Virus record (IMG/VR): IMGVR_UViG_3300010334_000023 | Span: 1-64,000 of that record | Direction: 5' to 3' (one strand) | DNA length: 64,000 nt | Shown: positions 1-64,000 of the stretch, piece after piece | Numbering within the stretch: position 1 is the stretch's first letter | Layout: each line of letters starts with the position of its first letter | Notes under the pieces: generated by a model | Databases searched by the model: none | Told to the model about the DNA's origin: nothing | What the model saw: the letters and a program-made list of their open reading frames with translations, nothing else | Translations under genes and position numbers: made by a program

Positions 1-232
1 CTCCAAAGTATGCCTTCATATCATTCGCCAAAACATCTTGTAATGCTTGGATAGCGATATCAGTCTGTCCTGCTGCTTGGATAGTAGGTTGAGTGACACA
101 TCTAGCACATTCCCGCACAATCAGCTCGGCAAACTTTTGTTGAATTCTTTCTCCATCTGGAATAGCATTTGGATACTGTTCCCAATCCAATTTACAAGCC
201 TGATCATGTAGTTCTTTAATTCGCTTGTTCAT
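1..232 (-). CDS. hypothetical phage protein, runs off the window start (MNKRIKELHDQA...QKFAELIVREC)
   Basis: Translated by hand from the ATG at 232, which overlaps the upstream stop; open to the window edge. Confidence 0.6.
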   Translation of the reverse strand, partial: MNKRIKELHDQACKLDWEQYPNAIPDGERIQQKFAELIVRECARCVTQPTIQAAGQTDIAIQALQDVLANDMKAYFG

Positions 233-474
233 CACTCTGCTTCCCTGATCTTCAGTCCGCATCTTGGACAAAACACGCCATGTTGCTTGTAGCTGCCATA
301 GTTACTGTGATCACAGGTCGTGGGAACCAGTCGTTGGCTGCGCTCTAACATGTCGACGATACCCTGGGCTGTGCGCAGGCTATGGTGGCTAGGTCCTCCC
401 ATGTACACGCTGGGATGATCCAGCATCCCAGCGATCTGTTGCACGATCAAGTCACGTTCTTCTGCCTGCATCAC
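232..474 (-). CDS. hypothetical protein with C-terminal CxH...H..CPRC metal-binding-like motif
   Basis: ORF track; overlaps the RNA ligase stop codon. Confidence 0.6.
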   Translation of the reverse strand: MMQAEERDLIVQQIAGMLDHPSVYMGGPSHHSLRTAQGIVDMLERSQRLVPTTCDHSNYGSYKQHGVFCPRCGLKIREAE

Positions 475-1730
475 AGGTCTCCGTCAAACTGATAGCTCCA
501 ACGAGCACCGTCCCAGAGATCGCGCACACTGTCGATCTTGGTCTGGCTGCCAGTGTTCTTCTTGATAGCTTCCAGCAACATGGTACGGCTGTCCTTGCCA
601 TCAAACTTGCCAAACACAAACTGAGGAGCAAAGGGATCGTTTTCCTTGATGGTTGGCATCCAGTTCAGAGCATAGGTCTTGCGATCCAATCCGCTGCCCT
701 GTACCATTCCCCAATAGGCATCATACTTGCGCACGTTGGCGGCCACTCCGATCCAGAAGTCCGTCTCAAACTCTTCAACACGCCGGCGATCGTCGTCCAG
801 CATGAAGGCCTTGATGTCGTCCAGCTTGTCGTTGACCAGCATGTCTACCACGTTCTTCTCGTGGGTCAGCATGTCCTTGGCCTTGTGTATGCGCACGTAC
901 CAGTCGCCCTTGACCTTGACCATGTGGCCGTCAGCAAAGCGCATGATCCAACCCTCGATGCCTTCAGCAGCGCGAGTCTTTGCGATCAGATGCTGCATGC
1001 TTTCAACAGTGCCAGGATAAGCACGCACCACGTCCAAGGCATTGCCCTCAGCTTGTGCACGCATGTCAGCATAGCTCATGTAGGTACCTTCTACCGTGCG
1101 GCGCACAGCGATCAGCACCAGTCGATCGATCACGTAGTCTATCACGATGCGCTGCTTGCGGCTGCACCACTCAAAGATTGGCGTCCAACCCTGATCCAGC
1201 ATGCGAGCTGCCCAGCGTGCTATGTCAGGGCGAGTGGCAATGAATTCCTCGGCCTGCATGCTGACCTCGGTTATGCCCATCTTGGTGCCCCAGCGCAGGC
1301 CAGCAGCAGTCACCACGGGAGTGATCATGCTGCCGTCCAGCTTTTCCAGGATCACGTGAGGCTTGCTGAGATCGATCAGGGTGTGCTGCGTCTCATCACG
1401 CTCGTTCACGTTGAAGAACTTGTGCAGCCGGCGCGCCATGATGGTGCCGTCTGGGTGGAACAGCAGGCCGCGGCATTCGCGGCGCACAGCAGCCAAGTTG
1501 ATGAAGGGTGGGCAACGCTGAGACCCACAGCCCAGAGCCTGATCATAGGGCAGCTTGCAGCCTGGGCACCACCATTGGTCATCGGCTACCTCAGGAAAGG
1601 TGTCAGACATGCTGACCATGTAGTTGACCACATAGCCCCAGTCGCGCTCTGCGATGATGAACTCGTCGCGGCCCTCGATGGCTGCGAGGACGTCGTCCAA
1701 GTGGCGTATCTCGGGGAATTCGTACTGCAT
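471..1730 (-). CDS. rnlA: T4 Rnl1-like RNA ligase
   Basis: ECRGL, KFFN, EKLDGS (motif I), FEW, EGWI, KVKGDWY motifs; upstream RBS and promoter. Confidence 0.9.
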   Translation of the reverse strand: MQYEFPEIRHLDDVLAAIEGRDEFIIAERDWGYVVNYMVSMSDTFPEVADDQWWCPGCKLPYDQALGCGSQRCPPFINLAAVRRECRGLLFHPDGTIMARRLHKFFNVNERDETQHTLIDLSKPHVILEKLDGSMITPVVTAAGLRWGTKMGITEVSMQAEEFIATRPDIARWAARMLDQGWTPIFEWCSRKQRIVIDYVIDRLVLIAVRRTVEGTYMSYADMRAQAEGNALDVVRAYPGTVESMQHLIAKTRAAEGIEGWIMRFADGHMVKVKGDWYVRIHKAKDMLTHEKNVVDMLVNDKLDDIKAFMLDDDRRRVEEFETDFWIGVAANVRKYDAYWGMVQGSGLDRKTYALNWMPTIKENDPFAPQFVFGKFDGKDSRTMLLEAIKKNTGSQTKIDSVRDLWDGARWSYQFDGDL

Positions 1731-1750
1731 GATCAGCTCCTGTTACTGCT

Positions 1751-1781
1751 TATACTAGCATGGATGCGCAGGCTGTCAACC
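1751..1781 (-). promoter_or_regulatory. sigma70-type early promoter (GGTTGACA...TGCTAGTAT)
   Basis: Motif recurs upstream of at least 8 minus-strand genes. Confidence 0.75.
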
Positions 1782-1795
1782 GATTTTGCAGGCAG

Positions 1796-2065
1796 CTATT
1801 GTGCGAGAATCTTGAGCACAGCTGGATGGATTTGTGCTACGACGCGCAGGGCATTGCTTTGATCTTGCAGCTGGTCGATGACGTACTGCAGCTGAGACAG
1901 GCTAGCATTGGTGCTGACCTCGCGCATGTAGGCTGCGTTAGCAGAGGTGATAGGCTGGTGGAAAGCAGCAAGCACGCGCACAGCAACTGGTTGGTTGAGA
2001 GTGGGCGTTTTGCGCACGAAGGCTTTGACATACAGAGTGGAGATGCGGGGTGCGGTGTGGCGCAT
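1796..2065 (-). CDS. hypothetical protein
   Basis: AAGGAG RBS and promoter upstream. Confidence 0.7.
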   Translation of the reverse strand: MRHTAPRISTLYVKAFVRKTPTLNQPVAVRVLAAFHQPITSANAAYMREVSTNASLSQLQYVIDQLQDQSNALRVVAQIHPAVLKILAQ

Positions 2066-2093
2066 GTGCTGGCTCCTTGCTGGCTGTTAAAAC

Positions 2094-2125
2094 GTACAAT
2101 AGCACGTATGTCCAAGATGTCAACC
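2094..2125 (-). promoter_or_regulatory. sigma70-type early promoter (GGTTGACA...GTGCTATTGT)
   Basis: Same repeated motif. Confidence 0.75.
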
Positions 2126-2794
2126 GAGATTATATGCCTGAGCAAGCTCTGCTAAATCTTTGATCTTGCTGTCTCTTTGGCAAAGATTTAAGTAGGTTTT
2201 GCGGTCTGTGCTCCACTCACTGCCCGTCCACCACTCAAATCCTGGCAGATGAGCCTTGTATGCGCTGCTCTGCTCGTAGCCGCTGCCTATGTACAGATGT
2301 GCCAAGCCCCGGGTCTTGGACAGGGCTATCTCATGATCGATCATGATCCTGCCCAGGTTGATGTCGCAGTCTGTGTAGGCGTTGTATTGCGCCTCCAACC
2401 CGCCGTGATAGGCATGCAGCTTGGTAAAGCCCACTGCTCCCCCCGCAGCATCACGGGCCACCAACCATATAGCAGCATGGTCCAGATGCCCAGGATCATA
2501 GTGGGCAGAAAAGCCCTTGCGTTCTAGGTAATCGCACCATATGGCCTTAAGCTCGTGTTTGTAATCCGTACCCAGTTCAAAGGAATATCCCGGTGTTGCC
2601 AAGGGCCAATCGTAAGCATCACAACACAGTCGAGTGCTGCGGCTCTGATACCATCTGCCTTGGTGCTGTAACCAACCCAGTGCCAGTGCTGTTGATTGCT
2701 CCTGTGCCTCACACTCCAGCTCGGCCCTGTAGCAGCAGAGATCAAGATGTTCCTGAGAACCGTGGTAGTGACTGTAGGTGACGCGCATGGACAC
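2120..2794 (-). CDS. arginyl/leucyl-tRNA-protein transferase-like (ATE1/Bpt family)
   Basis: LALGW..., LG...IDHEI, HLYIGSGYEQSSAYK resemble the Bpt/ATE C-terminal YLYLG...MxYK signature. Confidence 0.65.
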   Translation of the reverse strand: MSMRVTYSHYHGSQEHLDLCCYRAELECEAQEQSTALALGWLQHQGRWYQSRSTRLCCDAYDWPLATPGYSFELGTDYKHELKAIWCDYLERKGFSAHYDPGHLDHAAIWLVARDAAGGAVGFTKLHAYHGGLEAQYNAYTDCDINLGRIMIDHEIALSKTRGLAHLYIGSGYEQSSAYKAHLPGFEWWTGSEWSTDRKTYLNLCQRDSKIKDLAELAQAYNLG

Positions 2795-2800
2795 AGCATA

Positions 2801-3298
2801 ATGTTAGACCTCGATACAGCCAAGAAACATGTCAGCACATGGATAGATACCGTGCTTACAGAACCCCAAGCTGAGCTCAACGGTATCAGCAGATGTCCTT
2901 TCGCAGCCACAGCGCTGGCCAAGGATCGAGTGGCCTGGGCACTGGGCTCAGACGTAGCATCTGACGTTGAGGCTGCCATAAACACCTGGCAGGACCACTC
3001 GGATATTGCTGTGATAGTTTATGATCCCAGCATTGACCCAGCGGCGTTTGCCACAGCTGTGGAATCTGCGAACCATCACATCTGCAAAGCCAGAAGCTTC
3101 GTCGCACTGGAGGATCATCCGGCGGTACCAGAACACGTGGCAGGACTGAGCATGAACCAAGGTCAGTATGCGTTGGTACTGCTAATGCCAGCTGCCAAGC
3201 TGCATCGTGCAAGCCAGATGTTGCGAGCCAGAGGCTATTATGACAACTGGAGCACAGAGGACATGGACGCTGTGGTTAATTGGAGATGGACATGCTGA
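2801..3298 (+). CDS. DUF1415-like protein
   Basis: WI...LNGISRCPFA motif and DHP; likely start is the ATG at 2801. Confidence 0.55.
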   Translation: MLDLDTAKKHVSTWIDTVLTEPQAELNGISRCPFAATALAKDRVAWALGSDVASDVEAAINTWQDHSDIAVIVYDPSIDPAAFATAVESANHHICKARSFVALEDHPAVPEHVAGLSMNQGQYALVLLMPAAKLHRASQMLRARGYYDNWSTEDMDAVVNWRWTC

Positions 3299-4428
3299 GC
3301 TCGCATCAACCCTGGGACACCCTGCGTGCATGCGCAGTTGGCATCAGCTATCCACCCGAATGGTACAGCTACATCGCCAACAGCCGTGTGCGCAAGGTCA
3401 TGGAGCGCATTGCTGTCGAGACCGAGGAAGACTACCAAAAGCTGATAGCCAAGCTCAGAGAGTTCAACGTTGATGTGGTGCGTCCTGTGCTGCCTCACAG
3501 CATGGAAGAGAGATTCCTGTCCATGGGCAGATACGCCATACCGCCCATGGTCCCCAGAGATCACATGGCCATGATCGGCAATAGGTTCTTCGCAGGACGC
3601 CAGGCTCAGACCAAGACCTATCTGGGTGCGCCCAGCGACTACATGAACATAGTCAACTACGTGGCTGAGCGAGGTAATAACATAGTCTGGGACAATCGTA
3701 TCAATGGCGCCATGGTCACTCGCATAGGCAGCGATATCTACATTGGCACCAACAACAGGCATCAATTCAGGTATACATATCTCGAGACTTGGCATCTAGA
3801 TCGAGAACCAACTTGGCCTGAGAAAGCACCACACGAATGGCACGAGCTCACAGTTGGGCAGCAGGAACAGTTCGTACACAACTATACTCGCAGGATCACT
3901 GACCTGTTCTCAGACTATCGCACTCACATAGTTGACACGCAGGGCCACACAGACGGGTCGTTCTCTCCGGTCTGCCCCGGGCTGATCGTGAGCTTGGTAG
4001 ATGTGCAGAACTATGCAGAGACCTTTCCTGGTTGGGAAGTGATATATCTACCAGAACAGAGCTGGAATGCCATAACTGATTTCACCAAACTCAAGCGCAA
4101 GAACAACGGAAAATGGTGGGTGCCGGGCGAGGAGCTCAATGACGACTTCACAGAGTTCGTTGAACTTTGGTTGAACCAGTGGGTTGGCTACGTGGAAGAA
4201 ACAGTGTTTGACGTGAACATGCTGGTCATAGATCGCAAGAACGTGCTGTGTAACAACTACAACAAAGCAGTGTTTGATGCTCTAGAGCGTCACGGCATGA
4301 CTCCTCACATCATCAACTTCCGACATCGCTATTTCTGGGACGGTGGCCTACACTGCATAACCAGCGACCTCGATCGCATCGGCGAACGACAGGACTGGTT
4401 CCCTGAAAGGTCGCAGAAGGCTATGTAG
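3280..4428 (+). CDS. amidinotransferase (glycine/inosamine-phosphate amidinotransferase family)
   Basis: W..L...VG, ETEED, PRD, GHTDG, FDVN.L, GGLHCIT catalytic Cys motif. Confidence 0.85.
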   Translation: MEMDMLSSHQPWDTLRACAVGISYPPEWYSYIANSRVRKVMERIAVETEEDYQKLIAKLREFNVDVVRPVLPHSMEERFLSMGRYAIPPMVPRDHMAMIGNRFFAGRQAQTKTYLGAPSDYMNIVNYVAERGNNIVWDNRINGAMVTRIGSDIYIGTNNRHQFRYTYLETWHLDREPTWPEKAPHEWHELTVGQQEQFVHNYTRRITDLFSDYRTHIVDTQGHTDGSFSPVCPGLIVSLVDVQNYAETFPGWEVIYLPEQSWNAITDFTKLKRKNNGKWWVPGEELNDDFTEFVELWLNQWVGYVEETVFDVNMLVIDRKNVLCNNYNKAVFDALERHGMTPHIINFRHRYFWDGGLHCITSDLDRIGERQDWFPERSQKAM

Positions 4429-4438
4429 CAGATTGCTG

Positions 4439-4903
4439 CTAAACCAACAGCGGATTTGCCTTGAACTGTGCATAGATTTCCTCGTAGGTCTTATCAAATA
4501 TGGAAATCTTGAGCAGTATACGTTCTTCTGGCCCATTGGTCACGCTGTGGCGTCGTTGCGTGTTAAGCAATGCTGACCGGTATAGATAATCTATGCCTTC
4601 AATGGTGATTGGCGCAGCATTTTCACTGATTATGAAATTCACTGAGCATTCCGTGCCATTGTCAGTGTGCTCTTTCAGACTGGCAAATGGCTTTAACCAA
4701 TAGAATCTTGGCCTGGCATTGATTCCCAGATCTGCGATGATCTTTTCGATATACTCGCTGGTATGCTTTTTTATCAACCAATCAGGCGTGCCCAATCCGG
4801 GTCTCGGATCAACATACACAGATGCTGATGATTTAATCTCAGCCGCTTGCTGCAGTAGTATTTCCTTGTCTACTGTGTATTTCAGATGCAGAATTGGTTC
4901 CAT
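4439..4903 (-). CDS. 2OG-Fe(II) oxygenase / Asp-Asn beta-hydroxylase-like cupin
   Basis: HxD (EHTD)...LLNT..HSV.N..R pattern. Confidence 0.65.
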   Translation of the reverse strand: MEPILHLKYTVDKEILLQQAAEIKSSASVYVDPRPGLGTPDWLIKKHTSEYIEKIIADLGINARPRFYWLKPFASLKEHTDNGTECSVNFIISENAAPITIEGIDYLYRSALLNTQRRHSVTNGPEERILLKISIFDKTYEEIYAQFKANPLLV

Positions 4904-4959
4904 GGTATTGATCCTTAGACTCTAAGCAATGATCCTATAATATCATATACGCGATCATT

Positions 4960-5976
4960 TCACAAGAATTCATCCAGTAGATGATCCACATCTTCGTGCT
5001 TGACCAGATTCCGTTTGAACTGCTGCCAAGCTGCGGGCCAATTATAGCGAGCCTGTGCTATCTCAGCACAGACGTTGCGATCCAAGGTCAGCGCAGATTG
5101 TATCGCAGCGCCGATGTCTCGGTCCATGGCTCCAGTCTGGGGCAATATCACGTCTACGGGACCCTGCACTGGATAGGCTGCCACCGGTGTGCCCAGCACT
5201 TGGCTCTCTATCATCACCAATCCAAACGTGTCAGATTGGCTGGTGAACACCATGCAGTCAGCCTTGGAATATTCGTTGGCCAGATCCGCGCCGCGCAGCA
5301 TGCCTAGGAACTGCACACCTGGGTAGCGAGATCTCAGTGCTGGCAGATGTGGGCCATCGCCTACCATGACTAGTTCATAGACAGTGCTGTCCAGCTCACA
5401 GAAAGCTTCTAGGTTCTTTTCCTTGCTGATGCGTCCAACGCTGAGCAACCTTGGTTTGTCATTGAATGTGTGGCTAACGTAGGGCGTTAGGTTGCTGAGA
5501 TCCACACCTCTGCCAAACAGCACTACTTCGGCCTTGATGCTCTGTGCGATCAGCTCGGCTCTGATGCTGGGTGTTGGTACCATGACCTTACCATGCTGAT
5601 GGAACCAGCGCAGGAATCTCCAAGTCACTGTCTCTGGTATGTGGAACAGTCGGTTGAAATACTGTGCCCACTGCGTGTGATAGGCCGTGGTCAGCGCCAA
5701 GCGTCGAAAGCTGATGCGTGCCATCAGTCCCAGTGGACCTTCTGTGGCAATATGCAGGTGATCAGGTGCGAAACTGCGCACCATCTTGCGCACGCCCCAG
5801 GGCCAACACAGCTGCACCTCTGGATACCCAGGAGCTGGCCGATTTGGAAACAGTCCCGGATGTATGACCAAGACTTCCCAGCCATCAGCCTTGGCCTCGC
5901 GCACCAGATTGGTCAGCGTGGTCACCACGCCGTTGATCTGAGGTCGCCATGCGTCTGTGACTATGCAGAGCTTCAA
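4960..5976 (-). CDS. agt: GT4 glycosyltransferase, Agt-like diacylglycerol glycosyl/glucuronosyltransferase
   Basis: TDAW.PQ.NGVV.TL, HIATEGPLG, YHT, GRGVD, VGR.SKEKN, DTFGLVMIES motifs; next to plcP. Confidence 0.75.
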   Translation of the reverse strand: MKLCIVTDAWRPQINGVVTTLTNLVREAKADGWEVLVIHPGLFPNRPAPGYPEVQLCWPWGVRKMVRSFAPDHLHIATEGPLGLMARISFRRLALTTAYHTQWAQYFNRLFHIPETVTWRFLRWFHQHGKVMVPTPSIRAELIAQSIKAEVVLFGRGVDLSNLTPYVSHTFNDKPRLLSVGRISKEKNLEAFCELDSTVYELVMVGDGPHLPALRSRYPGVQFLGMLRGADLANEYSKADCMVFTSQSDTFGLVMIESQVLGTPVAAYPVQGPVDVILPQTGAMDRDIGAAIQSALTLDRNVCAEIAQARYNWPAAWQQFKRNLVKHEDVDHLLDEFL

Positions 5977-6146
5977 CGCAGCCTCTCGCAGCTGCCCGTG
6001 ATCTTGAATCGATCAAACTTCAGCTGATAGGTCATGCTGTTCAGTGCTGTCCTGCAGGCTTCTTCCGTGCGGAATTCCAAGCGTATGCGCCCTGGCACGT
6101 CACTGGGGTCACTCACGTGTATCGCCAACAGAACCAGGACCCACAT
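5973..6146 (-). CDS. 57-aa protein with hydrophobic N-terminus and two Cys (MWVLVLLAIHVSDP...)
   Basis: Translated by hand; fills the gap between plcP and agt, overlapping both. Confidence 0.6.
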   Translation of the reverse strand: MWVLVLLAIHVSDPSDVPGRIRLEFRTEEACRTALNSMTYQLKFDRFKITGSCERLR

Positions 6147-6879
6147 CCCGTTCTCCCCATCGCACTATCTCCCAGCGTCCATCCTCATGCTCAACCAATG
6201 CGGTGCAGCTTTCCACCCAGTCTCCGCAGTTCATGTAGGCAATACCATCCACGTCTCGGATGTTGGCATGATGTATGTGCCCACAGATGATGCCATCGCA
6301 GCCATGTGTGCGAGCGTAGCCGCTGAGATTCTCTTCGTAGTCCCCTATGAAGTTCACAGCCTGCTTGACCTTGTACTTGGCCCAAGCTGACAGGCTCCAA
6401 GGTCTCAGTCCCAGCATGCGCCTTGAGCCACTTACTACCACGTTGAGGCCTATGAGCGCATCATAGGCCCAGCTGCCAAGATGTGCTAGCCACTTGGCAT
6501 GCTTGATCACCACGTCGAACTGATCACCATGCATGACCTTGTAGCGCTTGCCATTGGCACCTCTGTACACGCAGGTATCAACCAAGCGTATGTTGCCAAA
6601 GTCGTGATCGCCAAAGCTGCGCAGGAACTCGTCGTGGTTGCCAGGCAGATATGTGACGTTAGTGCCCTTGCGTGCCTGCCTCAGTATCTTCTGTATGACG
6701 TCGTTGTGCACCTGCGGCCACATGAAGCTCTTGCTCATGGCCCATCCGTCAATGATGTCACCCACTAGAAACAGGTTGTCAGTCTCGAATGTCTTGAAGA
6801 AATCTAACAGCGCAGCAGCGTTGCTCATCTTGGTGCCCAGGTGAACGTCACTGATCCAGACGCTCCTGTACTCCATCAT
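6109..6879 (-). CDS. plcP: PlcP-type phospholipase C (LpxH-like metallophosphoesterase)
   Basis: ISDVHLG, GDIIDGW, W.Q.HNDVIQK.LR.ARKG, GNHDE, HGDQFD, WS.SAWAK..VK.AVNFI, CGHIH, GDWVESCTA. Confidence 0.8.
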   Translation of the reverse strand: MMEYRSVWISDVHLGTKMSNAAALLDFFKTFETDNLFLVGDIIDGWAMSKSFMWPQVHNDVIQKILRQARKGTNVTYLPGNHDEFLRSFGDHDFGNIRLVDTCVYRGANGKRYKVMHGDQFDVVIKHAKWLAHLGSWAYDALIGLNVVVSGSRRMLGLRPWSLSAWAKYKVKQAVNFIGDYEENLSGYARTHGCDGIICGHIHHANIRDVDGIAYMNCGDWVESCTALVEHEDGRWEIVRWGERDVGPGSVGDTRE

Positions 6880-7904
6880 AGGTTAAACAGAGCCTTCACT
6901 GTGTCTAAGCCGTTCAACACTTTCTGTCGATCTGCTTCAGCACGGGCCTTGGCTTCTGCGGTCTCGGCCTTGTCACGCTTCTTGGCATTGACGTCTGTCA
7001 TGGCTTTCTGTTCGTAGCGATCCACGAACTTGGCCAAGAAGTCATGCGCATCTGCAAACCCAGCCAGGTCTTTCTTGCCGTACATGTGGTTAAGCTCAAA
7101 GCTGCGTGCCAAGCCTTTCACTGCGTTGACCAGCTTGGCGATCTTGACGTCACTGGGATCGTTGCCACGGAAACGGTTCAGCAAGGTATCCAGCTTGGCA
7201 GTGCTGGGCTCTCGTCCAGTGATCTGCTCATACTCGTTGACAAAGATGTCGTAGATAAAACTTTCTGGATCAGTGCTGATGGTCTTGATCACCGTGTTCT
7301 TCTGCTTGCTGAACGGCACATGCACATCATCCACGGTCTTGAGCTGCACGCCCGCATGCTGTATGCTCATATCCAACAGCTCGCCCAGCACGCTGAACAT
7401 GTTACCAGTGAGCAGGCCTTTGACCCCGCGCTCTGGTGTCACTCTGGCAGCACCCCAGGCCCTTAGCTGAGGTGGGTGCCACATGAAGTCCACCTGCACG
7501 TACTGATCGGGTCCTATCTGGAATATGGGATGGCCTGGCTTGCTCTCGCCCGTGTGTATGTAATCCGGCTGAGTGCTTTTCACGAACTGATCAGCCAGCT
7601 GGTTCCAGTGGTTGGTGTATTGACCGTAGCTGGCACCCATCACATCTGGCGCTATCATCTGCAGATCGATGTCACCGTAGATCTTGTCTGGATGCTCTTT
7701 GCTATCTATCTCATGATAGGTGCCAGATCCAGTGGGCCGACCCAGCTCTACCTGACCTTGATTCATAGCACTGAGCCAGCGATTGAAGTCTCGCACAAAC
7801 TGCTGCACCTTGGCCAGCGTGATCTTGACAGTGGCTGGTTTGATCACCGTGCCCTGTGTTACTGTGGTGTCCCAGCCACCTTCGAGGAGTTCTGTTATGC
7901 GCAT
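6876..7904 (-). CDS. putative pol-beta-type nucleotidyltransferase
   Basis: TGSG...YGDIDL and VQVD motifs; TAAATA upstream; MRITELLE N-terminus. Confidence 0.55.
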   Translation of the reverse strand: MRITELLEGGWDTTVTQGTVIKPATVKITLAKVQQFVRDFNRWLSAMNQGQVELGRPTGSGTYHEIDSKEHPDKIYGDIDLQMIAPDVMGASYGQYTNHWNQLADQFVKSTQPDYIHTGESKPGHPIFQIGPDQYVQVDFMWHPPQLRAWGAARVTPERGVKGLLTGNMFSVLGELLDMSIQHAGVQLKTVDDVHVPFSKQKNTVIKTISTDPESFIYDIFVNEYEQITGREPSTAKLDTLLNRFRGNDPSDVKIAKLVNAVKGLARSFELNHMYGKKDLAGFADAHDFLAKFVDRYEQKAMTDVNAKKRDKAETAEAKARAEADRQKVLNGLDTVKALFNL

Positions 7905-7911
7905 GAGCTAT

Positions 7912-8256
7912 TTACACACTGCCCCACTTGAGCAGATCAAACATCGTGGTGTATTCCCAGTGATCAAAGGATGGCGCAAACTCACGGCCCGGCCCAGCAT
8001 GATGGTCTATCACGCGCCTTCGCAGTATGCGCTTCAGCCACACGATCTTGCCCAGCTTGATCGGACAGTCTGTGCTGAACGGTGCTTGATCATGCCAATA
8101 CAACATCTGCACTGGTCGCCACGCAAACCATGATTCCCATCGCTGGCGTTCTGGCCTGATATAGAATCTATGACCGTAGAGGTTATCTAAATCGTAGCGA
8201 CTGTAGCAACTTGTCATGCAGCAGCATAGTGCAGACATGGCTAGGGCAGCAATCAA
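7912..8256 (-). CDS. hypothetical protein (true start probably downstream of the hairpin)
   Basis: ORF with W..WFAWRPV motif. Confidence 0.55.
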   Translation of the reverse strand: MIAALAMSALCCCMTSCYSRYDLDNLYGHRFYIRPERQRWESWFAWRPVQMLYWHDQAPFSTDCPIKLGKIVWLKRILRRRVIDHHAGPGREFAPSFDHWEYTTMFDLLKWGSV

Positions 8257-8273
8257 TCTGGTTGCTGCCCTAG
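8241..8273. terminator. 12-bp hairpin, probable terminator
   Basis: CTAGGGCAGCAA / TTGCTGCCCTAG inverted repeat just after the 8292 stop. Confidence 0.65.
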
Positions 8274-8291
8274 AATGTTATTAGCCTGCGA

Positions 8292-8633
8292 TTAGATCGC
8301 TTCGCGCATGCCCGCACGCTCTTCCATCTTTTGGATGCGTTCGGAAGTCTTGATCATGGTCTCGAGGTTCTTGGCGCGGATGGCAGCAATGTCCTTGACC
8401 TCAGCCACGGTCTCTGCCTGCGCTACAGCCTTGCCCTCTGCTTTGACAGCTGCCTTGCCTTCGATGAAAGCCAGCGCAGCTTCCTTGGACATGGCCTGCG
8501 GCAGCGCCTGCAGCTGGATGTCCGTATGTCCATTGCGTGCGAGGACCTTGACGCGATCCATAGAAGTAGCAAAGCGAGCCTTGGTCTCGCCGTTGAGAGT
8601 GCTGTAACCAGCGACCGTGAAAAGCTTTTCCAT
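8292..8633 (-). CDS. hypothetical early protein (MEKLFTVAGYS...K.RFA...VKVL..NGHTDI.L..LP..MSK)
   Basis: CAGGAG RBS, own promoter and terminator. Confidence 0.8.
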   Translation of the reverse strand: MEKLFTVAGYSTLNGETKARFATSMDRVKVLARNGHTDIQLQALPQAMSKEAALAFIEGKAAVKAEGKAVAQAETVAEVKDIAAIRAKNLETMIKTSERIQKMEERAGMREAI

Positions 8634-8680
8634 GTGTAACTCCTGTGTGTGTTGCGTTGTGTGTGTTTGCTTCAACATGT

Positions 8681-8712
8681 GTACAATAGCACGGTTATAC
8701 AGCACGTCAACC
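8681..8712 (-). promoter_or_regulatory. sigma70-type early promoter (GGTTGACG...GTGCTATTGT)
   Basis: Repeated motif. Confidence 0.75.
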
Positions 8713-8772
8713 ACTTTTTTCCAGTTTTTTCACCAAAGATCTCAGTAATTTAGCCCTAGCTGAACTGCGTTC

Positions 8773-9258
8773 TCAGCCCTTTTTAGCCACAGGGACGTGG
8801 TAGATCTCGTCGAAATCCTCGCCGGGACCCGGGGGTTCCAAGCTGGCGATCATGCTGGTCATGACCCCAGCAGGGATGGTCTTGCCCGCCCGGCCAGCCA
8901 AGCGCCGCTCCAATTCTGCCCCGTCCGGGGTAGGAAAGAACAACGCGATGCGCTCATAGCTCTTGGGCACCTGTCCCAGCTTGCCTCGGCGGGTCTTGGC
9001 CGTGAGGTTGGTCTGGTCCCAGATGATGTCTCGCCGGTCGCGCACGGCCTGCTTCACGGTTTCGCGCAGTGCTGCTGTAGCAGCCTTGATCTCAGTCTCA
9101 AAGACTTCGTTATAGGTCAGGCCCTGCGCAGCTGCCGCAGCTTCTATGTAGTCATCTGTGCTGGCTATCACAGCCTCATGGCTGTGCTCGCGTATCCATG
9201 TGCTCTTGCCCGAGCCAGGAACGCCTATGAGCATGAACAACTTTGGCATGTCATTCAC
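8773..9258 (-). CDS. AAA_33-type P-loop kinase (polynucleotide 5'-kinase-like)
   Basis: GVPGSGKST, STDD, IIWDQTNL, R...R, K.IP. Confidence 0.8.
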   Translation of the reverse strand: MNDMPKLFMLIGVPGSGKSTWIREHSHEAVIASTDDYIEAAAAAQGLTYNEVFETEIKAATAALRETVKQAVRDRRDIIWDQTNLTAKTRRGKLGQVPKSYERIALFFPTPDGAELERRLAGRAGKTIPAGVMTSMIASLEPPGPGEDFDEIYHVPVAKKG

Positions 9259-9379
9259 CGGTGCGCTGGGTGCGATTGCGCCACATGGCCTGCGGGATGC
9301 CCAAGCGCAGTGCCCAGAGCAGATCCATGACGATTGCCCCGATCACTGCACCCACGAACATGGCTGCTAGAGTGTACAT
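9251..9379 (-). CDS. small membrane protein
   Basis: AAGGAG RBS; hydrophobic stretch. Confidence 0.6.
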   Translation of the reverse strand: MYTLAAMFVGAVIGAIVMDLLWALRLGIPQAMWRNRTQRTGE

Positions 9380-9404
9380 GTCTGTGCTCCTTGTTTGCTT
9401 ATAT

Positions 9405-9437
9405 CGTACAATAGCACAGATCAAGTGCCTGTCAACC
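9405..9437 (-). promoter_or_regulatory. sigma70-type early promoter (GGTTGACA...GTGCTATTGT)
   Basis: Repeated motif. Confidence 0.75.
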
Positions 9438-9453
9438 AAGATTTTCTCACTGA

Positions 9454-9675
9454 TTAGCTCCAACGCAACACCCACATCATGCGAGTTTCGTGGTTGGGAA
9501 ACCACAGAACCACACCATGTCGCTCGGCTCCCAGATCTTGGAGATCAGCTTCCAGCTCTGTTTGATTCTGCATCCAGTAGCCAATATCACCAATTATCAC
9601 GGTGCTACCAGTCAGAGGTATCACGCTGCTCTGGGTGACCTCAGGTCCCAGCACCCAACGCTGAGAGCTCGGCAT
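9454..9675 (-). CDS. hypothetical protein (ends F.....MMWVLRWS)
   Basis: ORF coupled to the upstream gene. Confidence 0.65.
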   Translation of the reverse strand: MPSSQRWVLGPEVTQSSVIPLTGSTVIIGDIGYWMQNQTELEADLQDLGAERHGVVLWFPNHETRMMWVLRWS

Positions 9676-10298
9676 CAGATTGCGTCCAGCTCTTCTGGAG
9701 TGGGTAACCTGTCATTCCAGACCAGCATCCACATGATGCGATCCTGTTCATATGGTATGATGAGGCTTACGCTCTTGTCATCTGACCACAGATAGAACCC
9801 ATGGCTGAGATTGCGTTCACACCATGCTTCCAATGGACCAAAATATCCAAAGAACAGAGCCTCTTGTATGGCTCGCCCGTTCTTGGCTGTTAACTGTAGC
9901 CTGAGGCTATGGTCAGGCCACTGATCAAAGATCTCTTGCCATGTATTGGTCATGGGGCCAAAGCTCTGCCCACCAGCGCCGCAGAGATTGCCAGGTTTGT
10001 CCAGCTCGCCCACTGGGCCATGCACATGGCCACGCTGCATGGTGTAGCCCATGAGCTCGTGAGCTAGCCAACGGCGCAGCTTGCGTTTGAGGCTGCGCTG
10101 CCACCATTGCCAGCCAACTGTTCCTGCTATGACACCAAGCTGGATGGCATACATGGCCAGCACACCCCAGTCGATGTTTATGATAAACAGTGGTATCACG
10201 ATCAGCAATGCGATACCAAAGGCAGTGGCAGGCCAGGTCCATGGCGGAGCATGCCTTCCGTAGCACTTGTGTAACCATGCTCGCATCGTGCTAACCAT
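9675..10298 (-). CDS. hypothetical protein with two TM helices
   Basis: Hydrophobic N-terminal segments. Confidence 0.65.
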   Translation of the reverse strand: MVSTMRAWLHKCYGRHAPPWTWPATAFGIALLIVIPLFIINIDWGVLAMYAIQLGVIAGTVGWQWWQRSLKRKLRRWLAHELMGYTMQRGHVHGPVGELDKPGNLCGAGGQSFGPMTNTWQEIFDQWPDHSLRLQLTAKNGRAIQEALFFGYFGPLEAWCERNLSHGFYLWSDDKSVSLIIPYEQDRIMWMLVWNDRLPTPEELDAI

Positions 10299-10309
10299 TA
10301 AATAACATC

Positions 10310-10423
10310 ATGGAAACCTGGGAAGACTGGGAGAAGGTCATAGGCGGCACTGTGCTGGCTATAACCATCTCCGTGGCGGTCACCGTGGACGTGGTGCGCA
10401 GCATTTTCTTTCACGAGCACTGA
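10310..10423 (+). CDS. 37-aa single-TM protein (METWEDWEKVIGG...)
   Basis: Translated by hand; TAAATA 5 nt upstream; fills an intergenic gap. Confidence 0.5.
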   Translation: METWEDWEKVIGGTVLAITISVAVTVDVVRSIFFHEH

Positions 10424-11488
10424 TCAAAAGTCAATCCAATAGTTGGTCTTGGCCTTGGTGATGCGAGTCAGCACCAGCGTGCCATCCTCGTTGGTGAACT
10501 GGAACTTGCCTTCTCTGGGATCAACCTTGTTGAGGTCGCGCCCATTCCAGCTGTAGGTGACCCAACCGTCCTGCTCACCGGCATCGTCGTAGTCGCGCAC
10601 CTCCACTTCGATGTCACCGCCTAGGGGATTGCCGCTCCACTTGCTGTTGTTCTCCACGTCCTTGGCTTCCACTGGAGCATTGTCCACGATCAGCTGCACC
10701 ATGTACTCGTCGTTGTTGGCAAACTCCGGCTTGGTGTTCAGCATGCGCATGGCTTCCTGAGCAGTCTCACCATAGCGGTTCATTTCTTCGATCAGTGCTT
10801 TGAGCATGTCAAAGTTGAACGCGCTGAACAGGCTGGCGATCTTGCACACGCTGTCCTTGTGCTGTGGGCTAGCAAGGTTGTCATCGCAGTATTCCTCGAT
10901 GAACTCCATGGTCAGACCAGAGTAGTCCAAGCTGTAGTAGATGCGACCAGGACGATTGCGCATGTGGCTGTCAATTCGCCACTTGTCATTGCAGGTCAGC
11001 ACAAACAGCGTCTTGCTGGGAAACACCCCGTCCAACAGCGTCAGCATCTGTTCCTGTGACTCTCTGTCATAGACCTTTTCAAACTCGTCAAACACTACGA
11101 TGCAGGGCTGCTGGATGTCTTGGATCAGCTTGTTGAAAGCATCGCCCTTCCAGGGATGGTTGATCACAATGGTAGGGATGCCCTGCTCAGCGCCCTTGAT
11201 GCTCAGCATCTTGCTCAGCAGCGTCTTGCCTGAACCCTTCTCGCCCGTGAGCAGCACGCCTGTGGCAGCTGGGCGATCGTTGAAGGTATAGAGTATGCGA
11301 TCTGCGGTTTTCAGCGTGTCACCGTAGATCTTCTTGGGGGTGGTGAAAGCATCAATCTCTTCCAAGTAGAGGTTGCCAAACTGGTCAGCCTTGATGATGT
11401 AGTTGCCCGCAGGCAACACGCTATGCAGATCCATGGCAGCGTTGGCTGCCAATCGCCATGTGTTGCCATTGCGTATGAAATGTGTCAT
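10424..11488 (-). CDS. AAA+ ATPase
   Basis: GEKGSGKT Walker A, VVFDEFEK Walker B, LLDG, NRPGRI. Confidence 0.85.
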   Translation of the reverse strand: MTHFIRNGNTWRLAANAAMDLHSVLPAGNYIIKADQFGNLYLEEIDAFTTPKKIYGDTLKTADRILYTFNDRPAATGVLLTGEKGSGKTLLSKMLSIKGAEQGIPTIVINHPWKGDAFNKLIQDIQQPCIVVFDEFEKVYDRESQEQMLTLLDGVFPSKTLFVLTCNDKWRIDSHMRNRPGRIYYSLDYSGLTMEFIEEYCDDNLASPQHKDSVCKIASLFSAFNFDMLKALIEEMNRYGETAQEAMRMLNTKPEFANNDEYMVQLIVDNAPVEAKDVENNSKWSGNPLGGDIEVEVRDYDDAGEQDGWVTYSWNGRDLNKVDPREGKFQFTNEDGTLVLTRITKAKTNYWIDF

Positions 11489-11549
11489 TGCATCAGTCTC
11501 TCTGTTTTGATGGTTGAATGTATCACGATAGCGCGGAAATGTCAAGGCA

Positions 11550-11702
11550 CTACTGATGGTTCCATCCCTTGAGATGCAACACCAACAGCCATGCCAGATC
11601 TGCTATAACCAAGGCTACGATGGCATGCGTCTCATCTAAACCCACGGCGATGGATGCGATAGCGGCTATGATGCCACTCACGATCAGCATGTACCAGCTC
11701 AT
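11550..11702 (-). CDS. 50-aa membrane protein
   Basis: Translated by hand; two hydrophobic segments; overlaps the upstream stop. Confidence 0.55.
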   Translation of the reverse strand: MSWYMLIVSGIIAAIASIAVGLDETHAIVALVIADLAWLLVLHLKGWNHQ

Positions 11703-12085
11703 TCACGATCCTCCATCCACTTGGCCATGTGTTTGCGTATGTTCTCGGCACCGACTGGGTTCATGCTGTGCACGTAATATCCAAACCCGCTGGGTAGTTC
11801 CAGATCGTTATCAGCTACATGTTGGCAGAACCACTTGGCAAAATCATAACCATTGAACTCTCGCGGACGCAGCAGAGCGTTACCCAACAATAGGTGATCA
11901 TCTATAGCGCTAGGTATGCCTGGTACGGCAGCATAATGCTCAAAGGCTAGATCGTGGTCAAAGCTGATGAAGCGTGGTATGCCATAGTTGGTCACATACC
12001 ACACCGCATCATGATACCCGCGGGCAACCACCCAGCTGTTATCGGCTGGGTAACGCTCATCATCTAGGAACAACTTGTAATCCAT
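11699..12085 (-). CDS. cyclic-phosphate processing receiver-domain protein
   Basis: LFLDDER.P, ISFDHDL, GYD.AKW, VHSMNPVG. Confidence 0.8.
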   Translation of the reverse strand: MDYKLFLDDERYPADNSWVVARGYHDAVWYVTNYGIPRFISFDHDLAFEHYAAVPGIPSAIDDHLLLGNALLRPREFNGYDFAKWFCQHVADNDLELPSGFGYYVHSMNPVGAENIRKHMAKWMEDRE

Positions 12086-12086
12086 C

Positions 12087-12527
12087 TCAGAAATCTCCTG
12101 GGGCTACCTGCATGACGCGGACGCCCTGCGCACGTATTGCATCCACGACCTGGTTTCTATCGTCAAACCATAACCATGGTTCACCATGCTCCGCACGGAT
12201 ACGTTCCAATAGCTCGACCTTGACGATGCTGTCCTGCCTGTGGTCCCTGTGACCTCTCATGTAGAGATCATCAAAGAAGATACCGTTGGTGTTCAACCAT
12301 GTGTTGGTCACAGCACGGCTGTCTTCGCCGCGTCCACTGCAGAGTATTATAGTGTGACCCTGTGCGGCAAAGTTGGTGTTGATCCACTTGATGTCCTCGT
12401 ACACCGTGTCCAGTGACATGCCAGCATTGAACGCAGCCCAGTTCTTGGGCTTGCTGGCCACCCAATGTCGCCGATGCTCTATATTAGCGATGGTTCCATC
12501 GATGTCAAACACTATGATCTTGGTCAT
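12087..12527 (-). CDS. HAD polynucleotide 3'-phosphatase (PseT phosphatase-domain-like)
   Basis: FDIDGT, SGR, LYMR...D.R.D..VK, FDDR.QVV. Confidence 0.85.
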   Translation of the reverse strand: MTKIIVFDIDGTIANIEHRRHWVASKPKNWAAFNAGMSLDTVYEDIKWINTNFAAQGHTIILCSGRGEDSRAVTNTWLNTNGIFFDDLYMRGHRDHRQDSIVKVELLERIRAEHGEPWLWFDDRNQVVDAIRAQGVRVMQVAPGDF

Positions 12528-12544
12528 GATCTGCTCCTTGATCA

Positions 12545-12575
12545 CACGTTAGCACAGTTTGATCGGCTGTCAACC
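12545..12575 (-). promoter_or_regulatory. sigma70-type early promoter (GGTTGACA...GTGCTAACGT)
   Basis: Repeated motif. Confidence 0.7.
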
Positions 12576-12738
12576 GGATATTTTGTAACAATTGAAAATC
12601 GTTCGTGAGGTTTGTTGCGCCGCAAGATCTTGATTTCTCGTTCAGAATAGTTAAATATAGCTAGCCAGTCATGGCAAATGGTTAACCAGGCCGGTCGCAC
12701 GGATCCAAAGCGTCCCGCTCAAACATGAAGGAAATACT

Positions 12739-13386
12739 ATGAAGATCATCACCACAGCATTGGTTGCTCTCCTGGCCTCTGCCAGCATCGCAGCCGCTAC
12801 TGACCTACCAAACAAGAAGGCAGCTCCAGCTGCTCCAGTTGCTGCTATTGAAGCTGCTCCAGCAGCTAGCTCAGACAGCATCTCTGCCAGCTATGGCCAA
12901 GAGTTTGATCCTGCTGGCTACACCAGCAAGAAGAACGACACCTACGGCGTGAACTATACTCACACCATGGGCCAGTTCACTCTCGGTGGCGCAGCAAGCA
13001 CCACACAGGCCAGCGACAACAGCCTCAAGCAGACAATCGAAGCACAGGCTGGCTACAAGCTGCCAAGCGTTTACGGTGTGCTCGTGAGTGGCAAGGTTGG
13101 CGTCGGTGAGCGTTTCCAGAGCAGCGGTAACTTTGCTTACTATGCGCTCTATGGCAATGCTGACTACGCATTCAACGACAGCATCACTTGGAATGCGGTA
13201 CAGTATCGCTATCGCAATGCGTTCGACACGTCCAACAGCTTCGAGACGCATCGCATCGGCACTGGCGTGACCTTCAATGTCACCAAGAACATTGGTTTAG
13301 CTGCAACCGTCTACCGTGACTACGTTAGCGGTTTCAACACTGCTAGCTATAACGGCGTACAGCTTGGTGCTGTTGTTAAGTTCTGA
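12739..13386 (+). CDS. outer-membrane beta-barrel protein
   Basis: Signal peptide, TDLP.KKAAP linker like alphaproteobacterial Omp25/RopB, alternating aromatic strands, C-terminal F. Confidence 0.8.
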   Translation: MKIITTALVALLASASIAAATDLPNKKAAPAAPVAAIEAAPAASSDSISASYGQEFDPAGYTSKKNDTYGVNYTHTMGQFTLGGAASTTQASDNSLKQTIEAQAGYKLPSVYGVLVSGKVGVGERFQSSGNFAYYALYGNADYAFNDSITWNAVQYRYRNAFDTSNSFETHRIGTGVTFNVTKNIGLAATVYRDYVSGFNTASYNGVQLGAVVKF

Positions 13387-13400
13387 TATCCAACTAGGCG

Positions 13401-13434
13401 AAAAGAACCCGGGAGCAATCCCGGGTTTTCTTTT
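13401..13434. terminator. bidirectional rho-independent terminator
   Basis: AAAAGAACCCGGGA-GCAA-TCCCGGGTTTTCTTTT between convergent genes. Confidence 0.9.
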
Positions 13435-13437
13435 GAC

Positions 13438-13695
13438 CTAAATTCCCAGAGTCAGCTGTAGTTCCATCTGCTGTTCAACTGTGAGGTCAGCCCAGAACGT
13501 GGTGATTATCCAGCGCCCATCCGCATCCCTGTGTCGCACGTTTTCCACGCAGAGATGAAGCTGTCGATCAGCTAGCCAATCAGCCACTTCAGTGAGATCC
13601 TGTATGCCTATCCTAAGATCACGATGCTCTGCACTGTTGATGAACCGCCAATCATAGTCAGACTTGTACTTGTGCCTGCTGAGTATGATGCGCAT
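13438..13695 (-). CDS. hypothetical protein
   Basis: ORF coupled to the NUDIX gene. Confidence 0.65.
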   Translation of the reverse strand: MRIILSRHKYKSDYDWRFINSAEHRDLRIGIQDLTEVADWLADRQLHLCVENVRHRDADGRWIITTFWADLTVEQQMELQLTLGI

Positions 13696-14102
13696 CAGAG
13701 TCTGCTGAGCACGCGAGCCATGTCTGGGTTCATCTTGGCTATGGCATCTGGCCAGCCAATCAGCGCATAACCATCCATCTCAGGTATGAGCCTGCCCTCG
13801 TCATCCTCAAACTCACTGAAACACCAGCAGTCATCCAGCTTGGGCAAACTGGTGGTATGAAAGCGAAACAGTGCTAGATCCTTGTGTGGCTTGTAGTCAT
13901 GCACACCAAGGTCTTCCAGCAGGTCAGCGGTCAATCTTATGCCAGTCTCTTCTCTGAGCTCGCGCAGCGCGGTCTGCACATGCGTCTCACCTGGATCCTG
14001 TCGGCCCTTGGGTATGTCCCAGTAGCTTTGGCCAGTTGGATGGCAGATCAACAGCAGATTACCATCTGTTATCAGCACGCCGCAGGTTGTTTTCTTGCTC
14101 AT
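13695..14102 (-). CDS. NUDIX hydrolase
   Basis: PKG...GET...TALRELREETG Nudix box. Confidence 0.9.
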   Translation of the reverse strand: MSKKTTCGVLITDGNLLLICHPTGQSYWDIPKGRQDPGETHVQTALRELREETGIRLTADLLEDLGVHDYKPHKDLALFRFHTTSLPKLDDCWCFSEFEDDEGRLIPEMDGYALIGWPDAIAKMNPDMARVLSRL

Positions 14103-14114
14103 GGCCCTATTTAT

Positions 14115-14381
14115 CTAGGCCCAATGCAGCCAACAGGTCATGGCTGCCACATTATCTTCCAGCAGCACATCCAGCATGTACATGCCCTTTTCCACGCCCA
14201 AGGGCTTGACCCTGAACTTGCCGCCTCGGTAACCTGCCACGCCCACGCCCATGGTACCATCCCAGTGATAGTGCCCACCGTGCTCTTGGTGCAGCCATTC
14301 TATGACTTCTGGGATCACTGTATAGTCCATGGGTCCGAGGCGAACGATGGGACCACCTGACCACCTGGCAAAATCAGGCAC
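14115..14381 (-). CDS. hypothetical protein
   Basis: ORF in operon. Confidence 0.6.
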   Translation of the reverse strand: MPDFARWSGGPIVRLGPMDYTVIPEVIEWLHQEHGGHYHWDGTMGVGVAGYRGGKFRVKPLGVEKGMYMLDVLLEDNVAAMTCWLHWA

Positions 14382-14589
14382 GCTTGCTCTCGATACGAGC
14401 GATAATCATGAAGTTTATCCACTGCATGGCCAACCATGTCCAAAAGTTCATGGGAATGTTCAGCTGAGGGAACAGGGTGTTCAGGCTCCATATGGTCATG
14501 AATGGTGTGAATATAGCAGCTAGGATCAGTATGATCGCTACCAGCAACATTGTGTCTGCGCCAACCTTGGCTCCGGTGCTCATACCCAT
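14374..14589 (-). CDS. small membrane protein (IWSLNTLFP.LNIP..FWTW)
   Basis: Hydrophobic ORF. Confidence 0.65.
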   Translation of the reverse strand: MGMSTGAKVGADTMLLVAIILILAAIFTPFMTIWSLNTLFPQLNIPMNFWTWLAMQWINFMIIARIESKRA

Positions 14590-14765
14590 TCCTCCGCGAT
14601 GCCGATCAGTTCTGCCAGCAGCAGACCGCAGGCTAGTATGAGCGTGCCATCTGGCAGATCCAGCAGCACTCCGAGGCAGGCTGCGATGCGAGCTGCGCTC
14701 TTGGTGTAGCTTAATCTAGTGTGCCAAGTTCTGTACTTGGTCTCAAAGTCCTCGGGTCGTGGCAC
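14580..14765 (-). CDS. small membrane protein (SY.KS..RI...LAELIGIAEE)
   Basis: ORF with RBS. Confidence 0.6.
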   Translation of the reverse strand: MPRPEDFETKYRTWHTRLSYTKSAARIAACLGVLLDLPDGTLILACGLLLAELIGIAEEWV

Positions 14766-14895
14766 GCGGCTTTCCTTTCAGTTCAAGAATCCAGTCTCTG
14801 AAGATCATCCAGGGAAGGCATGCGATGCAGACTGCGTAGAGCAGTATCACGAATCCCACCATCCAGAGCTCTTCCTTTAGGTCGATTCGCTGCAT
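14743..14895 (-). CDS. 50-aa membrane protein
   Basis: Translated by hand; AAGGAG RBS. Confidence 0.55.
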   Translation of the reverse strand: MQRIDLKEELWMVGFVILLYAVCIACLPWMIFRDWILELKGKPRATTRGL

Positions 14896-15023
14896 AGTAT
14901 CTCCTTGATGCGAGCCTCCAGCACCGCTATCGCGGTGTGTATGTGCCCGGTGTCATGCGGCTGCAGGCGCGCCCTGAGTATTGCTATCTCCAGCTCTAAC
15001 GCCTTGACATGATCATGATCCAA
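14877..15023 (-). CDS. 48-aa protein (L.PHDTGHIHTAI.VLE.RI), TTG start
   Basis: Translated by hand; AGGAG RBS; fills the gap. Confidence 0.55.
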   Translation of the reverse strand: MDHDHVKALELEIAILRARLQPHDTGHIHTAIAVLEARIKEILCSEST

Positions 15024-15237
15024 TGTGAGCTCCTGCCATCATGATTTCTTCGAAAGTAAACTGATCATCAGTAAGCACGCCGTTGACCCAATTCATCCCA
15101 GCTTCTACCACGTATAGATAGCTGTAGCCTTGGAATGATCGCCTAGCCCAAGGCACGCCGTCTATGTTGAAATCTACCATGCAGTAGCCTTCCTTGCCCG
15201 GAGGCGCAGCTATCTCGTGGATTTCGTAGTCCTTCAT
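15013..15237 (-). CDS. hypothetical protein
   Basis: ORF with TTGACA upstream. Confidence 0.6.
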   Translation of the reverse strand: MKDYEIHEIAAPPGKEGYCMVDFNIDGVPWARRSFQGYSYLYVVEAGMNWVNGVLTDDQFTFEEIMMAGAHIGS

Positions 15238-15267
15238 AGTGCTAGGATAATGCTTTCTGCTGCATTG

Positions 15268-15936
15268 TCAAGTGGCACGGCGTATGGCAATGACCTTGCT
15301 GGCAGCGAACATGCTTACCCTGACGCTGTTGCTTTGGTTACCACCCAGCACCTTGTAATAGAGCTGACCATTGACCATGGCCGAACCAACCAGGAATCCC
15401 ACATGTGTGAGGCTACGCCGGCTCACGCCCTTGAGAACCACTATGTCACCCTGTGCTGGCTGTTTGACCGGCTGCCCATAGCGCATAAAGCTCATGGTTT
15501 CGATGCTGCCACTGAACGCATGTCCAGTCTGTACCAGTATGGCATTGGCAAATGCCGCACACCAAGCTGTGTGCTGCGGATTTATGCGGAGGTCAAGCTG
15601 CTCATTGAACAGCTTAGACAGAGCAGCTGCGTCCCTGTTTTGGTTCAAACCTTCATAGGCACTGGCAGCAGTGATCACTACAGCCATTGGTCCTTCTGGC
15701 AGATCAGACTCACTAGATATGAGCCAGTTGCCGTGATGCCCAACGGCATGACGTGTGTGGTGGTGTTTGGCGCAGGCCTTGCGTGATTTAGCCGCACAGG
15801 ATCTAGCGTGGTGGTGATGATGGTGCAGAGGGGCAATCTTGGCGCCGTGATGCTCTGTAGCATGTGCCACTTGGATGATCGCCGTAGCTGCCCATATCAG
15901 CACCGCTAGCGGTACCGAAACAGACCGATAAGCCAT
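15268..15936 (-). CDS. secreted TIGR02594/CHAP-like peptidoglycan hydrolase with His-rich linker
   Basis: Signal peptide, WCAAFAN, P..GDIVV, HVGF, VLGGNQ. Confidence 0.8.
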   Translation of the reverse strand: MAYRSVSVPLAVLIWAATAIIQVAHATEHHGAKIAPLHHHHHHARSCAAKSRKACAKHHHTRHAVGHHGNWLISSESDLPEGPMAVVITAASAYEGLNQNRDAAALSKLFNEQLDLRINPQHTAWCAAFANAILVQTGHAFSGSIETMSFMRYGQPVKQPAQGDIVVLKGVSRRSLTHVGFLVGSAMVNGQLYYKVLGGNQSNSVRVSMFAASKVIAIRRAT

Positions 15937-16154
15937 CTATTCTCCTCGTTGTGGTGCACTGGTATGCACGCATGTTATGGAGCACTCCTTACCGAGATGC
16001 TACACTAATTTATCTCCTGAGCACAATAATTACAAGTTAAGCAAGGTAGATTACGTAAAGTAATAAAATATAAGCTGTGCCAAGGCACAGCACGCGGATA
16101 TTGCTGAGATATCACGTTGATCCAATTGGATAATATACAGGATTTTTGTAGGTT

Positions 16155-16604
16155 TTAGCCCAACTCTCGGCAGCGTTTCTGGAACAGCCGCAGTCTCTCT
16201 GCTGCGCTGTCGTTGCTGATCAGCATGTTCACGTTCCAAGTCACTGGTTCTGGCATGCTGTCCAGCGCACACCACTTGTGATCAACGTTTTCCCAGTCCA
16301 AGCTGGGCGTGAACTGCTGAGGCACGCAGATCGCATAATCAACTGCCACGAACCTTGGTTCCTGGGTGATGCGCTTGCTGAGCATGATGTATGGTGCCGA
16401 ACCAAGTTCCCAGTCCATTTCTTCTGTCAGCTCTCTGCGCAGTGCTATGATGTGCTTCTCACCTGGCTCCACATGCCCACCCGGTAGATCCCACTGCAGC
16501 GGCCTGTCCACTAGGTCGCTGCGCAGCAGAAACAGATAGGTATCATCCAATCTGCTCCATATCAGGGCCTTGCTGCTGCCGTGGTTCAATTCAGAGATTC
16601 GCAT
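16155..16604 (-). CDS. NUDIX hydrolase
   Basis: PGGHVEPGE....ALRRELTEE. Confidence 0.85.
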   Translation of the reverse strand: MRISELNHGSSKALIWSRLDDTYLFLLRSDLVDRPLQWDLPGGHVEPGEKHIIALRRELTEEMDWELGSAPYIMLSKRITQEPRFVAVDYAICVPQQFTPSLDWENVDHKWCALDSMPEPVTWNVNMLISNDSAAERLRLFQKRCRELG

Positions 16605-16618
16605 GTGCTTAATTATTC

Positions 16619-17491
16619 CTAACGTGACAGCAACCTGTCGTAGTTTGCTAACATGATGCGATTGACCTCATGCTTCTGCCAGTTTCTATCAAGATTGCTA
16701 CCCATCAATGACTGTGCTCCAAGATCAACGATAATCCGCAGATTGCCCTCTACCCAAGACCGCAATGCTACCTGATCGTGCTCTGCGATGGGGCCGAGAT
16801 GTAGATGGTCCATCATACGCATGAATGGCGTCAACGACGTGTCTGTCAGCAGCTGGCCAGCACTGACCATGAGATCTGAGTTTGATTGTATGTGCTTGCG
16901 CTGATTCGCTGCTATGTAATGCCTGCCATCCAGCCAATGTTCGTATGACCAGTGGCAGTCTGTGCTGCTTATCAGCCAACCAGGCACCCAGCCAACTGCG
17001 TCAAAATGTGCCTTGATATGATCAGCATATAGGTAACTGTCGATGTTGTCTGGTAATTCCCAGTGGCGTCGCATGTATGACTTGGCAGAATGCATGATCT
17101 CTGCTAACCACCAGTCTTGCGGCTCATATAAGAGATCAACGATGATCGTATCAACGAAAACTTTCCTGAGATTGACGCTATTTGATATCCTGTAATGGCT
17201 AAGTCCTATGCGTTTATCAGTATTTTTATTCCTCATGATACGCACAAAAGTCGATAGGCTATCCTGATCCATCAGAGGCCAATCCTGACAGCGTATGCCA
17301 CAGAGATCAGCAAGCTGTTGATCTGGTCCATGTGTGATCATCGCGCGATCAAACTGATCACTGTAATGCCCTCGGTTATGATCATCCCAGGTGATACCAT
17401 CTGGTATCCTATCCATGTGTCTTGACAGCAACTGTGCCACGGTGTCACCACCGCATCCACCAGCTCGTCTCAGCAGCACATTATTAGTCAT
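16619..17491 (-). CDS. hypothetical protein, GGCGG paralog 2 (sulfotransferase-like?)
   Basis: Aligns by eye with the adjacent gene. Confidence 0.7.
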   Translation of the reverse strand: MTNNVLLRRAGGCGGDTVAQLLSRHMDRIPDGITWDDHNRGHYSDQFDRAMITHGPDQQLADLCGIRCQDWPLMDQDSLSTFVRIMRNKNTDKRIGLSHYRISNSVNLRKVFVDTIIVDLLYEPQDWWLAEIMHSAKSYMRRHWELPDNIDSYLYADHIKAHFDAVGWVPGWLISSTDCHWSYEHWLDGRHYIAANQRKHIQSNSDLMVSAGQLLTDTSLTPFMRMMDHLHLGPIAEHDQVALRSWVEGNLRIIVDLGAQSLMGSNLDRNWQKHEVNRIMLANYDRLLSR

Positions 17492-17496
17492 GGCTT

Positions 17497-18393
17497 CTAA
17501 AACCACGCATCTGGTCGTGCCATGAGCTGGTCGTACTGCGGCAAGAGTATGTCCTTGATCAGCTGCTTCTGCTCTGCCTTGGTCATGGCCATGCCAATGT
17601 ACCCGGTAGCTCCCAGTTGATCTATGATCCGCAGGTTTCCAGCTGCCCAGTTCTCTAGATTGATCCGATCGCTGTCATCCAGGCTGCCTGCCCCAACGAT
17701 GTGCAGTATCTGTTCAAATCCTCGCAGTGATCGATCAGACACTAGCTGGCCGCCATCCAGCATGAGATTGCTGGTTAGCCTTAGCTTCTCACGTCGCTGC
17801 TTGTCTGGGTAACCTCTGTTGTCGAGGAACTCACTGAAAGAGCCTATGGGAACGCAGTCGCTGAGCCACCAGTGCGGTATCCAACCATGTTCTGCGTGAT
17901 GTTGTACCATGATATCATAGCTGGGATATCTGGCATTGTCCCTGTCGCTGGGCAGATGCTTGGTCTTGCGTAGAGCACCTTTGAAAAGCTGCAGCAGCTG
18001 AATCAACCAGAAATTACCGTCGTCTGGTAGTATGTCAATGAACGTGGTATCAGGGCCAAAGGCTGCGCGCCAGTCTAGGTCCCAGCTGAAATTATAGTGG
18101 CACATGCCCACTCTGTGATCGGGCCACAGCTGTCGCATGCCATCCACGTAGGTCCTGATCTGCTCAGCAGTCATGGCTTCCCAGGGTCCCAATGGCAGTC
18201 CAAATGCTTCTGACTGTGCCACCGTGATGGTCTCATGCAGCATCTCGTACTCAAAGAGGTCTACTCGGCCCGATCCTGCCCTGTTGCGTGGGTCAACGCT
18301 GAGATCCTTGACCTGTCCATCTAGGTGTTTGCTGATCAATCTCACCACGGCTTCGCCGCCACAACCGCCTTTGAATCGCACCAGCACGTTCAT
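17497..18393 (-). CDS. hypothetical protein, GGCGG paralog 1 (sulfotransferase-like?)
   Basis: VLVRFKGGCGGE N-terminal glycine loop. Confidence 0.7.
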   Translation of the reverse strand: MNVLVRFKGGCGGEAVVRLISKHLDGQVKDLSVDPRNRAGSGRVDLFEYEMLHETITVAQSEAFGLPLGPWEAMTAEQIRTYVDGMRQLWPDHRVGMCHYNFSWDLDWRAAFGPDTTFIDILPDDGNFWLIQLLQLFKGALRKTKHLPSDRDNARYPSYDIMVQHHAEHGWIPHWWLSDCVPIGSFSEFLDNRGYPDKQRREKLRLTSNLMLDGGQLVSDRSLRGFEQILHIVGAGSLDDSDRINLENWAAGNLRIIDQLGATGYIGMAMTKAEQKQLIKDILLPQYDQLMARPDAWF

Positions 18394-18803
18394 TTTTCAG
18401 ACTTTCCCAGCTGTGGATAGCCAAGATGGCGACGCAGTTCCTTGTCCTGCGGCTCAAAGCGCTCACCCCGGAAGAATATCCTGTAGCTTTCTGATCCGTA
18501 TTGGCCAATGCCATACAGCTTGGTAGCATCTGCGCCGTCCCAGCCAAGGAAGTCTTGGCTCATGCGGCGGAAGGTATTCTCTCTGCGATTGTAGAAGCCC
18601 AGAGGTCGTATCACTGCCTTTACCTCATCCGGATCACTGGCAAGATATGCCTCGGGTGTGGGCCAGCGCTCAAGGAACTCTGGCAGCACCGTTTTCACAG
18701 GTTTGCGGCCCGTTTGATTGAGCATCACAACACCTATCATATGTTGCCATGGGCCGTTGATCTGCTGTTGGACCATGAGATCATCACGCAGTGGCTGTGC
18801 CAT
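18390..18803 (-). CDS. HhH-GPD DNA glycosylase (MBD4-like)
   Basis: PW..MI.V.MLNQT, PLG.Y..R, LYGIG.YG.ESYRIF, P.DK.L. Confidence 0.8.
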   Translation of the reverse strand: MAQPLRDDLMVQQQINGPWQHMIGVVMLNQTGRKPVKTVLPEFLERWPTPEAYLASDPDEVKAVIRPLGFYNRRENTFRRMSQDFLGWDGADATKLYGIGQYGSESYRIFFRGERFEPQDKELRRHLGYPQLGKSEK

Positions 18804-19026
18804 GTACCTTGCTCACGTCTATGCCTAGCAGATAGAATTGCTTGCGGTCTGGTGTGACGAACACGTATGTGTTTGGATCAGTTACTTTTTGATCGTTGAT
18901 GCGTATGCCACCCTGTGCGATCAGCCTGCGGCCTTCGCCCTTGCTCTTGGTCCAACCCATCTGTACCATGAGGTCAACCAACTCGTGCGCCGTGCACCAT
19001 TCAATGACTTCTTCAACGGTCATCAC
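18784..19026 (-). CDS. stand-alone S4 RNA-binding domain (TyrRS C-terminal-like)
   Basis: LVDL....G...SKGE.RRLI.QGG..IN..KV.D. Confidence 0.8.
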   Translation of the reverse strand: MMTVEEVIEWCTAHELVDLMVQMGWTKSKGEGRRLIAQGGIRINDQKVTDPNTYVFVTPDRKQFYLLGIDVSKVHGTATA

Positions 19027-19226
19027 GCGAACCTCGGCATGTTGGAGTAGATGCCCGTATATGCGAGCTGACCCAGGCTAGTCGCAAGAGAGTCTAGATA
19101 ACTCTCAGCGCACTTATGGACACGCAATCGTGGTTCCTTGCTGTGATCAGATACCATGTAGAACAGGTGGAGATAACCTGTGTCCAGCTGTGGTTTGAAT
19201 ATTTCCCGGAGTTCGTCTAAGGTCAT
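19023..19226 (-). CDS. hypothetical protein
   Basis: ORF in operon. Confidence 0.55.
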   Translation of the reverse strand: MTLDELREIFKPQLDTGYLHLFYMVSDHSKEPRLRVHKCAESYLDSLATSLGQLAYTGIYSNMPRFA

Positions 19227-19315
19227 GGCGCACCAAACAGTATGAACATGTCAGCTAGCAATCCAATCAGCGTCACGGCCACGCAGATCGCTAATACTCG
19301 GGTGGGAATCATCAT
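19223..19315 (-). CDS. 30-aa membrane peptide
   Basis: Translated by hand; RBS; fills the gap. Confidence 0.5.
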   Translation of the reverse strand: MMIPTRVLAICVAVTLIGLLADMFILFGAP

Positions 19316-19642
19316 TTATCCTTGTTTCTCAACAGTCATCATTTCACGAACCTCGACGAGGGTCTTGTCTACCTCTTTGAGGTCATCCAGATAGGGCAGC
19401 AGCGGTGATGGATAAGCGTATGGTTCAAAGCTGGTCTGCGAGCCGTCAAACCATCGCATGCGATAGAGCACACCAGCTGACTCCGTCTTGAGCACGCACA
19501 TGCGCGGATCGTTACACACGCCCCAGTCTTCACCTGCTACTAGATTCTCTCGCAGCCATTCCACTCGTTCCATGGCTTCCCAATCATCAAGCCGGCGCCA
19601 ATCCAACACCCAGATCTGTTCCCTGGTGGTATCGTCTATCAT
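19316..19642 (-). CDS. hypothetical protein
   Basis: ORF in operon. Confidence 0.65.
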   Translation of the reverse strand: MIDDTTREQIWVLDWRRLDDWEAMERVEWLRENLVAGEDWGVCNDPRMCVLKTESAGVLYRMRWFDGSQTSFEPYAYPSPLLPYLDDLKEVDKTLVEVREMMTVEKQG

Positions 19643-20277
19643 AGTAATCCGCTCAGTTCTCGCATCCTGCGTGTGCGGAAGAAGCTCAGCGTCTCCCCAA
19701 ACTTCTCAGTCTCGCTCAACACGAACTGATACCTCTTGTAGGCATCGTCATGGTGTTTGAAAAACTGATCCATCTCTGCCGCATCCGTGAATGTGGTGTA
19801 GCTGGTACCGGGTTCCTTGCGATCATACACTGATATCTTATGTCCCAGTGCGAACAGCTTCTTCCAAATCTTAAAACCATCGTCGCTGAGCTGCCTGTCG
19901 CTCATCACTCTGATGCTTACATCACTGTCCTTGAGTATGGCATCATAGAGATCAGCAGCCCACGGTGCCTTGCCCTTGTAGGCAGGGTTCTTGCCAATGG
20001 CATTGACCACCAAGGCCTGACGCTGTGCCGACAGTTCCGCAGCTAACACGATGTCTGTGCCCTGCTGGTACCAATAGAACTTGGTCTGGCTACCTTCGAT
20101 CTTCTTGAGATCGTTGGGCAGGTCAATCACAGTAGCACCCTGTGCGATGCGCTTGTTAATGCTAGCCACGATGAAATCGTACGTATCTATTTCTCCAATA
20201 CCACTAGGCATCTCGCTCAACCAGGATTCATGGAAATCTGTTCTGCTGTCGCCGATGGGCTCCCTGTGTGCTGTCAT
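19639..20277 (-). CDS. hypothetical protein (possible GNAT-like fold: LY......SD.QLS..G..IW..L)
   Basis: Motif recognition, weak. Confidence 0.6.
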   Translation of the reverse strand: MTAHREPIGDSRTDFHESWLSEMPSGIGEIDTYDFIVASINKRIAQGATVIDLPNDLKKIEGSQTKFYWYQQGTDIVLAAELSAQRQALVVNAIGKNPAYKGKAPWAADLYDAILKDSDVSIRVMSDRQLSDDGFKIWKKLFALGHKISVYDRKEPGTSYTTFTDAAEMDQFFKHHDDAYKRYQFVLSETEKFGETLSFFRTRRMRELSGLL

Positions 20278-20495
20278 CGCTTGACCTTCTTGGCACGTTC
20301 ATACCAATGCTTGCTGGCAACCCGCAGCTTGTCGTTGCTCTCTCGCACATGCTCCAGCAGTGCCTTGGCAGCCGTGGCCTGGCTCAGGCGATGTGCGCCA
20401 TTGTCCTGATCCACCATGTGATCCATGATCTCTATGATCATGTCAATGTATGGGCAGGTGTTCTCCGGTATCAGCGGTTTCAGTTCCGTGCTCAT
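20274..20495 (-). CDS. hypothetical protein (P..TCP.ID...LE.VR..N..LR)
   Basis: ORF with upstream promoter. Confidence 0.7.
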   Translation of the reverse strand: MSTELKPLIPENTCPYIDMIIEIMDHMVDQDNGAHRLSQATAAKALLEHVRESNDKLRVASKHWYERAKKVKR

Positions 20496-20521
20496 GCTGC
20501 TAACCTTTGCTTGATAGCCTC

Positions 20522-20552
20522 CAGCATAGCACAGGCTAGGGCAATGTCAACC
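20522..20552 (-). promoter_or_regulatory. sigma70-type early promoter (GGTTGACA...GTGCTATGCT)
   Basis: Repeated motif. Confidence 0.7.
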
Positions 20553-20565
20553 GTAGCGCCGTCCA

Positions 20566-20787
20566 TCAGGCATCCTTGCTGTCTGGGTACAGGGATTGCC
20601 TAGCCAGCTTGATGAAATGGTCACGCTGCAGGCGTATCTTGTCGTGGCTGAGCTCATAACCATCATGCGCGATGATGCCCAGATTATAACGATGGCGTGC
20701 CAATTCTGCCTCAGCAGCTGCCAGCTTGGTCCAAGCGTCTTCCAGCTTGGCCTGTGTTTCTGTTGCGGTTACCAACCAATCAGTCAT
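20566..20787 (-). CDS. hypothetical protein
   Basis: ORF in operon. Confidence 0.65.
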   Translation of the reverse strand: MTDWLVTATETQAKLEDAWTKLAAAEAELARHRYNLGIIAHDGYELSHDKIRLQRDHFIKLARQSLYPDSKDA

Positions 20788-20984
20788 TGCCCTAGCTCCT
20801 TGATCCTCTGGCTGAGATAGTCTCGCACCAAGAGCAGCAGCGTGAGTCGTTGATCTTCTTGGTATGTCCTGTCTTGTTTGTTTTGCAGCCGATCAACTTC
20901 AATGTCAAGGTGGTTGTTGATGTCATATTGGAAAGCAGTCTTCAGCATGTAGCTCACCGAGACGTTGTGCGTGTGATCAACCAT
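20784..20984 (-). CDS. hypothetical protein
   Basis: ORF in operon. Confidence 0.6.
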   Translation of the reverse strand: MVDHTHNVSVSYMLKTAFQYDINNHLDIEVDRLQNKQDRTYQEDQRLTLLLLVRDYLSQRIKELGQ

Positions 20985-20998
20985 TGGTGTTCCCGAGG

Positions 20999-22363
20999 TT
21001 ATCTGTCTACTTTTGGCAGCTTCTTCAGTGCCAGCACTTCCTTCTTATATATGTCTTTTTGCTTCACAGGATCTGATAATACTGCCATGTGCGATGCGAT
21101 CTCTGCTGATAGGTCGCTGATCTTGGCAGTGACTTCAGCCAGCGTGTCCTTGGCCCAACGATAGCTGGGAAGACCAGCCAGCCTATCGATCTGATCTTCG
21201 TCTACAGCTATGGCCTTGGATTCCACGATCTCCGTGACCTTGCTTACCACACCTGCTCGATCTGCTGCTTGCGGTAAGAAAGCTGGTAGCTGCCCTTCGA
21301 TGCAGGCCTTGATGGCTGAATTCCAGTTCAGCTGATAGGTCAGATCAGCTATCATCTTCTCATAGCGTGTCTTGTACCAACCCAGTCGCCAAGACACGAA
21401 CTCAGCAACTACCTGCTCAGCAGTCTCAAATTGGCGAACGCTGTTGCCATTCCAATCCAGCACCACGATGCGCTCTGTGGCCTTGCTGCGCAGCTTGAAG
21501 TAATCTATGGCAGTGTCTTCGGTCCAGTCCTTGATAGCACCGCGCTTGAATCGTATCTCGATGCGGATCTCCTTGGTGCTGCGATCTATGTAGGTCTGGA
21601 TCTTGTCCTCTTCCTCCATGGTGTTGAGCCGAGCCTTGAACTTTTCAAGGCTGAGATCCGGAGGCAGTTCTTCGATCCAAACCGTGCTACCGTCTATGCG
21701 GCAGCGCCCTGTGAACTCCCAGGTATTGCCAGCGATGTTGCGCACCTTGCAGCTGAGGTAGTCATAGCGAGGTACCATGGTCTTGATCGGTTTACCATCT
21801 ATGGCCGACACTGTGGCTTCAATGATGTCATCCAAGCCTCTGGGTAGGATGTCAGTGCTCCAACCAACTGCGATGCCTGAGATACCGTTGAGCAGAACCA
21901 TGGGAACCAGCGGTAGATAGTTCTTGGGCTCAAACACAGATCCGTCGTAGTTTTCTTTCAGAGGCACGATGTCATAGTCAGTGAACACCAGCGCATCAGT
22001 CTGGGCATTGCGCTTGAGATAGGTATAGCGTGCTGCTCCCCAGTCAGTGGGTCCAACCTTGGTGCCAAAAGCACCAATGCCCTGCAGCAGAGGCACGTTG
22101 TTACAGTAGGGTGCTGCCATGAGGCTCAGCGTCTCCGCAGCCGATGCGTCACCGTGCAGGTAGACGTTTTGGCTGATCATCTCACCTGCCAGCGAGATGG
22201 TCTTGATCTTGTCGCCCTTGGGTTTGATCACGAACAGTGCCTTGCGCTGTGCGTCCTTGAGCCCGTCGCACACGCTGGGTATGCCGCGTGTTTGGCACAC
22301 ATAGATCGAGTAATCTCGGCTGGTACCCTTGATATAATCAGTGGTGTTAGCGTATGTGCTCAT
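20999..22363 (-). CDS. type II DNA topoisomerase, GyrA/ParC-like subunit (T4 gp52-like)
   Basis: DGLK..QRK, Y.HGD.S, AARYT catalytic Tyr, LLNG..GIAVGW. Confidence 0.92.
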   Translation of the reverse strand: MSTYANTTDYIKGTSRDYSIYVCQTRGIPSVCDGLKDAQRKALFVIKPKGDKIKTISLAGEMISQNVYLHGDASAAETLSLMAAPYCNNVPLLQGIGAFGTKVGPTDWGAARYTYLKRNAQTDALVFTDYDIVPLKENYDGSVFEPKNYLPLVPMVLLNGISGIAVGWSTDILPRGLDDIIEATVSAIDGKPIKTMVPRYDYLSCKVRNIAGNTWEFTGRCRIDGSTVWIEELPPDLSLEKFKARLNTMEEEDKIQTYIDRSTKEIRIEIRFKRGAIKDWTEDTAIDYFKLRSKATERIVVLDWNGNSVRQFETAEQVVAEFVSWRLGWYKTRYEKMIADLTYQLNWNSAIKACIEGQLPAFLPQAADRAGVVSKVTEIVESKAIAVDEDQIDRLAGLPSYRWAKDTLAEVTAKISDLSAEIASHMAVLSDPVKQKDIYKKEVLALKKLPKVDR

Positions 22364-22441
22364 GAATCCCTATCCTATTCTAGATCTAGCTTAACACATG
22401 ATCTGGTTCTTGTAAATACCTAATAAACGCAGAGAGCAGGC

Positions 22442-23149
22442 ATGAGCGATCTCATAGTTACCAGCTATTTCACGGCCAAGAGCGATCGAGGCAAGGCCTT
22501 AGCTCCTCGTGATGATATCAGCTACATTGGATCTTGGTACCGCAGCGTGGTATCTCTGGGTTTGAACGGATTGATCCTGCATGATGGTCTCAGCGCAGAT
22601 TTCATGTCTGCTCACAGCACTGACAGGATCAGCTTCCAGTATCATGATAGCCATAGATGGAGCCCCAATGACGAGCGTTACATAGGGCTGTTGGATGTAT
22701 TAGAAACTACTTCTCATGATAGGATACTCCTGACCGATGGCAACGATGTCACGGTGAATCGCGATCCATTCGAGTTCATGACCGAACACAGGCTCTATTG
22801 CGGCACTGACATGCCCCAGGTTCATCGCCTGCGTGACAATGGCAGCTGCATGCAGAAGTGGCGCACGCTCAGACCATTGCTGGGTGTCAGTGATGAGGAA
22901 AGCGAACAATTCCTAGAGTTTGATCACGCGGCCGTGGGAATCTGCGGCGGACCCAGGGATCTCATGTTGTTACTGTTCAGATTGGTAGCCAGCGAGATGC
23001 GCAGGATCAACGACGATCGGAACCACAACTTCATGCTGATCAATTGGCTGCTGTGGAAGCACAGATTTTCGTTCTGGAAGGGTGCGCCATTTACCAGCCC
23101 GTTGTTTACCTTTGACAAATCCAGTGATTACTATCTCACTCACAAGTGA
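22442..23149 (+). CDS. putative glycosyltransferase-like protein
   Basis: NDERY, ILLTD..DV...RDPF, G..GG motifs; TAAATA upstream. Confidence 0.55.
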   Translation: MSDLIVTSYFTAKSDRGKALAPRDDISYIGSWYRSVVSLGLNGLILHDGLSADFMSAHSTDRISFQYHDSHRWSPNDERYIGLLDVLETTSHDRILLTDGNDVTVNRDPFEFMTEHRLYCGTDMPQVHRLRDNGSCMQKWRTLRPLLGVSDEESEQFLEFDHAAVGICGGPRDLMLLLFRLVASEMRRINDDRNHNFMLINWLLWKHRFSFWKGAPFTSPLFTFDKSSDYYLTHK

Positions 23150-23158
23150 GATATGATG

Positions 23159-23419
23159 CTAAGAAAACCTCAGGCGAGCAGCCACGGCTTCTGTTTGGCT
23201 TAGATTGCGCAGCTCTACCGTCCATTCTGTGTGATACCTACCCCACTCGTTGGGCCAGATGGACAGCTTGCGCTCGTCCAATGCAGCGAGGTTCGCAAGA
23301 CACCATTCCCTGATATCAGGATGGCTTCTGAAGAAGTGGTGCATCATGTCGCTGCTGTCCATGGTTTCAGCCATGTCTGCGTTGGTAAGCACGGTTCCCA
23401 GACGCACAGTGTCAGGCAT
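23159..23419 (-). CDS. hypothetical protein (EWC...AVAARLRFS)
   Basis: ORF overlapping the topoisomerase stop. Confidence 0.6.
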   Translation of the reverse strand: MPDTVRLGTVLTNADMAETMDSSDMMHHFFRSHPDIREWCLANLAALDERKLSIWPNEWGRYHTEWTVELRNLSQTEAVAARLRFS

Positions 23420-25298
23420 CGAGCGCGATCCAATCCTTGCGAGCGTCTGCGCCCTTGGGATCAAATATCAGCTTGAGAGCATCGCCGAGACCACCGTCGT
23501 CGTTGATAGCTATCAGCTTGGGCTTGACAAGGCTGTGGCCCCAATCTGCTTCTTCCAACGAACCCAGACCCTTGGCTCGCGTTGGCTTTGGAGCACCCTT
23601 CCAGTCCCGGGCATCATAGGTGTGATAGTCGTCGGCGTACCAATAGTGCCTGTTCTTGCCCTTTTCCTGGATGATGAACGGCGTCTGCAGAGCATAGAAG
23701 AACGTGGGCAACTTGGGATCAAACAGCTCGGGCCAATGCAGATAAAAGAAATTGACCAGCAGCGCAGTGATGTTGGCACCATCTGGATCTTGGTCAGCTG
23801 CCAACCATACCTGTCCATAGCGCAGCGCTGCCCGATCTGCGCGTTGCCCAAGCGCCACACCGATGCTGGTCATGAGGTCCATGAGGATCTGATTGTCCAG
23901 CAATGCTTTTGGAGCTTCGCCGCGAACATTGAGGATCTTGCCTCTGAGTGGCAGCGCACCATGAACTTCTGGATCGCGCACAGCACTGACCATGGTCTTG
24001 GCACTGTCACCTTCCGTGATCAGCAACACGCACTTGGTGCGATCCTTGCCGTTGGCATCCAGCAGCTTGGGCACCTTGGTGCGCATCATCTTGCGAGCCT
24101 GCTTGGCCAGCTCTGCATCGTCTTTCTTCTGCGTGCGTGCGGCACAGCGAGCATAGATCTCGTCAATCCAAGCCTTGTTGGTCTTGATGATGTTTTTCAG
24201 CGTGGCTTCATCTTCCAACACGGTCTTGATATAGCCATCAACATCGTCGTTGATCAGCCGCGTCTTTGATTGGCTGTCAAAGTTTGGTGCATGCATCACA
24301 GTTACATTGTAGATCAACAGTCCATCTGCGATGTCTGAACGATTGGGTGTCAGTCCTCGACGCTTGCTCTCACGTTCCAGCGCACGTATCAATCCACCGT
24401 AGAACAGCCGCTTGAAGGTGTCAATATGCTGGCCGCCGTTGAACGCAGGGATATCGTTCACTGTGGTGTGCAGGTATTCGCCATCTTCGGCAAAATTAGG
24501 TACTAGGTAAAAGCTGCTCTTGAAATGCTTGTCCTTGACGTCGATGTTTATCACGGTTTTTCCGTCAAAGAACGTGCGAGCCACGGTTGGCTTAACTGCC
24601 ACGCGCGACCCATTGAAACTAAAGCGAATCTTTGGATGATTTGCCGCTATTTCTGTCATGCGTGCCTTGACGAAGGCCAAGGGCAGGTTGGCTTTCTTGA
24701 AAACATCCTTGCTGAGCTTGAACTCAACCGTGGTCCCTGTCTTACCACCATTCTTGGTGATCTTTGGTTCACGGATGTCCAGCTCGTCAAACGCAGCATT
24801 GCCCTCGCGGAACGTCTGCTGGAATCTCTGCCCGTCTCTGATGATGTCTATGGTGAAATGCTCACTGCAGCTGACCACGGTGCTGGCACCAATGCCATTG
24901 GTTCCGCGCACCTCCTCGCGAGCACCAAAGTTGCGTCCAGCGCGTGCCTGTGTGAGTGCCAACGTGGCTTTGTGCATGTTCTCGTTGTCGTCCCAGTCAA
25001 TGGGAATGCCGCGTCCATCATCGCTGACGGTAAACAGCATTTCCTTGGGATCATAGCTGACTTCCACGCTGGTACCATGACCGTGTCCAACCACTTCATC
25101 CAACGCATTGTCAAGTATCTCACGGAAAGCGCAGTAGACAGCTGGTGTCCAAGTCATCTCCATGGGTTTCAGCGCCTTGCCGTCCCAGTTGACGATGGTC
25201 TGGCTATGCGGGCTACGACTGCCCAGATACATCTCGGTGCGCAACCGGTGATGTTGGTAGTCGGTCAGCTTTTGGATATCGTTTGACTGTTTTTTCAT
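23412..25298 (-). CDS. type II DNA topoisomerase, GyrB/ParE-like subunit (gp39 and gp60 regions in one ORF)
   Basis: EILDNA.DE, DDGRGIP, G.NGIG, EGDSA, PLRGKILN, D.D.DG, KGLGS. Confidence 0.93.
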   Translation of the reverse strand: MKKQSNDIQKLTDYQHHRLRTEMYLGSRSPHSQTIVNWDGKALKPMEMTWTPAVYCAFREILDNALDEVVGHGHGTSVEVSYDPKEMLFTVSDDGRGIPIDWDDNENMHKATLALTQARAGRNFGAREEVRGTNGIGASTVVSCSEHFTIDIIRDGQRFQQTFREGNAAFDELDIREPKITKNGGKTGTTVEFKLSKDVFKKANLPLAFVKARMTEIAANHPKIRFSFNGSRVAVKPTVARTFFDGKTVINIDVKDKHFKSSFYLVPNFAEDGEYLHTTVNDIPAFNGGQHIDTFKRLFYGGLIRALERESKRRGLTPNRSDIADGLLIYNVTVMHAPNFDSQSKTRLINDDVDGYIKTVLEDEATLKNIIKTNKAWIDEIYARCAARTQKKDDAELAKQARKMMRTKVPKLLDANGKDRTKCVLLITEGDSAKTMVSAVRDPEVHGALPLRGKILNVRGEAPKALLDNQILMDLMTSIGVALGQRADRAALRYGQVWLAADQDPDGANITALLVNFFYLHWPELFDPKLPTFFYALQTPFIIQEKGKNRHYWYADDYHTYDARDWKGAPKPTRAKGLGSLEEADWGHSLVKPKLIAINDDGGLGDALKLIFDPKGADARKDWIALDA

Positions 25299-25325
25299 CA
25301 GCTAGTTATAGCACAGTATCTGTGA

Positions 25326-25976
25326 TCACACAAGAGCCGGGTTCAGTACCGCCACTTTGATGTCACCTTTGGGGTAATTCTGCCTGTGAGCTGGCGGAGG
25401 AGTGATGCCCAATCGTTGGCACAGATGCAGGTTGTCCACCACGTCAAAGTCCACGTCTCGCTGTGCTGCGGCGTTGAGTATGCCGTTGTTCTGGAAATCT
25501 ATGTGCCACGCCATCCTGGTTAGGTCCTTGTACCAAACATAACTGGGATAGGTTATGTCAAACCCACCGCTGCGCATCCACCATCCCAGGCAGGCATCGT
25601 TGGATCTATGCACCATCACTATAGGGCAGTCGGGCCAGTTTACCTGCAGGAAGTCTATCTGAGTGGCGAACACATGGCTCTTGATTATCTTGATACCCCC
25701 ATTATTGCTGAAGATCCACGGGCGATCGAACTCAGCCTCGCATGCTTCCCTTGTATGCTGATCAAGCTGGTCGAACCAATCGCCAAATTCCATACCAGGA
25801 TCAAAATATGCGCCAAAGTGATTGAGTAGCTTGTTTCCGTTGCCGCTGCCAAAGTCGTAGTAGGTGCGATCTTCGCTGTAGTCTCCGCGATCTATGTCGG
25901 CGCCGTAGTAGATGTTCTTGACCACGCTGCTCCACTTGCTGCCGGGAGCGCCAGTGACGAATATGTATTTGGGCAT
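25326..25976 (-). CDS. P-loop/sulfotransferase-like protein (YIFVTGAPGSKWSSV)
   Basis: TGAPGS loop; IIKSH and VMVHR resemble sulfotransferase motifs. Confidence 0.6.
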   Translation of the reverse strand: MPKYIFVTGAPGSKWSSVVKNIYYGADIDRGDYSEDRTYYDFGSGNGNKLLNHFGAYFDPGMEFGDWFDQLDQHTREACEAEFDRPWIFSNNGGIKIIKSHVFATQIDFLQVNWPDCPIVMVHRSNDACLGWWMRSGGFDITYPSYVWYKDLTRMAWHIDFQNNGILNAAAQRDVDFDVVDNLHLCQRLGITPPPAHRQNYPKGDIKVAVLNPALV

Positions 25977-26179
25977 CAGACTCTCTTTATGGTACTGAGC
26001 CAAGCTCGCTCATGCAGATAGTATAGCATGATCTTGCTAAAGAACTCAACACCAGATATGGTCAATGCCAGCTGTGCTTGTCCAGTGACCCACCAACTCA
26101 CCACAAAGGTGTCAAGGGTACCCACTGCTCGCCAGCTGACAGCTTTGGCGATCAACAGCATGTCTCTGGAGATCTTCAT
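25976..26179 (-). CDS. DUF2061 small membrane protein
   Basis: KA.SWR..GT.DT...E...K...YY.HER.W. Confidence 0.85.
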   Translation of the reverse strand: MKISRDMLLIAKAVSWRAVGTLDTFVVSWWVTGQAQLALTISGVEFFSKIMLYYLHERAWLSTIKRV

Positions 26180-26859
26180 AGCGGGTAAATGGTGCCGTAG
26201 TTTGCGGCTGCCAACAGCTCACGTGTCTTGGCAGTCTTGCGTCCGGTTACCTGCAGGGCTGGACGTATCTTGCGGCTGGCATTGGCCGTGGCATGAGGCA
26301 CGTTAGGCCAATCAAACACATGCGCATCGCCTGCGCGCCACCTGTCATAGACCAAGTTGCCATACATGTAGAACTGTCCAGGTTCCCAGTCCTCTAGCAT
26401 CACCGTGAGCCTTATCACGTTGTCAGGTTCAGCATCCACGTCCCAGAGCTTGTCTATGTGCATGTTAAACATGTCACCCAGCTTCTGCACATGAACTCGT
26501 ATCTTTGGCTGCTCTATGGCAAAGAAATCAACCATCTTGCTGAGAACTGGATAGTCACTCAGCTGATCCCACATGTGAGTTATGGTCATCTTGGGATCAC
26601 CGCCTACCACAGCTATGTCTCTTTCCTCTTGGGCCAGCATGGGGCTATAACGCAGATCGTTTGGTCCGTAGAACTTGCGAGTCTCCCAGTTCATGGGCAG
26701 TGCTTTGGTCTTGATGTCGTCAATCTCAGCCTGCCAGTCCCCGGTAAATCTACCAAGCTTGGTGAACCAATCGCCCGGTCTGTCCTCGCGCCACTTGTCA
26801 AAATGGTAGTTGCTGCGCTCAACTGTCCAAGCCCAGCTGCTGTCATGTTCCTGTGTCAT
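26176..26859 (-). CDS. 2OG-Fe(II) oxygenase-like cupin protein
   Basis: H.Q..G.MFNMHID...W.AGD...FDW.N.PHATAN...R..LQ.TG. Confidence 0.7.
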   Translation of the reverse strand: MTQEHDSSWAWTVERSNYHFDKWREDRPGDWFTKLGRFTGDWQAEIDDIKTKALPMNWETRKFYGPNDLRYSPMLAQEERDIAVVGGDPKMTITHMWDQLSDYPVLSKMVDFFAIEQPKIRVHVQKLGDMFNMHIDKLWDVDAEPDNVIRLTVMLEDWEPGQFYMYGNLVYDRWRAGDAHVFDWPNVPHATANASRKIRPALQVTGRKTAKTRELLAAANYGTIYPL

Positions 26860-27866
26860 CTGTCTGTGTCTTTCTCTATGAACAATCTCTGTGCGTTCTT
26901 GTAGGCTATCTGCTCTGCCACATCAGCGTCAAGCTGTCCTAGTATCTCGCGCCAAGTGTCAATGATGATGTCATAGTGCTGCCAGCGCCAGTCCTTGTGG
27001 CAATCAGTGGCAAACAGCATGCGATCGGGCCACTTGGTCATGATGTGTCGCCACTGGTAATTTATCCTGCCATCGAGGTCTATCACCGGAGAACCCAGCT
27101 TGCTCTGTTTCTGCTTGCTGGTTGGTCCCGCGCCATTGGGCCAGAAACCTCGCCAAGTGTACCACCACCGCCCCACGTGTATGAGATCCTTCTTGCTCAG
27201 CAACAGATACACGTTGTCAAAGCGGTTAAGCAGCTCATTGCTGTAGACGGCACGTCCAAACCCACAGTGCGCGATCATAAAGTTGATGCGGGGGTATCGC
27301 TCGAACAGTGCGAAGAATCCAGGATGGTCTCGCTCCCAGTCATAGAACTCCCAGTGAAGCATCACCGGAATGCCCTTGCCGTCCAGTGCGTCCATGAGAT
27401 CAAGGAAGTTAGGCGACAAGGGATTGATGTAGCGTTCACCACGCAGCGTGGTTTCGTTGCCCCACTTGCCCGGATGCTTGTCGGCATGCACGCACTGCAG
27501 TTCGCCTATGAAGTGATAGAGGCCGCTGTCGCAGCCAGCTATGGCCTGCTCCACGAAACGCGCCCTGATATCATCCCTGTGATCAAAGCCTTTGGGTGCT
27601 CCCAGCACGAACATGTCAGGATATCGATTCTTGATATCTATCATGTGTTGCGTGCTGTCGTGTGGCTGCTGCTGCCTAGCAAAGATCATCATCTGGATGA
27701 CGTTGTGCTGGTGCATCTTGGCCACAACGTCCTCGCCGGATCTGGTAGCACTGAACTGCATCATGGCATCTATCAGAGGACCTTCATACTTCTTGCGCGG
27801 TCCACAGAAAAGACCGTTCAACTTGATCCTCAGATATTTCGCCGCGTTCTTGACGTCTGACCACAT
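26856..27866 (-). CDS. amidohydrolase_2/TatD-like TIM-barrel metallohydrolase
   Basis: LIDA, IGEL, PVMLH, IAHCG, PDRMLFATD, IAY.NA.RL. Confidence 0.75.
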   Translation of the reverse strand: MWSDVKNAAKYLRIKLNGLFCGPRKKYEGPLIDAMMQFSATRSGEDVVAKMHQHNVIQMMIFARQQQPHDSTQHMIDIKNRYPDMFVLGAPKGFDHRDDIRARFVEQAIAGCDSGLYHFIGELQCVHADKHPGKWGNETTLRGERYINPLSPNFLDLMDALDGKGIPVMLHWEFYDWERDHPGFFALFERYPRINFMIAHCGFGRAVYSNELLNRFDNVYLLLSKKDLIHVGRWWYTWRGFWPNGAGPTSKQKQSKLGSPVIDLDGRINYQWRHIMTKWPDRMLFATDCHKDWRWQHYDIIIDTWREILGQLDADVAEQIAYKNAQRLFIEKDTDR

Positions 27867-27888
27867 GTTAGCAGTTCCTATTTAAGGT

Positions 27889-29346
27889 TTATATAGCCAA
27901 GGCAGCTGGCCGCGGAGCAGTGAGATAGCTCACCACCACGTTGGCCGCCGCGCTGCCGATCACCTGCACTCCTGTGCCTATGACCATTATCACTGGTCCA
28001 CCACCGAACAGCAAACCATACACATAGATCGGGCTGCCAATGCAGATTCCAACGAATGCGCCAGCATAAAAGCCCCAGCGAGTGATGAAGTTGCGTGCCA
28101 GCAGTGCGATCACATAGTTGCCAGCCAGTGACAGTCCTATGGCCTTGCCAAACATGAAGAAAGTACCGATATCCAATCCGGGTATGTTTGCCATGGCGAT
28201 ACCAACCGCTGCCAGTATGAACATGGCAGCGAAACCCCAGCGCATTGGGTTGTCGGCCTTGGCCGCGTCGTGGAAATCATTGCTGCTGATGGTAGCACTG
28301 GTCATCAATATGGTATCGATCAAGCTAACCAAACCGCTGAAGACCACTGCTAGATACATCAGTGCCAACCAAGGGCCTACCACGGTGGCCATCATGATGA
28401 TGTTGATGAACTGTGTGTTTGGACCAGTGACACCAACATGCATGCCAGCAGCCAAGAATCCAAGACCGCCGCCAATGATAGGCAGTGGCAACCAATAAAA
28501 TGGAGCCAAGATGAAAGCAGGGATGATGGTGTTCTTTTTCTGGCTTAGAGCATTCTCATAGAACGCATGATCAGTCCATGGTCCCATGAAATGTCCTACC
28601 ACGGTTGGCACACCAAAGCCCATTAACACACCCAGGGCGAAGCTGTTGCCCCAGAGAGTGGTACCATTACCCGTGACGCCTCCCAGTCCTGCCCACACCG
28701 GCTCGAGACCAGTGGTTCCGAAAACCGTGATGGCTATGATAGCCATACCAATCCAGATAACACCAATCTTGACCATGTCAGTGATGAACGTAGCCTTGAT
28801 GCCGCCGCGCAAGGTATAAACCAGCGCTATGGCTACTAGGAACACGCTGGTGATCAGCGGGCTCAGCCCTGTCAAGAACTCCACGCTCTTGCTGCCCGCG
28901 AACAGGCTGAACGTGACCTGCTGCACAGTACTTACGGTTATCTGTGCAACTATGATGAACTGCACGATCTTGCCCAGACGTGTGCCCAGGAACTGGCTGA
29001 GTGTATAGCCATCTGGATACTTGTTGCGGAAGTAATTCACACCAAAAGCAAATATCATCAGCGTCAAGAAGTTACCGATGCTGAAATAGAACAGTCCAGT
29101 TAAACCATTGGTATATGCCTGTTGTGCTGCTACAAACAGCCCCGGAGCCTGTATCCATGCTGCTCCTGCTCCCATGCTGCCCTGCAGCCAGCCTATCTTG
29201 CGATTGGCCACAAGGAAGGATTCCTTGTCTTTGTTGTATCCCCTGCTGTACCAGCTGGTCACAGCAAATATGAACAGAGCATAGGCCGCAATGACAGTGA
29301 AACCTGTCATTGGACTGAACATTGGGAACATGTGCGCGATATCCAT
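27889..29346 (-). CDS. sodium:solute symporter (SSS family)
   Basis: About 13 hydrophobic segments, FLVANR, YTL.GG.KA...TD, S..D motifs. Confidence 0.85.
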   Translation of the reverse strand: MDIAHMFPMFSPMTGFTVIAAYALFIFAVTSWYSRGYNKDKESFLVANRKIGWLQGSMGAGAAWIQAPGLFVAAQQAYTNGLTGLFYFSIGNFLTLMIFAFGVNYFRNKYPDGYTLSQFLGTRLGKIVQFIIVAQITVSTVQQVTFSLFAGSKSVEFLTGLSPLITSVFLVAIALVYTLRGGIKATFITDMVKIGVIWIGMAIIAITVFGTTGLEPVWAGLGGVTGNGTTLWGNSFALGVLMGFGVPTVVGHFMGPWTDHAFYENALSQKKNTIIPAFILAPFYWLPLPIIGGGLGFLAAGMHVGVTGPNTQFINIIMMATVVGPWLALMYLAVVFSGLVSLIDTILMTSATISSNDFHDAAKADNPMRWGFAAMFILAAVGIAMANIPGLDIGTFFMFGKAIGLSLAGNYVIALLARNFITRWGFYAGAFVGICIGSPIYVYGLLFGGGPVIMVIGTGVQVIGSAAANVVVSYLTAPRPAALAI

Positions 29347-29429
29347 TCTTTTCTCCAGATTATTTGATCATCACCGAGATGATATATGCTATATATGTAA
29401 AAATATCGGCTCTAGTGGAAGAAATCAAT

Positions 29430-30203
29430 ATGAACAGAAGAATAAACGAGCATCTGGTGAAAAATCTCAAGGCCACGTTCAATTTAGAGCGCTGGCGCGA
29501 GATAAACGAGCAAATCAGCAGAGAAACGCTGCTGGAGAGACTGCCATGGACCAGCAAGCGCAGAGAGAAGTTCACTCAGATGCTAGCCAGCACCTTTGGT
29601 GTCGCTGCTGAGCTGCGCGGCACGGTGGCAGAACTGACCAACAGCCTGGATCAAGCCTACTGTGAGCATTTCTGGCAGAAAGTTTGGCAGCCGCGTACCG
29701 AGAATTACACCTATACTGGTTGGCAGGCAGTTGATGAGATACTGAGCAGGAATCCAAGGTCAGTGTTGGACGTTGGCTGCGGTTATAACCAGTTCAAGAC
29801 CAAGATACCAAACCTAGTCGGCATAGACAAGTACAACCCTGCTGCTGACTACATGGTCGACATCTTGGACTTTGATGTCGACCCTGAAAGCTATGATGCT
29901 GTCATGGTATTTGGTAGCATAAACTTTGGCGACTATGAGGATGTGGCCTGTAGGTTTGCCAAGGTCTTTGAGCTCACTGCGCCTGGTGGCAGGATATATG
30001 TACGAGCCAATCCCGGCTACAGCCACCCCACTGGCCCATGGATAGACATATTTGCCTGGGACTTTGCCACAGCTCATCGCGTGGCCAAGGACAACAATGC
30101 CACTATGTTGACGTTCAAGCATGACCAAGATCAGCCACAGGATAGCAGCGTTGATCCGGGTCACGGCCAAGGTAATCGTCTTTATTTTGTCTATGAGAAG
30201 TGA
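29430..30203 (+). CDS. class I SAM-dependent methyltransferase with N-terminal helical (ACP-like?) domain
   Basis: VLDVGCG, GID, YDAV..FGSINFG, PGGRI. Confidence 0.8.
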   Translation: MNRRINEHLVKNLKATFNLERWREINEQISRETLLERLPWTSKRREKFTQMLASTFGVAAELRGTVAELTNSLDQAYCEHFWQKVWQPRTENYTYTGWQAVDEILSRNPRSVLDVGCGYNQFKTKIPNLVGIDKYNPAADYMVDILDFDVDPESYDAVMVFGSINFGDYEDVACRFAKVFELTAPGGRIYVRANPGYSHPTGPWIDIFAWDFATAHRVAKDNNATMLTFKHDQDQPQDSSVDPGHGQGNRLYFVYEK

Positions 30204-30204
30204 G

Positions 30205-30535
30205 TGATGGGTTTATTCTGTTTCCAAGGAAACCCATCGAAAACTCATTGAGGTTACGCCGCTAGGCGAATCTCAGATGCAACGAAGTTGTCGTTTGCAG
30301 TTAGAAAATTGGACAATCCGGTTACCCGGAGGCGTGCCTAACCTGCTGACTCCTGCTACCCTTTACACGTCTGTCGATCCTATTTCGCCCCCATCAAAGA
30401 TACACACCTAAAGCTAGAATGCCTCATAGGGTCACGAAGCAACTAGGGACTTCAACCCTCGCATGTATCTATGGTGGAGGCGCCGGGTACCGCCCCCGGG
30501 TCCAGACCGCTTATTACGATGCTATCAACATCAAC
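30205..30535 (-). ncRNA. ssrA: circularly permuted two-piece tmRNA, tag ANDNFVASEIRLAA
   Basis: Acceptor piece ends GACCCGGGGGCGGTACCCGGCGCCTCCACCA (3' end at 30472); intervening segment about 80 nt; coding piece starts GGGGGCGAAATAGGATCGAC at 30392; tag ORF 30298-30254; terminal hairpin 30206-30238. Confidence 0.93.
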
Positions 30536-30759
30536 TAGGTATTTATAGCAGGTTTTTTGTACAAGTCAACCCTGGCCCACTCGCAGCTGCACTTAACATC
30601 GCAGAATCCCAGATTGCGCTGGGCGTTGTGGTACAGTGGTGCCCAATAGCTCCACTGCCGGTCACCACCCTGGAACTGGTGCAGTATGGCTTCGGTTGGC
30701 TTACCGCAATGGCTGCAGGGCTGTCCCTGGATCCAGGTCATAGTTGGAGTTGGCTGCAT
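30535..30759 (-). CDS. small Cys-rich protein (CxxC...FC...C)
   Basis: ORF in operon. Confidence 0.6.
   Translation of the reverse strand: MQPTPTMTWIQGQPCSHCGKPTEAILHQFQGGDRQWSYWAPLYHNAQRNLGFCDVKCSCEWARVDLYKKPAINT
30540..30547 (-). promoter_or_regulatory. T4-type late promoter TATAAATA driving the tmRNA
   Basis: Exact TATAAATA directly upstream of the acceptor piece. Confidence 0.7.
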
Positions 30760-30762
30760 CTA

Positions 30763-31101
30763 TCAAGCAAACTTGCTGGGAATGCCACCTGCGGGTATGC
30801 TCAAGCTGCTGGTCATGCTGAGATAGCTCTTCTTAACGCTGTCTTCTGTCAGAGTGATGAACAGCACATGGCTCAGGCTGACTTTGAGCTTGGCATCCAC
30901 GGTTACCGTGAGAGCGAAGCCAGGCATCAGCTGCATACCCATGCGGCCCGTGTTAGGGTCTACGCTGATCTGCACGCTAAGCGGCTTGTTCATGGTTATA
31001 GTGTTCTCGTCAGCTGCTGTGATCTTGGTGATTATCTCTTCTCCGCTGGTCATCTTGACCGTGCAGATGTCGTCTACCTTCCAGGATTTCTCTATGAGCA
31101 T
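30763..31101 (-). CDS. Sm-like fold phage protein
   Basis: TVKM.SGEEII.K...KPL motif; AGGAG RBS. Confidence 0.6.
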   Translation of the reverse strand: MLIEKSWKVDDICTVKMTSGEEIITKITAADENTITMNKPLSVQISVDPNTGRMGMQLMPGFALTVTVDAKLKVSLSHVLFITLTEDSVKKSYLSMTSSLSIPAGGIPSKFA

Positions 31102-31155
31102 GTTGGTTCTCCTATGCGTGCTTGATTTTACGGTGCAGCCAGCTGTCGCGCAATA

Positions 31156-32109
31156 TTAGCGCGTCTTGACATGGCCGCCACCTGTCAGCGAGCCAACTAT
31201 AGGCTTGTCAGCTTCTGGAGGTATGTCCCAGGCACGGCCCACGAACTTTCTGTATCGATAGTTGTTTAAGAAGTTAGTCTCTGTGAGGTCATGCCCTTGG
31301 TTGCCACCTAGCAGACGCACTCTTCCGGAACTTGGATCAACACCTCGCACAAATGCCACGTGATGGTTTCTGCCGTTCTCGCTGACGAAGATATCATTTC
31401 TACGCCACTGCGTTGGATCATTTATAGATATGGCTTTGGCTCCGCATTTACGTACCCAGTCAGTGGCATAGCTGTCAGCTGTTGCCGTTTTTAGAGCTGG
31501 TATACCCAGCGATTGTAGCACAGTACCAACAAAAGCAGCACACCATGGACACTTATCACCTGGTTCGATTCTCTTGGCATTGGCTATACCAATGGTGTGA
31601 GCATAGCAGTTGAGTATGTTGGGATTGCCGGGTTCAGTCCGCGTCGCTTTCCATTTGCCAGCTTCTCCTTCTGCTTTCAACTGATTGAGATAGCTTTCCA
31701 ACGAGCCCCACAGACCAGCAGCACCACTAGGCGGAGGTGTCACTCCAGATGATATTGGTTCCGGATCACCTGCATGGTCATTTGGATCGCTTGTGCGAGG
31801 TCCAGGAGGAGGAGCTTCTGCTTGTTTTGTTATCGTACCATCATCATTTTCAAGTTCATCTGGATTTGCGTCTGCATATGCCTGGGCAGCCTTATAGTTT
31901 TTGATCTGTTCTGGATTTGGGGCATAATCAGCAACTGGTGGTGGCACTGGTATGTTCAGTGCGGTGAGAAAGCTATTACCAAGCTGGGGCGGTAACCATA
32001 GTGCTGCCTGTACATTGTTGATGAACACGTTTGGGCTATAGTAAACGTCTTCAACACCTGCATCTATGAGGTCCAGTGCCTGTGGAAATCCGCGAGGTAG
32101 GTAAGGCAT
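31156..32109 (-). CDS. TIGR02594/CHAP-domain protein, probably a virion-associated lysin
   Basis: VYYSPNVFIN N-terminus, PWCAAFV, HVAF, LGGNQ. Confidence 0.75.
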   Translation of the reverse strand: MPYLPRGFPQALDLIDAGVEDVYYSPNVFINNVQAALWLPPQLGNSFLTALNIPVPPPVADYAPNPEQIKNYKAAQAYADANPDELENDDGTITKQAEAPPPGPRTSDPNDHAGDPEPISSGVTPPPSGAAGLWGSLESYLNQLKAEGEAGKWKATRTEPGNPNILNCYAHTIGIANAKRIEPGDKCPWCAAFVGTVLQSLGIPALKTATADSYATDWVRKCGAKAISINDPTQWRRNDIFVSENGRNHHVAFVRGVDPSSGRVRLLGGNQGHDLTETNFLNNYRYRKFVGRAWDIPPEADKPIVGSLTGGGHVKTR

Positions 32110-32116
32110 GTTGGTC

Positions 32117-32383
32117 TCACTTGCTCCCTAGATGCTTGACCAGATCATCATGGCCACCGATGTGCGTTCCGTCTAGCCATATCTGTGGCACGGTCTTAGC
32201 ATCTGGACAGACTGCCAGAAGTTCTGTGCGATCGCTCAGTGATTGGTTTGATTTCAGCTTGCGGTCATCACCATTAGTTACGCCGATGATCTTCTCGTCA
32301 TAGGTGATGCTGTGTTTGTCAAACAATGCTTTAGCTCTAGTGCAGTATGGGCAGTGATCTTTGGTGTAAATGATGGCATGCAT
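32117..32383 (-). CDS. glutaredoxin
   Basis: CPYC, TVPQI, IGG. Confidence 0.92.
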   Translation of the reverse strand: MHAIIYTKDHCPYCTRAKALFDKHSITYDEKIIGVTNGDDRKLKSNQSLSDRTELLAVCPDAKTVPQIWLDGTHIGGHDDLVKHLGSK

Positions 32384-32403
32384 CGGCGTATCCTCTGGAA
32401 TAT

Positions 32404-33093
32404 TTATTGGTGTATAACGTGGCTCAATGAACCATCAGCGTTGGTATGTATCCACACAGTACCATCGGGTATAGGCCAACCAGCATATTCATAATGCCAA
32501 GCCCAGCGTGTGACATAAACTACAGTAGGTTCATCACTGCGCACTATACCAAGTCCAAGATCCATCACTGCCTTAGCGAAATATCTATCGCTCCACAGTT
32601 GTTGTCCTGGTTCGACTATCCAGCCTGTCATGGCCGGCAGGGCCTTGCGGGTGAGGAACCAGCTGTTGGTATCCACCATGTTCTCACCGTTGCTTTCCAC
32701 ACGATCAACGTACATTTCACGATCGTCTTGGCTGTGTATGACCCTGGTGGCTATCACACCATCAGCACCGCTCTCAGACAAGATGTCTACCATGAGCTCA
32801 ACGTGATTGGGCTTGAGATAGCAATCAGCGTCGATGAATCCCACAGCATCGTAGCCTTGGCTAAATGCGCTGAGAGCTGCTACTGCCCGCGGTGTCGCGC
32901 CTGCATCGGCGTGAGTTTTAGGTAGCTTGATGTGGTCTACCGTATCAAGCTTGTCTACCATGGGATGAGGGTTACCATCACTTACCAAGATGTGTCGAAT
33001 GTTAGCATAGGTCTGAGCCTTTACGCTGCCATGACACCTGCGCAGAGTGGCAGCATCCTCGGCATGATAGGGTGTGATCATAGCAACACGCAT
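32404..33093 (-). CDS. GT2 glycosyltransferase
   Basis: ITPY, SV..QTY, V.DG, FIDAD. Confidence 0.8.
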   Translation of the reverse strand: MRVAMITPYHAEDAATLRRCHGSVKAQTYANIRHILVSDGNPHPMVDKLDTVDHIKLPKTHADAGATPRAVAALSAFSQGYDAVGFIDADCYLKPNHVELMVDILSESGADGVIATRVIHSQDDREMYVDRVESNGENMVDTNSWFLTRKALPAMTGWIVEPGQQLWSDRYFAKAVMDLGLGIVRSDEPTVVYVTRWAWHYEYAGWPIPDGTVWIHTNADGSLSHVIHQ

Positions 33094-34190
33094 CAGAGGC
33101 TAAATCCCTTGAAGCTGTCTGAGCCCACGTCCTGCTTGGTACCACCGCTCACATAGCTGCTGAGCTCCACTTCCTGAGGAGCAACCTGCACTTCTCCGCC
33201 AGCAATCCATTTCTGCGTCCATGGCAAAGGATTGGTACCTCCCTTGTACTTGCTGGGCAATCCCACGGCAGTCATGCGCTTGTTAGCGATCCATTCCACA
33301 TAATCGCTGAGCAGCTGATTGTTTAGGCCGATCATGCTGCCATCCTTGAACAGATAATCTGCCCAACGCTTCTCTTGATCCACAGCATCTTCAAACATCT
33401 TGATGGCTTCAGCTTGAAGCTCAACTTCAATCTTGGCATAGTCGGGATCATCCTTGGGTAGGATCTTCAGCAGCGTCTGTGTGCTGGCCAAGTGCAGATT
33501 CTCGTCACGTGCGATGAACTTGATGATCTTGGCATTGCCTTCCATCTTCTTGACTTCAGCAAACGCCCAGCTGCAGGCAAAGCTCACGTAGAAGCGCACA
33601 CCTTCGAGGATGTTCACGCTCATCATGCATAACCAGATCAGCTGCTTGTGGCGATAGACATCATAATCGCTGGCATTCACGGCCAGCTTGTTGTTCATGT
33701 CTATGAGCTCGTCATAATACTTACTGATATCACCTGCACAGTCAACGATCTCAGCGATGTCCATGAGTTCATCAAAGATCTTGCTGGGATTGCTGTAGAC
33801 GTTGCGTATGATGTGAGTGTAGCTGCGGCTGTGTATGGTCTCAGAAAACGTCCAAGTGGTGATCCAGTTCTCCAGCTCGGGCAAGCTGCAGATTGGGCCA
33901 AAAGCCACGCTGGGTGCGCGACCTTGCACGCTGTCTAGCAGTATCTGTCGCTTGAGATTGCTGGTGAAGATGTGCTGTTCGTGCGCAGTGAGATCCTTGA
34001 AGTCCTTGGCATCCTTGAAGATGTCAACCTCAGTGGGCAACCAAAAGAATCCCAGCTGCTTCTCTGTGAGCTTGTCCAGAGTCTTGTACTTCATGGTATC
34101 ATAGCGCTGGATGCTCACACCGCCGTTGGGATCAAGGAACGCTAGGCTCTTGGTGTGGTCCGATCGGTTAGCAACGTCAAAAACGCTCAT
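33093..34190 (-). CDS. nrdB: ribonucleotide reductase class Ia beta subunit
   Basis: FFW.P.EVD, LLDSVQGR, ETIHSRSY, EGVRFY.SF, RDE.LH. Confidence 0.96.
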   Translation of the reverse strand: MSVFDVANRSDHTKSLAFLDPNGGVSIQRYDTMKYKTLDKLTEKQLGFFWLPTEVDIFKDAKDFKDLTAHEQHIFTSNLKRQILLDSVQGRAPSVAFGPICSLPELENWITTWTFSETIHSRSYTHIIRNVYSNPSKIFDELMDIAEIVDCAGDISKYYDELIDMNNKLAVNASDYDVYRHKQLIWLCMMSVNILEGVRFYVSFACSWAFAEVKKMEGNAKIIKFIARDENLHLASTQTLLKILPKDDPDYAKIEVELQAEAIKMFEDAVDQEKRWADYLFKDGSMIGLNNQLLSDYVEWIANKRMTAVGLPSKYKGGTNPLPWTQKWIAGGEVQVAPQEVELSSYVSGGTKQDVGSDSFKGFSL

Positions 34191-34250
34191 GATTGTTTCC
34201 TCATCTGTATGTGTTAATTATAGAGCAGGTAGGTTTGGTTGCCAACCTGC

Positions 34251-36572
34251 TTAGATGGTGCAGCTATCGCAATCAGCTTCGTTGATGGGTGGCAACTCAG
34301 ACACGTCATCTGAGATCATCTTAGTGACGTTGATCTCACCCTGTCCATCATAGGTGTTGAAGTAATAAAGCTGCTTTCCACCATACTTGTAGAACATCAA
34401 CAAGTGGCCCAGCATCTCGCTAAGTGGGATCTTATCATCTTGATAATGCTGAGGATTGTAACTCGTATTCACCGATATGCCTTGGTCGATGTACTTCTGT
34501 AGCACTGCGCATATCTTGAGATAGCCTTCTGGGCTCTTCTGATCCCAGAGCAGCTCGTACTTGTTCTTTAAGCGGCGAAACTCTGGGACTACCTGCTTGA
34601 GCACACCATGCTTGCTTTGCTTGACGCTGATCAAGCTGCGTGGCGGCTCTATGCCGTTGGTAGCATTGGCTATCTGTGCTGAAGTTTCTGCTGGCATCAC
34701 TGCCATCAGCGTACTGTTGCGAATGCCTACTACCTGCAGATCTTCACGCAGCTCTGCCCAGGGCATGCGCTCAACATGCGGTACCAACTCATCGATGTCA
34801 CGCTTGCGTGTGTCAATTGGCACGATGCCATTGCCATACTTGGTCTCTTCGCTCTTGGCACAGGCACCCTTGGTACGTGCGAGATCTACGCTGGCCTTGA
34901 TCAGATAGTAGCTCATGGCCTCCATGTATTCATCTACCAGAGGCAGTGCCGTGGGATCGCTGTAGCTCACGCCATTCTTGGCCAGCCAGTAAGCAAAGTT
35001 GATTATGCCAACACCCAGAGGACGGCGGTTCATGGTGCTGAGATATGCTGCCTTCACTGGATAGGTCTGATAATCAAGCAGATTGTCCAGCGCCATCACT
35101 GCCAGCTTGCAGGGCTTTTCAAAGTCAGAAGGGCTGCGTATGTTACCCCAGTTGATGGCGCTCAGCGTGCAGAGGCTGATCTCGCCTTGCTCATCGTTGA
35201 GATCATTTAAGGGCTTGGTTGGCAAGTCAATCTCAGAACAGAGATTGCTCTGCTTGATGGGTGCAATGCTTTCGATGAACGCGCCATGTTGGTTGGCATT
35301 GTCCACGTTCTGTAGATAGATGCGGCCTGTGTCCTTGCGTTCCTGCATGAAGCTGCTGAACAGATCAATGGCCTTGACCGTCTTCTTGCGCAGCTTCTTG
35401 TTCTTTTCAGCTGCTTCGTACAGCACACGGAATCGGTCTTGATCAGCAAAGAACGCATCATACAATCCGGGTACATCGCTGGGTGAGAACAGCGTGATGT
35501 CTCCGCCTTGTATCAACCGCTCGTAGAACAGCTTGCTGAACTGCACGCCGTAATCCATGTGTCGCACTCTGTTGTCTTCGGTGCCTCGATTGTTCTTGAG
35601 CACCAGCATCTCTTCAACTTCTAGATGCCAGATTGGATAGTAAAGAGTAGCTGCTCCATTGCGCACACCGCCCTGTGAGCAAGAACGAGTGGCTGCCTGG
35701 AACAGCTTGTAGAAAGGTACCACGCCTGTGTGGCTGGCATCACCGTTCCTGATAGGACTGCCAATAGCACGAATAGACCCAGCACCGATGCCGATACCAG
35801 CCTTTTGGCTCACATACTTGACCACTGCGCTGGCAGTGGCATTGATGCTGTCTAAGCTGTCACCAGTCTCTATCAACACGCAGCTGCTGAACTGGCGCTG
35901 CGGCGTGCGCACGCCTGCCATGATAGGTGTGGGCAAGCTGATGTCATGCTTGCTGATGGCTTCATAATAATCGCGGATTACATTCAATCTAGCGGGCTTA
36001 TCGTGGCGTATGAACAGCGTGGCTGCTATCAGCGCATAGGCCATCTGCGGCGTCTCTTTGATATCACCGGTCACGCGATTCTGTACCAAGTATTTGCCGC
36101 GCATCTGTTCCATGGCCACATAGGTGAGGCTGGCATCGCGCTCGTGATCGATGAAACGATTGATCACGTCCCATTCGCCTTCGGTGTATTCTTCCAACAG
36201 CTGCGAATCGTAAAAGCCATCAGCTACGTTCTTCTTGATGAGATCAAGTATGTGCCATGGCTTATAATTGCCATAGACTTCCTTGCGCAGATGGTAATTG
36301 ACCAAGCGCCCGGCCACATACTGATAGTTGGGAGTCTCTTCGCTGATCAGATCAGCTGCAGCCTTGATCAGAGTTTCCTGTAGATCCTGCGTCTTGATAC
36401 CATTATAGAACTGTATCTGGCTGCGGATCTCGACTTCGCTGGCACTGACACCCTGGATACCCTCAGTTGCCCAGAAAACTACCTTGTGTAGCTTCTCGAT
36501 GTTCAGTGGCTCCTTGTTCCCGTTGCGCTTGGTTACTAGTATCTCGTTCTTGGGTGAAGTGGCCATGATCAT
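34251..36572 (-). CDS. nrdA: ribonucleotide reductase class Ia alpha subunit
   Basis: ATP cone, PTPIMAG, SSC, SNLCSEI, C-terminal YY and CDSC. Confidence 0.97.
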   Translation of the reverse strand: MIMATSPKNEILVTKRNGNKEPLNIEKLHKVVFWATEGIQGVSASEVEIRSQIQFYNGIKTQDLQETLIKAAADLISEETPNYQYVAGRLVNYHLRKEVYGNYKPWHILDLIKKNVADGFYDSQLLEEYTEGEWDVINRFIDHERDASLTYVAMEQMRGKYLVQNRVTGDIKETPQMAYALIAATLFIRHDKPARLNVIRDYYEAISKHDISLPTPIMAGVRTPQRQFSSCVLIETGDSLDSINATASAVVKYVSQKAGIGIGAGSIRAIGSPIRNGDASHTGVVPFYKLFQAATRSCSQGGVRNGAATLYYPIWHLEVEEMLVLKNNRGTEDNRVRHMDYGVQFSKLFYERLIQGGDITLFSPSDVPGLYDAFFADQDRFRVLYEAAEKNKKLRKKTVKAIDLFSSFMQERKDTGRIYLQNVDNANQHGAFIESIAPIKQSNLCSEIDLPTKPLNDLNDEQGEISLCTLSAINWGNIRSPSDFEKPCKLAVMALDNLLDYQTYPVKAAYLSTMNRRPLGVGIINFAYWLAKNGVSYSDPTALPLVDEYMEAMSYYLIKASVDLARTKGACAKSEETKYGNGIVPIDTRKRDIDELVPHVERMPWAELREDLQVVGIRNSTLMAVMPAETSAQIANATNGIEPPRSLISVKQSKHGVLKQVVPEFRRLKNKYELLWDQKSPEGYLKICAVLQKYIDQGISVNTSYNPQHYQDDKIPLSEMLGHLLMFYKYGGKQLYYFNTYDGQGEINVTKMISDDVSELPPINEADCDSCTI

Positions 36573-36807
36573 CTCTCTATCTTTCCCTGCTATTGTAAGG
36601 TGGACTGCTGCTTTCAGCAACAGGTATATTTAACCATTTGGACGGTGCCCAAAATGCTACGATCAAGCTTACATTTACATTGATTTTATTGATAAAATGG
36701 TAGAAAATGCCTGATAATACTGGTTTTCATTGGTATGGCAGAATACCAGCATTAACCATCAAAACGTCGGTACATCTCATTGAAATCATGTTTGCAATCT
36801 TGCGTTT

Positions 36808-37305
36808 TCACGCGCCTAGCTGCGACATATGGTAGTGATCAGTCTCTACGATCTTGCGCTTATGCCTATCATATTTGTAGGTATGCAAGCAGGTAATATT
36901 AGGCATTTCACTAGCATCGACCACAGCCTGCCTGTCATAGTTCAGCAGCCATCTGTCATCGACCATGCATACCAATCGTTCCCAGCATTGTTCTCCGTTC
37001 CTGATCAAAAACAGAGTGAGCCTATCTGCCGTCCAAGACCTGTCGTCGCTCAGCAACAGGGTATAAAACATGCCAAGTGCCACGGAATTGATGTCCAGGT
37101 GCTTGGCATCTATTAGGTTCCAGGGATCTGGCCATGATCCAGTGTCAAGATAATCTAGGAAAGGAGAGCCTATCGGTGCATGGTTCCAGAATTTCTGTAC
37201 CAATGACAGCTTTTGTGACAGCGACAGATCAGTCGATATCTCAGCCCGGAGGTCCTTCCAAGTCTTCTGTAGCTGCTGCGGATGCAGCAGGAATGGATTA
37301 TGCAT
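36808..37305 (-). CDS. hypothetical protein (WPDPW.L...ALGM.YTL)
   Basis: ORF following the structural gene. Confidence 0.7.
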   Translation of the reverse strand: MHNPFLLHPQQLQKTWKDLRAEISTDLSLSQKLSLVQKFWNHAPIGSPFLDYLDTGSWPDPWNLIDAKHLDINSVALGMFYTLLLSDDRSWTADRLTLFLIRNGEQCWERLVCMVDDRWLLNYDRQAVVDASEMPNITCLHTYKYDRHKRKIVETDHYHMSQLGA

Positions 37306-37314
37306 GGTGGATTT

Positions 37315-38853
37315 TCAGTACTGCCACGTTGTGTAGATGTATTTCATTATGCCTGTGCTAGCAGTGCCGCTAGTGGTATAGAACAGCTGTAGATCGGTTC
37401 CTACCAAACCCACTGACCAAACCACCGATGCAGCAGCATTGAGATCAGTGCTGGTATCAGTGAGCTTGGCGGTGTGACCGTCCGTTATGATCTGCATCTG
37501 ACCTGTCCGTACATAGGTTCCCATGCTTATGGTATACTGTATCTGCACAGTCAACAGGCTTACTATACCAAGTACGCTCCAGACAGCATTGCTACCGTAA
37601 TTGATCTGGTTGGGTCGTAGACTGAATGACAGGGGTGTTGGTTGATTAATTGGTATCTCAGTCTGTTGTGCGTCAATGACCAGCGAATTAGCTGGATTTC
37701 CGTTTCTGATCCTACCGTTCCTGTAGAGGTTGCTGAAGATGTCACCAACGCTGGTACATCCATCGGAGTTTACGCTCCAGTACAGCGCAGCATTGCTGTC
37801 AATATTGCTGCCGCAATCGTTATAGAAATTACCAAGGCTAGCCACACCTGTGTTGTAGGTCTCAACTCGGATTCCATGAGATGATATATTTTTGAATTCG
37901 CAGAGGTTGGCCTGCACGAAGCTTGGCCCATTGTAACCACCAGTGAGATTGATACCATAGTGACAGTTGCGTATCTGGCTCTGCGTGACGAATATGCGCT
38001 GCACCGGATCACCACAAGCTAGACCATAGCTTACGTGCTGTATGGTGCTATTTTCCACGGTTATGTCGGAGGTTACCACGGCATTTCCAAGGCTCTGGAT
38101 GTTCACACCACCCTTGTAGGTGTTTGGATTGTCACCAATTGTGTAAGCTCCGACTATATCACAGTATTGTAGGCTAACATTGTTGCACCTCTGTAGCAAT
38201 ACCACATCAGTGGTGTAATCAGCGCTGCCATCTATAGTCATGTATCGCAGGGTTATAGCTTCTGGCAGCACAGCACCATTAGTGCCTATGCTGGCGTCAG
38301 TCTGTCCAAGACTGTCTGCGGTGCGGAACACCGGTCCGGTTGACCCAGCCATCAGCCTTATCTCAGTGTGTGAGATACCTTCGCCCTGCAGAGTAATAAA
38401 CGGATACAGCAAGATTGACTGCGAAACCAAGTATGTTCCAGCAGGAAAATAGATGATGTTACGGCTGCTTAGGGCTGTTGCGGGAGGATTAGCGATGCGA
38501 GCCCATTCGTCTGCTATGGCATTCTGTATAGCTATGGTATCGTCTGTGAGCCCATCTCCTACCGCTCCGTAGTCCTTGACGTTCAGAGTGTCATCTAGTA
38601 TGCTGCCCAGCTGTCTAGGTATGGTACCTGTGGCATTGATACCCGTGTCACCTTGGTAAGCATGGGTGATGATCTGATCATTGGGGCTCCACTGGCTGAG
38701 TATCTGGCTATTACCAGTGAAAGTATTGCCGTTGCCTATGAATAGCTGGCGCGTGTCTAAGCACCAACCAAATTCACCCTCATATAGATTGGTTGGGAGA
38801 TCCGAGAATAGGCCTCGCCGTTGCTGTAACCTGCTGATTGATACGATCGCCAT
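37315..38853 (-). CDS. virion protein with pectate-lyase-3 beta-helix (tailspike/fibre-like)
   Basis: ISR.Q.RRG....LP.L..GE.GW..D...LFIG; NVKDYGAVGDG.TDDT.AIQ; FPAGTY; TAAATA upstream. Confidence 0.8.
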   Translation of the reverse strand: MAIVSISRLQQRRGLFSDLPTNLYEGEFGWCLDTRQLFIGNGNTFTGNSQILSQWSPNDQIITHAYQGDTGINATGTIPRQLGSILDDTLNVKDYGAVGDGLTDDTIAIQNAIADEWARIANPPATALSSRNIIYFPAGTYLVSQSILLYPFITLQGEGISHTEIRLMAGSTGPVFRTADSLGQTDASIGTNGAVLPEAITLRYMTIDGSADYTTDVVLLQRCNNVSLQYCDIVGAYTIGDNPNTYKGGVNIQSLGNAVVTSDITVENSTIQHVSYGLACGDPVQRIFVTQSQIRNCHYGINLTGGYNGPSFVQANLCEFKNISSHGIRVETYNTGVASLGNFYNDCGSNIDSNAALYWSVNSDGCTSVGDIFSNLYRNGRIRNGNPANSLVIDAQQTEIPINQPTPLSFSLRPNQINYGSNAVWSVLGIVSLLTVQIQYTISMGTYVRTGQMQIITDGHTAKLTDTSTDLNAAASVVWSVGLVGTDLQLFYTTSGTASTGIMKYIYTTWQY

Positions 38854-38911
38854 CCTGAGATCTACTCCGTGTATGCTGGATATTTATCGCAGCTCACGGA
38901 AGCAATCTGTC

Positions 38912-39595
38912 TTAGAACACGAAGCGCTCGTAATAGTCAGCCACTTTTTGGCTCCACAGCATGGTGCTTTCTTCAAACTCGTGCCCGCTCCACACGAACT
39001 TCTGGAACTCGCATTCTCGGCTGACCATGAACACCACGGTGGTATCAATGTTGGTGCTATGTATGTTATTGTGTGCCATGGCATAAGCTGCTAGCTGTAG
39101 TCGATAGTCTTCAACCCATTCGCGCTTCTTGGGCTTGATAGTGGTCTTGAAATCCATGATAGCCGGGCGACCCATGTACATGCCAACCAAGTCAGTGGTA
39201 CCAGCCCAGAGGTTCTCGTAGTACAGATGGCTTTCAACGCCCCATACCTCATCCACATCAATGAGACCTTCTGCGATCACGGTATCAGCCATGCGTTCTG
39301 CCATGAGCCTGCCATAGTTGTTGCCCCCAGGACGTGGCTCACCTAGCACATAAGCTTCTAGATGAGCATGCATGGTGGTTCCAAGTCCAGCTGATTCTTC
39401 AGTGATCTGCTTGGCTTTGTCCTCACCTATGCGCTTCTTCCACGCTATGAGATGTGTCATGTCCTTGGTCTTGCTGAGGATAGTCGTCACGCTGGGGATC
39501 TTGTTGCCCACATCATCCACATACACTCGGCCCTGTCCGCCGCCGTCTTGCCTGTCCAGTTTCTTGTAAGTGTATATGGGATTAAACTTGATCAT
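38912..39595 (-). CDS. PD-(D/E)XK exonuclease
   Basis: PSVTTIL, GT.MH..LE, AGT.D, DFKT, Q..AY. Confidence 0.85.
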   Translation of the reverse strand: MIKFNPIYTYKKLDRQDGGGQGRVYVDDVGNKIPSVTTILSKTKDMTHLIAWKKRIGEDKAKQITEESAGLGTTMHAHLEAYVLGEPRPGGNNYGRLMAERMADTVIAEGLIDVDEVWGVESHLYYENLWAGTTDLVGMYMGRPAIMDFKTTIKPKKREWVEDYRLQLAAYAMAHNNIHSTNIDTTVVFMVSRECEFQKFVWSGHEFEESTMLWSQKVADYYERFVF

Positions 39596-39634
39596 CTGAG
39601 CCTCTCCATTGGAAATAAAGTTTAGCAGCAAACA

Positions 39635-39886
39635 TCAACTTTGTCTAGCCAGCTCCGGATGATACTTGGCTATCATCATGTCGGCCAATAATTCAGCTCG
39701 AGCAGCTGACTGTGCTTGATCACCCTGTTTCTTGATGTTCTTGAGTCCAAGCTTGACATCTGATTTTTCTGGAAGCGCATCTATCTCTTCTATGCTCATG
39801 CTGTGAGCTCTGGCTACCAAGGCTTGTATGTGAGGTTTCTTGCTCTTGAGTAGGAACGCTTCTGGTCCATGTAGAGTGCTGCGCAT
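39635..39886 (-). CDS. hypothetical protein
   Basis: ORF in operon. Confidence 0.6.
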   Translation of the reverse strand: MRSTLHGPEAFLLKSKKPHIQALVARAHSMSIEEIDALPEKSDVKLGLKNIKKQGDQAQSAARAELLADMMIAKYHPELARQS

Positions 39887-39887
39887 C

Positions 39888-40721
39888 TTAAATCTTCTTC
39901 GGTGTAAACACGCCGTACATATGTTTGCTACTAGGTCCTTTGCTGCGGCGATTATCTATAGTTCCGGCTCGGTATATCTTACGATTAGCTGGTAATTTAG
40001 GTGCCACTCTTTGCCGATTTTTTTCCCAGTCTGCTCTAAGTTGTGCGTAATCTGGCTGTTTAACCATAGTTGCTAATACGGTGCGTGGTACCACAACATT
40101 ACCTAGCTTATCGCTTATGTCTGTTAAGCTTGTGCCTTGTTGATATAGATATCGCATTGTTTTTAGCATTTCCGGCGTGACCTTACCAGCTAAATGATCA
40201 GTACCGGGTTGTGATCGCTTTAATTCCACATCTTTCTTTACTGTACCTTGCCCTAGAATCTCATCTATCCATTGCTGTGCAGTGCTATGATCTATTTCGT
40301 ATTTCTTACCTATGTCGCGCAAGTTCATGCCCGACCTCCAGAGATCTGCCACCTCACGTTTGACATCAGGTGTACCCAGCGTGGTTTGCGGTTTCTGGAA
40401 TTGTTTATTGGGCCTGTTTGGATAGTATGCAGACAACAGATGATCAATTCTGCGCAGTTTCAGTCCCATTAGTTCAGCTATCTCTTCTCTGCGCCAACCT
40501 TCATCCCATAGGTTCTTGAGAGTTTCTATGGTATCAGGTGTCACAAAAGTGAATTTTTTCTCACGGTCAGGATAATGACGTTTGATGTCTGATCTAATCT
40601 TTTCTACAGGCTTATTGAATTTGTCTGCGATGTCATTGCTAGTGAAACCTTGGTCAACCAATGATCTTAGCTGATCAATGTAGGTTTGATCAGCTTCAAC
40701 AATGAATTCCCAGGCTCTCAT
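39888..40721 (-). CDS. protein with four tandem HTH-like repeats
   Basis: L...G....DI...F/L repeats; start MRAWEFIVEA. Confidence 0.65.
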   Translation of the reverse strand: MRAWEFIVEADQTYIDQLRSLVDQGFTSNDIADKFNKPVEKIRSDIKRHYPDREKKFTFVTPDTIETLKNLWDEGWRREEIAELMGLKLRRIDHLLSAYYPNRPNKQFQKPQTTLGTPDVKREVADLWRSGMNLRDIGKKYEIDHSTAQQWIDEILGQGTVKKDVELKRSQPGTDHLAGKVTPEMLKTMRYLYQQGTSLTDISDKLGNVVVPRTVLATMVKQPDYAQLRADWEKNRQRVAPKLPANRKIYRAGTIDNRRSKGPSSKHMYGVFTPKKI

Positions 40722-40725
40722 AGCG

Positions 40726-43236
40726 TCACCACTGCACGTTCCACTGGAACGTCCTATTGGTTTTGGGATTGGTCTGCTGCTGTATGGTATAACCAAGATT
40801 AGTGAAGTAATTGATTATAGTGCCCATCTGATCAGCATAGGGGCGTGTTTGGTTTGGATCCAGCGCATTGCCGCCTTGCCACACTTGGAAGTAATCATAG
40901 CTGGCAGGATAACCGATAACGCTCATGGTACCACTACCATAACCTATGGTAGCTGTTGCTGTAGCAATGTTACCCCCTAGGTTCTGAGGAGCGCTGACTG
41001 TGATAGTAGGTATGCTTTGGTATCCCTGACCTTGATCGGTGATTGCTATGGTGGCCAAGCTGTAACCAATCACAGTAGTAGTGCTTGGTTGAACCGGCTG
41101 CGTTGTCTCGCCTGCGCCAGCGATAACATTTACCTGCGGCACGTTGCTGTAGTCCTGTCCACCATTTGTGACCACGATCTGCTGTATGCCTGTGCTGTAT
41201 AGGCTCACGTTGGCAGTGGCTGATCCGCTCACGGTCACGTTTGGAATGCTGGTATAATTGATGCCTTGATTGGTGATGGTCAAGCTTGCTATCGCAGTTG
41301 GCATCAGCTGAGCTGTGGCTGTAGCTCCGGTACCATCGCCTGTGATCTGCACCTGCGGAGCGCTGGTATAGCCATAACCACCGTTGGTGACAATTATGTT
41401 GTTGATAGCACCACCAGATATCACAGCAGTGGCTTCTGCACCCATGCCGTATGTGCTGCTGAAGTTTACCTGTGCGGTAGTATAGCCGCTTCCTGCGTTG
41501 CCCACGTTGACAAACTGCACAGATGTAACTGCTAGGTTAGCAGATGCTGTAGCACCGCTGCCACTGGTTATGGTTACTTCTGGTGCCTGCACATATCCTA
41601 AGCCAGGAGAAGTAATCACTACGTTGCTCACGCTTCCATTGTCTAGCAGAGTATAGGCTGCTGCTCCTGTGCCAACGCCATCTTGAGCTGCTATCAGCAC
41701 CGTTGGTGGCTGCGTGTAATTTGACCCACCTGAACTTAGCACCACGCTGCTGAGCCCAGCTGTGAGATTGAAAGCTGCGGCCTGTCCGCTACCACCGTAT
41801 GCCGCGTTGCCCTGCATGGCGGGTAGTATGCTGTACAAACCGCTGGTCAGCAGCGTGAAGTTTACGATGCTACCAGCAGCATCAACTAGGTTAACTATGA
41901 TGGTGGCACTGGCCGAACCTTCGCCTCCAGACACTATCAACGTATCACCAACCACATATTGGCTGCCAGCACCACCTGTGGTCAGGGTCGCTGTGAGTAT
42001 CTGCATGAATACTCCGCTCACAGCCGCACCAGATCCCACTGCTGTGATGGTGATGCTTGGGGATTGTGTGTATGTACCGCTGTTGGTCAAAATATTGATG
42101 TCACCCACCCCGGTTGGCTGCAGATATGCTGTAGCCAAAGCTCCACTGCCGCTGGTGATTTCTATGGCAGGTTGGCTCACATATCCAGTGCCAGGTGCTG
42201 ACACGCCTATGGTACTGACCGTGCCAGCTGATAGTGTAGTGTAAGCCTGTGCTCCTGTGCCGCCTCCACCCGCTATGGTTACCAACGGCGGAGCTGTATA
42301 CTGCAGTCCAGTACTGGCCACAGCAATGGTGCCTATGCCCATGCTGAGATCAAGCGTACAACCAGTACCACCACCCGGTGACACAGTGGTCATCACGTTG
42401 CCAAGCTGCGGCAGTGTGCTGTACAGCCCAGGCATAGAAAGCGCCACTGCCTGCACTGATCCGTTGTTATCAGCACTTGTTATCGTGGCTTTGGTTGGCG
42501 AGCCCACACCTCCCACTATGCTGAGAACGTCACCTATGGCGTAGTTGATACCAGATTGATTAACTATGGCACTGACTGCAGCAAAAGATGCTGGTCCTGC
42601 CACAGCACCGCTGCCCTGCCCAACGATCTCTACAGTGGGAGGATAGTGATAACCGGTGCCATTGCTGCCGACCACGATGTAGCTCACGGCTCCATAGGGA
42701 GCTAGATATGCCTGTGCTGTGGCTGACACAGTAGCGTTGCCACCGGTAATGGTCACAGTTGGTGTTGCTGAATAACCGTTGCCCTCATCTGTGAGCACTA
42801 TGCTGGTCAATCCGCTGCTGATGGATATTGCTATCGGTCTAGCTGCTAGGGCTGCCTGCTTGCTAGCAGCCAACCTAATGTTGTTGGCATCCACGAAGAT
42901 TACATAGTATATGTTGTTTAGCTGTAGTGGGCTTGGTAGCTCACCTGTGCTGTTTACAAAAACCTCATCTCCGGTGTTCCAAGGATGATTTGGCACTTCA
43001 AAAGTGCTGGTGCTGTCGTTGATGTCGTATACTTGCTCGGTCACGCCATAGTTCTGCGTCATGGTAGTGCCGCCATTGATCAGAGCATTGTAGAAACCTG
43101 TGCGAACAGCTTCAAGTATTGCTGCGCTTATCGCTGTACCCTCATCAAAGACCACTCTCTCGCGTATGGGATTCTGCCTGGCATCAGCAGCTGTGATGAA
43201 GATGCTGCTGGCAGTTGTACCGAAATTAGTTGGCAT
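40726..43236 (-). CDS. Gly/Thr-rich repetitive virion structural protein
   Basis: Many G.GY...P.V.I.GG.G.GA.A repeats. Confidence 0.8.
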   Translation of the reverse strand: MPTNFGTTASSIFITAADARQNPIRERVVFDEGTAISAAILEAVRTGFYNALINGGTTMTQNYGVTEQVYDINDSTSTFEVPNHPWNTGDEVFVNSTGELPSPLQLNNIYYVIFVDANNIRLAASKQAALAARPIAISISSGLTSIVLTDEGNGYSATPTVTITGGNATVSATAQAYLAPYGAVSYIVVGSNGTGYHYPPTVEIVGQGSGAVAGPASFAAVSAIVNQSGINYAIGDVLSIVGGVGSPTKATITSADNNGSVQAVALSMPGLYSTLPQLGNVMTTVSPGGGTGCTLDLSMGIGTIAVASTGLQYTAPPLVTIAGGGGTGAQAYTTLSAGTVSTIGVSAPGTGYVSQPAIEITSGSGALATAYLQPTGVGDINILTNSGTYTQSPSITITAVGSGAAVSGVFMQILTATLTTGGAGSQYVVGDTLIVSGGEGSASATIIVNLVDAAGSIVNFTLLTSGLYSILPAMQGNAAYGGSGQAAAFNLTAGLSSVVLSSGGSNYTQPPTVLIAAQDGVGTGAAAYTLLDNGSVSNVVITSPGLGYVQAPEVTITSGSGATASANLAVTSVQFVNVGNAGSGYTTAQVNFSSTYGMGAEATAVISGGAINNIIVTNGGYGYTSAPQVQITGDGTGATATAQLMPTAIASLTITNQGINYTSIPNVTVSGSATANVSLYSTGIQQIVVTNGGQDYSNVPQVNVIAGAGETTQPVQPSTTTVIGYSLATIAITDQGQGYQSIPTITVSAPQNLGGNIATATATIGYGSGTMSVIGYPASYDYFQVWQGGNALDPNQTRPYADQMGTIINYFTNLGYTIQQQTNPKTNRTFQWNVQW

Positions 43237-43570
43237 CGTTCACGCCCTTCCTGGCTGCTTTGCTAGCCATCTTCTGGACTTTCTCTTGGCTCTTTTCCAG
43301 TTCATCACTGCCTGGCACCGATGATTCTATCTCGTCCTGTTCAAGCTCTACCCTGTCAGGCAATATACGCTTTACACCACTCTTGTCCTTGAGAGTATCC
43401 ATGACCCAGCGTGTATTAGCATCAAAGCCTTGGTTGTGCATGGCACTGAGGATCTCCTTCATGGGGATGCTTGCCTCATCCTTGCTGCGATAGATGCTCA
43501 CCATATCCATCAGGGAGTTCTGTGCCTCTTCTGGACTGCTAGGCAGGCTGGTGATCTCGCTGTATCGCAT
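43226..43570 (-). CDS. hypothetical (probable head) protein
   Basis: MRYSEI N-terminus; structural block. Confidence 0.65.
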   Translation of the reverse strand: MRYSEITSLPSSPEEAQNSLMDMVSIYRSKDEASIPMKEILSAMHNQGFDANTRWVMDTLKDKSGVKRILPDRVELEQDEIESSVPGSDELEKSQEKVQKMASKAARKGVNDAN

Positions 43571-43582
43571 GATATCACCTGC

Positions 43583-46219
43583 TCACTTGGAAGCTACAGC
43601 ATCGAGATGTTCTGGATTAATGAGTGCCACCTTGAGACTGTCATTCAACTGAGCCCAGTAATCGCGTGCCTTCTGATCTTCAAAGAACTTGGTCTTGCGC
43701 TTGCCCTGTGACTCGTACATCACACCCCATGGCTTGGTAGCTTTGGCCTTGTCAAAGCGTGCTGCCTTGCGCTCTTCCTTGATAGCTGCTAGCAGCTTGG
43801 CCTTGCTGTTGGATTCTAAAACACGTATCTGGTTCTTGAGGTTAGCTGTCATGGCTGTGACTTCTGCGATCTTCTTTTCAAGGAGATCACCTTCCAGTCC
43901 CTGTCCGCTCTTGAGAAGATCCTTGACCTTGCCTTCTGTCACACGCTGAGCAAACTGGCTGCGATGCTCTGCTAGGTCAGCTTCATACTTGCGCTTGCCA
44001 CGCAATGCTTTTTCTACCAGTCCATTCAGTCTCTTGATGCTCTCGTCCGTGCCTTCGATGCTAGCACCGATCTCATGCGCACGCTTTACTACCTTCTTCG
44101 GAAGATCATGTGCTGGCTTCTTGGGATCCATGCCAGCTTCCTTCTTGGCCTGATACATGCCTATCGCATACGGGCTCTTGCTCTTCTTAGCAGCTTCCTT
44201 GATAGCACCAAACCTGTCTTTCTGCTTGGCACGGATGGCAAAGTCAATCTGCTTCACTGTCTTTTGTTCAGCAGCGCTGCGTGATTCCTTGTCCATGAGT
44301 TTCTTCTTCTTGGCCTTGAGATCAGCTATGGTATAACCATCCCACTTGCCCTTGTCCTTTTCAGCAGTGTGCATCTCAGTGCCCCAGGCTTCTTCTAGCT
44401 CTACTTCTGGTTCTGCAGGGGCCTTCTTGGCACGACCCAGTGGTGCGCTGCCGCCTGCTGCAGCTGGCGAAGTACCTTGTCCGTCGCTCGGTGATGCCGT
44501 GGCACCAAGGCTGGGTTCCATGTCCATGTTTTCTATATCGCTAGTGCCCTGTCCAGGTATGCCGCCGCCCTGTAATGCCAGCACAGCATCATCGCTCTGA
44601 TCCTTGGCTTCTTGTGTGGCTGACAGCAATGACTCCAATTGGTTTTTCATCACTTCGTTGTAAGCATCTGCTGCTTCTGGACCAAACTGTGTCTTCATGG
44701 TATCAACCAGCGGCATGAGATCGTCGACACCCATGCGTGCCACCTTCTCTGCCATGCTCTGCAGATCATCACTGATGCTCTTGGCAGCGATCAGCGTCTG
44801 AGCATGCTGCAGATCCTGTTCTGGTGTTTCAGCGGCTTCGCGCAGCATGCGAGCAAACTGTCCATAGCGGCTTTCGTCTAGATCAAAATCTTCGCCCGCA
44901 TGCTTTTCAAATGCCTTGTAGTCTAAGAAGTGTTTAGCGCCGCTGATGGCACCGCTGGCGCGTGTGAGCTTCATAGCTACCCAGCCTTCGAGGTGGTCAC
45001 CTGGCTGTATCATGTGGAACAGCTTCATGCTGTCTTCTACGATTCCTAGCAGGTTCATGCGTGCGATGCTGCCGCTGGTCTCGCCTAGTACTTCATCACC
45101 ATCCATGCCTTCATCGTCCATGCTGTAGTCTGGCATTGGCGCATCTTCGTCAAGAACGCCTGGTTCTGCGTTCATGTAATAGTCCATGTAATGATAGATC
45201 TTGTCCAACATGGCAGCAGCGCTGGTTAGGTTAGCTGCGATCCAAGGTTCGACTTCGTCTTCCTTGCGGATCATCTTGAGCATGTCCATGCCGTACTTGA
45301 CATTGCGGTAGAGCTCACTGCGAGCCATGCTGGCTTGGTAATCATGATGCTGCATGTGATCTTCTGTCAGGGACCGGCTTTCTTTCACAGGATACTTCTT
45401 GCCGTCTACCTCAAATTCATCCTTGTGGGCAGCTTTGGCAGCTGCTAGTGCTCCGGTGAATTCGTTGCCTTCGTCTGTGATCTCTTCGTCCATTGAATGT
45501 CCAGCATCAACGCCATATTTCTTCATCAGCGCTGCTAGCTCTGGATCCATGCTGTGTGCTGCCGCACCTTTGTCTGCCATGTGTGCCACGCTTTGTTCCT
45601 CCACTGGTGCGCTCTCTTCGGTCTTTTTAGCATGATGCTTGTCATACATCTTGTGACCCATGCGCAGTGCCATGAGGTTTTCCTTGGCTTGCCTGCGGTC
45701 ATCTTCGTCGTCATTGGTATCGCCAATGCGAGCTTCATAATAGGACATCAATTCCTTCATGCTCTTTGGAGCAAATGGTTGTCCAAGCCGCACTAGGTCT
45801 TCACCGACACGACCAAAGCTGTTGAGCATGGCCAGCAGCTTGTCATCTTTGGTGTTGGCCTTTTCAGCAAAGTCCATCATCCAACGACCAACCTTGGTAG
45901 CATGGCTCTCACTGAGGTTAGTTTCTTCGCTCTCACGCAGATGCTTTGGACGGCGCCTTGGTGCTATCTCTGTGAGATATAGGCGTACCGCTTCCATGAT
46001 CAGCATGTGCTTGGTGTATGTGGGATTGCTGTGCCAGCTGTTGAAAGCACTCTCGCTGACGATGCTGTTCTTTACTATCTCGCTGCTGTCATGGATGGCT
46101 GCAAGCTCGTCAATGCTTGATTCATCTAGCGTTAGCTGTGTGTCATACACATGCTTCAATGTATGAATGATTTGGTTGAGCCTGTGCTCAGCGCTTGCTT
46201 TTACGTCGTCGACGAACAT
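43583..46219 (-). CDS. large acidic modular prohead core/internal protein
   Basis: Internal repeats, many LxE/EE motifs, TAAATA upstream. Confidence 0.65.
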   Translation of the reverse strand: MFVDDVKASAEHRLNQIIHTLKHVYDTQLTLDESSIDELAAIHDSSEIVKNSIVSESAFNSWHSNPTYTKHMLIMEAVRLYLTEIAPRRRPKHLRESEETNLSESHATKVGRWMMDFAEKANTKDDKLLAMLNSFGRVGEDLVRLGQPFAPKSMKELMSYYEARIGDTNDDEDDRRQAKENLMALRMGHKMYDKHHAKKTEESAPVEEQSVAHMADKGAAAHSMDPELAALMKKYGVDAGHSMDEEITDEGNEFTGALAAAKAAHKDEFEVDGKKYPVKESRSLTEDHMQHHDYQASMARSELYRNVKYGMDMLKMIRKEDEVEPWIAANLTSAAAMLDKIYHYMDYYMNAEPGVLDEDAPMPDYSMDDEGMDGDEVLGETSGSIARMNLLGIVEDSMKLFHMIQPGDHLEGWVAMKLTRASGAISGAKHFLDYKAFEKHAGEDFDLDESRYGQFARMLREAAETPEQDLQHAQTLIAAKSISDDLQSMAEKVARMGVDDLMPLVDTMKTQFGPEAADAYNEVMKNQLESLLSATQEAKDQSDDAVLALQGGGIPGQGTSDIENMDMEPSLGATASPSDGQGTSPAAAGGSAPLGRAKKAPAEPEVELEEAWGTEMHTAEKDKGKWDGYTIADLKAKKKKLMDKESRSAAEQKTVKQIDFAIRAKQKDRFGAIKEAAKKSKSPYAIGMYQAKKEAGMDPKKPAHDLPKKVVKRAHEIGASIEGTDESIKRLNGLVEKALRGKRKYEADLAEHRSQFAQRVTEGKVKDLLKSGQGLEGDLLEKKIAEVTAMTANLKNQIRVLESNSKAKLLAAIKEERKAARFDKAKATKPWGVMYESQGKRKTKFFEDQKARDYWAQLNDSLKVALINPEHLDAVASK

Positions 46220-46301
46220 GAGAACCTTCCCCGGCCAACAGGCCTTGATGCCTTTATTGTGGTATTTATTTAGCGATAGCAGTGATCACTGCTCATAGAC
46301 T

Positions 46302-46619
46302 TCATAGGCTGAAGCTTGTGCCACATCCACAGGTGCTAGCTGCTTCTGGTACGTCAATGGAGAAATAAGAGCCAGCAAGATCAGTCTTGTAATCAACCGT
46401 GGCATTGTCTAGAAGGTCATAGCTGATCTTGTCAATTACCACTGGACCTGTGGCCGTATCAATGATCATGTCGTCTACGTCCACTGCGTCAGTCCAGCCA
46501 AAATGCTTTTCAAATCCGTTGCATCCACCAGAACGGATTTCTATGCGCGGGTAGCAGGGATTGTCTACCCTCAGCTGGCCAAAACGTTCTATGGCTTTAT
46601 CTGTGAGCTTTACTGGCAT
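46302..46619 (-). CDS. iscA: HesB/IscA iron-sulfur cluster carrier
   Basis: GGCNG and CGCGTSF. Confidence 0.88.
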   Translation of the reverse strand: MPVKLTDKAIERFGQLRVDNPCYPRIEIRSGGCNGFEKHFGWTDAVDVDDMIIDTATGPVVIDKISYDLLDNATVDYKTDLAGSYFSIDVPEAASTCGCGTSFSL

Positions 46620-47256
46620 CTTCCAACAGCTTCTTGATGTCTCTCTTGATACCGCCCGCAGTGTCCAGCGCTTTCTGGAACTTTGTAGCGTAGATATCTT
46701 CCTTGATCATGTCACCACGCAGCTCAGCTTTGCGCTGTGCTTGCCTGCTGCTCATGGCGTCTATCTTGCAGCTGGTATAACGATCATCCAGCTCAAACAG
46801 CCTACGGACCTTGCTGTCGTTAACAAAACTGTTGTTGTTAAGCATCTTGACCACAGCCAACGCTACCTCATAAAGTGTGATGTCATTGGCTATCTTTATG
46901 CCAGTGACGCTGTGTTCGATGCTGTAGTACTGTTTGCCAGCCAACCTCTTTTCGCTGAGATGTATCTCAATCTTGTATTCACCCACGCTGACACTGCTGT
47001 CGTCCCTGTGAGTCCTAGCAGCAAGTTTTTCATCGGCATTGCTTTCCATGATAACTTCATTGGTGACCTTGTTGAGAGTCTTGAGAACGTTGGCCATGGC
47101 ATGTATCTCAGCTTGGCTAGGACTGCCAGGGCCGCCTTCCGTGCTGAGGCTTTCGGTCACTAACTGAGAGGTTGTAGAAGGCGGCGGTGTTTCTCCGCTC
47201 ATTATTGCCAACATGCGTGCCATTGCTTCACGTTCTGCGTCAGTTACCACTGTCAT
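46597..47256 (-). CDS. hypothetical protein
   Basis: ORF in operon. Confidence 0.7.
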   Translation of the reverse strand: MTVVTDAEREAMARMLAIMSGETPPPSTTSQLVTESLSTEGGPGSPSQAEIHAMANVLKTLNKVTNEVIMESNADEKLAARTHRDDSSVSVGEYKIEIHLSEKRLAGKQYYSIEHSVTGIKIANDITLYEVALAVVKMLNNNSFVNDSKVRRLFELDDRYTSCKIDAMSSRQAQRKAELRGDMIKEDIYATKFQKALDTAGGIKRDIKKLLEDASKAHR

Positions 47257-47486
47257 CAGTCTCTCTCCACGTACTCAACAGTATTGTAGGTATAATAAGT
47301 CCTACCGTCAATATGTGCTCTATCCAGTACCCCCCTGAACACCAACTGTCTAGCCAGCTCTTGTTCTCGCTCATTAAGCTCCCTGCGCGGTAATGGACCT
47401 TCGTGACCTCGCACTCGTTCAGCCACCAGCATCTCGTCATTGCTGACTGGTACCATGAGACCTGCGGTGACTTCAATGAATCGCAT
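47256..47486 (-). CDS. hypothetical protein (L.ERE..LA.QLV..GVL.R)
   Basis: ORF in operon. Confidence 0.7.
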   Translation of the reverse strand: MRFIEVTAGLMVPVSNDEMLVAERVRGHEGPLPRRELNEREQELARQLVFRGVLDRAHIDGRTYYTYNTVEYVERD

Positions 47487-47489
47487 CTA

Positions 47490-48170
47490 TCACTTGCCCT
47501 TGGTCATGTCTTGACTGCTCTTGATCAGATCAGCTCCGATCGTTGCCAACGGAGTCAGTTCCTGTTTCTTGCTCTGACCAACCACAGTCTGAGGTGGGTT
47601 AGCATTGACATTGCTGCCTATCGCGCTCAGTAGTGCTCCTATCACATAGAAACGCGCTGCTTCAGCATTGCCTTTGTAAGCTGGCAGCTGTTCTGCCTGT
47701 GCTATCATCTTGCCCAGCATGTCAGCGCCCATGTCTTCCATTATAGTCTGATTTTCTTCGACAACAACAGGACCACTCTCCAGCCCTGCCAGCTGCATCA
47801 TGCGGTTAATCGCGGGCATGGCCTGCACTCCGCCCAACACACCTTCTTCGACCTTGCGGGTCACCTTGCTCTCATGTACCATCTTTAGATTCCCTTCGTG
47901 TATGATTCCCACAGTAGCTCTTGGTCCTTGGGCTATCCGCACTTCTGCTTCTCGGCCTTCGTATATCACCATGTCTCCGATCTCCAGACCCAAGAGCATG
48001 CTAGCATTTATCTTTTCTTGTTGGCTGAGATGATGCTTGGCTTGACGACTGAAACGATCAGCTGTGGTCTCATAGAGACCTTCTGAGCCATTGAGATCTA
48101 CTTGTGCGAACTTCTTGAGACGTCTCATGTCATCATCCTCCGAGGTTATGGTACGTATGAATTCAAGCAT
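47490..48170 (-). CDS. hypothetical protein (RM.QLAGL motif)
   Basis: ORF in operon. Confidence 0.7.
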   Translation of the reverse strand: MLEFIRTITSEDDDMRRLKKFAQVDLNGSEGLYETTADRFSRQAKHHLSQQEKINASMLLGLEIGDMVIYEGREAEVRIAQGPRATVGIIHEGNLKMVHESKVTRKVEEGVLGGVQAMPAINRMMQLAGLESGPVVVEENQTIMEDMGADMLGKMIAQAEQLPAYKGNAEAARFYVIGALLSAIGSNVNANPPQTVVGQSKKQELTPLATIGADLIKSSQDMTKGK

Positions 48171-48336
48171 TGGGATCGGCGTACCTTGGTTTCTTTATGG
48201 GGAACATTGGCTTGGGAAGCTTGGGCAGATCTCGCTGTGGCCCTACCTCGCGATCAACCTTGACCAGCTGACCATCCTTGCGGACCCAGGCTCGCTTGAT
48301 GCGCTTAACGCTTTCAAATACTTCATCCAGCAGCAT
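48163..48336 (-). CDS. 57-aa basic protein (MLLDEVFESVKRIKRAW...)
   Basis: Translated by hand; GGAG RBS and TAAATA upstream. Confidence 0.6.
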   Translation of the reverse strand: MLLDEVFESVKRIKRAWVRKDGQLVKVDREVGPQRDLPKLPKPMFPIKKPRYADPNA

Positions 48337-48379
48337 CTCATGCTCTCCCCAGTGTGATATTTAGTTGCTATTCATGCGA

Positions 48380-48401
48380 AAGGGCACCCGGAGGTGCCCT
48401 T
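48380..48401 (-). terminator. rho-independent terminator
   Basis: AAGGGCACC-TCCG-GGTGCCCTTT after the 48432 stop. Confidence 0.75.
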
Positions 48402-48431
48402 CCTGTAGTTCTAAACCTGTGGTTTGATCTA

Positions 48432-49214
48432 TTAGATCAAGCCGCCTGGTAGGTTGCCAACCAGTGCAGCCATCGTGTTGGTGAGGCTTGCGCTGCTGGT
48501 GTTCCAGGTGTTGACATATGGCGCAACAGTGTTCGTGGTAGCGAAATAGTTGTTGGTAGCATATGCGCTGCTGTTGGTTGAACCGCTGAGAACCTGAGTG
48601 CTCTGCGTGTCGTAGCAGTAAAGTCCGTCTAGACCGCCGTACAGGGAGTTGTTGCTGAGAACTAGGTAACCCTGGTTGTTGGTGTTGTCTGCGGTGCCGG
48701 TGTTATAGTTGTTATAACCATAGGCTTCCCAAACGTTGTTCTTTTCAGTGCTCACGGTCACAATGGTAATTGTGTAACCAGTGGTGTAGCTGCTACCAAA
48801 CACGCTCGAAACTGATGCGTTGTTATTGTAGTAGCCAGCCTGAGCAAAGTAAACGCTGGTGTGTGCGTTGATGGTAGCACCGTTGATGCTGCTTGGCAGC
48901 GTGCTGATGCCAACCTGGACAGGATTACCACGTCCTGCGAATGTGCTCACGAGGATGTTGTAGTTCTGTTGCTGATAGAAAGCATCGAGGTAGGTGTTTA
49001 GGCTGCTGTAGGTGATAGCTGTGCCTGCACCGTTGGTCACGGTCACGTTGGTCCATGTGCCAAGGGTAGCATAGGTCTGGTAACCAGGAAGGTCAACAAC
49101 TGGAGTGTCAACATTGGTCTGAGAAACCGGTACCAGGGTGGCGAATGCCCACCACTGTGGCTGTCCACTGAGGAACGAACCAGCGCGTGCGTTACCATTT
49201 ACTTGATCGGTCAT
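48432..49214 (-). CDS. Asn/Thr/Tyr-rich virion structural protein
   Basis: Strong AAGGAG RBS, TAAATA, own terminator. Confidence 0.7.
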   Translation of the reverse strand: MTDQVNGNARAGSFLSGQPQWWAFATLVPVSQTNVDTPVVDLPGYQTYATLGTWTNVTVTNGAGTAITYSSLNTYLDAFYQQQNYNILVSTFAGRGNPVQVGISTLPSSINGATINAHTSVYFAQAGYYNNNASVSSVFGSSYTTGYTITIVTVSTEKNNVWEAYGYNNYNTGTADNTNNQGYLVLSNNSLYGGLDGLYCYDTQSTQVLSGSTNSSAYATNNYFATTNTVAPYVNTWNTSSASLTNTMAALVGNLPGGLI

Positions 49215-49277
49215 TTTCTCTCTCCTTAAGAGTTAATGCAAAACTGCTTTGCGATGATATTTATGCCGAAACGTCTG

Positions 49278-49487
49278 TTAGATGCGCTTGCGGCTTTTCT
49301 TGGGTTTTTCTTGCTCTTCCTCGGATTCATCGTAAGGTATGTAACCAAAGAGGCTGGGTCTGCGGTTGATATTACCCATGGGATTGGCCACGCTGGCCAC
49401 ATTACCTGCCACAGTACCGCCACTGGTGCCGCTCTCTACTAGATCGAGGAACTGATCTTCTGGTTTCAATATATCTCTGATCTTCAT
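49278..49487 (-). CDS. small protein (E....GT.AG.VASV.NP, basic tail)
   Basis: Start MKIRDIL overlaps the upstream stop. Confidence 0.65.
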   Translation of the reverse strand: MKIRDILKPEDQFLDLVESGTSGGTVAGNVASVANPMGNINRRPSLFGYIPYDESEEEQEKPKKSRKRI

Positions 49488-50245
49488 GTCTTTGCTGCCC
49501 TTTTGAGGAGATGATCGGCTGCTGCTAGTCCTGCTGCTATGGCCAAGCCTTTGATGAAAGTCATCTCTGGTTTCTTCTGAGCTATCTGAGGAGTGGTCAA
49601 GCAACCTTTGCCCGATTCTGGATCACACACATCTGACAGTTCGTAGTGATTCTCGTGTGCTAGTTTCTGGAACTGTTGTATGATGTCGCCTCGGCGTGCC
49701 TTGGCACGCAGAGCCTGTAGCAACCTAGTCACGGTCAGCTTCTTTTGCTCGGTGTCCAGATGTCCAGTGTCCCATTCGCTAGCCAAACGGCGCACGCTGC
49801 GATAGTTGCTGGTGGTGACATGCAGCTGCTGCTCTAGGTTCAACAGCAGCCTCTTGGCTGCGGCACCATCATAGCTGCTACGAGTCATCTGGTTCAACAG
49901 CTGCTTGACCGTGTTGGCATTAAAATGCACTTCATGCCAAAAGAGATCGTTGGCTTTTGGATTCTTGAGATCAAGTGCCATGCCGCTATCGTGATCGCGC
50001 AGCACTCTGAGAAATTGATAGAGATCAGTATTCTGTCGGTCGTCGCGGTCAAATCCGTTGTGGCTCATGGTACGACGAGCATATGCCTGCGCAAATGGTG
50101 CCGTGTCAAATTCGCAGCGCATGATATGCATGGCCAACAAGTAGAGAAAAGCAAGATCTGCCATCTCTTTGGCATTGTAATCGCTGGCATGGCTGGTCCT
50201 AAACAGGGTGTTTTCGCCCAGCATCCCTAGGAAAGCCAAGCTCAT
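49484..50245 (-). CDS. hypothetical protein
   Basis: ORF in operon. Confidence 0.7.
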   Translation of the reverse strand: MSLAFLGMLGENTLFRTSHASDYNAKEMADLAFLYLLAMHIMRCEFDTAPFAQAYARRTMSHNGFDRDDRQNTDLYQFLRVLRDHDSGMALDLKNPKANDLFWHEVHFNANTVKQLLNQMTRSSYDGAAAKRLLLNLEQQLHVTTSNYRSVRRLASEWDTGHLDTEQKKLTVTRLLQALRAKARRGDIIQQFQKLAHENHYELSDVCDPESGKGCLTTPQIAQKKPEMTFIKGLAIAAGLAAADHLLKRAAKT

Positions 50246-51396
50246 GGTTGATCTTCCTTCTTCATGAAGTGGGGACGGTTTACCAGCTTGATCTTGCCAC
50301 TTGGCGTGTCTGCTACATAACCCTCGTGACCTGGCACGTCTCGCAGATCTGCTCTGACCGTGCCACCAACCTGCCTATCCACATTGCTCTTCAATAGATC
50401 TTTGAGCTTGGTCAGCTGATCAGCAACCATCCATGTGGCACCATAACCTTTGGTATTCTCAGCAATCCAAGCCAGTAGATTTTCGCGTTTGCGGTCAGTG
50501 AGATCTTTGCTATTGGTCTTGGCCCATGCCAAGAAACCATTGGCAGCATCTTCCAAACCGTGAGTACCAGCATAGGCCCTGCTGTTCACATATTTCTTCA
50601 TTAGGTCTGGTAGATTAGTAAGCTGCCTTGCTGCCAAGCTAGCGGGATCTAAGAACTTATCTATACTAGCACTGTTGCTGTTGATGAAATTGCGCAGCGT
50701 TGTGATTGATTTGGTTGGCAGTGCAGTGCTTTCAAGATCTCGTATCTCTGGACCCATTATCACCAAACCCGGCGGCTCACGCAGACCACTGCTTTCAATA
50801 TCGCCAATTGCACGTGGTTCATCATCTTCTCTGCTGTCAAATCTACTGTGTACAGCAATACCAGCCCGGCTCTTGGCAATGCGCTTGCCTAAGGGGCTGT
50901 CCACAGGGATGCGATAGGTTATCTTGCTGGGCTTGAAAACATAATGACCATCTACCACTTCTGGGGTCTTGGTCCATAGCACGTCTCCCGTAAGGTATTC
51001 CTGCTTATCCTTGGGCATTGCTCGTTCCAGCATGCCATATAAACCTGCTATGCTACTTGCGTAATCTTGCCTGCCAGGATCATTTGGCTTGCGCATGAAC
51101 AGCATGGAGTTTAGATCACTGGCGCTACGAGGCATACCGCCTGGTTTCTTGCTGCCAAATCCGCTCTTGTCGGTGACTGTAAAACCGTCAGCATCGCGCC
51201 CAAATATCAGCGCAGGACTACCATCCCACTTGATGGTAACCGTGTGAGGTTGTTCAGCAGCTTGAATGAGAGCATTTAGAGCACGCTTGGCACCAGCAGA
51301 ACCTTCTTCAAACACTAGATCTTCTGGATGATCAATCCTAGCCTTGGCTTCTGTGATGAACCAACGCTGAGGTATCAGTATGTCATGATGTCTCAT
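50242..51396 (-). CDS. DUF6267-like protein with ligase/capping-type nucleotidyltransferase motifs
   Basis: RIDHPED, TIKWDG.PA..FG, GD.L, EGYV, KLVNR. Confidence 0.65.
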   Translation of the reverse strand: MRHHDILIPQRWFITEAKARIDHPEDLVFEEGSAGAKRALNALIQAAEQPHTVTIKWDGSPALIFGRDADGFTVTDKSGFGSKKPGGMPRSASDLNSMLFMRKPNDPGRQDYASSIAGLYGMLERAMPKDKQEYLTGDVLWTKTPEVVDGHYVFKPSKITYRIPVDSPLGKRIAKSRAGIAVHSRFDSREDDEPRAIGDIESSGLREPPGLVIMGPEIRDLESTALPTKSITTLRNFINSNSASIDKFLDPASLAARQLTNLPDLMKKYVNSRAYAGTHGLEDAANGFLAWAKTNSKDLTDRKRENLLAWIAENTKGYGATWMVADQLTKLKDLLKSNVDRQVGGTVRADLRDVPGHEGYVADTPSGKIKLVNRPHFMKKEDQP

Positions 51397-53246
51397 CTAG
51401 GGGCCTGCCTAACAGGTGGTGTCGTGACCTGCTTGGTTATGCTGGCTGCCAGAGTCTTGTAGCGCGGATCAGTGGGCATGATCTTCTCACCGTTAACCGT
51501 GATCGGTTCAGGTGTGCCTGTTGGTTGTGCTACAGGCGCAACAGGTTCTTTGTTGTCGGGCTGTGCCTGTGGAACATCAGTTGCCGGTTTGGCCAGCTTG
51601 GCTTTGAGATCCTCTAGATATTTGACCGCAGCATCAGGTCCTTGTGTGTGTAATATCTCATTGACCTTGGCATCTAGCTGGCTATTAGCTGTCTTGATGC
51701 CAGGTTGTGCCTTCTTGGCTGCTTTTACCATGGGAGCTGGTTTGCGAGGGGCAGGAACGGGAATCTTCTGTGTGCCAAAGGCAGAGTTGACCACATCAGC
51801 TGGTATGCCGATCTTGACCATCAGCGCATGTATAGCATCGCTATCTGTGGGAGATCCGCCATTCTTCCAAGCTTTTTCTAGCTTTGCTGCGGTGAACTGA
51901 TGCATAACTTCTTTGCTCTGCTTGGCAGCCCATGATCCGATCTTTCCCACTGCTCCCTTGATGTCAACTTCGCTGAGGTTGCGTGCGTCAGCAGCCACAG
52001 ATGCCGCGTTACCGCTCTGAGGTGCTGGTGGTTTCTCTCTGGCAGCAGGAGCTGCTGCTGCTCCGCCCTGTGTGGCTGCTTCCAATCCCTTGGAGATTGC
52101 CTGCACTTTGCGCATGAAGTCATCTTGGCTTTGCTCTATGGCCCTGTTAAACTCGTTGACATCAGCTAGATCCTTGCCTACGAAGTGACCCGACCATGAC
52201 AGCATCTTTGATTTGTCATCTTCGCTGGCATTCTGCAACACACTTTGATCCCAACCAATGTCCTTGTGCACGTTCCAATTTTGGTCTGCCACACCCTTGA
52301 GCAGGCTGTTGGCCTTGTCTATGTCACCGTCAGCCATGGCATCGTGTATCTTGTCCCAGGTGCTCTGCAGACGGTTTATGTCGGCAGGACTGCCCATGAC
52401 GTCAAGATAGAGATGTTTAACGAGGTCTTTGCCCGTCTCGGGATCGGTAGTCTTGATGTCCACCATCTCTCTGAAGCTGCTGAGCCAAACTTCCTTCTTG
52501 CCTGCGTCTGTGGTGACCACGAAATTGTGTATGACTGGATCGCCAAACAGATGTGCCAGCTCCTTGATGCCCATGCCTGCGATGTATGCCATAAGTCCTG
52601 ATGAAGCACCCTTGAGCAATGCCCCGCTAAGCTTTTCGCCCTTGAGCAGGCTGTTCAGCGTTCGTAGTATGAATCCTGCCACTGCGCCTGCACTGGCGCT
52701 CACTGCTGCCCCCGTGGCACTGCCACCGAGGAATGTGTAGCCAGCAGCTGTTAATCCAGTCGCAGCTGGTGCTGCTATCACGCTGACCAAGGCTGTGAGC
52801 GCTGCCAATACCAATGCCTGTTTGACTGGATTTTTCTTAGCCCATTCTGCGTATTTCTCGAGGCTGGTTACTGCCTGTGGGAATTTCTTGCCTATGGCTG
52901 TCTTGATCTGACCCATGGCCTTGTCAGCAGCGGCATCGAAGTTCTTGACTGGTTTGGTGTCCTGTGCTGCTGCTATTAGGCGATCCTTGTAGTCATTGAT
53001 GGTCTTGAGTCCCTTGGCACCAATGACAAGGCCCTTGCCGGCCGTGCCAAGCACCTTGCCAGCTGTGGTAGTGGCCTTGACCATCTTCTGCTCAAGATCA
53101 CCAAACAGGCTCTTGACTTGGTCTGGTGACAGTTCTGCTTCCCTGAGCACAGTGCTGTGTATGGCCAGTCCCTGCATCAACACTGCCATCTCCAGTATGG
53201 CTCTGTCGTTTGGCTCTATAAACGTGCGGAATTCTCTGGCTCTCAT
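51393..53246 (-). CDS. large Ala-rich protein with central hydrophobic segments (possible ejection protein)
   Basis: TM-like core; MRAREF N-terminus. Confidence 0.65.
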   Translation of the reverse strand: MRAREFRTFIEPNDRAILEMAVLMQGLAIHSTVLREAELSPDQVKSLFGDLEQKMVKATTTAGKVLGTAGKGLVIGAKGLKTINDYKDRLIAAAQDTKPVKNFDAAADKAMGQIKTAIGKKFPQAVTSLEKYAEWAKKNPVKQALVLAALTALVSVIAAPAATGLTAAGYTFLGGSATGAAVSASAGAVAGFILRTLNSLLKGEKLSGALLKGASSGLMAYIAGMGIKELAHLFGDPVIHNFVVTTDAGKKEVWLSSFREMVDIKTTDPETGKDLVKHLYLDVMGSPADINRLQSTWDKIHDAMADGDIDKANSLLKGVADQNWNVHKDIGWDQSVLQNASEDDKSKMLSWSGHFVGKDLADVNEFNRAIEQSQDDFMRKVQAISKGLEAATQGGAAAAPAAREKPPAPQSGNAASVAADARNLSEVDIKGAVGKIGSWAAKQSKEVMHQFTAAKLEKAWKNGGSPTDSDAIHALMVKIGIPADVVNSAFGTQKIPVPAPRKPAPMVKAAKKAQPGIKTANSQLDAKVNEILHTQGPDAAVKYLEDLKAKLAKPATDVPQAQPDNKEPVAPVAQPTGTPEPITVNGEKIMPTDPRYKTLAASITKQVTTPPVRQAPR

Positions 53247-53932
53247 TCTGCACCTCTGAGGGCTTGTATGGCTGCCATGGCAGCATCTATGTCAGTGGCA
53301 CTGGCTGTCATCTTTGGTTCCTCTGTGGCCGAGCCAGTTGATTTGGCCGAAGTTGATTTCTGTGTGGTGGTCCTGGGTTTGGATGCTGCTGGTGTTTCAG
53401 GCTGTGCTGTGCCACCGGCTGCATCGCCAAACTCCTCCATCTCCATCTTGCGAACAGCTGCTATTCCTATGAGCTTATCCAATATCATCTCAGCTGTCTT
53501 AGCGTCTGTGATCTGCCATACTCGTTCAATGGTATTACCAGCCGTGTTAAGCTGAGCAGGACTTAGCCTCGGCGGTGTCTTTACATTAGCACCCAGCAGT
53601 TTCTTGTTGGTGCTCAGTGCCTTGACTATGCCTGATATCTCAGAATCTGGTAAGCCCATGTTCTTGCGCATGTAGTAATAGATGGCTCTAGTCGGAAGCT
53701 GTTCTATGTTCTTGGTGCTGATAGGATTGTCATCCCCATCTTTGTAGCGTCCTGCTAGCTGCATCATCACAGCCAAATGCCGTGCGATGTTCTTGGTCAT
53801 CTCAGCTTCGCCACCTGCTGCCGACCTATCGTTTTTTGGAACTACTCCAACCAGCCACTGGCGCAGCCCAGCCCATACTTCATCTAGCTCTTCGGCTTCC
53901 AGTGGCACGAATGTAAATTCGCTGACTCTCAT
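53243..53932 (-). CDS. hypothetical (probable internal head) protein
   Basis: MRVSEF...EELDE N-terminus. Confidence 0.65.
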   Translation of the reverse strand: MRVSEFTFVPLEAEELDEVWAGLRQWLVGVVPKNDRSAAGGEAEMTKNIARHLAVMMQLAGRYKDGDDNPISTKNIEQLPTRAIYYYMRKNMGLPDSEISGIVKALSTNKKLLGANVKTPPRLSPAQLNTAGNTIERVWQITDAKTAEMILDKLIGIAAVRKMEMEEFGDAAGGTAQPETPAASKPRTTTQKSTSAKSTGSATEEPKMTASATDIDAAMAAIQALRGAE

Positions 53933-54180
53933 CGTTCCGTACCTCTTAGATCCTTGATCTTCCTCGAGAACTTGCGCTGATCCTCGCTGATTATGCTGCG
54001 ATGTAGTCTCTTGATCAGATCCTGCGCATCTTCTTCGCTGTAACTCTCACGAATCAGCTGCACCAGGTTGATAGCACTGGCAATGATGTGGCTAGCACGG
54101 CTTTCTATAACCGTGTGTTTGCTCTTGGCAGGGACGAACCTATCAAGTTCGTCAATGAAGCTGTTGATCTTGTCTGCCAT
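53929..54180 (-). CDS. hypothetical protein (IESRA.HII.SAINL)
   Basis: TAAATA upstream. Confidence 0.7.
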   Translation of the reverse strand: MADKINSFIDELDRFVPAKSKHTVIESRASHIIASAINLVQLIRESYSEEDAQDLIKRLHRSIISEDQRKFSRKIKDLRGTER

Positions 54181-54261
54181 GCTGACCCTCTGTAAACGCC
54201 GATTATTTAGCGATGTCACAGTAACAGATAAATACCATTTAGCACATGCAAGGAAAGAACC

Positions 54262-54729
54262 ATGAACATTACCCTAGACTCAGATGCCATGCGCGAGCTG
54301 ATGAGACGCCTTGCTGTGGTCAATGAAGCTGACGACAATCCCAGCATATTGAATAACGAACCTCAGACAGACAACGCTGTGCCCGATGATGGCAACAGCG
54401 AAGCCATGCCAGCTGAACCAGAAACAGGCAGCGAGGATCAAACCAAAGATGATAGCGAGATCACTGACGTGATGACTGAACCACGCAGCGATAAATCTGC
54501 GAAATTCAGCGTGGGTAGCCTAGCAGGTGATCTTGGCATACAAAACACAGAACTATTCAAAGCTGCTTTCAATCAGCTGCGCAGCGGAACCGAGCCAACT
54601 GATCAAGATCAGATCAAAGAGCTGGCTGCAGCATTTACCAAGTTAATGAGCACAGACACCAGCACTGCTCAGAAAGTTGTGAACCGCCTGCGCTCTATCT
54701 ACAATCGCCCTGTGAAAGCTAGCGCCTAA
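54262..54729 (+). CDS. acidic hypothetical protein
   Basis: TAAATA and AAGGA upstream. Confidence 0.7.
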   Translation: MNITLDSDAMRELMRRLAVVNEADDNPSILNNEPQTDNAVPDDGNSEAMPAEPETGSEDQTKDDSEITDVMTEPRSDKSAKFSVGSLAGDLGIQNTELFKAAFNQLRSGTEPTDQDQIKELAAAFTKLMSTDTSTAQKVVNRLRSIYNRPVKASA

Positions 54730-56164
54730 TAAGGCTGGTCAAGCTGCTGAGCTGTCCTAGGCTCTTGCTGACATCTACCTGAGGTCTTGCAGCACCAGGA
54801 GTGTCTGTCATGCCCTTGGGCGGAGGATTTAGATTCTTCCTGCGCAGATCATTGAACACGTCAGCACCAGCTCCGCCGCCACCCTGCAGCATGTTCTGCT
54901 GTTCCTCATCTAAGTCAAAAATCTTCAGCGTGTTCTGATCAAAGCCCAGATAGACTTTGCTGCCAACACCGCTAGAACTGCGTGTTTTTAGAAACTGTAT
55001 CTGATACTGTCCGCGCTCTTTCATTGCCGCGCTGGCAAAGATGGATATCACGTTATCAGCTGTCTGGATCTTGGAGATACCACCACTGATCATGCTGTGA
55101 TCATGTTCCTGTTCCTGCGTGGCACTTCTGTTCAACTGACTGGCTGTCACACAGACCATGTTGCGTTCAACCGCAAGTCCACGAAGTTCTTCAGTGACAA
55201 ACTTGTCCTTGATGAACAGGTCACTGGGATTGATCTTCTTGTTGTTGGGATAGAGCAGATCCAAGTAATCCACTACGATCACGTCACAGCGTTTCTGCGT
55301 TTCAATCTCATAGTTCTTGAGATAGGCTTTGATATCGTTCACAGTGCTACCCTGTGGTAGCTGTCGTACATGTAACAGCCCACTCTTGCGCTGTGCTGCT
55401 TTGACCTTGAGCTCAACCGTGTCTAGATTGCGGAAGATCTCTTTGCTACCAACCTCAGTGAGCATGCTATCCATGCGCATGGATGTGAGCTCTTCACTAA
55501 GTTCTAGCGTGATGTATACCACGTTCAGACCCTGCTTGACCATGTTCAAGCTCATGTTCTGCAGGAACAAGCTCTTGCCCACACCAGAACCTGCGCACCA
55601 GATGGTTATCTCACCTCTGTTGATGCCACCATACAGCTTGTCATCCACAGTCTTCCAACCAGTGGTACACTGCCCATTCTTGTCCTTGATCTTCAGCAAT
55701 CTGGCGCGCGGATCTTCAAAGTAGTTGGTACCGAGATCGCTCTGCAGGCTGACCAATATGGCTTCCCTGACCAGCTTCTCTACTTCGCCATAGTTGCCCT
55801 TGTCTATGAGATCAGCACTGCTCAGCACCGCGTCTGCCAGTGCTCTGTTCTTGCAGAACCCTTCAATCTCATCCAAGAACGCATCCTGATGTCCAGGACT
55901 GATGTCACCTATGTGTGCGAAATCCAGCCCAGTCTCGGCATTGACCTGTTCTATCTTAGGAAGCACACGATATTCTTCTGCGTGCTTGACCATGTAGCGC
56001 ACAGCTGGTCGCAGCTTGTTAATGAAGTACTTGGGATTGACGATGTTCACACAGCGCGTGAAGATGTCTTCGCTGCTTAACAGCACGTTGATCAGCAGCT
56101 TCTGCTTGTCTTCGTTGTAGTCAGTGACAGTCTCTTGCTCTTCGTTACCAAATCTATCAGCCAT
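54719..56164 (-). CDS. replicative DnaB/gp41-like helicase
   Basis: AGSGVGKS, YITLEL, VVDYLD, TASQLNR, KTR. Confidence 0.92.
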   Translation of the reverse strand: MADRFGNEEQETVTDYNEDKQKLLINVLLSSEDIFTRCVNIVNPKYFINKLRPAVRYMVKHAEEYRVLPKIEQVNAETGLDFAHIGDISPGHQDAFLDEIEGFCKNRALADAVLSSADLIDKGNYGEVEKLVREAILVSLQSDLGTNYFEDPRARLLKIKDKNGQCTTGWKTVDDKLYGGINRGEITIWCAGSGVGKSLFLQNMSLNMVKQGLNVVYITLELSEELTSMRMDSMLTEVGSKEIFRNLDTVELKVKAAQRKSGLLHVRQLPQGSTVNDIKAYLKNYEIETQKRCDVIVVDYLDLLYPNNKKINPSDLFIKDKFVTEELRGLAVERNMVCVTASQLNRSATQEQEHDHSMISGGISKIQTADNVISIFASAAMKERGQYQIQFLKTRSSSGVGSKVYLGFDQNTLKIFDLDEEQQNMLQGGGGAGADVFNDLRRKNLNPPPKGMTDTPGAARPQVDVSKSLGQLSSLTSLIRR

Positions 56165-56507
56165 TTATATCCATCCTCACGATGTCATCTTCCGCACAGT
56201 CAGTTCCATACTGTATCTCTATCATGCGCAGTTCTTGGTCACTGGTATTGCAGAGCTGATGCCAAGATTCTCTGTGTATCCACAAGTGTTGATGTCTACC
56301 AAAAACCCCAACTAGTTCTGAGTTGTTGCTGTCATTTAAGCTGTACACAGTGGCTTGCCCATGAGACACGAACCAAAGCTCAGATCGCAGAGCATGTTTC
56401 TGCATGCTCAGTCGCTTGCCAGGTTCCACTACTAGTTCCTTGAGCTTGACCCCACAACCGTCAGTGTGCAGAACCGTGTAATGTCCCCATGTTCTGTCAA
56501 CCCTCAT
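56157..56507 (-). CDS. mannose-6-phosphate isomerase type II C-terminal cupin
   Basis: R.WG.Y, V.PG..LS.QKH..RSE.W, IEIQ.G....EDDI.R. Confidence 0.85.
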   Translation of the reverse strand: MRVDRTWGHYTVLHTDGCGVKLKELVVEPGKRLSMQKHALRSELWFVSHGQATVYSLNDSNNSELVGVFGRHQHLWIHRESWHQLCNTSDQELRMIEIQYGTDCAEDDIVRMDING

Positions 56508-57523
56508 CTAAACATCTTCCTCTTGGTACCAATCTGCAGTGCGCTCTGCGTCTTGCTGTCTATTATTGTACGCAGGGTAAACAGTTTTCCATAGCGGCAA
56601 CTGGCATCTGCTGCGTCTTTTATGTCGTCTTCCCAGTCAGGAAAGCTCACGCTCCAACCCTGGTCAAGAGCCACGTCTATCAGACCTTGGTTATTCTTCT
56701 GCCTGTCTGGTACCACTATGATCTCACGGTCTGTGCTGTTGAGCCAGCTTAGCTGCTGCTTGCTGAGCTTGCTGCCCAGTGCTGCCACACCATCTACAGC
56801 AATAGCATCAAATGGTCCCTCAACTAGTATGATGTATTTACGAGTGCCTTTGGTTATGGCATCACAGTTGAAAAGATAGCCAGTCTGTAGATCGCTGTTG
56901 TAATATCTAGGTGTCCCACTGGGAGGTGTGCCAGCATATCTGGCAGTCCAACCCACTATCTTGTCACGATAGTAGAAAGGTATGATGATGCGCTGATCCA
57001 AGTTCCACTTGGTACTGGGCGTCCAATGATAGTCCCAGCCCTCACCAACTGCTGTGCCTCTGCTGATCAGATACTCCACGCAGACACCAAACTCTGCGCT
57101 GAGGTCATCATCTTCCATGATTGTTTGGATGGGCCTTGCGTTTTCTGGCAGTGACACTTCCTTGAAGTCATGCAGGAAGTTTAGCTCGTTGTGATCATTC
57201 ACGGTAGTCACACCGTTGAGCTTGTTCTGCAGGACTTCCAGCTTGACCTTACGTATGTCCTCGCTGGGCATGCCCATCCAGTCCATGAGGTTCTCAAAAT
57301 TCCTGCTGATGTTGACGTTGTCAAACACAGTCTTGAAACCACAGTTGTAGCAGTTATAGGCTATGTGTCCGTCTGGTAGTATCAGCATGTTACCACGCAT
57401 GCGCGTGTCGTGCTTATGTCCGCGATGGCTGCAGCAAGGTGCGTTGAACATCAACCAGCCGCGCGGACTGGTCTTGCGCTTCTGTGGTAGGTTTTCAGCT
57501 ACTAATTGATGCATCAGGGCCAT
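56504..57523 (-). CDS. DNA primase (gp61-like)
   Basis: PCC.H...YNCYNCG Zn motif, RIIIPF, G.TAR, VEGPFDA, PD.......G, KD. Confidence 0.9.
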   Translation of the reverse strand: MALMHQLVAENLPQKRKTSPRGWLMFNAPCCSHRGHKHDTRMRGNMLILPDGHIAYNCYNCGFKTVFDNVNISRNFENLMDWMGMPSEDIRKVKLEVLQNKLNGVTTVNDHNELNFLHDFKEVSLPENARPIQTIMEDDDLSAEFGVCVEYLISRGTAVGEGWDYHWTPSTKWNLDQRIIIPFYYRDKIVGWTARYAGTPPSGTPRYYNSDLQTGYLFNCDAITKGTRKYIILVEGPFDAIAVDGVAALGSKLSKQQLSWLNSTDREIIVVPDRQKNNQGLIDVALDQGWSVSFPDWEDDIKDAADASCRYGKLFTLRTIIDSKTQSALQIGTKRKMFR

Positions 57524-57543
57524 GCCTGATTATAGCATCAGTG

Positions 57544-58437
57544 TCAGTTCTTGTATAGCACTGATATGAATTGGCCATCATTGACCACCAGTTGTGCTAC
57601 CTCATCTAGGGTGATAGGATAATATTCACCGCTGCTGCCAACCAAACCACTCCAGATTGGTATGTAACCAAAGCGCACCCAGTAGGCATTGAGGTTAAAA
57701 TTGAACAAGGTTGGTCCCGGACCTTGGTTGTTTGAGCTATCAAAGGTGTACATGGGATCTGGCCCAGGTTGTAGCGGCACGAAGAACCATTCACTGGGCA
57801 TTGGATTGCTGTTGGTGAGGCTGGCCTGTATCCAGAACTTGCCAAGGAAGCGGCTCTGATACACAGCTACCGTGTGCATGCCATTGGCACGCTGTGTCTG
57901 AGCATCGCCGGGAAAGCTACCAGTGACGAACATGATGTCATTGTTGTTGCCTATGGGAGTCTGCGTAAACTGTGCCGCTGTGATCTCAGTGGCTGGGATC
58001 ATGGTGCTAAGCACACCATCGATCAGCTCAAAGCTGCCGATGCCGCTTTGGTTCACGTCAGTGTAAAATACCTGACTGATGCCATTGATGTCAGTGTTCT
58101 GTATGGTGTAGTTATAGTAGCCAGCATCTAGATCCTGTGTCTCGCCGGGGTCCAATGTCAGTCGTGCCTTGCCCTGTATGGCCACCGTGATTTCCACAGA
58201 TTTGGTCAAGACCACTTCGCCTGTGAGCTGGTTCTGTATGGTAGCCGTCATGGTGATTCCAACCAAGTTGATTGGCCGGCGCTCGTTGTTGCGCACCACG
58301 AAATCTATGTTGTTGGTCACACCTTTATAGAGCTTGGTATCATAGATTGTCATTGGCCAGTTCACCAGTTGTGGGTTGTCTTGGAACTGCAGTAGCTGCA
58401 CGTATTCCTTGAAGCTGTAGAGAAATACAGTAGGCAT
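57544..58437 (-). CDS. probable virion structural protein
   Basis: LYKGV.N.I.F...N Ig-like pattern; late promoter. Confidence 0.65.
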   Translation of the reverse strand: MPTVFLYSFKEYVQLLQFQDNPQLVNWPMTIYDTKLYKGVTNNIDFVVRNNERRPINLVGITMTATIQNQLTGEVVLTKSVEITVAIQGKARLTLDPGETQDLDAGYYNYTIQNTDINGISQVFYTDVNQSGIGSFELIDGVLSTMIPATEITAAQFTQTPIGNNNDIMFVTGSFPGDAQTQRANGMHTVAVYQSRFLGKFWIQASLTNSNPMPSEWFFVPLQPGPDPMYTFDSSNNQGPGPTLFNFNLNAYWVRFGYIPIWSGLVGSSGEYYPITLDEVAQLVVNDGQFISVLYKN

Positions 58438-58472
58438 CTGTTCCTATCATTTTGTTCCATCAACACTTGGTA

Positions 58473-58484
58473 TATTTATAAATA
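58473..58484. promoter_or_regulatory. palindromic bidirectional late promoter TATTTATAAATA
   Basis: TATAAATA on both strands between divergent genes. Confidence 0.7.
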
Positions 58485-58508
58485 CCCCCACACGCAAATA
58501 GGAACGTT

Positions 58509-58880
58509 ATGTCAGATACCAAACAGGTGCTACAGGAAAAATTCCCGTTCCTCACTGTTATCAGCCATCTAGACAGGGAATATCTTGGCATAGTTCAGCA
58601 CGCAGACAACGCATTCGTGCATCTCTACGTGATGGACAACACCTTCAACGATCCCATGAAGCGAGAGTTCCTAGATTGCGGTGAGATATGGTGGTGGGAA
58701 AGCAACCGCCAGATACCAATCAACATGTTTATTAAGGACAGGTTCGCCAAGTTCAAGAGCTGCTTGCGCATATTCAGCATGAAAGAAACAGTGATACTAC
58801 AGGGACCTGTGCTGAATCTCAAGGATCTCATGAACAAGCGAGTGAAGCGCAGGACCATACAGCTGGTCAAGCACGCTTAG
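58509..58880 (+). CDS. hypothetical protein (FPFL...EYLGIVQ...WWWESNR.IPIN.F)
   Basis: Late promoter and RBS. Confidence 0.75.
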   Translation: MSDTKQVLQEKFPFLTVISHLDREYLGIVQHADNAFVHLYVMDNTFNDPMKREFLDCGEIWWWESNRQIPINMFIKDRFAKFKSCLRIFSMKETVILQGPVLNLKDLMNKRVKRRTIQLVKHA

Positions 58881-59350
58881 TCTCCCAGCGTGGTTACCGT
58901 AACCCTAGCACGGATACGACCATCCTTGGTCACATGAACCTTGAGAGGCTTGTTAGCTGCCTTGCGTGCCTTGGCATCAGCTTTTTCCTTGTCGTCGTCC
59001 CACTTCTCAAACTCGTTGTGACTGAACGCAAACATGGTAGCATCGCCTGCTTCTGCGATTCGCACATAGCTGATGAGCTGAGAATCCTTGTTTTCTTCAC
59101 GCTCTACTTCGGTCCATACGTTAACGGCACCAGTGAAACTCTCTACCGTGTCCCATATGGTAGCAATCAACTCAGGTGTGGCTTTTGGATTGCGGAACAG
59201 ATAGCCTTTCTTGAGCTTGGTGTTCAGCTTGGCAATGGGATCATATTGTAGATCGGTTCCAGCATTGAGGATCTCATCGCCATCGATGATCTGAACTGAT
59301 TTGCCGAACATATCGCCAATTACCTGGAATGCTAGCTTGGTACGTGCCAT
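58877..59350 (-). CDS. hypothetical early protein
   Basis: GAGGAG RBS and promoter. Confidence 0.75.
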   Translation of the reverse strand: MARTKLAFQVIGDMFGKSVQIIDGDEILNAGTDLQYDPIAKLNTKLKKGYLFRNPKATPELIATIWDTVESFTGAVNVWTEVEREENKDSQLISYVRIAEAGDATMFAFSHNEFEKWDDDKEKADAKARKAANKPLKVHVTKDGRIRARVTVTTLGD

Positions 59351-59370
59351 GTGAGTGCTCCTCTGATTGC

Positions 59371-59402
59371 TTATACTAGCACAGATCTGCGTCATGTCAA
59401 GG
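59371..59402 (-). promoter_or_regulatory. sigma70-type early promoter (CTTGACA...GTGCTAGTAT)
   Basis: Repeated motif. Confidence 0.75.
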
Positions 59403-59492
59403 TGAAAATAACAGATCATATGCTATCACACCTGCGATGCAGATCACAGGAATCAGCACACCTGGTGTAGCCAACACTCGTAACCAGATCAT
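59397..59492 (-). CDS. 31-aa membrane peptide
   Basis: Translated by hand; ATGA overlap with the upstream gene. Confidence 0.45.
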   Translation of the reverse strand: MIWLRVLATPGVLIPVICIAGVIAYDLLFSP

Positions 59493-60076
59493 AGCCTGGC
59501 CTCTAACAGTAGATTAGCGTGTACATACACCAAAACTGCGTATGAAATCGCGTGTGCCTTCTTGAAGCTGTAGGTATCCTCATCAGATTTGGTCCAGATC
59601 GAGTCTGCGATGCTGTGAAATCCCTGTGTTTCACATTTGGTTTGTAAATGCTTCTTGCCTGGGCGGATCAGCGCCAAGATCATGGCGATGTGTTCAATGC
59701 TGGTTGGACGCAATCTAGCACAGAGGTCGCCATAGTTGCCCAAATGGAACAGCTTAGCCACGAAGCTTGGATCTGTAAACACTACCCAATCCAGCGGGCG
59801 TTCCATGAGATCTCTGAGATGCGCTTCATCACGCACATGCTCATAAACGCCAACGTTTAGCATGTCTATCTTGAAGAATCCTCGATCTTCTGCGGCATTG
59901 TAGTCCAAGCTAGACAACCCAGTGATTGGATCCTTGGGCACAGCATGGAAGTACACACCCGTGTTATGTCGAGCGATCTTGCCATCTCTGATGATGCTGG
60001 CAGGTGTGTGCCAGAGGCCAGACAGTGCCTGTTCTCTGTTCGCAAAATCTATGTCAATGTCGCCGCGGTTTAACAT
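59489..60076 (-). CDS. miniature DnaE-like (family C DNA polymerase) catalytic protein
   Basis: DIDIDF, H..GVY, KIDML, LFHL, ALIRPG, YSFKKAHA.SYA in DnaE order. Confidence 0.8.
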   Translation of the reverse strand: MLNRGDIDIDFANREQALSGLWHTPASIIRDGKIARHNTGVYFHAVPKDPITGLSSLDYNAAEDRGFFKIDMLNVGVYEHVRDEAHLRDLMERPLDWVVFTDPSFVAKLFHLGNYGDLCARLRPTSIEHIAMILALIRPGKKHLQTKCETQGFHSIADSIWTKSDEDTYSFKKAHAISYAVLVYVHANLLLEARL

Positions 60077-60084
60077 TGCTAATC

Positions 60085-60384
60085 CTACTGCCTGTCAATC
60101 TTGCCGTCAAGCTGCCGTTGTAAAACACTCATCTCGGTCCTGCGCTGGCGCATGCTGTTGCCAAGCTGTCTCAGCTCATTGCGCATCTCAGATATCGTCT
60201 GTTCGCTCTGAATTAATCTTCTTTCAAGCTGCAGCACATAACCCGGATCGATGCTGCGTATCTTGGTGCCATCTATCTCAAACTCGGTTATAGCCCCCTG
60301 TGATACAATCGGTCTCTTGATATCAGCAGCAGCAATAGCTTCATCATCACTGGCACCGTACATGTCTGTGATCTCTGCCATCAT
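60085..60384 (-). CDS. coiled-coil hypothetical protein
   Basis: ATGA-coupled ORF. Confidence 0.65.
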   Translation of the reverse strand: MMAEITDMYGASDDEAIAAADIKRPIVSQGAITEFEIDGTKIRSIDPGYVLQLERRLIQSEQTISEMRNELRQLGNSMRQRRTEMSVLQRQLDGKIDRQ

Positions 60385-61091
60385 AGTCCTGCTTTCTTGA
60401 GAGTGTCCTTGACGAAGGTAGTGCTCTCTTTGTCTCTGTTGAACTTCAGCGACCACTGTGGTGCTGGTGCTATGCCTGCTATCATACCGATCTGCTCCGG
60501 TGAGCAACGCTTGAGCGCCGACTCTGCGCTGCTAGCATTATATAGCACCCAGGGGCTGATGCGACCTGTGGTCACCCAGCGTGTCATCTGGTTTGCGTTC
60601 ACTTCCCTGAAGAAGTCGTACCATGCCAGCTCATGCTGCTGTGCCCATTCTCGCATCAGCACGATGCCACGCTCCAGTGCCTGTTCTGGGCTTTCATTGC
60701 GTATGAGGTCCTTGACATATTCCTCATAGACCACGTCATGCGTCCACTTGTCAATGGGCAGATTATTCTTCAGCACGTAGTCTATGAAGCGTGCGGGTTC
60801 GGGTGCTGCTGTGTCCAGCAGATGCCTAGCAAACTTGCTGAATGCCAGATAGTACTTGCTGTCTATGAATTCCTTGTAGGTCTTCTTGTGCTTCTTGCCA
60901 GCCACAGCACTGTTCATCTCATAGAAGCGCGACCAGGCCATGAAGGCTATGCGGCCCTGAGGTTGGTCCTTCTGAAACCACCGCCGCTTCTTCTCACACA
61001 CATGATTGATCAACCTCAGCTCGTCGCTGAATTCTTTCTTACAGAACTCACAGCGGCACTGCTTAGGAATCACGCTCCAGCTTTTTGCCAT
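60381..61091 (-). CDS. Zn-finger (CxxC...H.C) protein in the replication cluster
   Basis: CEFCKKEF......H.C; GRISPW. Confidence 0.7.
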   Translation of the reverse strand: MAKSWSVIPKQCRCEFCKKEFSDELRLINHVCEKKRRWFQKDQPQGRIAFMAWSRFYEMNSAVAGKKHKKTYKEFIDSKYYLAFSKFARHLLDTAAPEPARFIDYVLKNNLPIDKWTHDVVYEEYVKDLIRNESPEQALERGIVLMREWAQQHELAWYDFFREVNANQMTRWVTTGRISPWVLYNASSAESALKRCSPEQIGMIAGIAPAPQWSLKFNRDKESTTFVKDTLKKAGL

Positions 61092-61575
61092 CCTCGACCA
61101 ATTCTTTCAGTTCGCTGTCACTCAATCCGGCATCCTTGCCCAGCTGGCGCAGGCTTTCTTTGTCCAGCTGCGATTTCAGCAAGCTCAGTTCTTCTGCGTT
61201 GATGCTAGGGTATAGGCCCAGCAGGAACTCGTCAACCACCTTGGTCTTGCTCTTGGCGTTCTTGGCACCCACGTAGGGCCTGTACTGCTTGCGCCCTGTG
61301 CCAGCCAAGCACATCAGCTTGTGCTGCAGCTCTGGATGCTTGCCCAAGCTGAAGAATCCCAGGTTCACCAAGTCGTTGGTTGCCAGCACGGCATAGCTCT
61401 GCATGGGGCTCTGTGGGCTGAGGCTGCTCATGTAGCGCATCAGCAAGAATGGACTGTAGCCCTTGCGTTCCTCGTCAGTGAGGCGTTCATAGAAACCAAA
61501 GTCTCGGTTATCCAGCGCCTGTAGCACTGCGTCCAAGCTCAGCTTCTGCCCCTGTGTGTTTGCTTTCTTTGCCAT
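61063..61575 (-). CDS. putative clamp-loader small subunit (gp62-like)
   Basis: YSPFLLMRYMS resembles the gp62 motif; replication context. Confidence 0.5.
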   Translation of the reverse strand: MAKKANTQGQKLSLDAVLQALDNRDFGFYERLTDEERKGYSPFLLMRYMSSLSPQSPMQSYAVLATNDLVNLGFFSLGKHPELQHKLMCLAGTGRKQYRPYVGAKNAKSKTKVVDEFLLGLYPSINAEELSLLKSQLDKESLRQLGKDAGLSDSELKELVEDGKKLERDS

Positions 61576-61638
61576 GTGCTTAGTATACGCTGATCAAACT
61601 GTTTCATCAACTGTGTCATACTGTGATATAATAATACC

Positions 61639-62004
61639 ATGGGCCGCCCTTTAACAGACCGATGGATTGGTATTCCCACAGGTGAATCACCAGTGCTGAT
61701 GCCAGTGATCAACAATCAAGGCCGTGTGGGTCGAGGTTGGATCATCAAGCAGGTTGGCAGCGATAGATTCTTGGTACAGGACTGTGATACTGACGAGATA
61801 GGCAGCTACAGGCTCTGTGAATCAGCCGAACCACCCATGTCAGGACTGATGAGCATCAGATTCACTGGTATGGCCTCGGGATTCGCCATGCGCATCACCA
61901 GCAGCAAGATCAAGGACTGGCATGGCAACCATCTGGAGTGGAGCATCTGGGGCCCAGAGCCCAACAGGGTACATGTGGTAGACAGCAGCTTGGTTGCTAA
62001 ATAA
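61639..62004 (+). CDS. MGRP-family protein, short paralog
   Basis: MGRPL...WIIKQ.GS..F.V. Confidence 0.7.
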   Translation: MGRPLTDRWIGIPTGESPVLMPVINNQGRVGRGWIIKQVGSDRFLVQDCDTDEIGSYRLCESAEPPMSGLMSIRFTGMASGFAMRITSSKIKDWHGNHLEWSIWGPEPNRVHVVDSSLVAK

Positions 62005-62054
62005 ATGCTCATAATTAGGAGTCATCTACATGGCAAAAACACCTGCCGCAGAGG

Positions 62055-62084
62055 CACCCAGGGCATGACATGCCCTGGGTGTTT
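62055..62084 (+). terminator. perfect 13-bp inverted repeat followed by TTT
   Basis: CACCCAGGGCATG-A-CATGCCCTGGGTG. Confidence 0.55.
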
Positions 62085-62226
62085 GGCAGTGGATACGATC
62101 CCGGCTTGGCAATTGGCTGGGCTAGCATATGGACCAACGCATTAAACATCGGACCATGATAAATAGGTATTGAAATGATTATGGGGCAACGGTGCCCCGT
62201 AGGCTTAGAACGCCAAGGAGTTTACA

Positions 62227-63339
62227 ATGGGACGTCCCCTCAAGAAGAAATATTTTGGCAATGTCACTGCCAGCGGACAGGCAATCATAGGCAACGCATG
62301 GATACAGGGCGACACAGTCGCACGTCCAAGCTGGATAGTAAAGCAGCTGACCAGCAGCAGCTATCAGTGGCTCAGTGTCAACGGACAGGGTCCAGCAACG
62401 CCAGGCCAGTGCTATCTAGTCAACGGACCAATCACGGGTCCAGGACAGGCCAACATCGCAGTTTACCCATATGGCGGCGAAGGCGGCGGCGCAGTTGCTG
62501 CCAATGCTAACCTAGGTGTGTACGCTGGCACTGTCATAGTGGCCAACACGGGTTCTGTCACACAGGATTACGGCGTGGGCAACGTGCTCAGCTTGACAGG
62601 CGGCACATACACTGGCAACCAACAGGCCAACGTCACTGTAACCAGCGTCAAGGTCGCAGCTGACAACATATCCACAGCGGGCACACGTTACAGCGTGGGC
62701 GACACACTGACCTTCAGTGGAGCAGGTTACAGCACTCCTGTGGTTTTGACAGTTAGCTCAGCCAATGGCACAGGTGGTATCACAGGCGTGAACATCACCA
62801 ACGGCGGAGTTTACACCAGTGCTGCCTTGCCCGCAGATCCAGTGGCATCAACTTCCAACGTAGCAGCCAACGTGGATGCCAACGGTGCCACGTTCAATTT
62901 TGTCTGGGGCATCAACGCATTCAGCGTGGCAAACATAGGCGACTACACCACACTGCCTGCCAATCCGGTCAGCCTCAGCGGTGGTGGTGGTACAGGCGCA
63001 ACCATCAACGTGACTTACCAAGTCAGCAGCGTACAGGTCACCAACGGTGGCAGCGGATTTGATCCCGGCAACGAAGCCAGCGTGACATTTGGCACAGGCA
63101 ACGCCACAGCAGTGGGTGTGGTCAACGCAGCCGGTTCTGTGACCAGTGTGACTGTGACCAGTGGCGGCAGCGGCTATGTGGCATGCCCCACAGTGTCTCT
63201 GAATCCAATCAGCACACCCACACTGGCTGCGGAGATATATGACAACACTGTCAAGAACTTCATTGGTCAGACTTGGAGTTGGTTGCCAAACGGCTATCAG
63301 TTGCCTGGTCCAACCTGGGCACACTTGAACACACAATAA
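62227..63339 (+). CDS. MGRP-family Gly/Thr-rich virion structural protein
   Basis: MGRPLKKKYFG, G.GY repeats, TAAATA, AAGGAG RBS. Confidence 0.8.
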   Translation: MGRPLKKKYFGNVTASGQAIIGNAWIQGDTVARPSWIVKQLTSSSYQWLSVNGQGPATPGQCYLVNGPITGPGQANIAVYPYGGEGGGAVAANANLGVYAGTVIVANTGSVTQDYGVGNVLSLTGGTYTGNQQANVTVTSVKVAADNISTAGTRYSVGDTLTFSGAGYSTPVVLTVSSANGTGGITGVNITNGGVYTSAALPADPVASTSNVAANVDANGATFNFVWGINAFSVANIGDYTTLPANPVSLSGGGGTGATINVTYQVSSVQVTNGGSGFDPGNEASVTFGTGNATAVGVVNAAGSVTSVTVTSGGSGYVACPTVSLNPISTPTLAAEIYDNTVKNFIGQTWSWLPNGYQLPGPTWAHLNTQ

Positions 63340-63377
63340 CCCTTGCCTGCTGTTGTAGCTGGCAGACTCAGGCGATG

Positions 63378-63413
63378 CCCCCGGAGAACCTTAGCGATCC
63401 GGGGGTTTCGTTT
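63378..63413 (+). terminator. rho-independent terminator
   Basis: CCCCCGGA...TCCGGGGG followed by TTTCGTTT. Confidence 0.75.
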
Positions 63414-63451
63414 GGCTAAATATCGCACGCATAGCCACTAGGAGATATCAC

Positions 63452-64000
63452 ATGGGCCGTCCCGTAAAGAAATCATACATGGGTCCGTATACCCTGCCAA
63501 ACGTAGTGCCTCAGAGCCAGGGATCGCTGATACAGGGCACAGCATGGTTCCCTGATCTCAACGGCACGGCACTGGCATTCCTTGACAAGCAAGTTGGACC
63601 AACCAGCTACCTGTTCCGCAACGCAGCCGACTACACCATGCTCAGTGGTCCTTGTGAACTGGTACCAGGTGACGTTACTGGACCAGGACAGGCCAGCGTG
63701 TTAGTGTACCCTTACCTTTACACCGATGCGTACGGCGCAGAAGCCTACGTGGCCAACATCAGCATCGCTTCAGTGACCGTGGACAATCCGGGCACTAGTG
63801 GATTCCTTGCTGGGAACTTCCTGGCCATCAACACGGGCATATATGCTGGGGGCGAAGGCATCGTGGAAGTGCTGAGATTCACAGGCACAAACTTCGCTGT
63901 GAGCGGTGGCAGCAGCTTTACCACCAGCAGCACCATAAGTTTCAATCTGGGCACAGGTGGCACCAATCCTCTACAGGCACAGGTAGACGTGACCACGGTT
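63452..64000 (+). CDS. MGRP-family structural protein, runs off the window end (MGRPVKKSYMG...)
   Basis: TAAATA, AGGAG RBS, clear paralog of 62227; no stop seen. Confidence 0.75.
   Translation, partial: MGRPVKKSYMGPYTLPNVVPQSQGSLIQGTAWFPDLNGTALAFLDKQVGPTSYLFRNAADYTMLSGPCELVPGDVTGPGQASVLVYPYLYTDAYGAEAYVANISIASVTVDNPGTSGFLAGNFLAINTGIYAGGEGIVEVLRFTGTNFAVSGGSSFTTSSTISFNLGTGGTNPLQAQVDVTTV

What the first reader, a model, noticed from the sequence alone, without database searches (positions are those of the whole stretch)
2120..2794. Phage aminoacyl-tRNA-protein transferase: N-degron tagging alongside tmRNA C-degron tagging
Seen: an ATE1/Bpt-like C-terminal signature (HLYIGSGY...AYK). Known: Bpt/ATE enzymes add Leu or Arg to acidic N-termini and create N-degrons for ClpS/ClpAP. 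Inference: together with the phage tmRNA (ClpXP-type LAA tag), the phage may steer host proteolysis from both protein ends. It may instead act as a tRNA-dependent peptide-bond enzyme for the neighbouring cluster.
Basis: partly seen in the sequence, partly recalled or inferred. Interest (0 to 1): 0.65.

Follow-up and report, generated by a model that had tools for sequence, protein, structure and literature searches.

The report
Phage arginyltransferase-like enzyme with fixed partners
A giant lake phage carries a stripped-down relative of the enzymes that move an amino acid from a charged tRNA onto a protein end; it has lost the residue that reads acidic protein ends and always sits beside a small partner gene, which points to arginine-conjugate chemistry rather than plain degradation tagging.

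Summary
The ORF is real: 2120-2788 on the minus strand, 222 aa from the ATG. It is a true but very divergent homologue of bacterial Bpt and eukaryotic ATE1. Profile against profile gives 97.4% probability over 204 columns. ATE1 is the best structural match over the whole length. The catalytic Tyr-Lys pair and the Glu that binds the arginine side chain in ATE1 are invariant. The Cys4 metal site is absent. The Arg that reads acidic N-termini is Leu in 63 of 68 relatives. The family was found only in uncultured phages: 360 IMG/VR contigs and none of 50,697 GenBank phage records. In nearly all of the 87 loci first examined the gene abuts one of two unrelated ~165-aa partner genes. In the window the partner has the fold of AglA and an invariant Cys-Pro motif. 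AglA is a heme-thiolate hydroxylase that acts on an arginine conjugate made with Arg-tRNA. The next gene is an arginine-type amidinotransferase. My best reading is a tRNA-dependent, probably arginyl, transferase feeding a guanidine-tailoring step on a non-canonical acceptor. The N-degron idea is not excluded but lacks support. The tmRNA is a trait of the phage lineage, not a partner. I rate this a new variant of a known kind.

The parts
2120..2788 (-). Bpt/ATE1-like aminoacyl-tRNA transferase gene, 222 aa from the ATG. An in-frame GTG at 2794 would add two residues.
   Evidence: ORF and translation. Family of at least 274 proteins. hhalign to Bpt 97.4%. ATE1 is the best fold match over the full length. 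Invariant E155, Y179 and K180.
2801..3298 (+). Partner type A, 165 aa. It is divergent head-to-head with the transferase, with start codons 12 nt apart. It has an AglA-like (YqcI/YcgG) fold, is a distant DUF1415/DUF6875 relative, and carries invariant Cys32-Pro33.
   Evidence: Adjacent to the transferase gene in 25 of 87 loci, plus L088, L089, L194 and L195. Model pLDDT 89.6. The only real PDB match is AglA 9ub3, Z 8.4 with 151 residues aligned; the next is Z 4.3. Atlas DUF1415/DUF6875 models give TM 0.8. hhalign to DUF1415 is 77%, E 2e-5, sharing the W...CPFA and HP motifs. PHROG 28122/10325.
3280..4428 (+). Amidinotransferase-family gene, 382 aa. It overlaps the end of partner A by 19 nt.
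   Evidence: phmmer against PDB hits SxtG, L-arginine:glycine amidinotransferase, StrB1 and HsvA at E 2e-6 to 1e-4. The aligned blocks hold the His and Cys motifs. It lies next to the pair in 12 of the 25 type-A loci and in L089 and L090, and in none of the 60 type-B loci.
471..1730 (-). T4 Rnl1-type RNA ligase, downstream on the same strand. It is linked only in the megaphage clade and its membership of the module is uncertain.
   Evidence: Pfam RNA_lig_T4_1 at 1e-26 and T4_Rnl1_C. Found within 0.4-2.7 kb of the transferase in 10 loci.

Best explanation
The gene encodes a compact, phage-specific offshoot of the Bpt/ATE1 family.

Shown:
- It is homologous to Bpt over its full length and has an ATE1-like fold.
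- It keeps the Tyr-Lys pair without which ATE1 is inactive.
- It keeps, invariantly, the Glu that binds the arginine side chain of Arg-tRNA in ATE1. Leu-transferring Bpt has Gln there.
- It lacks the Cys4 metal site and the Arg that recognises N-terminal Asp/Glu.
- It is locked next to one of two unrelated small partner genes across deep divergence.

Inferred:
- It takes a basic amino acid, most likely arginine, from host aminoacyl-tRNA and joins it to the amino group of a non-canonical acceptor. The acceptor is not an acidic protein N-terminus. It could be a small amine or a particular peptide end.
- In the window's lineage the product is then tailored on its guanidine group. The neighbouring AglA-fold Cys-Pro protein, a putative thiolate-heme N-hydroxylase, would do this, with the adjacent amidinotransferase supplying or moving amidino groups.
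- This is the logic of argolaphos biosynthesis. There AglC uses Arg-tRNA to make an arginyl conjugate and AglA hydroxylates its guanidine.
- In most other phages a His/Glu-rich metal-binding-looking partner (type B) takes the place of the heme-type partner.
For: - Homology: hhalign A1 against Bpt gives 97.4%, E 1.3e-11, 204 columns. ATE_C hits 27 of 68 relatives. Remote relatives score above the ATE_C cut-off. Atlas neighbours are viral ATE_C clusters.
- Fold: ATE1 is first over residues 1-224. Other aa-tRNA transferases follow (FemX, MprF/aaPGS, Sbb17), ahead of plain GNATs that cover only the C-terminal ~130 residues.
- Residues: Y179 and K180 are 68/68 and equal klAte1 Y303/K304; the Y303F and K304A mutants are inactive. 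E155 is 68/68 and equals klAte1 Glu277, where E277A/K abolishes or nearly abolishes activity and Bpt has Gln. S135 is 61/68 and equals Ser255.
- Gene pairing: 85 of 87 loci have a partner within 0-83 nt. One of the other two ends at the gene. The other has a diverged tandem type-B-like neighbour.
- Partner type follows the transferase tree.
- Partner A matches AglA at Z 8.4, well above background. It has an invariant Cys in a Cys-Pro motif after helix 1, as AglA's heme ligand Cys44 lies after helix 1.
- AMPn-Arg, the AglA substrate, is made by AglC with ArgRS and tRNA. The argolaphos cluster holds GNAT-type tRNA-dependent ligases next to the YqcI/YcgG gene.
- The third gene is an amidinotransferase.
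- Contigs from two lake metatranscriptome libraries cover all three genes at 99-100% identity. This is compatible with expression.
Against: - No activity was measured. The donor amino acid rests on one conserved Glu plus context.
- The other pocket positions (M/T/I/L at 151, L/F at 167) look more like Bpt than ATE1.
- Partner A has no sequence-level match to the YqcI/YcgG family (hhalign 0.2%; no Pfam hit). Heme binding is therefore inferred from fold and one Cys.
- No ferredoxin, reductase or ArgRS was found in the 216-kb record, which is only about 42% complete.
- 60 of 87 loci use partner type B. Its fold and chemistry are unknown, so the guanidine-tailoring story may hold only for the type-A clade.
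- The complex prediction gave no verdict.
- The acceptor is unknown and could still be a protein N-terminus.
Confidence: 0.45

Rival explanations
1. Canonical N-degron enzyme. It adds Leu or Arg to N-terminal Asp/Glu of host or phage proteins and so sends them to ClpS/ClpAP, complementing tmRNA tagging.
For: It is homologous to Bpt/ATE1 over the full length, with the catalytic Tyr-Lys intact. All 8 large phage records with the gene also carry an alpha-type tmRNA. The probable hosts are Alphaproteobacteria, some of which have ClpS and Bpt: the Caulobacter control scores for both families.
Against: The Arg that reads the acidic side chain (klAte1 Arg80, Bpt Arg52 of GFRRSG) is Leu in 63/68. The equivalent of Tyr25 and the Cys4 site are deleted. 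tmRNA also occurs in 2 of 3 complete related megaphages that lack the gene. No ClpS is in the record. This reading does not explain the obligatory partner gene or the amidinotransferase.
Confidence: 0.12
2. Site-specific aminoacylation of one particular protein, phage or host, as a regulatory or anti-defence mark. The partner would act as a specificity factor, a processing hydrolase (type B) or an oxidase (type A), not as a small-molecule enzyme.
For: All characterised Bpt/ATE1 enzymes act on proteins. The self-contained two-gene module sits among early or nucleotide-metabolism genes in T4-like contigs, not in biosynthetic clusters. Type B shows faint zincin-like (ImmA/IrrE, SprT) structural neighbours, which would fit a protease that exposes a new N-terminus.
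Against: The zincin resemblance is below any threshold (TM 0.39-0.45) and the motif is HExxE, not HExxH. The AglA-fold protein and amidinotransferases are known as small-molecule enzymes. No interaction between transferase and partner was supported.
Confidence: 0.25
3. A plain GNAT acyl-CoA acetyltransferase that only resembles ATE_C.
For: The C-terminal ~130 residues superpose on many acetyltransferases at Z 9-10. A few relatives hit Pfam Acetyltransf_6.
Against: ATE1 ranks first and is matched over the whole protein, including the N-terminal part that plain GNATs lack. The profile match to Bpt spans 204 columns. The ATE1/FemX catalytic Lys and the ATE1 Tyr are invariant. According, PF13480-type GNATs of the argolaphos cluster (AlpF, AlpO) serve as aminoacyl-tRNA-dependent ligases.
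Confidence: 0.05
4. A tRNA-directed function. It would bind, hydrolyse or divert a charged tRNA to tune translation or counter tRNA-targeting defence, linked to the nearby Rnl1 ligase.
For: A T4 Rnl1-type ligase lies 0.4-2.7 kb away in 10 loci of the megaphage clade. The family keeps tRNA-side residues such as K93 (K/R 68/68), aligned to Bpt Arg119.
Against: Rnl1 is absent from the other 77 loci. The conserved acceptor-side surface (G40, W41, Y49, R52, R55) and the fixed partner argue for a real acceptor substrate.
Confidence: 0.06

Closest known systems
Bacterial Bpt (leucyl/arginyl-tRNA-protein transferase, Pfam ATE_N + ATE_C)
   Same: Same size class (222 against ~240 aa). Full-length profile homology (97.4%). 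Shared invariant positions include G-aromatic (G40 W41), Y49, R55, Y168, G170, Y179-K180, E187 and W194.
   Different: The four invariant Cys of Bpt are absent, including an 8-residue deletion. The RR of GFRRSG is replaced by Leu-x. Glu replaces Gln at the donor-side pocket. It has a strongly conserved C-terminal block (GFEWWTGSEWS...LC.RDS) with an invariant Cys205. It was found only in phage contigs and is always paired with a partner gene.
Eukaryotic ATE1 arginyltransferase (PDB 7TIF, 7WG1, 8E3S, 8TZV)
   Same: Best structural match over the whole chain. Tyr303/Lys304 and the Arg-binding Glu277 are conserved, and Ser255 is conserved in most members.
   Different: Less than half the length. 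No zinc finger or Fe-S cysteines. Arg80 and Tyr25 of the acidic-N-terminus pocket are missing. Tyr289 is replaced by Leu/Phe.
AglC + AglA of argolaphos biosynthesis (Streptomyces monomycini)
   Same: An aminoacyl-tRNA-dependent GNAT-fold ligase is encoded with a YqcI/YcgG-fold Cys-ligated heme enzyme that hydroxylates the guanidine of the arginyl product. The window pairs an ATE-like transferase with an AglA-fold Cys-Pro protein.
   Different: AglC/AlpF are PF13480-type GNATs of ~340 aa, not Bpt-like. Partner A is 165 aa against 274 aa and has no sequence match to YqcI/YcgG. No phosphonate genes are present. The setting is a phage.
FemX / MprF (aaPGS) / Sbb17 and other aa-tRNA-dependent GNAT transferases
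   Same: They are the next-best fold matches (Z 11-12). The catalytic Lys is equivalent to FemX Lys305.
   Different: Those are tandem-GNAT or membrane-linked enzymes acting on peptidoglycan precursors, lipids or antibiotics. Only the C-terminal GNAT half superposes.

Membership tests
Bpt/ATE1 (aminoacyl-tRNA-protein transferases, Pfam ATE_N PF04376 + ATE_C PF04377) | Sequence homology to the family over the catalytic domain | tested here: met
   hhalign of the 68-member alignment against 13 Bpt proteins gives 97.4%, E 1.3e-11, 204 columns. ATE_C hits 27/68 relatives. The window protein alone gets no Pfam hit and NCBIfam arginyltransferase E 0.008.
Bpt/ATE1 | ATE1-like two-lobed fold: GNAT core plus the N-terminal lobe | tested here: met
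   Foldseek top 30 hits are all ATE1, E 1e-6 to 3e-5. VIA gives Z 13.0 and 12.6 with 206-213 of 224 residues aligned.
Bpt/ATE1 | Catalytic Tyr-Lys (klAte1 Tyr303/Lys304; the mutants are inactive) | tested here: met
   Y179 and K180 are invariant in 68/68 and aligned to ATE1 and Bpt.
Bpt/ATE1 | N-terminal cysteine cluster (Zn or Fe-S site; klAte1 Cys23/26/95/96; Bpt invariant C19/C63/C66/C69) | tested here: not met
   No conserved Cys in the N-terminal 200 residues; the only invariant Cys is C205. The Cys-bearing segment is deleted in the alignment. No ATE_N hit in any of 68 members.
Bpt/ATE1 | Basic pocket that reads N-terminal Asp/Glu (klAte1 Arg80 = first R of GFRRSG) | tested here: not met
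   The aligned position is Leu in 63/68 (the others are A, G, S, I). The next position is hydrophobic. The role of Arg80 is from PMC9351520.
Bpt/ATE1 | Aminoacyl-tRNA-dependent transfer to a protein N-terminus | not testable with these tools
   Needs an enzyme assay.
ATE1-type (arginine donor) versus Bpt-type (leucine donor) pocket | Acidic residue at the klAte1 Glu277 position (Gln in Bpt) | tested here: met
   E155 is 68/68. The neighbouring E134 is 67/68. Ser is found at the Ser255 position in 61/68. Positions 151 and 167 are hydrophobic, as in Bpt.
YqcI/YcgG heme-thiolate hydroxylases (for partner A) | Sandwich fold with the axial Cys after helix 1 | tested here: inconclusive
   AglA is the single outlying fold match: Z 8.4, 151/165 aligned, next hit Z 4.3. 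The invariant Cys32-Pro33 follows helix 1, as Cys44 does in AglA. There is no sequence-level match. The nearer kin are DUF1415/DUF6875, of unknown function.
Amidinotransferases (for the 382-aa gene) | Homology including the catalytic His and Cys blocks | tested here: met
   PDB hits are SxtG, AGAT, StrB1 and HsvA, E 2e-6 to 1e-4. The aligned HxD and GG-H-C-T-D blocks are present. No Pfam or NCBIfam hit.

The most novel reading that the evidence does not exclude
T4-like phages of Alphaproteobacteria carry a portable two-gene cassette. It uses host Arg-tRNA to build an arginyl conjugate on a non-protein or non-acidic acceptor, then tailors the guanidine. Two non-homologous tailoring enzymes do this interchangeably: a minimal thiolate-heme protein, or a His/Glu metal protein that is sometimes fused to a nucleotidyltransferase. 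This would be a phage-made arginine-derived metabolite or a new kind of terminal protein mark, produced by ribosome-independent use of tRNA during infection.
Probability: 0.3. Interest if true: 0.8.

Novelty: new variant of a known kind. Interest (0 to 1): 0.62.

Why it matters
Aminoacyl-tRNA transferases of the Bpt/ATE1 type have been described in cells, where they feed N-degron pathways. My paper searches for arginyltransferases in phages found no report of one.

Here the family turns out to have a large branch found only in phages. It is in 360 IMG/VR contigs, in phages from about 100 kb to at least 340 kb, and recurs in lakes and the ocean. This branch has shed the features that define N-degron specificity and has acquired obligatory partner genes.

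If the arginine-conjugate reading is right, these phages divert charged tRNA into secondary chemistry during infection. The partner A family (DUF1415/DUF6875-like) would then be a minimal member of the newly recognised thiolate-heme AglA fold.

Even if the acceptor proves to be a protein, the loss of the acidic-end reader means a new substrate rule for this enzyme family. The invariant gene pairing gives a direct handle for finding it.

Tried and rejected
- Pfam on the window protein alone gave no hit. phmmer against PDB gave only chance-level TEN1 matches.
- tblastn of three diverse family members, and of partner B, against 50,697 GenBank phage records gave no match. megablast of the first 8 kb gave no match.
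- Partner A against partner B by profile comparison: not homologous, 0.6%.
- Profiles of partner A and of partner B against PDB sequences gave nothing significant. Partner B has only weak DtxR-type metal-site similarity, E 0.4.
- Complex prediction of transferase plus partner A plus heme: no verdict (median score 0.00). This is not evidence either way.
- The 342-aa gene at 6876-7904 compared with the nucleotidyltransferase domain fused to some type-B partners: no similarity.
- ClpS, ArgRS, 2Fe-2S ferredoxin and tRNA genes were not found in the 216-kb record, which is only about 42% complete.
- The promoter/terminator scan of 1-9000 was not clearly above shuffled expectation and gave nothing for the 12-nt divergent gap.
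- The paper search for DUF1415 gave nothing useful.
- One gammaproteobacterial genome in the Bpt sample (G040, locus L107) is unpublished.

Full report
**The observation**

The window holds an open frame on the minus strand from 2794 (GTG) or 2788 (ATG) to 2120. The database copy and all relatives begin at the ATG, giving 222 aa. It is the core of the most conserved block of the family.

The protein alone gets no Pfam hit. In NCBIfam it gets only a weak match to the arginyltransferase model, E 0.008. A reader working from sequence alone did well to spot it.

**Is it really ATE/Bpt-like?**

Yes. The evidence is as follows.
- A word-indexed search found 274 relatives of 220-260 aa, nearly all unnamed metagenome proteins. 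A few carry ATE_C or are called arginyltransferase by JGI.
- An exhaustive HMMER scan of 1.8 billion cluster representatives found 155 (collected).
- In an alignment of 68 relatives (A1), 27 members hit Pfam ATE_C, best E 3.8e-7. More remote relatives pass the ATE_C cut-off.
- The A1 profile's five best PDB sequence hits are all ATE1.
- I fetched 13 gammaproteobacterial Bpt genes. Profile against profile gave 97.4% probability, E 1.3e-11, over 204 columns, which is nearly the whole protein.
- The AlphaFold model is confident, pLDDT 95.7. Its best matches are yeast, K. lactis and human ATE1 (Foldseek E about 1e-6; VIA Z 13.0 and 12.6 with 206-213 of 224 residues aligned).
- Other aminoacyl-tRNA transferases come next (FemX, MprF/aaPGS, Sbb17). 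Ordinary acetyltransferases match only the C-terminal GNAT half.
- The protein-language-model neighbours are viral clusters in which half the members carry ATE_C.

**What is kept and what is lost**

I used the alignments, the column counts and the mutational work on K. lactis Ate1 (PMC9351520).

Kept:
- Y179-K180 (68/68) correspond to Tyr303-Lys304. The Y303F and K304A mutants of klAte1 are inactive. The Lys also corresponds to the catalytic Lys305 of FemX.
- E155 (68/68) corresponds to Glu277, the only charged residue of the pocket that holds the arginine of Arg-tRNA. E277K has no detectable activity and E277A very little. Leu-transferring Bpt has Gln here.
- Ser at the Ser255 position is present in 61/68. 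An extra near-invariant Glu (E134) sits beside it.
- Y49 corresponds to Tyr87, and R55 to the invariant Bpt Arg73.

Lost:
- All four invariant Bpt cysteines are gone. These form the Zn or Fe-S site of the N-terminal lobe, and part of that segment is deleted.
- The Tyr25 equivalent is gone.
- The first Arg of GFRRSG (klAte1 Arg80) is gone. That residue reads the acidic N-terminal side chain. It is Leu in 63 of 68 members.

So the catalytic machinery and a donor pocket suited to a basic amino acid are intact. The acceptor pocket that defines N-degron specificity is not.

**Where the family lives**

- A pattern scan of IMG/VR found 360 viral contigs encoding a relative.
- Three diverse members found nothing in 50,697 GenBank phage records.
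- A scan of one genome for each of 185,579 prokaryote species found only four short MAG contigs plus one spurious 21-residue match.
- Context is T4-like wherever it can be seen: T4 portal, baseplate, prohead protease, RNR, ThyX, PhoH, RNase H.
- The window's own record is a 216-kb IMG/VR fragment that CheckV rates 42% complete. It carries a T4 portal and gp23.
- Its portal is 83% identical to that of a complete 518-kb genome with terminal repeats. It is also related to complete 453- and 480-kb genomes. It therefore belongs to a T4-like megaphage lineage.
- The stretch recurs in freshwater and lake metagenomes from many studies.
- Contigs assembled from two lake metatranscriptome libraries cover the transferase, partner A, the amidinotransferase and Rnl1 at 99-100% identity. 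This is compatible with expression but does not prove it, because DNA can be present in such libraries.

**The decisive clue: a fixed neighbour**

I examined 87 loci: 80 from IMG/VR, six from assemblies and L001, the window's own locus.
- In 25 loci the transferase gene abuts a ~165-aa gene of "type A", which is the window's 2801-3298. It lies head-to-head with start codons 12-14 nt apart, or tail-to-tail with overlap.
- In 60 loci it abuts an unrelated ~160-aa gene of "type B", directly downstream on the same strand with a 0-83 nt gap.
- Of the remaining two, one locus ends at the gene. The other has a diverged tandem type-B-like gene upstream.
- Further loci found later follow the same rule.
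- The two partner families are not homologous (hhalign 0.6%).
- On a maximum-likelihood tree of the transferases rooted with Bpt, partner type follows the tree. The type-A group forms one moderately supported clade nested among type-B lineages.
- The pairing has thus survived divergence down to about 33% identity.
- The cassette is accessory. Three complete megaphages related by portal lack it.

**What the partners are**

Partner A:
- It has no named Pfam domain. It belongs to PHROG 28122/10325, both of unknown function. Members weakly hit DUF6875 and DUF1415. hhalign to seven bacterial DUF1415 proteins gives 77%, E 2e-5, with shared W...CPFA and H-P motifs.
- Its model (pLDDT 89.6) has a single outlying match in 48,161 PDB representatives. 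That match is AglA of Streptomyces monomycini: Z 8.4, 151 of 165 residues aligned, with the next hit at Z 4.3.
- AglA is the first solved YqcI/YcgG enzyme. It has a new heme "sandwich" fold with Cys44 as axial ligand, and it hydroxylates the guanidine nitrogen of aminomethylphosphonate-linked arginine (PMC12866846).
- That substrate is made by AglC using ArgRS and tRNA. The argolaphos cluster encodes GNAT-type tRNA-dependent ligases beside the YqcI/YcgG gene (PMC8976061).
- Partner A has an invariant Cys32-Pro33 directly after its first helix. AglA's Cys44 occupies the same topological place.
- There is no sequence-level match to YqcI/YcgG. Heme binding is therefore an inference.

The third gene, 3280-4428:
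- It overlaps the end of partner A and is an amidinotransferase. PDB hits are SxtG, arginine:glycine amidinotransferase, StrB1 and HsvA at E 2e-6 to 1e-4, including the His and Cys blocks.
- It accompanies the pair in 12 of the 25 type-A loci, in two distinct clades, and in none of the type-B loci.

Partner B:
- It has invariant DRH, HExxEK, AH and E motifs.
- It shows faint, sub-threshold resemblance to zincin-like peptidases and to the DtxR metal site.
- In about a third of distinct sequences it is fused to a nucleotidyltransferase-like domain.
- Its function is open.

**Most likely mechanism**

Shown: a Bpt/ATE1 homologue with intact catalytic residues, an ATE1-type acidic donor pocket and no acidic-N-terminus reader, locked to a partner gene.

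Inferred:
- It draws a basic amino acid, most probably arginine, from host aminoacyl-tRNA. The record has no tRNA or ArgRS genes.
- It acylates an amine that is not an Asp/Glu N-terminus.
- In the window's clade the AglA-fold protein then oxidises the guanidine, and the amidinotransferase supplies or moves amidino groups. This is the AglC/AglA logic transplanted into a phage.
- The acceptor is unknown. It may be a small amine or a specific peptide end.

I put 0.45 on this whole chain. I put about 0.85 on "aminoacyl-tRNA-dependent transferase" and about 0.5 on arginine as donor.

**The tmRNA link**

The two-piece alpha-type tmRNA at 30163-30573 is real. All eight large records that carry the transferase also carry one. 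So do two of the three complete related megaphages that lack the transferase. The two genes lie 27 kb apart here. This looks like a shared trait of phages of Alphaproteobacteria rather than a functional pair. No ClpS is encoded. The complex prediction for transferase plus partner A gave no verdict and is not used as evidence.

**Verdict**

The family call is right. This is a new, phage-restricted variant of a known enzyme kind with an unexplained, invariant partnership. It is directly testable by expression and tRNA-dependent transfer assays.

Noticed in passing
window 30163-30573 (-): Two-piece (permuted) alpha-type tmRNA with tag ANDNFVASEIRLAA. The same RNA family is present above threshold in 7 other large related phage records, and in 2 of 3 complete megaphages that lack the transferase. 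It points to alphaproteobacterial hosts.
   Followed up: partly
window 471-1730 (-): T4 Rnl1-type RNA ligase, with best phage relatives in Synechococcus, Ruegeria, Sinorhizobium and Caulobacter phages (33-40% identity). It keeps a position 0.4-2.7 kb from the transferase in the megaphage clade only.
   Followed up: partly
G000:C1:109796-116888 (outside the window); L143, L159, L176: The record carries a T4 portal and gp23 and is about 42% complete. Portal relatives include complete genomes of 518,643, 452,799 and 480,347 bp (two with terminal repeats). This is a freshwater T4-like megaphage lineage.
   Followed up: partly
L002 3322-10635; also L016: In 338-343-kb relatives the transferase pair sits in a biosynthesis-like block. 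A B12-binding radical SAM methyltransferase (KedN5-family hit, 3.8e-73) lies directly downstream. A second radical SAM enzyme, a GGACT/AIG2-like cyclotransferase and a PNP_UDP-like gene lie upstream.
   Followed up: no
L022, L027, L030, L034, L038, L047, L052, L076 (partner B genes of 402-415 aa): Partner type B occurs fused to a C-terminal ~240-aa domain with a nucleotidyltransferase-like GGN...SDIDVH motif (weak Pfam NTP_transf_2 hits).
   Followed up: partly
L050 7251-9128: Here the transferase has a divergent upstream 261-aa gene that looks like a tandem duplication of the type-B motif. A RimI-like GNAT acetyltransferase-looking ORF lies directly downstream.
   Followed up: no
window 4439-7904 (-): A run of minus-strand genes lies beside the module: a 154-aa unknown, a GT4 glycosyltransferase, a calcineurin-like metallophosphoesterase and a 342-aa unknown. 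The metallophosphoesterase has 52-93% identical copies 3-8 kb from the transferase in 10 other loci of both partner types.
   Followed up: partly
L195 (G070:C1:90939-91340): A 230-kb related record holds only a 151-aa truncated or divergent transferase homologue (E 3e-16) next to a type-A partner. It may be a decaying copy.
   Followed up: no
window 2788-2801: The start codons of the transferase and partner A are divergent and only 12 nt apart. The same 12-14 nt head-to-head spacing is kept in 11 other loci, so each promoter must lie inside the other gene or further away.
   Followed up: partly

Follow-up and report, generated by a model that had tools for sequence, protein, structure and literature searches.

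We identify, on the minus strand of a large T4-superfamily phage genome segment, an intact cassette of a PlcP-type metallophosphoesterase homolog and an Agt-type GT4 glycosyltransferase homolog, with a small conserved virus-specific protein encoded between them. The cassette lies in a 64,000-nucleotide stretch of IMG/VR record IMGVR_UViG_3300010334_000023 (positions 1 to 64,000; hereafter the window). We propose, with reasonable confidence but without enzyme activity, lipid product or expression data for any viral copy, that the phage converts host phospholipids into phosphorus-free glycolipids during infection. This agrees with the original prediction of a phage-borne plcP-agt pair, although that prediction overlooked the third gene; the two enzyme genes are not adjacent. 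The cassette and its context comprise:

6109..6879, minus strand: plcP homolog, an intracellular PlcP-type phospholipase C (LpxH-like metallophosphoesterase), 256 aa, ATG start
5973..6146, minus strand: small conserved virus-specific protein, 57 aa, between plcP and agt, overlapping the plcP 3' end by 38 nt and the agt start by 4 nt (TTGA)
4960..5976, minus strand: agt homolog, a GT4 diacylglycerol glycosyltransferase (Agt/GTcp type), 338 aa, TTG start
6876..7904, minus strand: upstream 342-aa ORF of unknown function, translationally coupled to plcP (ATGA overlap)
7909..7914, minus strand: TAAATA element (T4-late-promoter-like core), 4 nt upstream of the 342-aa ORF's ATG
4439..4903, minus strand: downstream 154-aa ORF of unknown function, last gene of the minus-strand block

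The setting is phage, as the window encodes T4 Rnl1, topoisomerase II, RNR, baseplate and tail genes and a DnaB-like helicase, and is syntenic with the phage contigs L003/L004 and L009. An alpha_tmRNA match at 129.8 bits hints at a host, which is probably an alphaproteobacterium. A nucleotide search of the region against sequenced phages gave no match. The 342-aa ORF is conserved upstream of plcP in L009 and two further contigs but is absent in L003/L004, L005 and L171, and the 154-aa ORF is conserved after agt in locus L008 but not in L009 or L003, where T4 Rnl1 follows directly. Neither gave a Pfam, PDB or PADLOC signal even at lenient thresholds, and because they are not consistently linked to the pair we treat both as context rather than as conserved members of the cassette.

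The phosphoesterase carries a Pfam Metallophos domain (42.9 bits, E 1e-10) and the blocks PGNHDEFL, WSLSAWAKYKVKQAVNFI and CGDWVESC, and its residues D11, H13, D41, N81, H117, H201 and H203 align with the seven metal ligands of LpxH. It is 51–61% identical to its best 80 cellular relatives, which are nearly all Alphaproteobacteria and include Rhizobium, Agrobacterium tumefaciens, Bradyrhizobium, Roseibium and Pelagibacteraceae proteins, and it nests among these in trees, although the LpxH outgroup is a single sequence on a very long branch, so rooting is unreliable. For comparison, characterised PlcPs share only 46–47% identity with each other. Atu1649 is the named PlcP homolog in A. tumefaciens (PMC3972451), and SAR11 PlcP complements a Phaeobacter plcP mutant (PMC4796936). 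Orthology rests on same-genus or same-family proxies, such as A. tumefaciens and Pelagibacteraceae proteins, rather than on the experimentally characterised sequences SMc00171, MED193_17359, PB7211_983, PA3219 and BCAL2364. On this basis the gene is an ortholog-grade relative of bacterial PlcP, the intracellular phospholipase C that cuts the phosphorylated head group off PE, PG or PC and leaves diacylglycerol. Consistent with this assignment, a GT4 lies directly downstream of plcP in 56 of the 80 closest cellular loci, and linkage of plcP to a non-phosphorus-lipid synthase gene also occurs in 29 of 80 IMG/VR loci; in the window agt lies 130 nt downstream.

The GT4 begins with IVTDAWRPQINGVV, carries Glyco_transf_4 (58.6 bits) and Glycos_transf_1 (56.1 bits) domains (E 1e-15), and is 36–46% identical to the GT4 found directly downstream of plcP in those cellular loci. 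It retains 14 of 15 mutationally validated residues of SAR11 Agt/GTcp, on a numbering ruler validated 15/15 on Pelagibacteraceae orthologs. The UDP-sugar motifs GRVAxEKN and FPSxTDTFG appear as GRISKEKN and FTSQSDTFG, and G16, G80, G83, R182, K187, T250, F251, G252 and E257 all align with the nine donor-site residues shown to be essential in GTcp by mutagenesis. The catalytic dyad His104-Asp256 corresponds to H100 and D249, including the Agt-specific Asp in place of the Glu of other GT4 enzymes. Of the remaining residues of the diacylglycerol pocket, R156 and W313 are conserved, but GTcp Thr162, reported as crucial for activity, is Gly155 in the window, L008, L009 and L003, so acceptor specificity might differ; cellular homologs show Thr, Ser or Asn at this position. 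The retained residues are among those that let SAR11 Agt glycosylate diacylglycerol from UDP-glucose or UDP-glucuronate. Both enzyme genes are under purifying selection, with dN/dS of 0.07–0.12 for plcP and 0.11–0.13 for agt.

The stretch of ~135 nt between the two genes was considered as a non-coding insertion or mobile repeat, but it has no repeats in the window and no DNA matches elsewhere, while its 57-aa peptide is conserved in other phages. Homologs lie directly after viral PlcP in loci L112, L116, L117, L130, L152 and L168–L173, the family has at least 217 clusters and no Pfam domain, and it was found in 0 of 80 cellular plcP loci. The AF2 model (pLDDT 94.3) predicts a beta-beta-alpha-beta fold in which the hydrophobic N-terminus is a core beta-strand, so we reject a membrane anchor. 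The invariant residues are D16, P18, C31, K43, F44, F47 and C53, and dN/dS is about 0.19. Structural searches found no relative in the PDB (best E 0.95) and only an uncharacterised family member in BFVD. We infer that the protein is an accessory factor of the viral PlcP/glycosyltransferase step.

The original prediction that control is phage-driven, with plcP coupled to a phage gene behind a TAAATA promoter, is supported in part. The ATGA overlap confirms the coupling, and no match to the Pho box CTGTCATNNNNCTGTCAT with up to 3 mismatches was found between 4900 and 8300 (17 in the whole window against 11.9 +/- 3.6 expected). Of 22 TAAATA copies in the window, 13 lie in the sense orientation within 60 nt upstream of a start, where about 1 is expected; TAAATAGCTCATG is conserved in L009, and similar elements precede plcP in L003, L005 and phage Mosig. 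However, the copy at the cassette lies unusually close to the ATG and contains the preceding ORF's stop codon, so it may be coincidental, and if it is a late promoter, expression would come late for supplying DNA synthesis. The canonical T4 late promoter TATAAATA has only 3 copies in the window, none at the cassette.

Relatives of the phosphoesterase are numerous in uncultured phages, with at least 558 PlcP-like stretches in IMG/VR, although some IMG/VR contigs may be misclassified cellular DNA. The gene is also present in the cultured phages Mosig (on SAR11) and S-SRM01 (on Synechococcus), where it is annotated as LpxH. A pstS-like gene lies divergently beside plcP in Mosig, the order PstS, Porin_O_P, PlcP, small protein and GT2 occurs in the IMG/VR contigs L172, L169 and L170, and PstS is near 8 of 80 IMG/VR loci. 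In our literature searches we found no paper recognising phage-encoded PlcP, in keeping with the original statement that no characterised viral example was known.

The cassette is best compared with the bacterial PlcP-Agt lipid renovation pathway (S. meliloti SMc00171; Phaeobacter MED193; SAR11 HTCC7211 PB7211_983/960; P. aeruginosa PA3219-PA3218; B. cenocepacia BCAL2364-2366), with which it shares two enzyme families in the order plcP then agt. It is encoded by a phage, lacks a detectable Pho box and dagK, is preceded by a phage TAAATA element, and has a virus-only protein inserted between the two genes; viral copies form clades distinct from cellular ones. Like the pstS, phoA and phoH genes of marine T4-like phages, the cassette comprises phage-borne, host-derived genes that plausibly relieve phosphorus limitation during infection, but those genes import or mobilise external phosphorus, whereas this cassette would mobilise the cell's own membrane phosphorus. 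Membrane phospholipids are one of the few large phosphorus stores in a small aquatic bacterium; by a rough estimate not computed from data, a cell may hold millions of phospholipid molecules against about 4e5 phosphorus atoms in a 200-kb phage genome, so that membrane phosphorus could pay for several to tens of genomes. We infer that conversion would proceed whatever the host's Pho status, that the released phospho-head groups would add to the phosphorus pool for phage nucleic-acid synthesis, and that the glycolipid would keep the membrane intact until lysis. PlcP releases phospho-alcohols rather than free phosphate, however, and no dedicated phosphatase is linked to the cassette. The phosphorus-scavenging purpose remains an inference, strengthened by the pstS and phosphate-porin neighbours of viral plcP in other phages.

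More tentatively, our data raise the possibility that phages of aquatic Alphaproteobacteria and other hosts carry a widespread and so far unrecognised auxiliary metabolic module of PlcP, a virus-only small protein and a GT4 or GT2 glycosyltransferase, sometimes fused into an island with pstS and a phosphate porin. Such a module would force phospholipid-to-glycolipid conversion independently of the host Pho regulon, with the small protein as a new viral regulator or coupling factor of PlcP. If so, part of the environmental plcP signal and all of the viral lpxH AMG signal would be phage-driven lipid renovation. Viral lpxH entries in AMG catalogues are probably mis-assigned to LPS biosynthesis, and metagenomic plcP abundance, used as a marker of bacterial P stress, may partly count phage genes.

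An alternative that we consider unlikely is that the enzymes are PlcP and Agt but the selected benefit is not phosphorus supply; remodelling could instead block superinfection by other phages, alter grazing susceptibility, tune lysis timing or stabilise the envelope of a cell producing a large virion. Lipid remodelling is known to change phage attachment and predator-prey outcomes in bacteria (PMC9938194, PMC9457565, PMC9804370), no Pho box was found, the possible late-type promoter would put expression late in the infection cycle, and many viral loci carry plcP without any glycosyltransferase, so bilayer refilling is not universal. Against this, viral plcP repeatedly sits next to pstS and a phosphate-selective porin, the classical phosphorus-stress AMG neighbourhood, and nothing in the cassette resembles known exclusion or defence proteins: PADLOC was silent, and a faint GT4-conflict Pfam hit reached only 16.5 bits against a cutoff of 26.

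Public annotation implies instead that the phosphoesterase is a true LpxH of the lipid A pathway and the GT4 an LPS or cell-wall glycosyltransferase. JGI calls the homologs LpxH, the Mosig and S-SRM01 records name a UDP-2,3-diacylglucosamine hydrolase or diphosphatase, and KEGG-based AMG lists file viral lpxH under LPS biosynthesis. The AF2 model of the phosphoesterase (pLDDT 82.9) also best matches LpxH structures (E 2e-11, TM about 0.55), with a calcineurin-like core and a helical cap at 118–191. This reading is very unlikely and largely refuted by the sequence evidence. The protein scores 41.3 bits against a cutoff of 134 and 35.9 bits against 190.35 for the NCBIfam LpxH equivalog models NF003743 and TIGR01854, respectively, and is 20.6% identical to E. 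coli LpxH. The substrate-site Arg80 is replaced by His (H82) and Asp122 is not conserved (H127). As originally stated, LpxH has GNRD, seen directly in the PDB LpxH alignments and as GNRDF in E. coli LpxH, whereas motif III here is GNHDE and 165 of 167 PlcP-like sequences have GNH[D/E]. The nearest cellular relatives come from the alphaproteobacterial groups in which PlcP was defined, the GT4 carries Agt-specific residues, and no other lipid A genes lie nearby.

That the genes are inactive passengers or host DNA mis-assembled into a phage contig, as the sometimes artefactual nature of AMG-like genes in metagenomic contigs and the lack of a nucleotide match among phage isolates might allow, is very unlikely and already contradicted by phage hallmark genes on both sides, the order orf342, plcP, agt, then Rnl1 in independent assemblies, intact ORFs with all catalytic residues, dN/dS of about 0.1, separate viral clades, and the presence of the gene in Mosig and S-SRM01. 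Finally, the window's own GT2 (32404-33093) is unrelated to the GT2 that follows PlcP in L172 and L173.

We identify, within the region 4960-6879, two open reading frames on the minus strand:

6109-6879, minus strand: a 256-aa ORF assigned by Pfam to the calcineurin-like metallophosphoesterases
4960-5976, minus strand: a 338-aa ORF with a TTG start, assigned by Pfam to the GT4 glycosyltransferases

Every sequence block that the original prediction reported for these proteins is present. The surroundings are clearly phage, and include T4-type RNA ligase 1, both topoisomerase II subunits, RNR large and small subunits, baseplate, tail-fibre and virion proteins, and a DnaB-like helicase. About 89 genes are packed at 95% coding density, 72 of them on the minus strand. 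The region has no nucleotide match among 50,697 phage records, whereas the topoisomerase is closest to jumbo T4-superfamily phages of Sinorhizobium and Agrobacterium, at 51-55% identity. The window also encodes, at 30206-30573 on the minus strand, a two-piece (permuted) tmRNA of the alphaproteobacterial type (Rfam alpha_tmRNA, 129.8 bits), for which ARAGORN gives the tag peptide ANDNFVASEIRLAA; a TATAAATA lies at 30540-30547 on the same strand. Together, the topoisomerase and the tmRNA suggest an alphaproteobacterial host, although this is an inference.

Our analyses indicate that the phosphoesterase is PlcP-like and not LpxH. The two NCBIfam LpxH equivalog models score 41.3 and 35.9 bits, against cutoffs of 134 and 190, and a sequence search of the PDB finds only the two LpxH entries, and only weakly (E 6e-6). 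A scan of one genome per species returned 80 best relatives at 51-61% identity, nearly all of them Alphaproteobacteria (Bradyrhizobium, Rhizobium, Agrobacterium tumefaciens, Mesorhizobium, Roseibium, and six Pelagibacteraceae), with four Betaproteobacteria. These are the lineages in which PlcP was defined, as SMc00171 in S. meliloti and atu1649 in A. tumefaciens (PMC3972451), and the SAR11 HTCC7211 gene complements a Phaeobacter plcP mutant (PMC4796936). Characterised PlcPs share only 46-47% identity across classes (PMC8528852), so 51-61% is well within the family, with the reservation that orthology rests here on proxies from the same genus or family rather than on experimentally characterised PlcP sequences. 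Aligned with authentic E. coli LpxH, the window protein is 20.6% identical and keeps all seven metal ligands, but has His82 where LpxH has Arg80 and lacks Asp122. Of 167 PlcP-like sequences, 165 carry GNH[D/E], while E. coli LpxH has GNRDF. In phylogenetic trees, E. coli LpxH sits on a very long branch and the window protein lies inside the alphaproteobacterial radiation. An AlphaFold model (pLDDT 82.9) best matches the LpxH crystal structures (E 2e-11, TM about 0.55, 18-20% identity) and has the same helical cap inserted into the core, at residues 118-191. The protein thus has LpxH architecture but PlcP family membership.

The GT4 is Agt-like. The biochemical study of HTCC7211 Agt/GTcp (PMC8231724) defines two UDP-sugar motifs, GRVAxEKN and FPSxTDTFG; a His104-Asp256 dyad, in which Asp replaces the Glu of other GT4 enzymes and cannot be exchanged for it; nine donor-site residues; and four diacylglycerol-pocket residues. 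The GT4 proteins encoded directly downstream of plcP in six Pelagibacteraceae genomes reproduce all 15 published positions with identical numbering (14 of 15 in one of them, L039), and therefore served as a ruler. Mapped onto the window protein, 14 of 15 positions are conserved (G16, L56, G80, G83, H100, R156, R182, K187, D249, T250, F251, G252, E257, and W313), and the motifs read GRISKEKN and FTSQSDTFG. The exception is Thr162, which is Gly in the window and its three closest relatives, a position that varies between Thr, Ser, and Asn in cellular homologs. Identity to cellular Agt homologs is 36-46%, the same range as that of the validated P. aeruginosa Agt1 and Agt2 against the Phaeobacter Agt (41% and 35%).

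In 56 of the 80 closest cellular loci, a homolog of the window GT4 lies directly downstream of the phosphoesterase, which is the 'type 2' plcP-agt arrangement described by Sebastian et al. The pair recurs in independent assemblies of related phages. Contig L009 has the order orf342, plcP, agt, T4 Rnl1; L003/L004, a 189-kb contig, has plcP, agt, Rnl1; and contig L008 carries the pair as well. Contigs L005-L007 and L171 carry it in quite different phage-like backgrounds, and two of these phage-like contigs also encode curli secretion components (CsgF, CsgG, and a curlin-repeat protein) and a CHASE2-guanylate cyclase (L005:5257-8800 and L171:6588-8171). Between the window and these relatives, dN/dS is 0.07-0.12 for plcP and 0.11-0.13 for agt. 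The genes are therefore maintained by selection in phage genomes.

The original prediction described two genes, but we identify a third. In the window, plcP and agt are separated by about 130 nt that the nearest relatives lack. This stretch is not a spacer, but most of a further ORF:

5973-6146: a 57-aa ORF that overlaps the plcP 3' end and shares a TTGA overlap with the agt start

Its product has homologs at 38-53% identity placed directly after the PlcP gene in seven IMG/VR loci, and a profile search finds at least 217 clusters, all 'hypothetical' and without a Pfam domain. In the three further contexts inspected, it again sits between PlcP and a glycosyltransferase, a GT4 in L171 and a GT2 in contigs L172 and L173, and it was found in none of the 80 cellular plcP loci. 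The protein models with pLDDT 94.3 as a beta-beta-alpha-beta mini-domain, so the hydrophobic N-terminus is predicted to be a strand and not a membrane helix. Asp16, Pro18, Cys31, Lys43, Phe44, Phe47, and Cys53 are invariant. It has no significant PDB match, and the only BFVD match is an uncharacterised protein of an uncultured phage. Its position suggests an accessory role to the PlcP and glycosyltransferase steps, although this is inferred and its function is unknown.

We next compared the company that plcP keeps in viral and cellular loci.

Neighbours of plcP in the best 80 IMG/VR loci (49-75% identity, GC 31-63%) and the best 80 cellular loci
Neighbour of plcP	IMG/VR loci	Cellular loci
Adjacent Agt-type GT4	29	56
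Adjacent GT2	5	0
Small protein	8	0
PstS homolog within the flank	8	6
Phosphate-selective porin	2	0

Phage contigs L172 (721-4880), L169, and L170 carry a five-gene phosphorus island beside a phage tail gene, in the order PstS-like binding protein, phosphate-selective porin (Porin_O_P), PlcP, the small protein, and a GT2 glycosyltransferase in place of Agt. The window has a GT2 of its own (32404-33093, minus strand, 229 aa), directly upstream of the RNR small subunit gene, but this second glycosyltransferase is unrelated to the GT2 that follows PlcP in L172/L173. Two IMG/VR viral contigs with GC content like that of the window (0.51-0.52), L098 and L099, carry the PlcP homolog (65-67% identity) without any adjacent Agt, GT2, or small protein; the glycosyltransferase is therefore dispensable even in similar-GC phages. 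Among isolates, Pelagibacter phage Mosig has the gene at 47% identity, divergently transcribed from a pstS-like gene, and Synechococcus phage S-SRM01 has a more distant copy at 35%. Both are annotated as LpxH. In the Agt tree, all 34 viral or metagenomic sequences separate from all 55 cellular ones on one branch (SH-aLRT 93), and in the PlcP tree the window lies in a 50-member all-viral clade (support 84). The viral/cellular label needs only three changes, and presence of an adjacent Agt changes at least 13 times among the viral sequences. This points to an old viral gene family with frequent gain or loss of the glycosyltransferase, rather than repeated recent captures from hosts.

The original prediction placed plcP, coupled to a phage gene, behind a TAAATA promoter and considered that its control seems phage-driven. 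No Pho-box-like sequence lies anywhere near the cassette. The plcP start overlaps the stop of the upstream ORF, and TAAATA lies 4 nt upstream of that ORF:

6876-7904, minus strand: a 342-aa ORF of unknown function that contains GSGTYH...YGDIDLQM and has no Pfam, PDB, or PADLOC match

The full T4 late consensus TATAAATA is rare in the window (3 copies). The hexamer TAAATA occurs 22 times, and 13 of these copies lie in the sense orientation within 60 nt upstream of a start codon, where about one would be expected from the share of sequence in such zones. The copies occur on both strands (for example 46268-46272, 38886, 49263, 58478), and several precede structural genes. AT-rich intergenic composition contributes to this enrichment. 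The element is probably the core of this phage's late-type promoter. TAAATAGCTCATG is conserved in L009 although the upstream gene differs there, and TAAATA-like elements also precede plcP in L003, L005, and Mosig. Phage-driven expression is therefore plausible, but the copy in question is atypically close to the ATG and contains the stop codon of the preceding ORF, so it remains unproven. A perfect 15-bp inverted repeat with a 3-nt loop (8241-8273), between ORF 8292-8714 and ORF 7912-8256, may mark the boundary of the transcription unit that contains the cassette.

Full-text searches for PlcP together with phage returned no report of a phage-encoded PlcP, as judged from titles and abstracts, although most subscription journals lay outside these searches and an earlier report cannot be excluded. 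Viral 'lpxH' (K03269) is listed as an LPS-biosynthesis AMG in oligotrophic surface seawater viromes and in Lake Baikal viral metatranscriptomes, without further comment, and the Mosig and S-SRM01 genome papers do not mention the gene. A recent virocell study notes how little is known about lipid remodelling in infected cells under low phosphorus.

The sequence shows a complete PlcP-type active site, a complete Agt-type donor site and catalytic dyad, purifying selection, a phage transcription context, and phosphorus-stress neighbours in other phages. We propose, as an inference, that PlcP cleaves host PE, PG, or PC to diacylglycerol plus a phospho-alcohol, that host phosphatases, or direct use of glycerol-3-phosphate, return the phosphorus to metabolism, and that Agt converts diacylglycerol to glucosyl- or glucuronosyl-diacylglycerol, so that the membrane survives until lysis. 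The small protein is likewise inferred to assist or regulate these steps. The main alternative keeps the same enzymes but assigns a different selective benefit, such as superinfection exclusion, grazing resistance, or envelope properties, and would fit the many viral loci with plcP alone and a possibly late promoter. The LpxH/LPS reading and the artefact reading are essentially excluded.

Our data confirm the gene pair and support its interpretation as plcP-agt at the level that sequence analysis can reach, with function still to be demonstrated. The finding is also larger than originally predicted, with three genes rather than two, and a widespread, mis-annotated viral gene family rather than a single curiosity. 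The bacterial PlcP-Agt pathway and viral phosphorus AMGs are already known, and the cassette is a variation on these systems, not a new kind of enzyme.

Elsewhere in the window, a 382-aa protein (3280-4428, plus strand; phrog_25854, unknown function) ends in a GGLHCITSD motif, and Pfam is silent on it. An RNA-repair set is spread over the region (471-1730, 8773-9258, and 12087-12545, all on the minus strand), comprising a T4 Rnl1-type RNA ligase, an AAA_33 kinase resembling the polynucleotide kinase domain, and a separate HAD_PNKP phosphatase domain, which looks like a split PNKP.

What the first reader, a model, noticed from the sequence alone, without database searches (positions are those of the whole stretch)
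6876..53932. Shared capsid-targeting-like N-terminus on unrelated enzymes and DNA-binding proteins
Seen: MRITELLE (7904), MRISEL (16604), MRAWEFIVEA (40721), MRYSEI (43570), MRFIEV (47486), MLLDEVFE (48336), MKIRDIL (49487), MRHHDIL...FITEA (51396), MRAREF (53246), MRVSEF (53932); most lie in TAAATA-driven units. Known: T4 internal proteins carry a roughly 10-aa capsid-targeting sequence (MKTYQEFIAE-type) removed by gp21 after Glu. Inference: an address tag that loads a payload (NTase, NUDIX, HTH protein, ligase-like protein) into the head for injection.
Basis: partly seen in the sequence, partly recalled or inferred. Interest (0 to 1): 0.7.

Follow-up and report, generated by a model that had tools for sequence, protein, structure and literature searches.

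The report
Capsid-address tag on jumbo-phage proteins
A giant T4-related phage puts the same short N-terminal "address label" on about a dozen unrelated proteins, including enzymes and DNA binders. In a cultured relative, proteins with this label are found overwhelmingly inside the virus particle, so the label most likely loads cargo into the head as the T4 capsid targeting sequence does.

Summary
All ten N-termini are in the sequence. MRxxE[FILV] opens 8 of 222 chosen ORFs against 0.16 expected, p = 7e-12.

The window is the first 64 kb of a 216-kb fragment of an Atu_ph07/Rak2-like jumbo phage of the T4 superfamily. It has a T4 gp21-type prohead protease.

- **No shared ancestry:** the tagged proteins show no sequence similarity to each other.
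- **Conserved pattern in homologues:** hundreds of metagenomic homologues keep the tag pattern while its letters vary. In two families the tag ends in [L/I/V]-x-Glu directly before the invariant mature domain, which is the T4 gp21 cleavage rule.
- **Near-canonical T4 tag:** one protein of this genome begins MKSFREYLAE. Its Atu_ph07 homologue gp113 begins MKTLQDYLTE. Both match T4's MKTYQEFIAE in register.
- **Virion proteomics:** in Atu_ph07, 24 of 29 tagged proteins are in the published virion proteome against 107 of 685 others, p = 2e-14.

Cleavage, scaffold binding and injection remain inferred. This is a new member of a known kind.

The parts
6876..7904 (-). 342-aa Pol beta-like nucleotidyltransferase with tag MRITELLE before an invariant GGWD
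   Evidence: It has 790 homologues. Glu precedes GGW in 101 of 101 and P3 is L/I/V in 100 of 101. Residues 1-10 are disordered in the AF2 model (pLDDT 88.9 overall). Foldseek matches Pol beta and TdT (E = 5.6e-4).
7909..7914 (-). TAAATA (T4 late-promoter-like) 4 nt upstream of the 7904 start codon, with no Shine-Dalgarno sequence
15013..15237 (-). 74-aa ORF starting MKDYEI; weak candidate member
   Evidence: It matches the regex only; no homologue or proteome support.
16155..16604 (-). 149-aa NUDIX hydrolase with tag MRISEL
   Evidence: 26 of its 27 homologues begin with Met; 20 of those 26 have R/K at position 2 and 21 of 22 read at position 5 have E/D, over a near-invariant body. The boundary residue is not Glu and no TAAATA is nearby, so this is the least secure member.
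39888..40721 (-). 277-aa basic protein (pI 9.7) with several helix-turn-helix motifs and tag MRAWEFIVE|A
   Evidence: The start lies 5 nt after the stop of the upstream gene. The tag resembles T4 MKTYQEFIAE with one residue fewer.
43226..43570 (-). 114-aa protein with tag MRYSEI, at the position of Atu_ph07 gp43 (MRLIDLLE, in the virion) and Phosso CDS 459 (MRLSEII)
   Evidence: The correspondence rests on synteny only; there is no BLAST hit.
46263..46272 (-). Two overlapping TAAATA heading the unit 46219 -> 43570 -> 43236 -> 40721
47256..47486 (-). 76-aa protein with tag MRFIEV; homologue of Atu_ph07 gp46 (MKFIDIV, in the virion) and Phosso CDS 455 (MRFYEI)
   Evidence: (phrog_16215, virion structural protein)
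48163..48336 (-). 57-aa very basic protein (mature pI 10.8) with variant tag MLLDEVFE|S
   Evidence: The same MLLxELF variant is found in 7904 homologues and in virion protein Atu_ph07 gp483.
48358..48363 (-). TAAATA 21 nt upstream of the 48336 start
49278..49487 (-). 69-aa protein with tag MKIRDIL; resembles Phosso CDS 449 (MKAIEIL) by eye in tag, size and a Gly-rich stretch
   Evidence: No significant BLAST hit.
50242..51396 (-). 384-aa DUF6267 ligase-like nucleotidyltransferase with a bipartite tag: MRHHDIL, a spacer, then FITE|A before an invariant KARIDHPED
   Evidence: It has 589 homologues; P1 is Glu in 107 of 110 and P3 is L/I in 107 of 110. K56, D58 and G59 are invariant. All top 50 PDB matches are RNA or DNA ligases (Z up to 7.1). 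Residues 1-18 are disordered.
51393..53246 (-). 617-aa basic protein rich in Ala, Lys and Pro (pI 9.2) with tag MRAREF...FIE|P
   Evidence: No family match.
53243..53932 (-). 229-aa protein with tag MRVSEF...PLE|A
   Evidence: No family match.
54204..54209 (-). TAAATA heading the overlapping run 54180 -> 53932 -> 53246 -> 51396 -> 50245 -> 49487
   Evidence: Start and stop codons overlap between successive genes.

Best explanation
The shared N-terminus is a capsid targeting sequence of the T4 type, used by an Atu_ph07/Rak2-like jumbo phage.

Proposed sequence of events:
1. Tagged proteins are made late, from TAAATA promoters read with a gp55-like sigma factor.
2. The first 6-10 residues, M-[R/K]-x-x-[E/D]-[F/I/L/V] and often one or two more hydrophobic residues, hold the protein on the scaffolding core while the prohead assembles on the portal.
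3. After the shell closes, the gp21-type prohead protease cuts behind a Glu in [L/I/V]-x-E. The tag is removed and the mature protein is freed inside the head.
4. DNA is packaged around the cargo, and the cargo leaves with the DNA at the next infection.

In this window the cargo comprises a Pol beta-like nucleotidyltransferase, a ligase-like DUF6267 enzyme, a NUDIX hydrolase, a multi-HTH DNA-binding protein and several small or basic proteins.

Shown here: the motif, its restriction to N-termini, its conservation, the Glu boundary, the protease gene, and virion residence of tag-bearing proteins in a relative. Inferred from T4: binding to the core, cleavage and ejection.
For: **Motif and position**
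- N-terminal enrichment: p = 4e-8 and 7e-12.
- Selection at protein level.
- Carriers are unrelated to each other.

**Phage background**
- T4-type protease Peptidase_S77 at genome 112152-112793.
- Head module in T4 order, with a tagged 71-aa protein right after the portal gene.
- gp55-like late sigma homologue and TAAATA placed upstream of gene starts.

**Comparison with T4, read directly from NC_000866**
- ipII and ipIII start MKTYQEFIAE.
- Genome 79302 starts MKSFREYLAE. The true start of its Atu_ph07 homologue gp113 reads MKTLQDYLTE.

**Homologue families**
- The tag pattern is kept while its residues vary and the body is invariant.
- Glu at P1 in 101/101 and 107/110; L/I/V at P3 in 100/101 and 107/110.
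- The tag is disordered in both AF2 models.

**Proteomics of relatives**
- In Atu_ph07, 24 of 29 tagged CDS are in the virion ESI-MS/MS list of PMC6102473, against 107 of 685 untagged (p = 1.8e-14). With the gp53-63 paralogue array counted once, p = 5e-8. For gp330-714 alone, where virion proteins are sparse, p = 7e-6.
- Three tagged proteins of this genome have sequence homologues among those virion proteins: gp46, gp113 and gp199.
- PA5oct gp150 (MKINDIITEG, right after the portal gene) is also a virion protein.
Against: - There are no proteomic, transcript or infection data for this phage itself.
- The Atu_ph07 virions were PEG-purified, and the list holds probable contaminants such as ribonucleotide reductase and a RecA-like protein. 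'Virion-associated' is therefore a loose term there.
- Five tagged Atu_ph07 CDS were not detected (gp216, 229, 360, 365, 428).
- In PA5oct the regex predicts virion residence only weakly: 4 of 8, p = 0.056.
- Only three of about fourteen tagged proteins here have detectable homologues among proteins seen in virions.
- The NUDIX family has no Glu at the tag/domain boundary, and its gene lacks a nearby TAAATA.
- No peptide-level data show that the tag is removed.
Confidence: 0.8

Rival explanations
1. The peptide is a protease-removed pro-sequence that only keeps enzymes inactive until head maturation. It does not address them; packaging would depend on other parts of each protein.
For: The [L/I/V]-x-E boundary shows a likely cleavage site, not targeting. 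In T4, targeting and processing map to different residues of the tag (PMC9026906).
Against: The conserved part includes positions 2, 5 and 6, far from the cut in the bipartite DUF6267 tags. Carriers are unrelated, and many are small non-enzymes. The tag alone predicts virion residence across scattered Atu_ph07 genes. This rival still requires entry into the prohead, where the protease acts.
Confidence: 0.07
2. The peptide is a recognition signal for another machine, for example the phage-encoded Clp chaperone/protease system or a membrane-proximal assembly factor. Virion residence would be secondary.
For: Relatives encode ClpX, ClpA, ClpP and ClpS. Iyer et al. (PMC7824862) suggest that AAA+ proteins may move proteins into heads.
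Against: The tag is close in sequence and register to the experimentally defined T4 tag and ends in the gp21-type site. Met-Arg/Lys N-termini are not ClpS N-degrons (my own knowledge of the bacterial N-end rule). Core-position proteins next to the portal and protease genes carry the tag.
Confidence: 0.05
3. The resemblance is chance or a by-product of translation-start preferences, with no shared function.
For: Lys or Arg at position 2 is fairly common at bacterial and phage N-termini. In AT-rich PA5oct the regex also hits proteins not seen in virions.
Against: Enrichment p-values of 4e-8 to 7e-12. Synonymous Arg codons from two codon families. Pattern conservation across 100+ homologues in each of two families, and across 26 NUDIX homologues. 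Proteome association p = 2e-14.
Confidence: 0.02

Closest known systems
[quoted passage not shown]
   Same: A peptide of about 10 residues at the N-terminus of unrelated proteins. It starts Met-Lys/Arg, has hydrophobic or aromatic positions, and ends in [L/I]-x-Glu. The phage has a gp21-type protease (Peptidase_S77) and a T4-order head module. One member here (MKSFREYLAE) and Atu_ph07 gp113 (MKTLQDYLTE) match MKTYQEFIAE in register.
   Different: - The commonest form here is one residue shorter (M-R-x-x-E-F/I/L).
- Some tags are bipartite, with a 0-8 residue spacer before the L-x-E site.
- There are many more carriers: about 14 in 216 kb here, and at least 29 in Atu_ph07 against four in T4.
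- The cargo includes a Pol beta-like nucleotidyltransferase, a ligase-like enzyme and a NUDIX hydrolase rather than small basic proteins and an ADP-ribosyltransferase.
- Function has not been tested experimentally in this clade.
Propeptides of inner-body and ejection proteins of phiKZ-like giant phages (phiKZ gp175, 201phi2-1, SPN3US gp245; PMC5694885, PMC7411985, PMC10052503)
   Same: Many head-internal proteins are cut after Glu by a distant gp21 relative, and the cargo is ejected into the host.
   Different: As I recall those studies, the propeptides there are long and variable with several sites. No short shared N-terminal address is known to me. That clade is a different group of jumbo phages from this T4-superfamily one.
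Virion proteome of Agrobacterium phage Atu_ph07 (Attai et al. 2018, PMC6102473)
   Same: One of the nearest cultured relatives (53% protease identity; only Phosso, at 58%, is nearer), with a gene cluster gp31-76 syntenic with window 37-60 kb. 131 virion-associated proteins were listed.
   Different: That paper does not mention an N-terminal motif, cleavage or internal proteins (term search). The link between tag and virion residence is made here. Some starts and ORFs are mis-annotated there (gp113; ORFs at 22449, 315248 and 333031), which hides further tags.

Membership tests
T4-type capsid targeting sequence / internal-protein system | Short peptide at the extreme N-terminus of otherwise unrelated proteins | tested here: met
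   Ten of 12 motif hits are at the first ATG. There is no pairwise similarity among carriers. The tag is disordered and lies outside the fold.
T4-type capsid targeting sequence / internal-protein system | Sequence likeness to MKTYQEFIAE (Met, Lys/Arg, hydrophobic or aromatic at positions 4 and 7, Glu at the end) | tested here: met
   The T4 sequence was read from NC_000866. MKSFREYLAE (genome 79302) and MKTLQDYLTE (Atu_ph07 gp113) match in register. The main form MRxxEF(I)xE is one residue shorter.
T4-type capsid targeting sequence / internal-protein system | Tag ends in the prohead-protease site [L/I]-x-Glu | tested here: met
   Met for two families: P1 = E in 101/101 and 107/110, and P3 = L/I/V in 100/101 and 107/110, at the boundary with the invariant domain. 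Not met at the NUDIX boundary, where only Glu5 is available.
T4-type capsid targeting sequence / internal-protein system | Phage encodes a gp21-type prohead protease and a scaffolding core | tested here: met
   Peptidase_S77 at E = 1e-26, above the curated cut-off. The order portal, small tagged protein, protease, 401-aa scaffold-like protein, major capsid protein follows T4.
T4-type capsid targeting sequence / internal-protein system | Tagged proteins reside in the mature virion | tested here: met
   Tested in a relative only. In Atu_ph07, 24 of 29 tagged against 107 of 685 untagged are in the virion list. The association is weak in PA5oct (4 of 8). No data exist for this phage.
T4-type capsid targeting sequence / internal-protein system | Late expression | tested here: inconclusive
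   TAAATA lies upstream of the units holding nine of the ten genes, and a gp55-like sigma homologue is present. There are no transcript data.
T4-type capsid targeting sequence / internal-protein system | Tag is removed in the mature particle | not testable with these tools
   This needs peptide-level mass spectrometry. The published tables give only protein-level coverage.
T4-type capsid targeting sequence / internal-protein system | Tag is necessary and sufficient to package a foreign protein, and the cargo is ejected into the host | not testable with these tools
   This needs tag-GFP fusions and infection assays in a cultured relative.
phiKZ-like inner-body / ejection-protein propeptides | Membership of the phiKZ-like jumbo-phage clade | tested here: not met
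   The 25 best-ranked of 2605 protease matches are Atu_ph07/Rak2-like phages, with no phiKZ-like phage among them; by name, most of the 2605 are T4-type phages.
phiKZ-like inner-body / ejection-protein propeptides | Long N-terminal propeptides with several Glu sites and no shared short address (as I recall the phiKZ and SPN3US studies) | tested here: not met
   Tags here are 5-16 residues long and share one pattern.

The most novel reading that the evidence does not exclude
The tag is a readable address that reveals, from sequence alone, the whole set of proteins that uncultivated T4-superfamily jumbo phages carry into the host. That set would include a pre-made RNA/nucleotide toolkit: a Pol beta-like nucleotidyltransferase, an RNA-ligase-like DUF6267 enzyme and a NUDIX hydrolase. 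Injected with the DNA, these enzymes could repair or neutralise host defence damage, such as cleaved tRNAs or signalling nucleotides, before any phage gene is expressed.
Probability: 0.25. Interest if true: 0.8.

Novelty: new member of a known kind. Interest (0 to 1): 0.62.

Why it matters
The T4 capsid targeting sequence is a classic, but it is documented for only a handful of small proteins in T4 and its close kin. This finding shows the same device, recognisable by sequence, in the distant Atu_ph07/Rak2-like jumbo phages. There it marks dozens of proteins per genome, including enzymes.

This has three consequences:
- Much of the internal cargo of the head becomes predictable from raw sequence in hundreds of uncultivated giant phages.
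- It explains why many scattered 'hypothetical' proteins appear in jumbo-phage virion proteomes.
- It nominates specific injected enzymes (nucleotidyltransferase, ligase-like, NUDIX, multi-HTH) as candidates for very early host take-over or counter-defence.

It also offers a natural set of tags for loading foreign proteins into large capsids.

Tried and rejected
- **Nucleotide similarity to known phages:** a megablast of window 40000-46500 found nothing. Relatives were reached only through the protease protein.
- **Paralogy among tagged proteins:** none was found.
- **RNA-level explanation:** rejected on codon diversity.
- **Direct orthology of each tagged window protein to Atu_ph07 or Phosso proteins:** only the proteins starting at 47486, 115247 and 79302 gave hits. 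The others are too diverged, so I dropped a planned comparison of tagged and untagged DUF6267 copies between phages.
- **Sequence search of the DUF6267 protein against solved structures:** no hit. The fold comparison gave only moderate scores.
- **PA5oct as a second proteome test:** underpowered and weak, 4 of 8, p = 0.056.
- **Complex prediction of the prohead protease with the first 30 residues of the DUF6267 protein:** 'no answer'. This is not evidence either way.
- **Start-codon caveat:** my gene calls use a home-made coding score and Shine-Dalgarno rule, and several starts were first misplaced by it. The statistics therefore use the first ATG of each ORF, chosen without reference to the motif.

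Full report
**What the window is.** The 64-kb window is the start of a single 216,498-bp viral contig, rated 42% complete by CheckV. It encodes a T4 gp21-type prohead protease (Pfam Peptidase_S77, E = 1e-26, genome 112152-112793). The nearest relatives by that protein are Sinorhizobium phage Phosso (469 kb, 58% identity), Agrobacterium phage Atu_ph07 (490 kb), Pseudomonas phage PA5oct, Salicola SCTP-2, XacN1 and RaK2. This is therefore a fragment of an Atu_ph07/Rak2-like jumbo phage of the T4 superfamily.

The head module follows T4 order:
- portal (genome 115278-117044)
- a 71-aa protein
- two proteins of unknown function
- the protease
- a 401-aa scaffold-like protein
- the major capsid protein (109721-110920)

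A gp55-like late sigma homologue lies at genome 125869-126633. Other genes in the window include ribonucleotide reductase, topoisomerase II subunits, a DnaB helicase, a pectate-lyase-like fibre protein and a sodium:solute symporter.

**Checking the observation.** All ten N-termini are present at the stated minus-strand coordinates. I chose 231 ORFs by coding score alone and looked at every in-frame ATG.
- M[RK]xx[ED][FILV] occurs 12 times among 1766 ATGs, and 10 of the 12 are the first ATG of the ORF (Fisher p = 4e-8).
- The stricter MRxxE[FILV] opens 8 of 222 ORFs where 0.16 are expected (p = 7e-12).
- Arg at position 2 is encoded by CGC, CGA, CGT and AGA, so selection acts on the peptide.
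- The carriers have no detectable similarity to each other.
- Further members lie outside the window: MKSFREYLAE (genome 79302), MRWREIITE|GG (109297, next to the capsid gene) and MRADEF (115247, next to the portal gene).

**Conservation.** Phosso keeps the tag on positional counterparts: MRYNEF after the portal gene, MRASELFEF after the protease gene, MRFYEI, MRLSEII and MKAIEIL. PA5oct has MKINDIITEG after its portal gene.

Three families were followed into metagenomes.
- **The 7904 protein** has 790 homologues. Of the 120 best, 101 could be anchored on the invariant GGW, and they nearly all (88 of 101) start M-[R/K], with E/D/Q at position 5 in 100 and I/L/V/F at position 6 in 100. Some read MKSYEFLIE or MLLxELFE.
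- **The NUDIX protein** has 27 homologues, 26 of which begin with Met. Of those 26, 20 have R/K at position 2, and 21 of the 22 read at position 5 have E/D, over a nearly invariant body.
- **The DUF6267 protein** has 589 homologues. They start M-[R/K]-[I/H]-x-[E/D]-[I/L/V], followed by a spacer of 0-8 residues and then [L/I]-x-E right before an invariant KARIDHPED.

At the boundary between the variable tag and the invariant domain, P1 is Glu in 101/101 and 107/110 sequences. P3 is L/I/V in 100/101 and 107/110. That is the T4 gp21 rule, cleavage after Glu in [L/I]-x-E, as reviewed in PMC9026906. AlphaFold2 models of both proteins are confident (pLDDT 88.9 and 88.8) except for residues 1-10 and 1-18, which are exactly the tags.

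**Comparison with T4 itself.** I read T4 from NC_000866 rather than from memory. ipII and ipIII begin MKTYQEFIAE, alt begins MELITELFDE and gp22 begins MLKEQLIAEA.

The protein at genome 79302 begins MKSFREYLAE. Its Atu_ph07 homologue gp113 is annotated from a later Met. Read from the ATG 29 codons upstream of that annotated start (record position 85148), it begins MKTLQDYLTE. Both match the T4 tag residue for residue in register.

The review states that targeting in T4 depends mainly on positions 4 and 7, and processing on positions 8 and 10. Those positions are hydrophobic/aromatic and L/I and Glu here as well. The commonest form in this phage, MRxxEF(I)xE, is the same pattern with one residue fewer.

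Attai et al. (PMC6102473) list 131 virion-associated proteins of Atu_ph07 by ESI-MS/MS. I downloaded the whole record. The gp numbers proved to be CDS ordinals, which I checked at nine named genes.
- Twenty-nine annotated CDS begin M[RK]xx[EDQ][FILVM].
- Twenty-four of them are in the virion list: gp43, 46, 47, the eleven paralogues gp53-63 (MRWEQLTE, MKWHQLTE and similar), 106, 196, 199, 381, 408, 482, 487, 548, 561 and 672.
- Five are not: gp216, 229, 360, 365 and 428.
- Among untagged CDS, 107 of 685 are in the list.
- Fisher p = 1.8e-14. With the paralogue array counted once, p = 5e-8. Within gp330-714, where virion proteins are sparse, 7 of 10 against 33 of 375 gives p = 7e-6.

Window 37-60 kb is syntenic with the Atu_ph07 virion cluster gp31-76. 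Three tagged proteins of this genome have sequence homologues among the detected proteins: 47486 with gp46, 115247 with gp199, and 79302 with gp113. Other detected proteins carry variant tags the regex misses, such as gp483 MLLSELF and gp394 MQYTDLIE|A. A second N-terminal pattern, RKFxNILNE|S, occurs on gp33, gp206 and gp594.

In PA5oct, whose annotation flags the proteins detected by mass spectrometry, the regex is only weakly predictive: 4 of 8, p = 0.056. That genome's N-termini often start Met-Lys, so chance matches are likelier.

**Cargo.**
- The 7904 protein has the G-S...D-x-D signature and a Pol beta/TdT-like fold (Foldseek E = 5.6e-4).
- The 109297 protein has a similar GS...DIDL signature, judged by eye only.
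- The 16604 protein is a NUDIX hydrolase.
- The 40721 protein carries several helix-turn-helix motifs and is basic.
- The 51396 protein is DUF6267 with an invariant K-x-D-G. All of its 50 best PDB matches are ATP-dependent RNA or DNA ligases, with moderate scores (Z up to 7.1).
- The rest are small or basic proteins of unknown function.

**Expression.** TAAATA is not enriched overall, but it is strongly placed. Twelve of 14 copies on the minus strand of the window sit within 54 nt upstream of a gene start. Those at 54204, 48358, 46263 and 7909 head the co-directional, often overlapping, gene runs that contain nine of the ten tagged genes. The NUDIX gene is the exception.

**Conclusion.** It is a T4-type capsid targeting sequence with a gp21-type cleavage site, used on a much larger and more enzymatic cargo set in a distant jumbo-phage clade.
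- Shown: motif, position, conservation, Glu boundary, protease gene, and virion residence in a relative.
- Inferred from T4: binding to the scaffolding core, removal of the tag, and ejection.

The Atu_ph07 and PA5oct genome papers and the jumbo-phage comparative review do not mention such a tag in term searches. The papers in the library that name a capsid targeting sequence concern T4, P1, P22 or phiKZ-like phages. I therefore rate it a new member of a known kind, of moderate to high interest.

Noticed in passing
window 7904-7914 and 14102-14113: TAAATA sits only 4-5 nt upstream of the ATG and there is no Shine-Dalgarno sequence. If it is a T4-type late promoter, these mRNAs would be leaderless or nearly so.
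   Followed up: partly
window 27889-29346 (-): A 485-aa sodium:solute symporter family protein (Pfam SSF, E = 5e-13) is encoded by the phage, with a TAAATA-headed gene directly upstream. This is an unusual membrane transporter for a phage.
   Followed up: no
L002:3688-5617 (genome 67688-69617, -): By their N-terminal sequences, adjacent ORFs of 541 and 96 aa look like GroEL (MAAKDVIFG...) and GroES (MELRPLNNRVIVKR). This rests on recognition by eye only; no family search was run.
   Followed up: no
L009:8800-12498 (genome 212800-216498): The end of the contig is filled with period-9/18/27 repeats of the GGTNNNACN type, that is a collagen-like Gly-X-Y coding array several kb long. My ORF caller split it into spurious pieces. 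The contig ends inside it, which may be why assembly stopped there.
   Followed up: partly
L017:34393-35148 (Atu_ph07 record 84393-85148, -): Atu_ph07 gp113 is annotated from an internal Met. Read from the upstream ATG at record 85148, the ORF begins MKTLQDYLTE, a near copy of the T4 tag. Unannotated ORFs with tags also lie at record 22449-22868 (+), 315248-315526 (-) and 333031-333468 (-).
   Followed up: partly
L016:39484-50000 and L017:1-592 (Atu_ph07 gp53-gp63): A tandem array of eleven paralogous proteins (252-778 aa), all starting M[RK]W.QL.E or similar and all detected in virions. This looks like an expanded family of head-internal proteins. This genome has no such array at the syntenic place.
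   Followed up: partly
Atu_ph07 gp33, gp206, gp594; Phosso L010:13162-13740 and L011:4025-4765: A second shared N-terminal pattern, x(3-5)-R-K-[FYH]-x-[ND]-[IM]-[LI]-[NS]-E followed by Ser or Ala, occurs on other virion proteins (all three Atu_ph07 examples were detected by mass spectrometry). A third pattern, M[DN]I[ED][RK]LK.LAG, occurs on gp111 and gp257. These may be further classes of propeptide.
   Followed up: no
window 62227-63339 and 63452-64000 (+), continuing to genome 65218: Two adjacent plus-strand genes start MGRPLKKKYFG and MGRPVKKSYMG. The same opening is found on the abundant Atu_ph07 virion proteins gp466 and gp498. This is another conserved N-terminus, probably belonging to a structural protein family rather than being a tag.
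   Followed up: no
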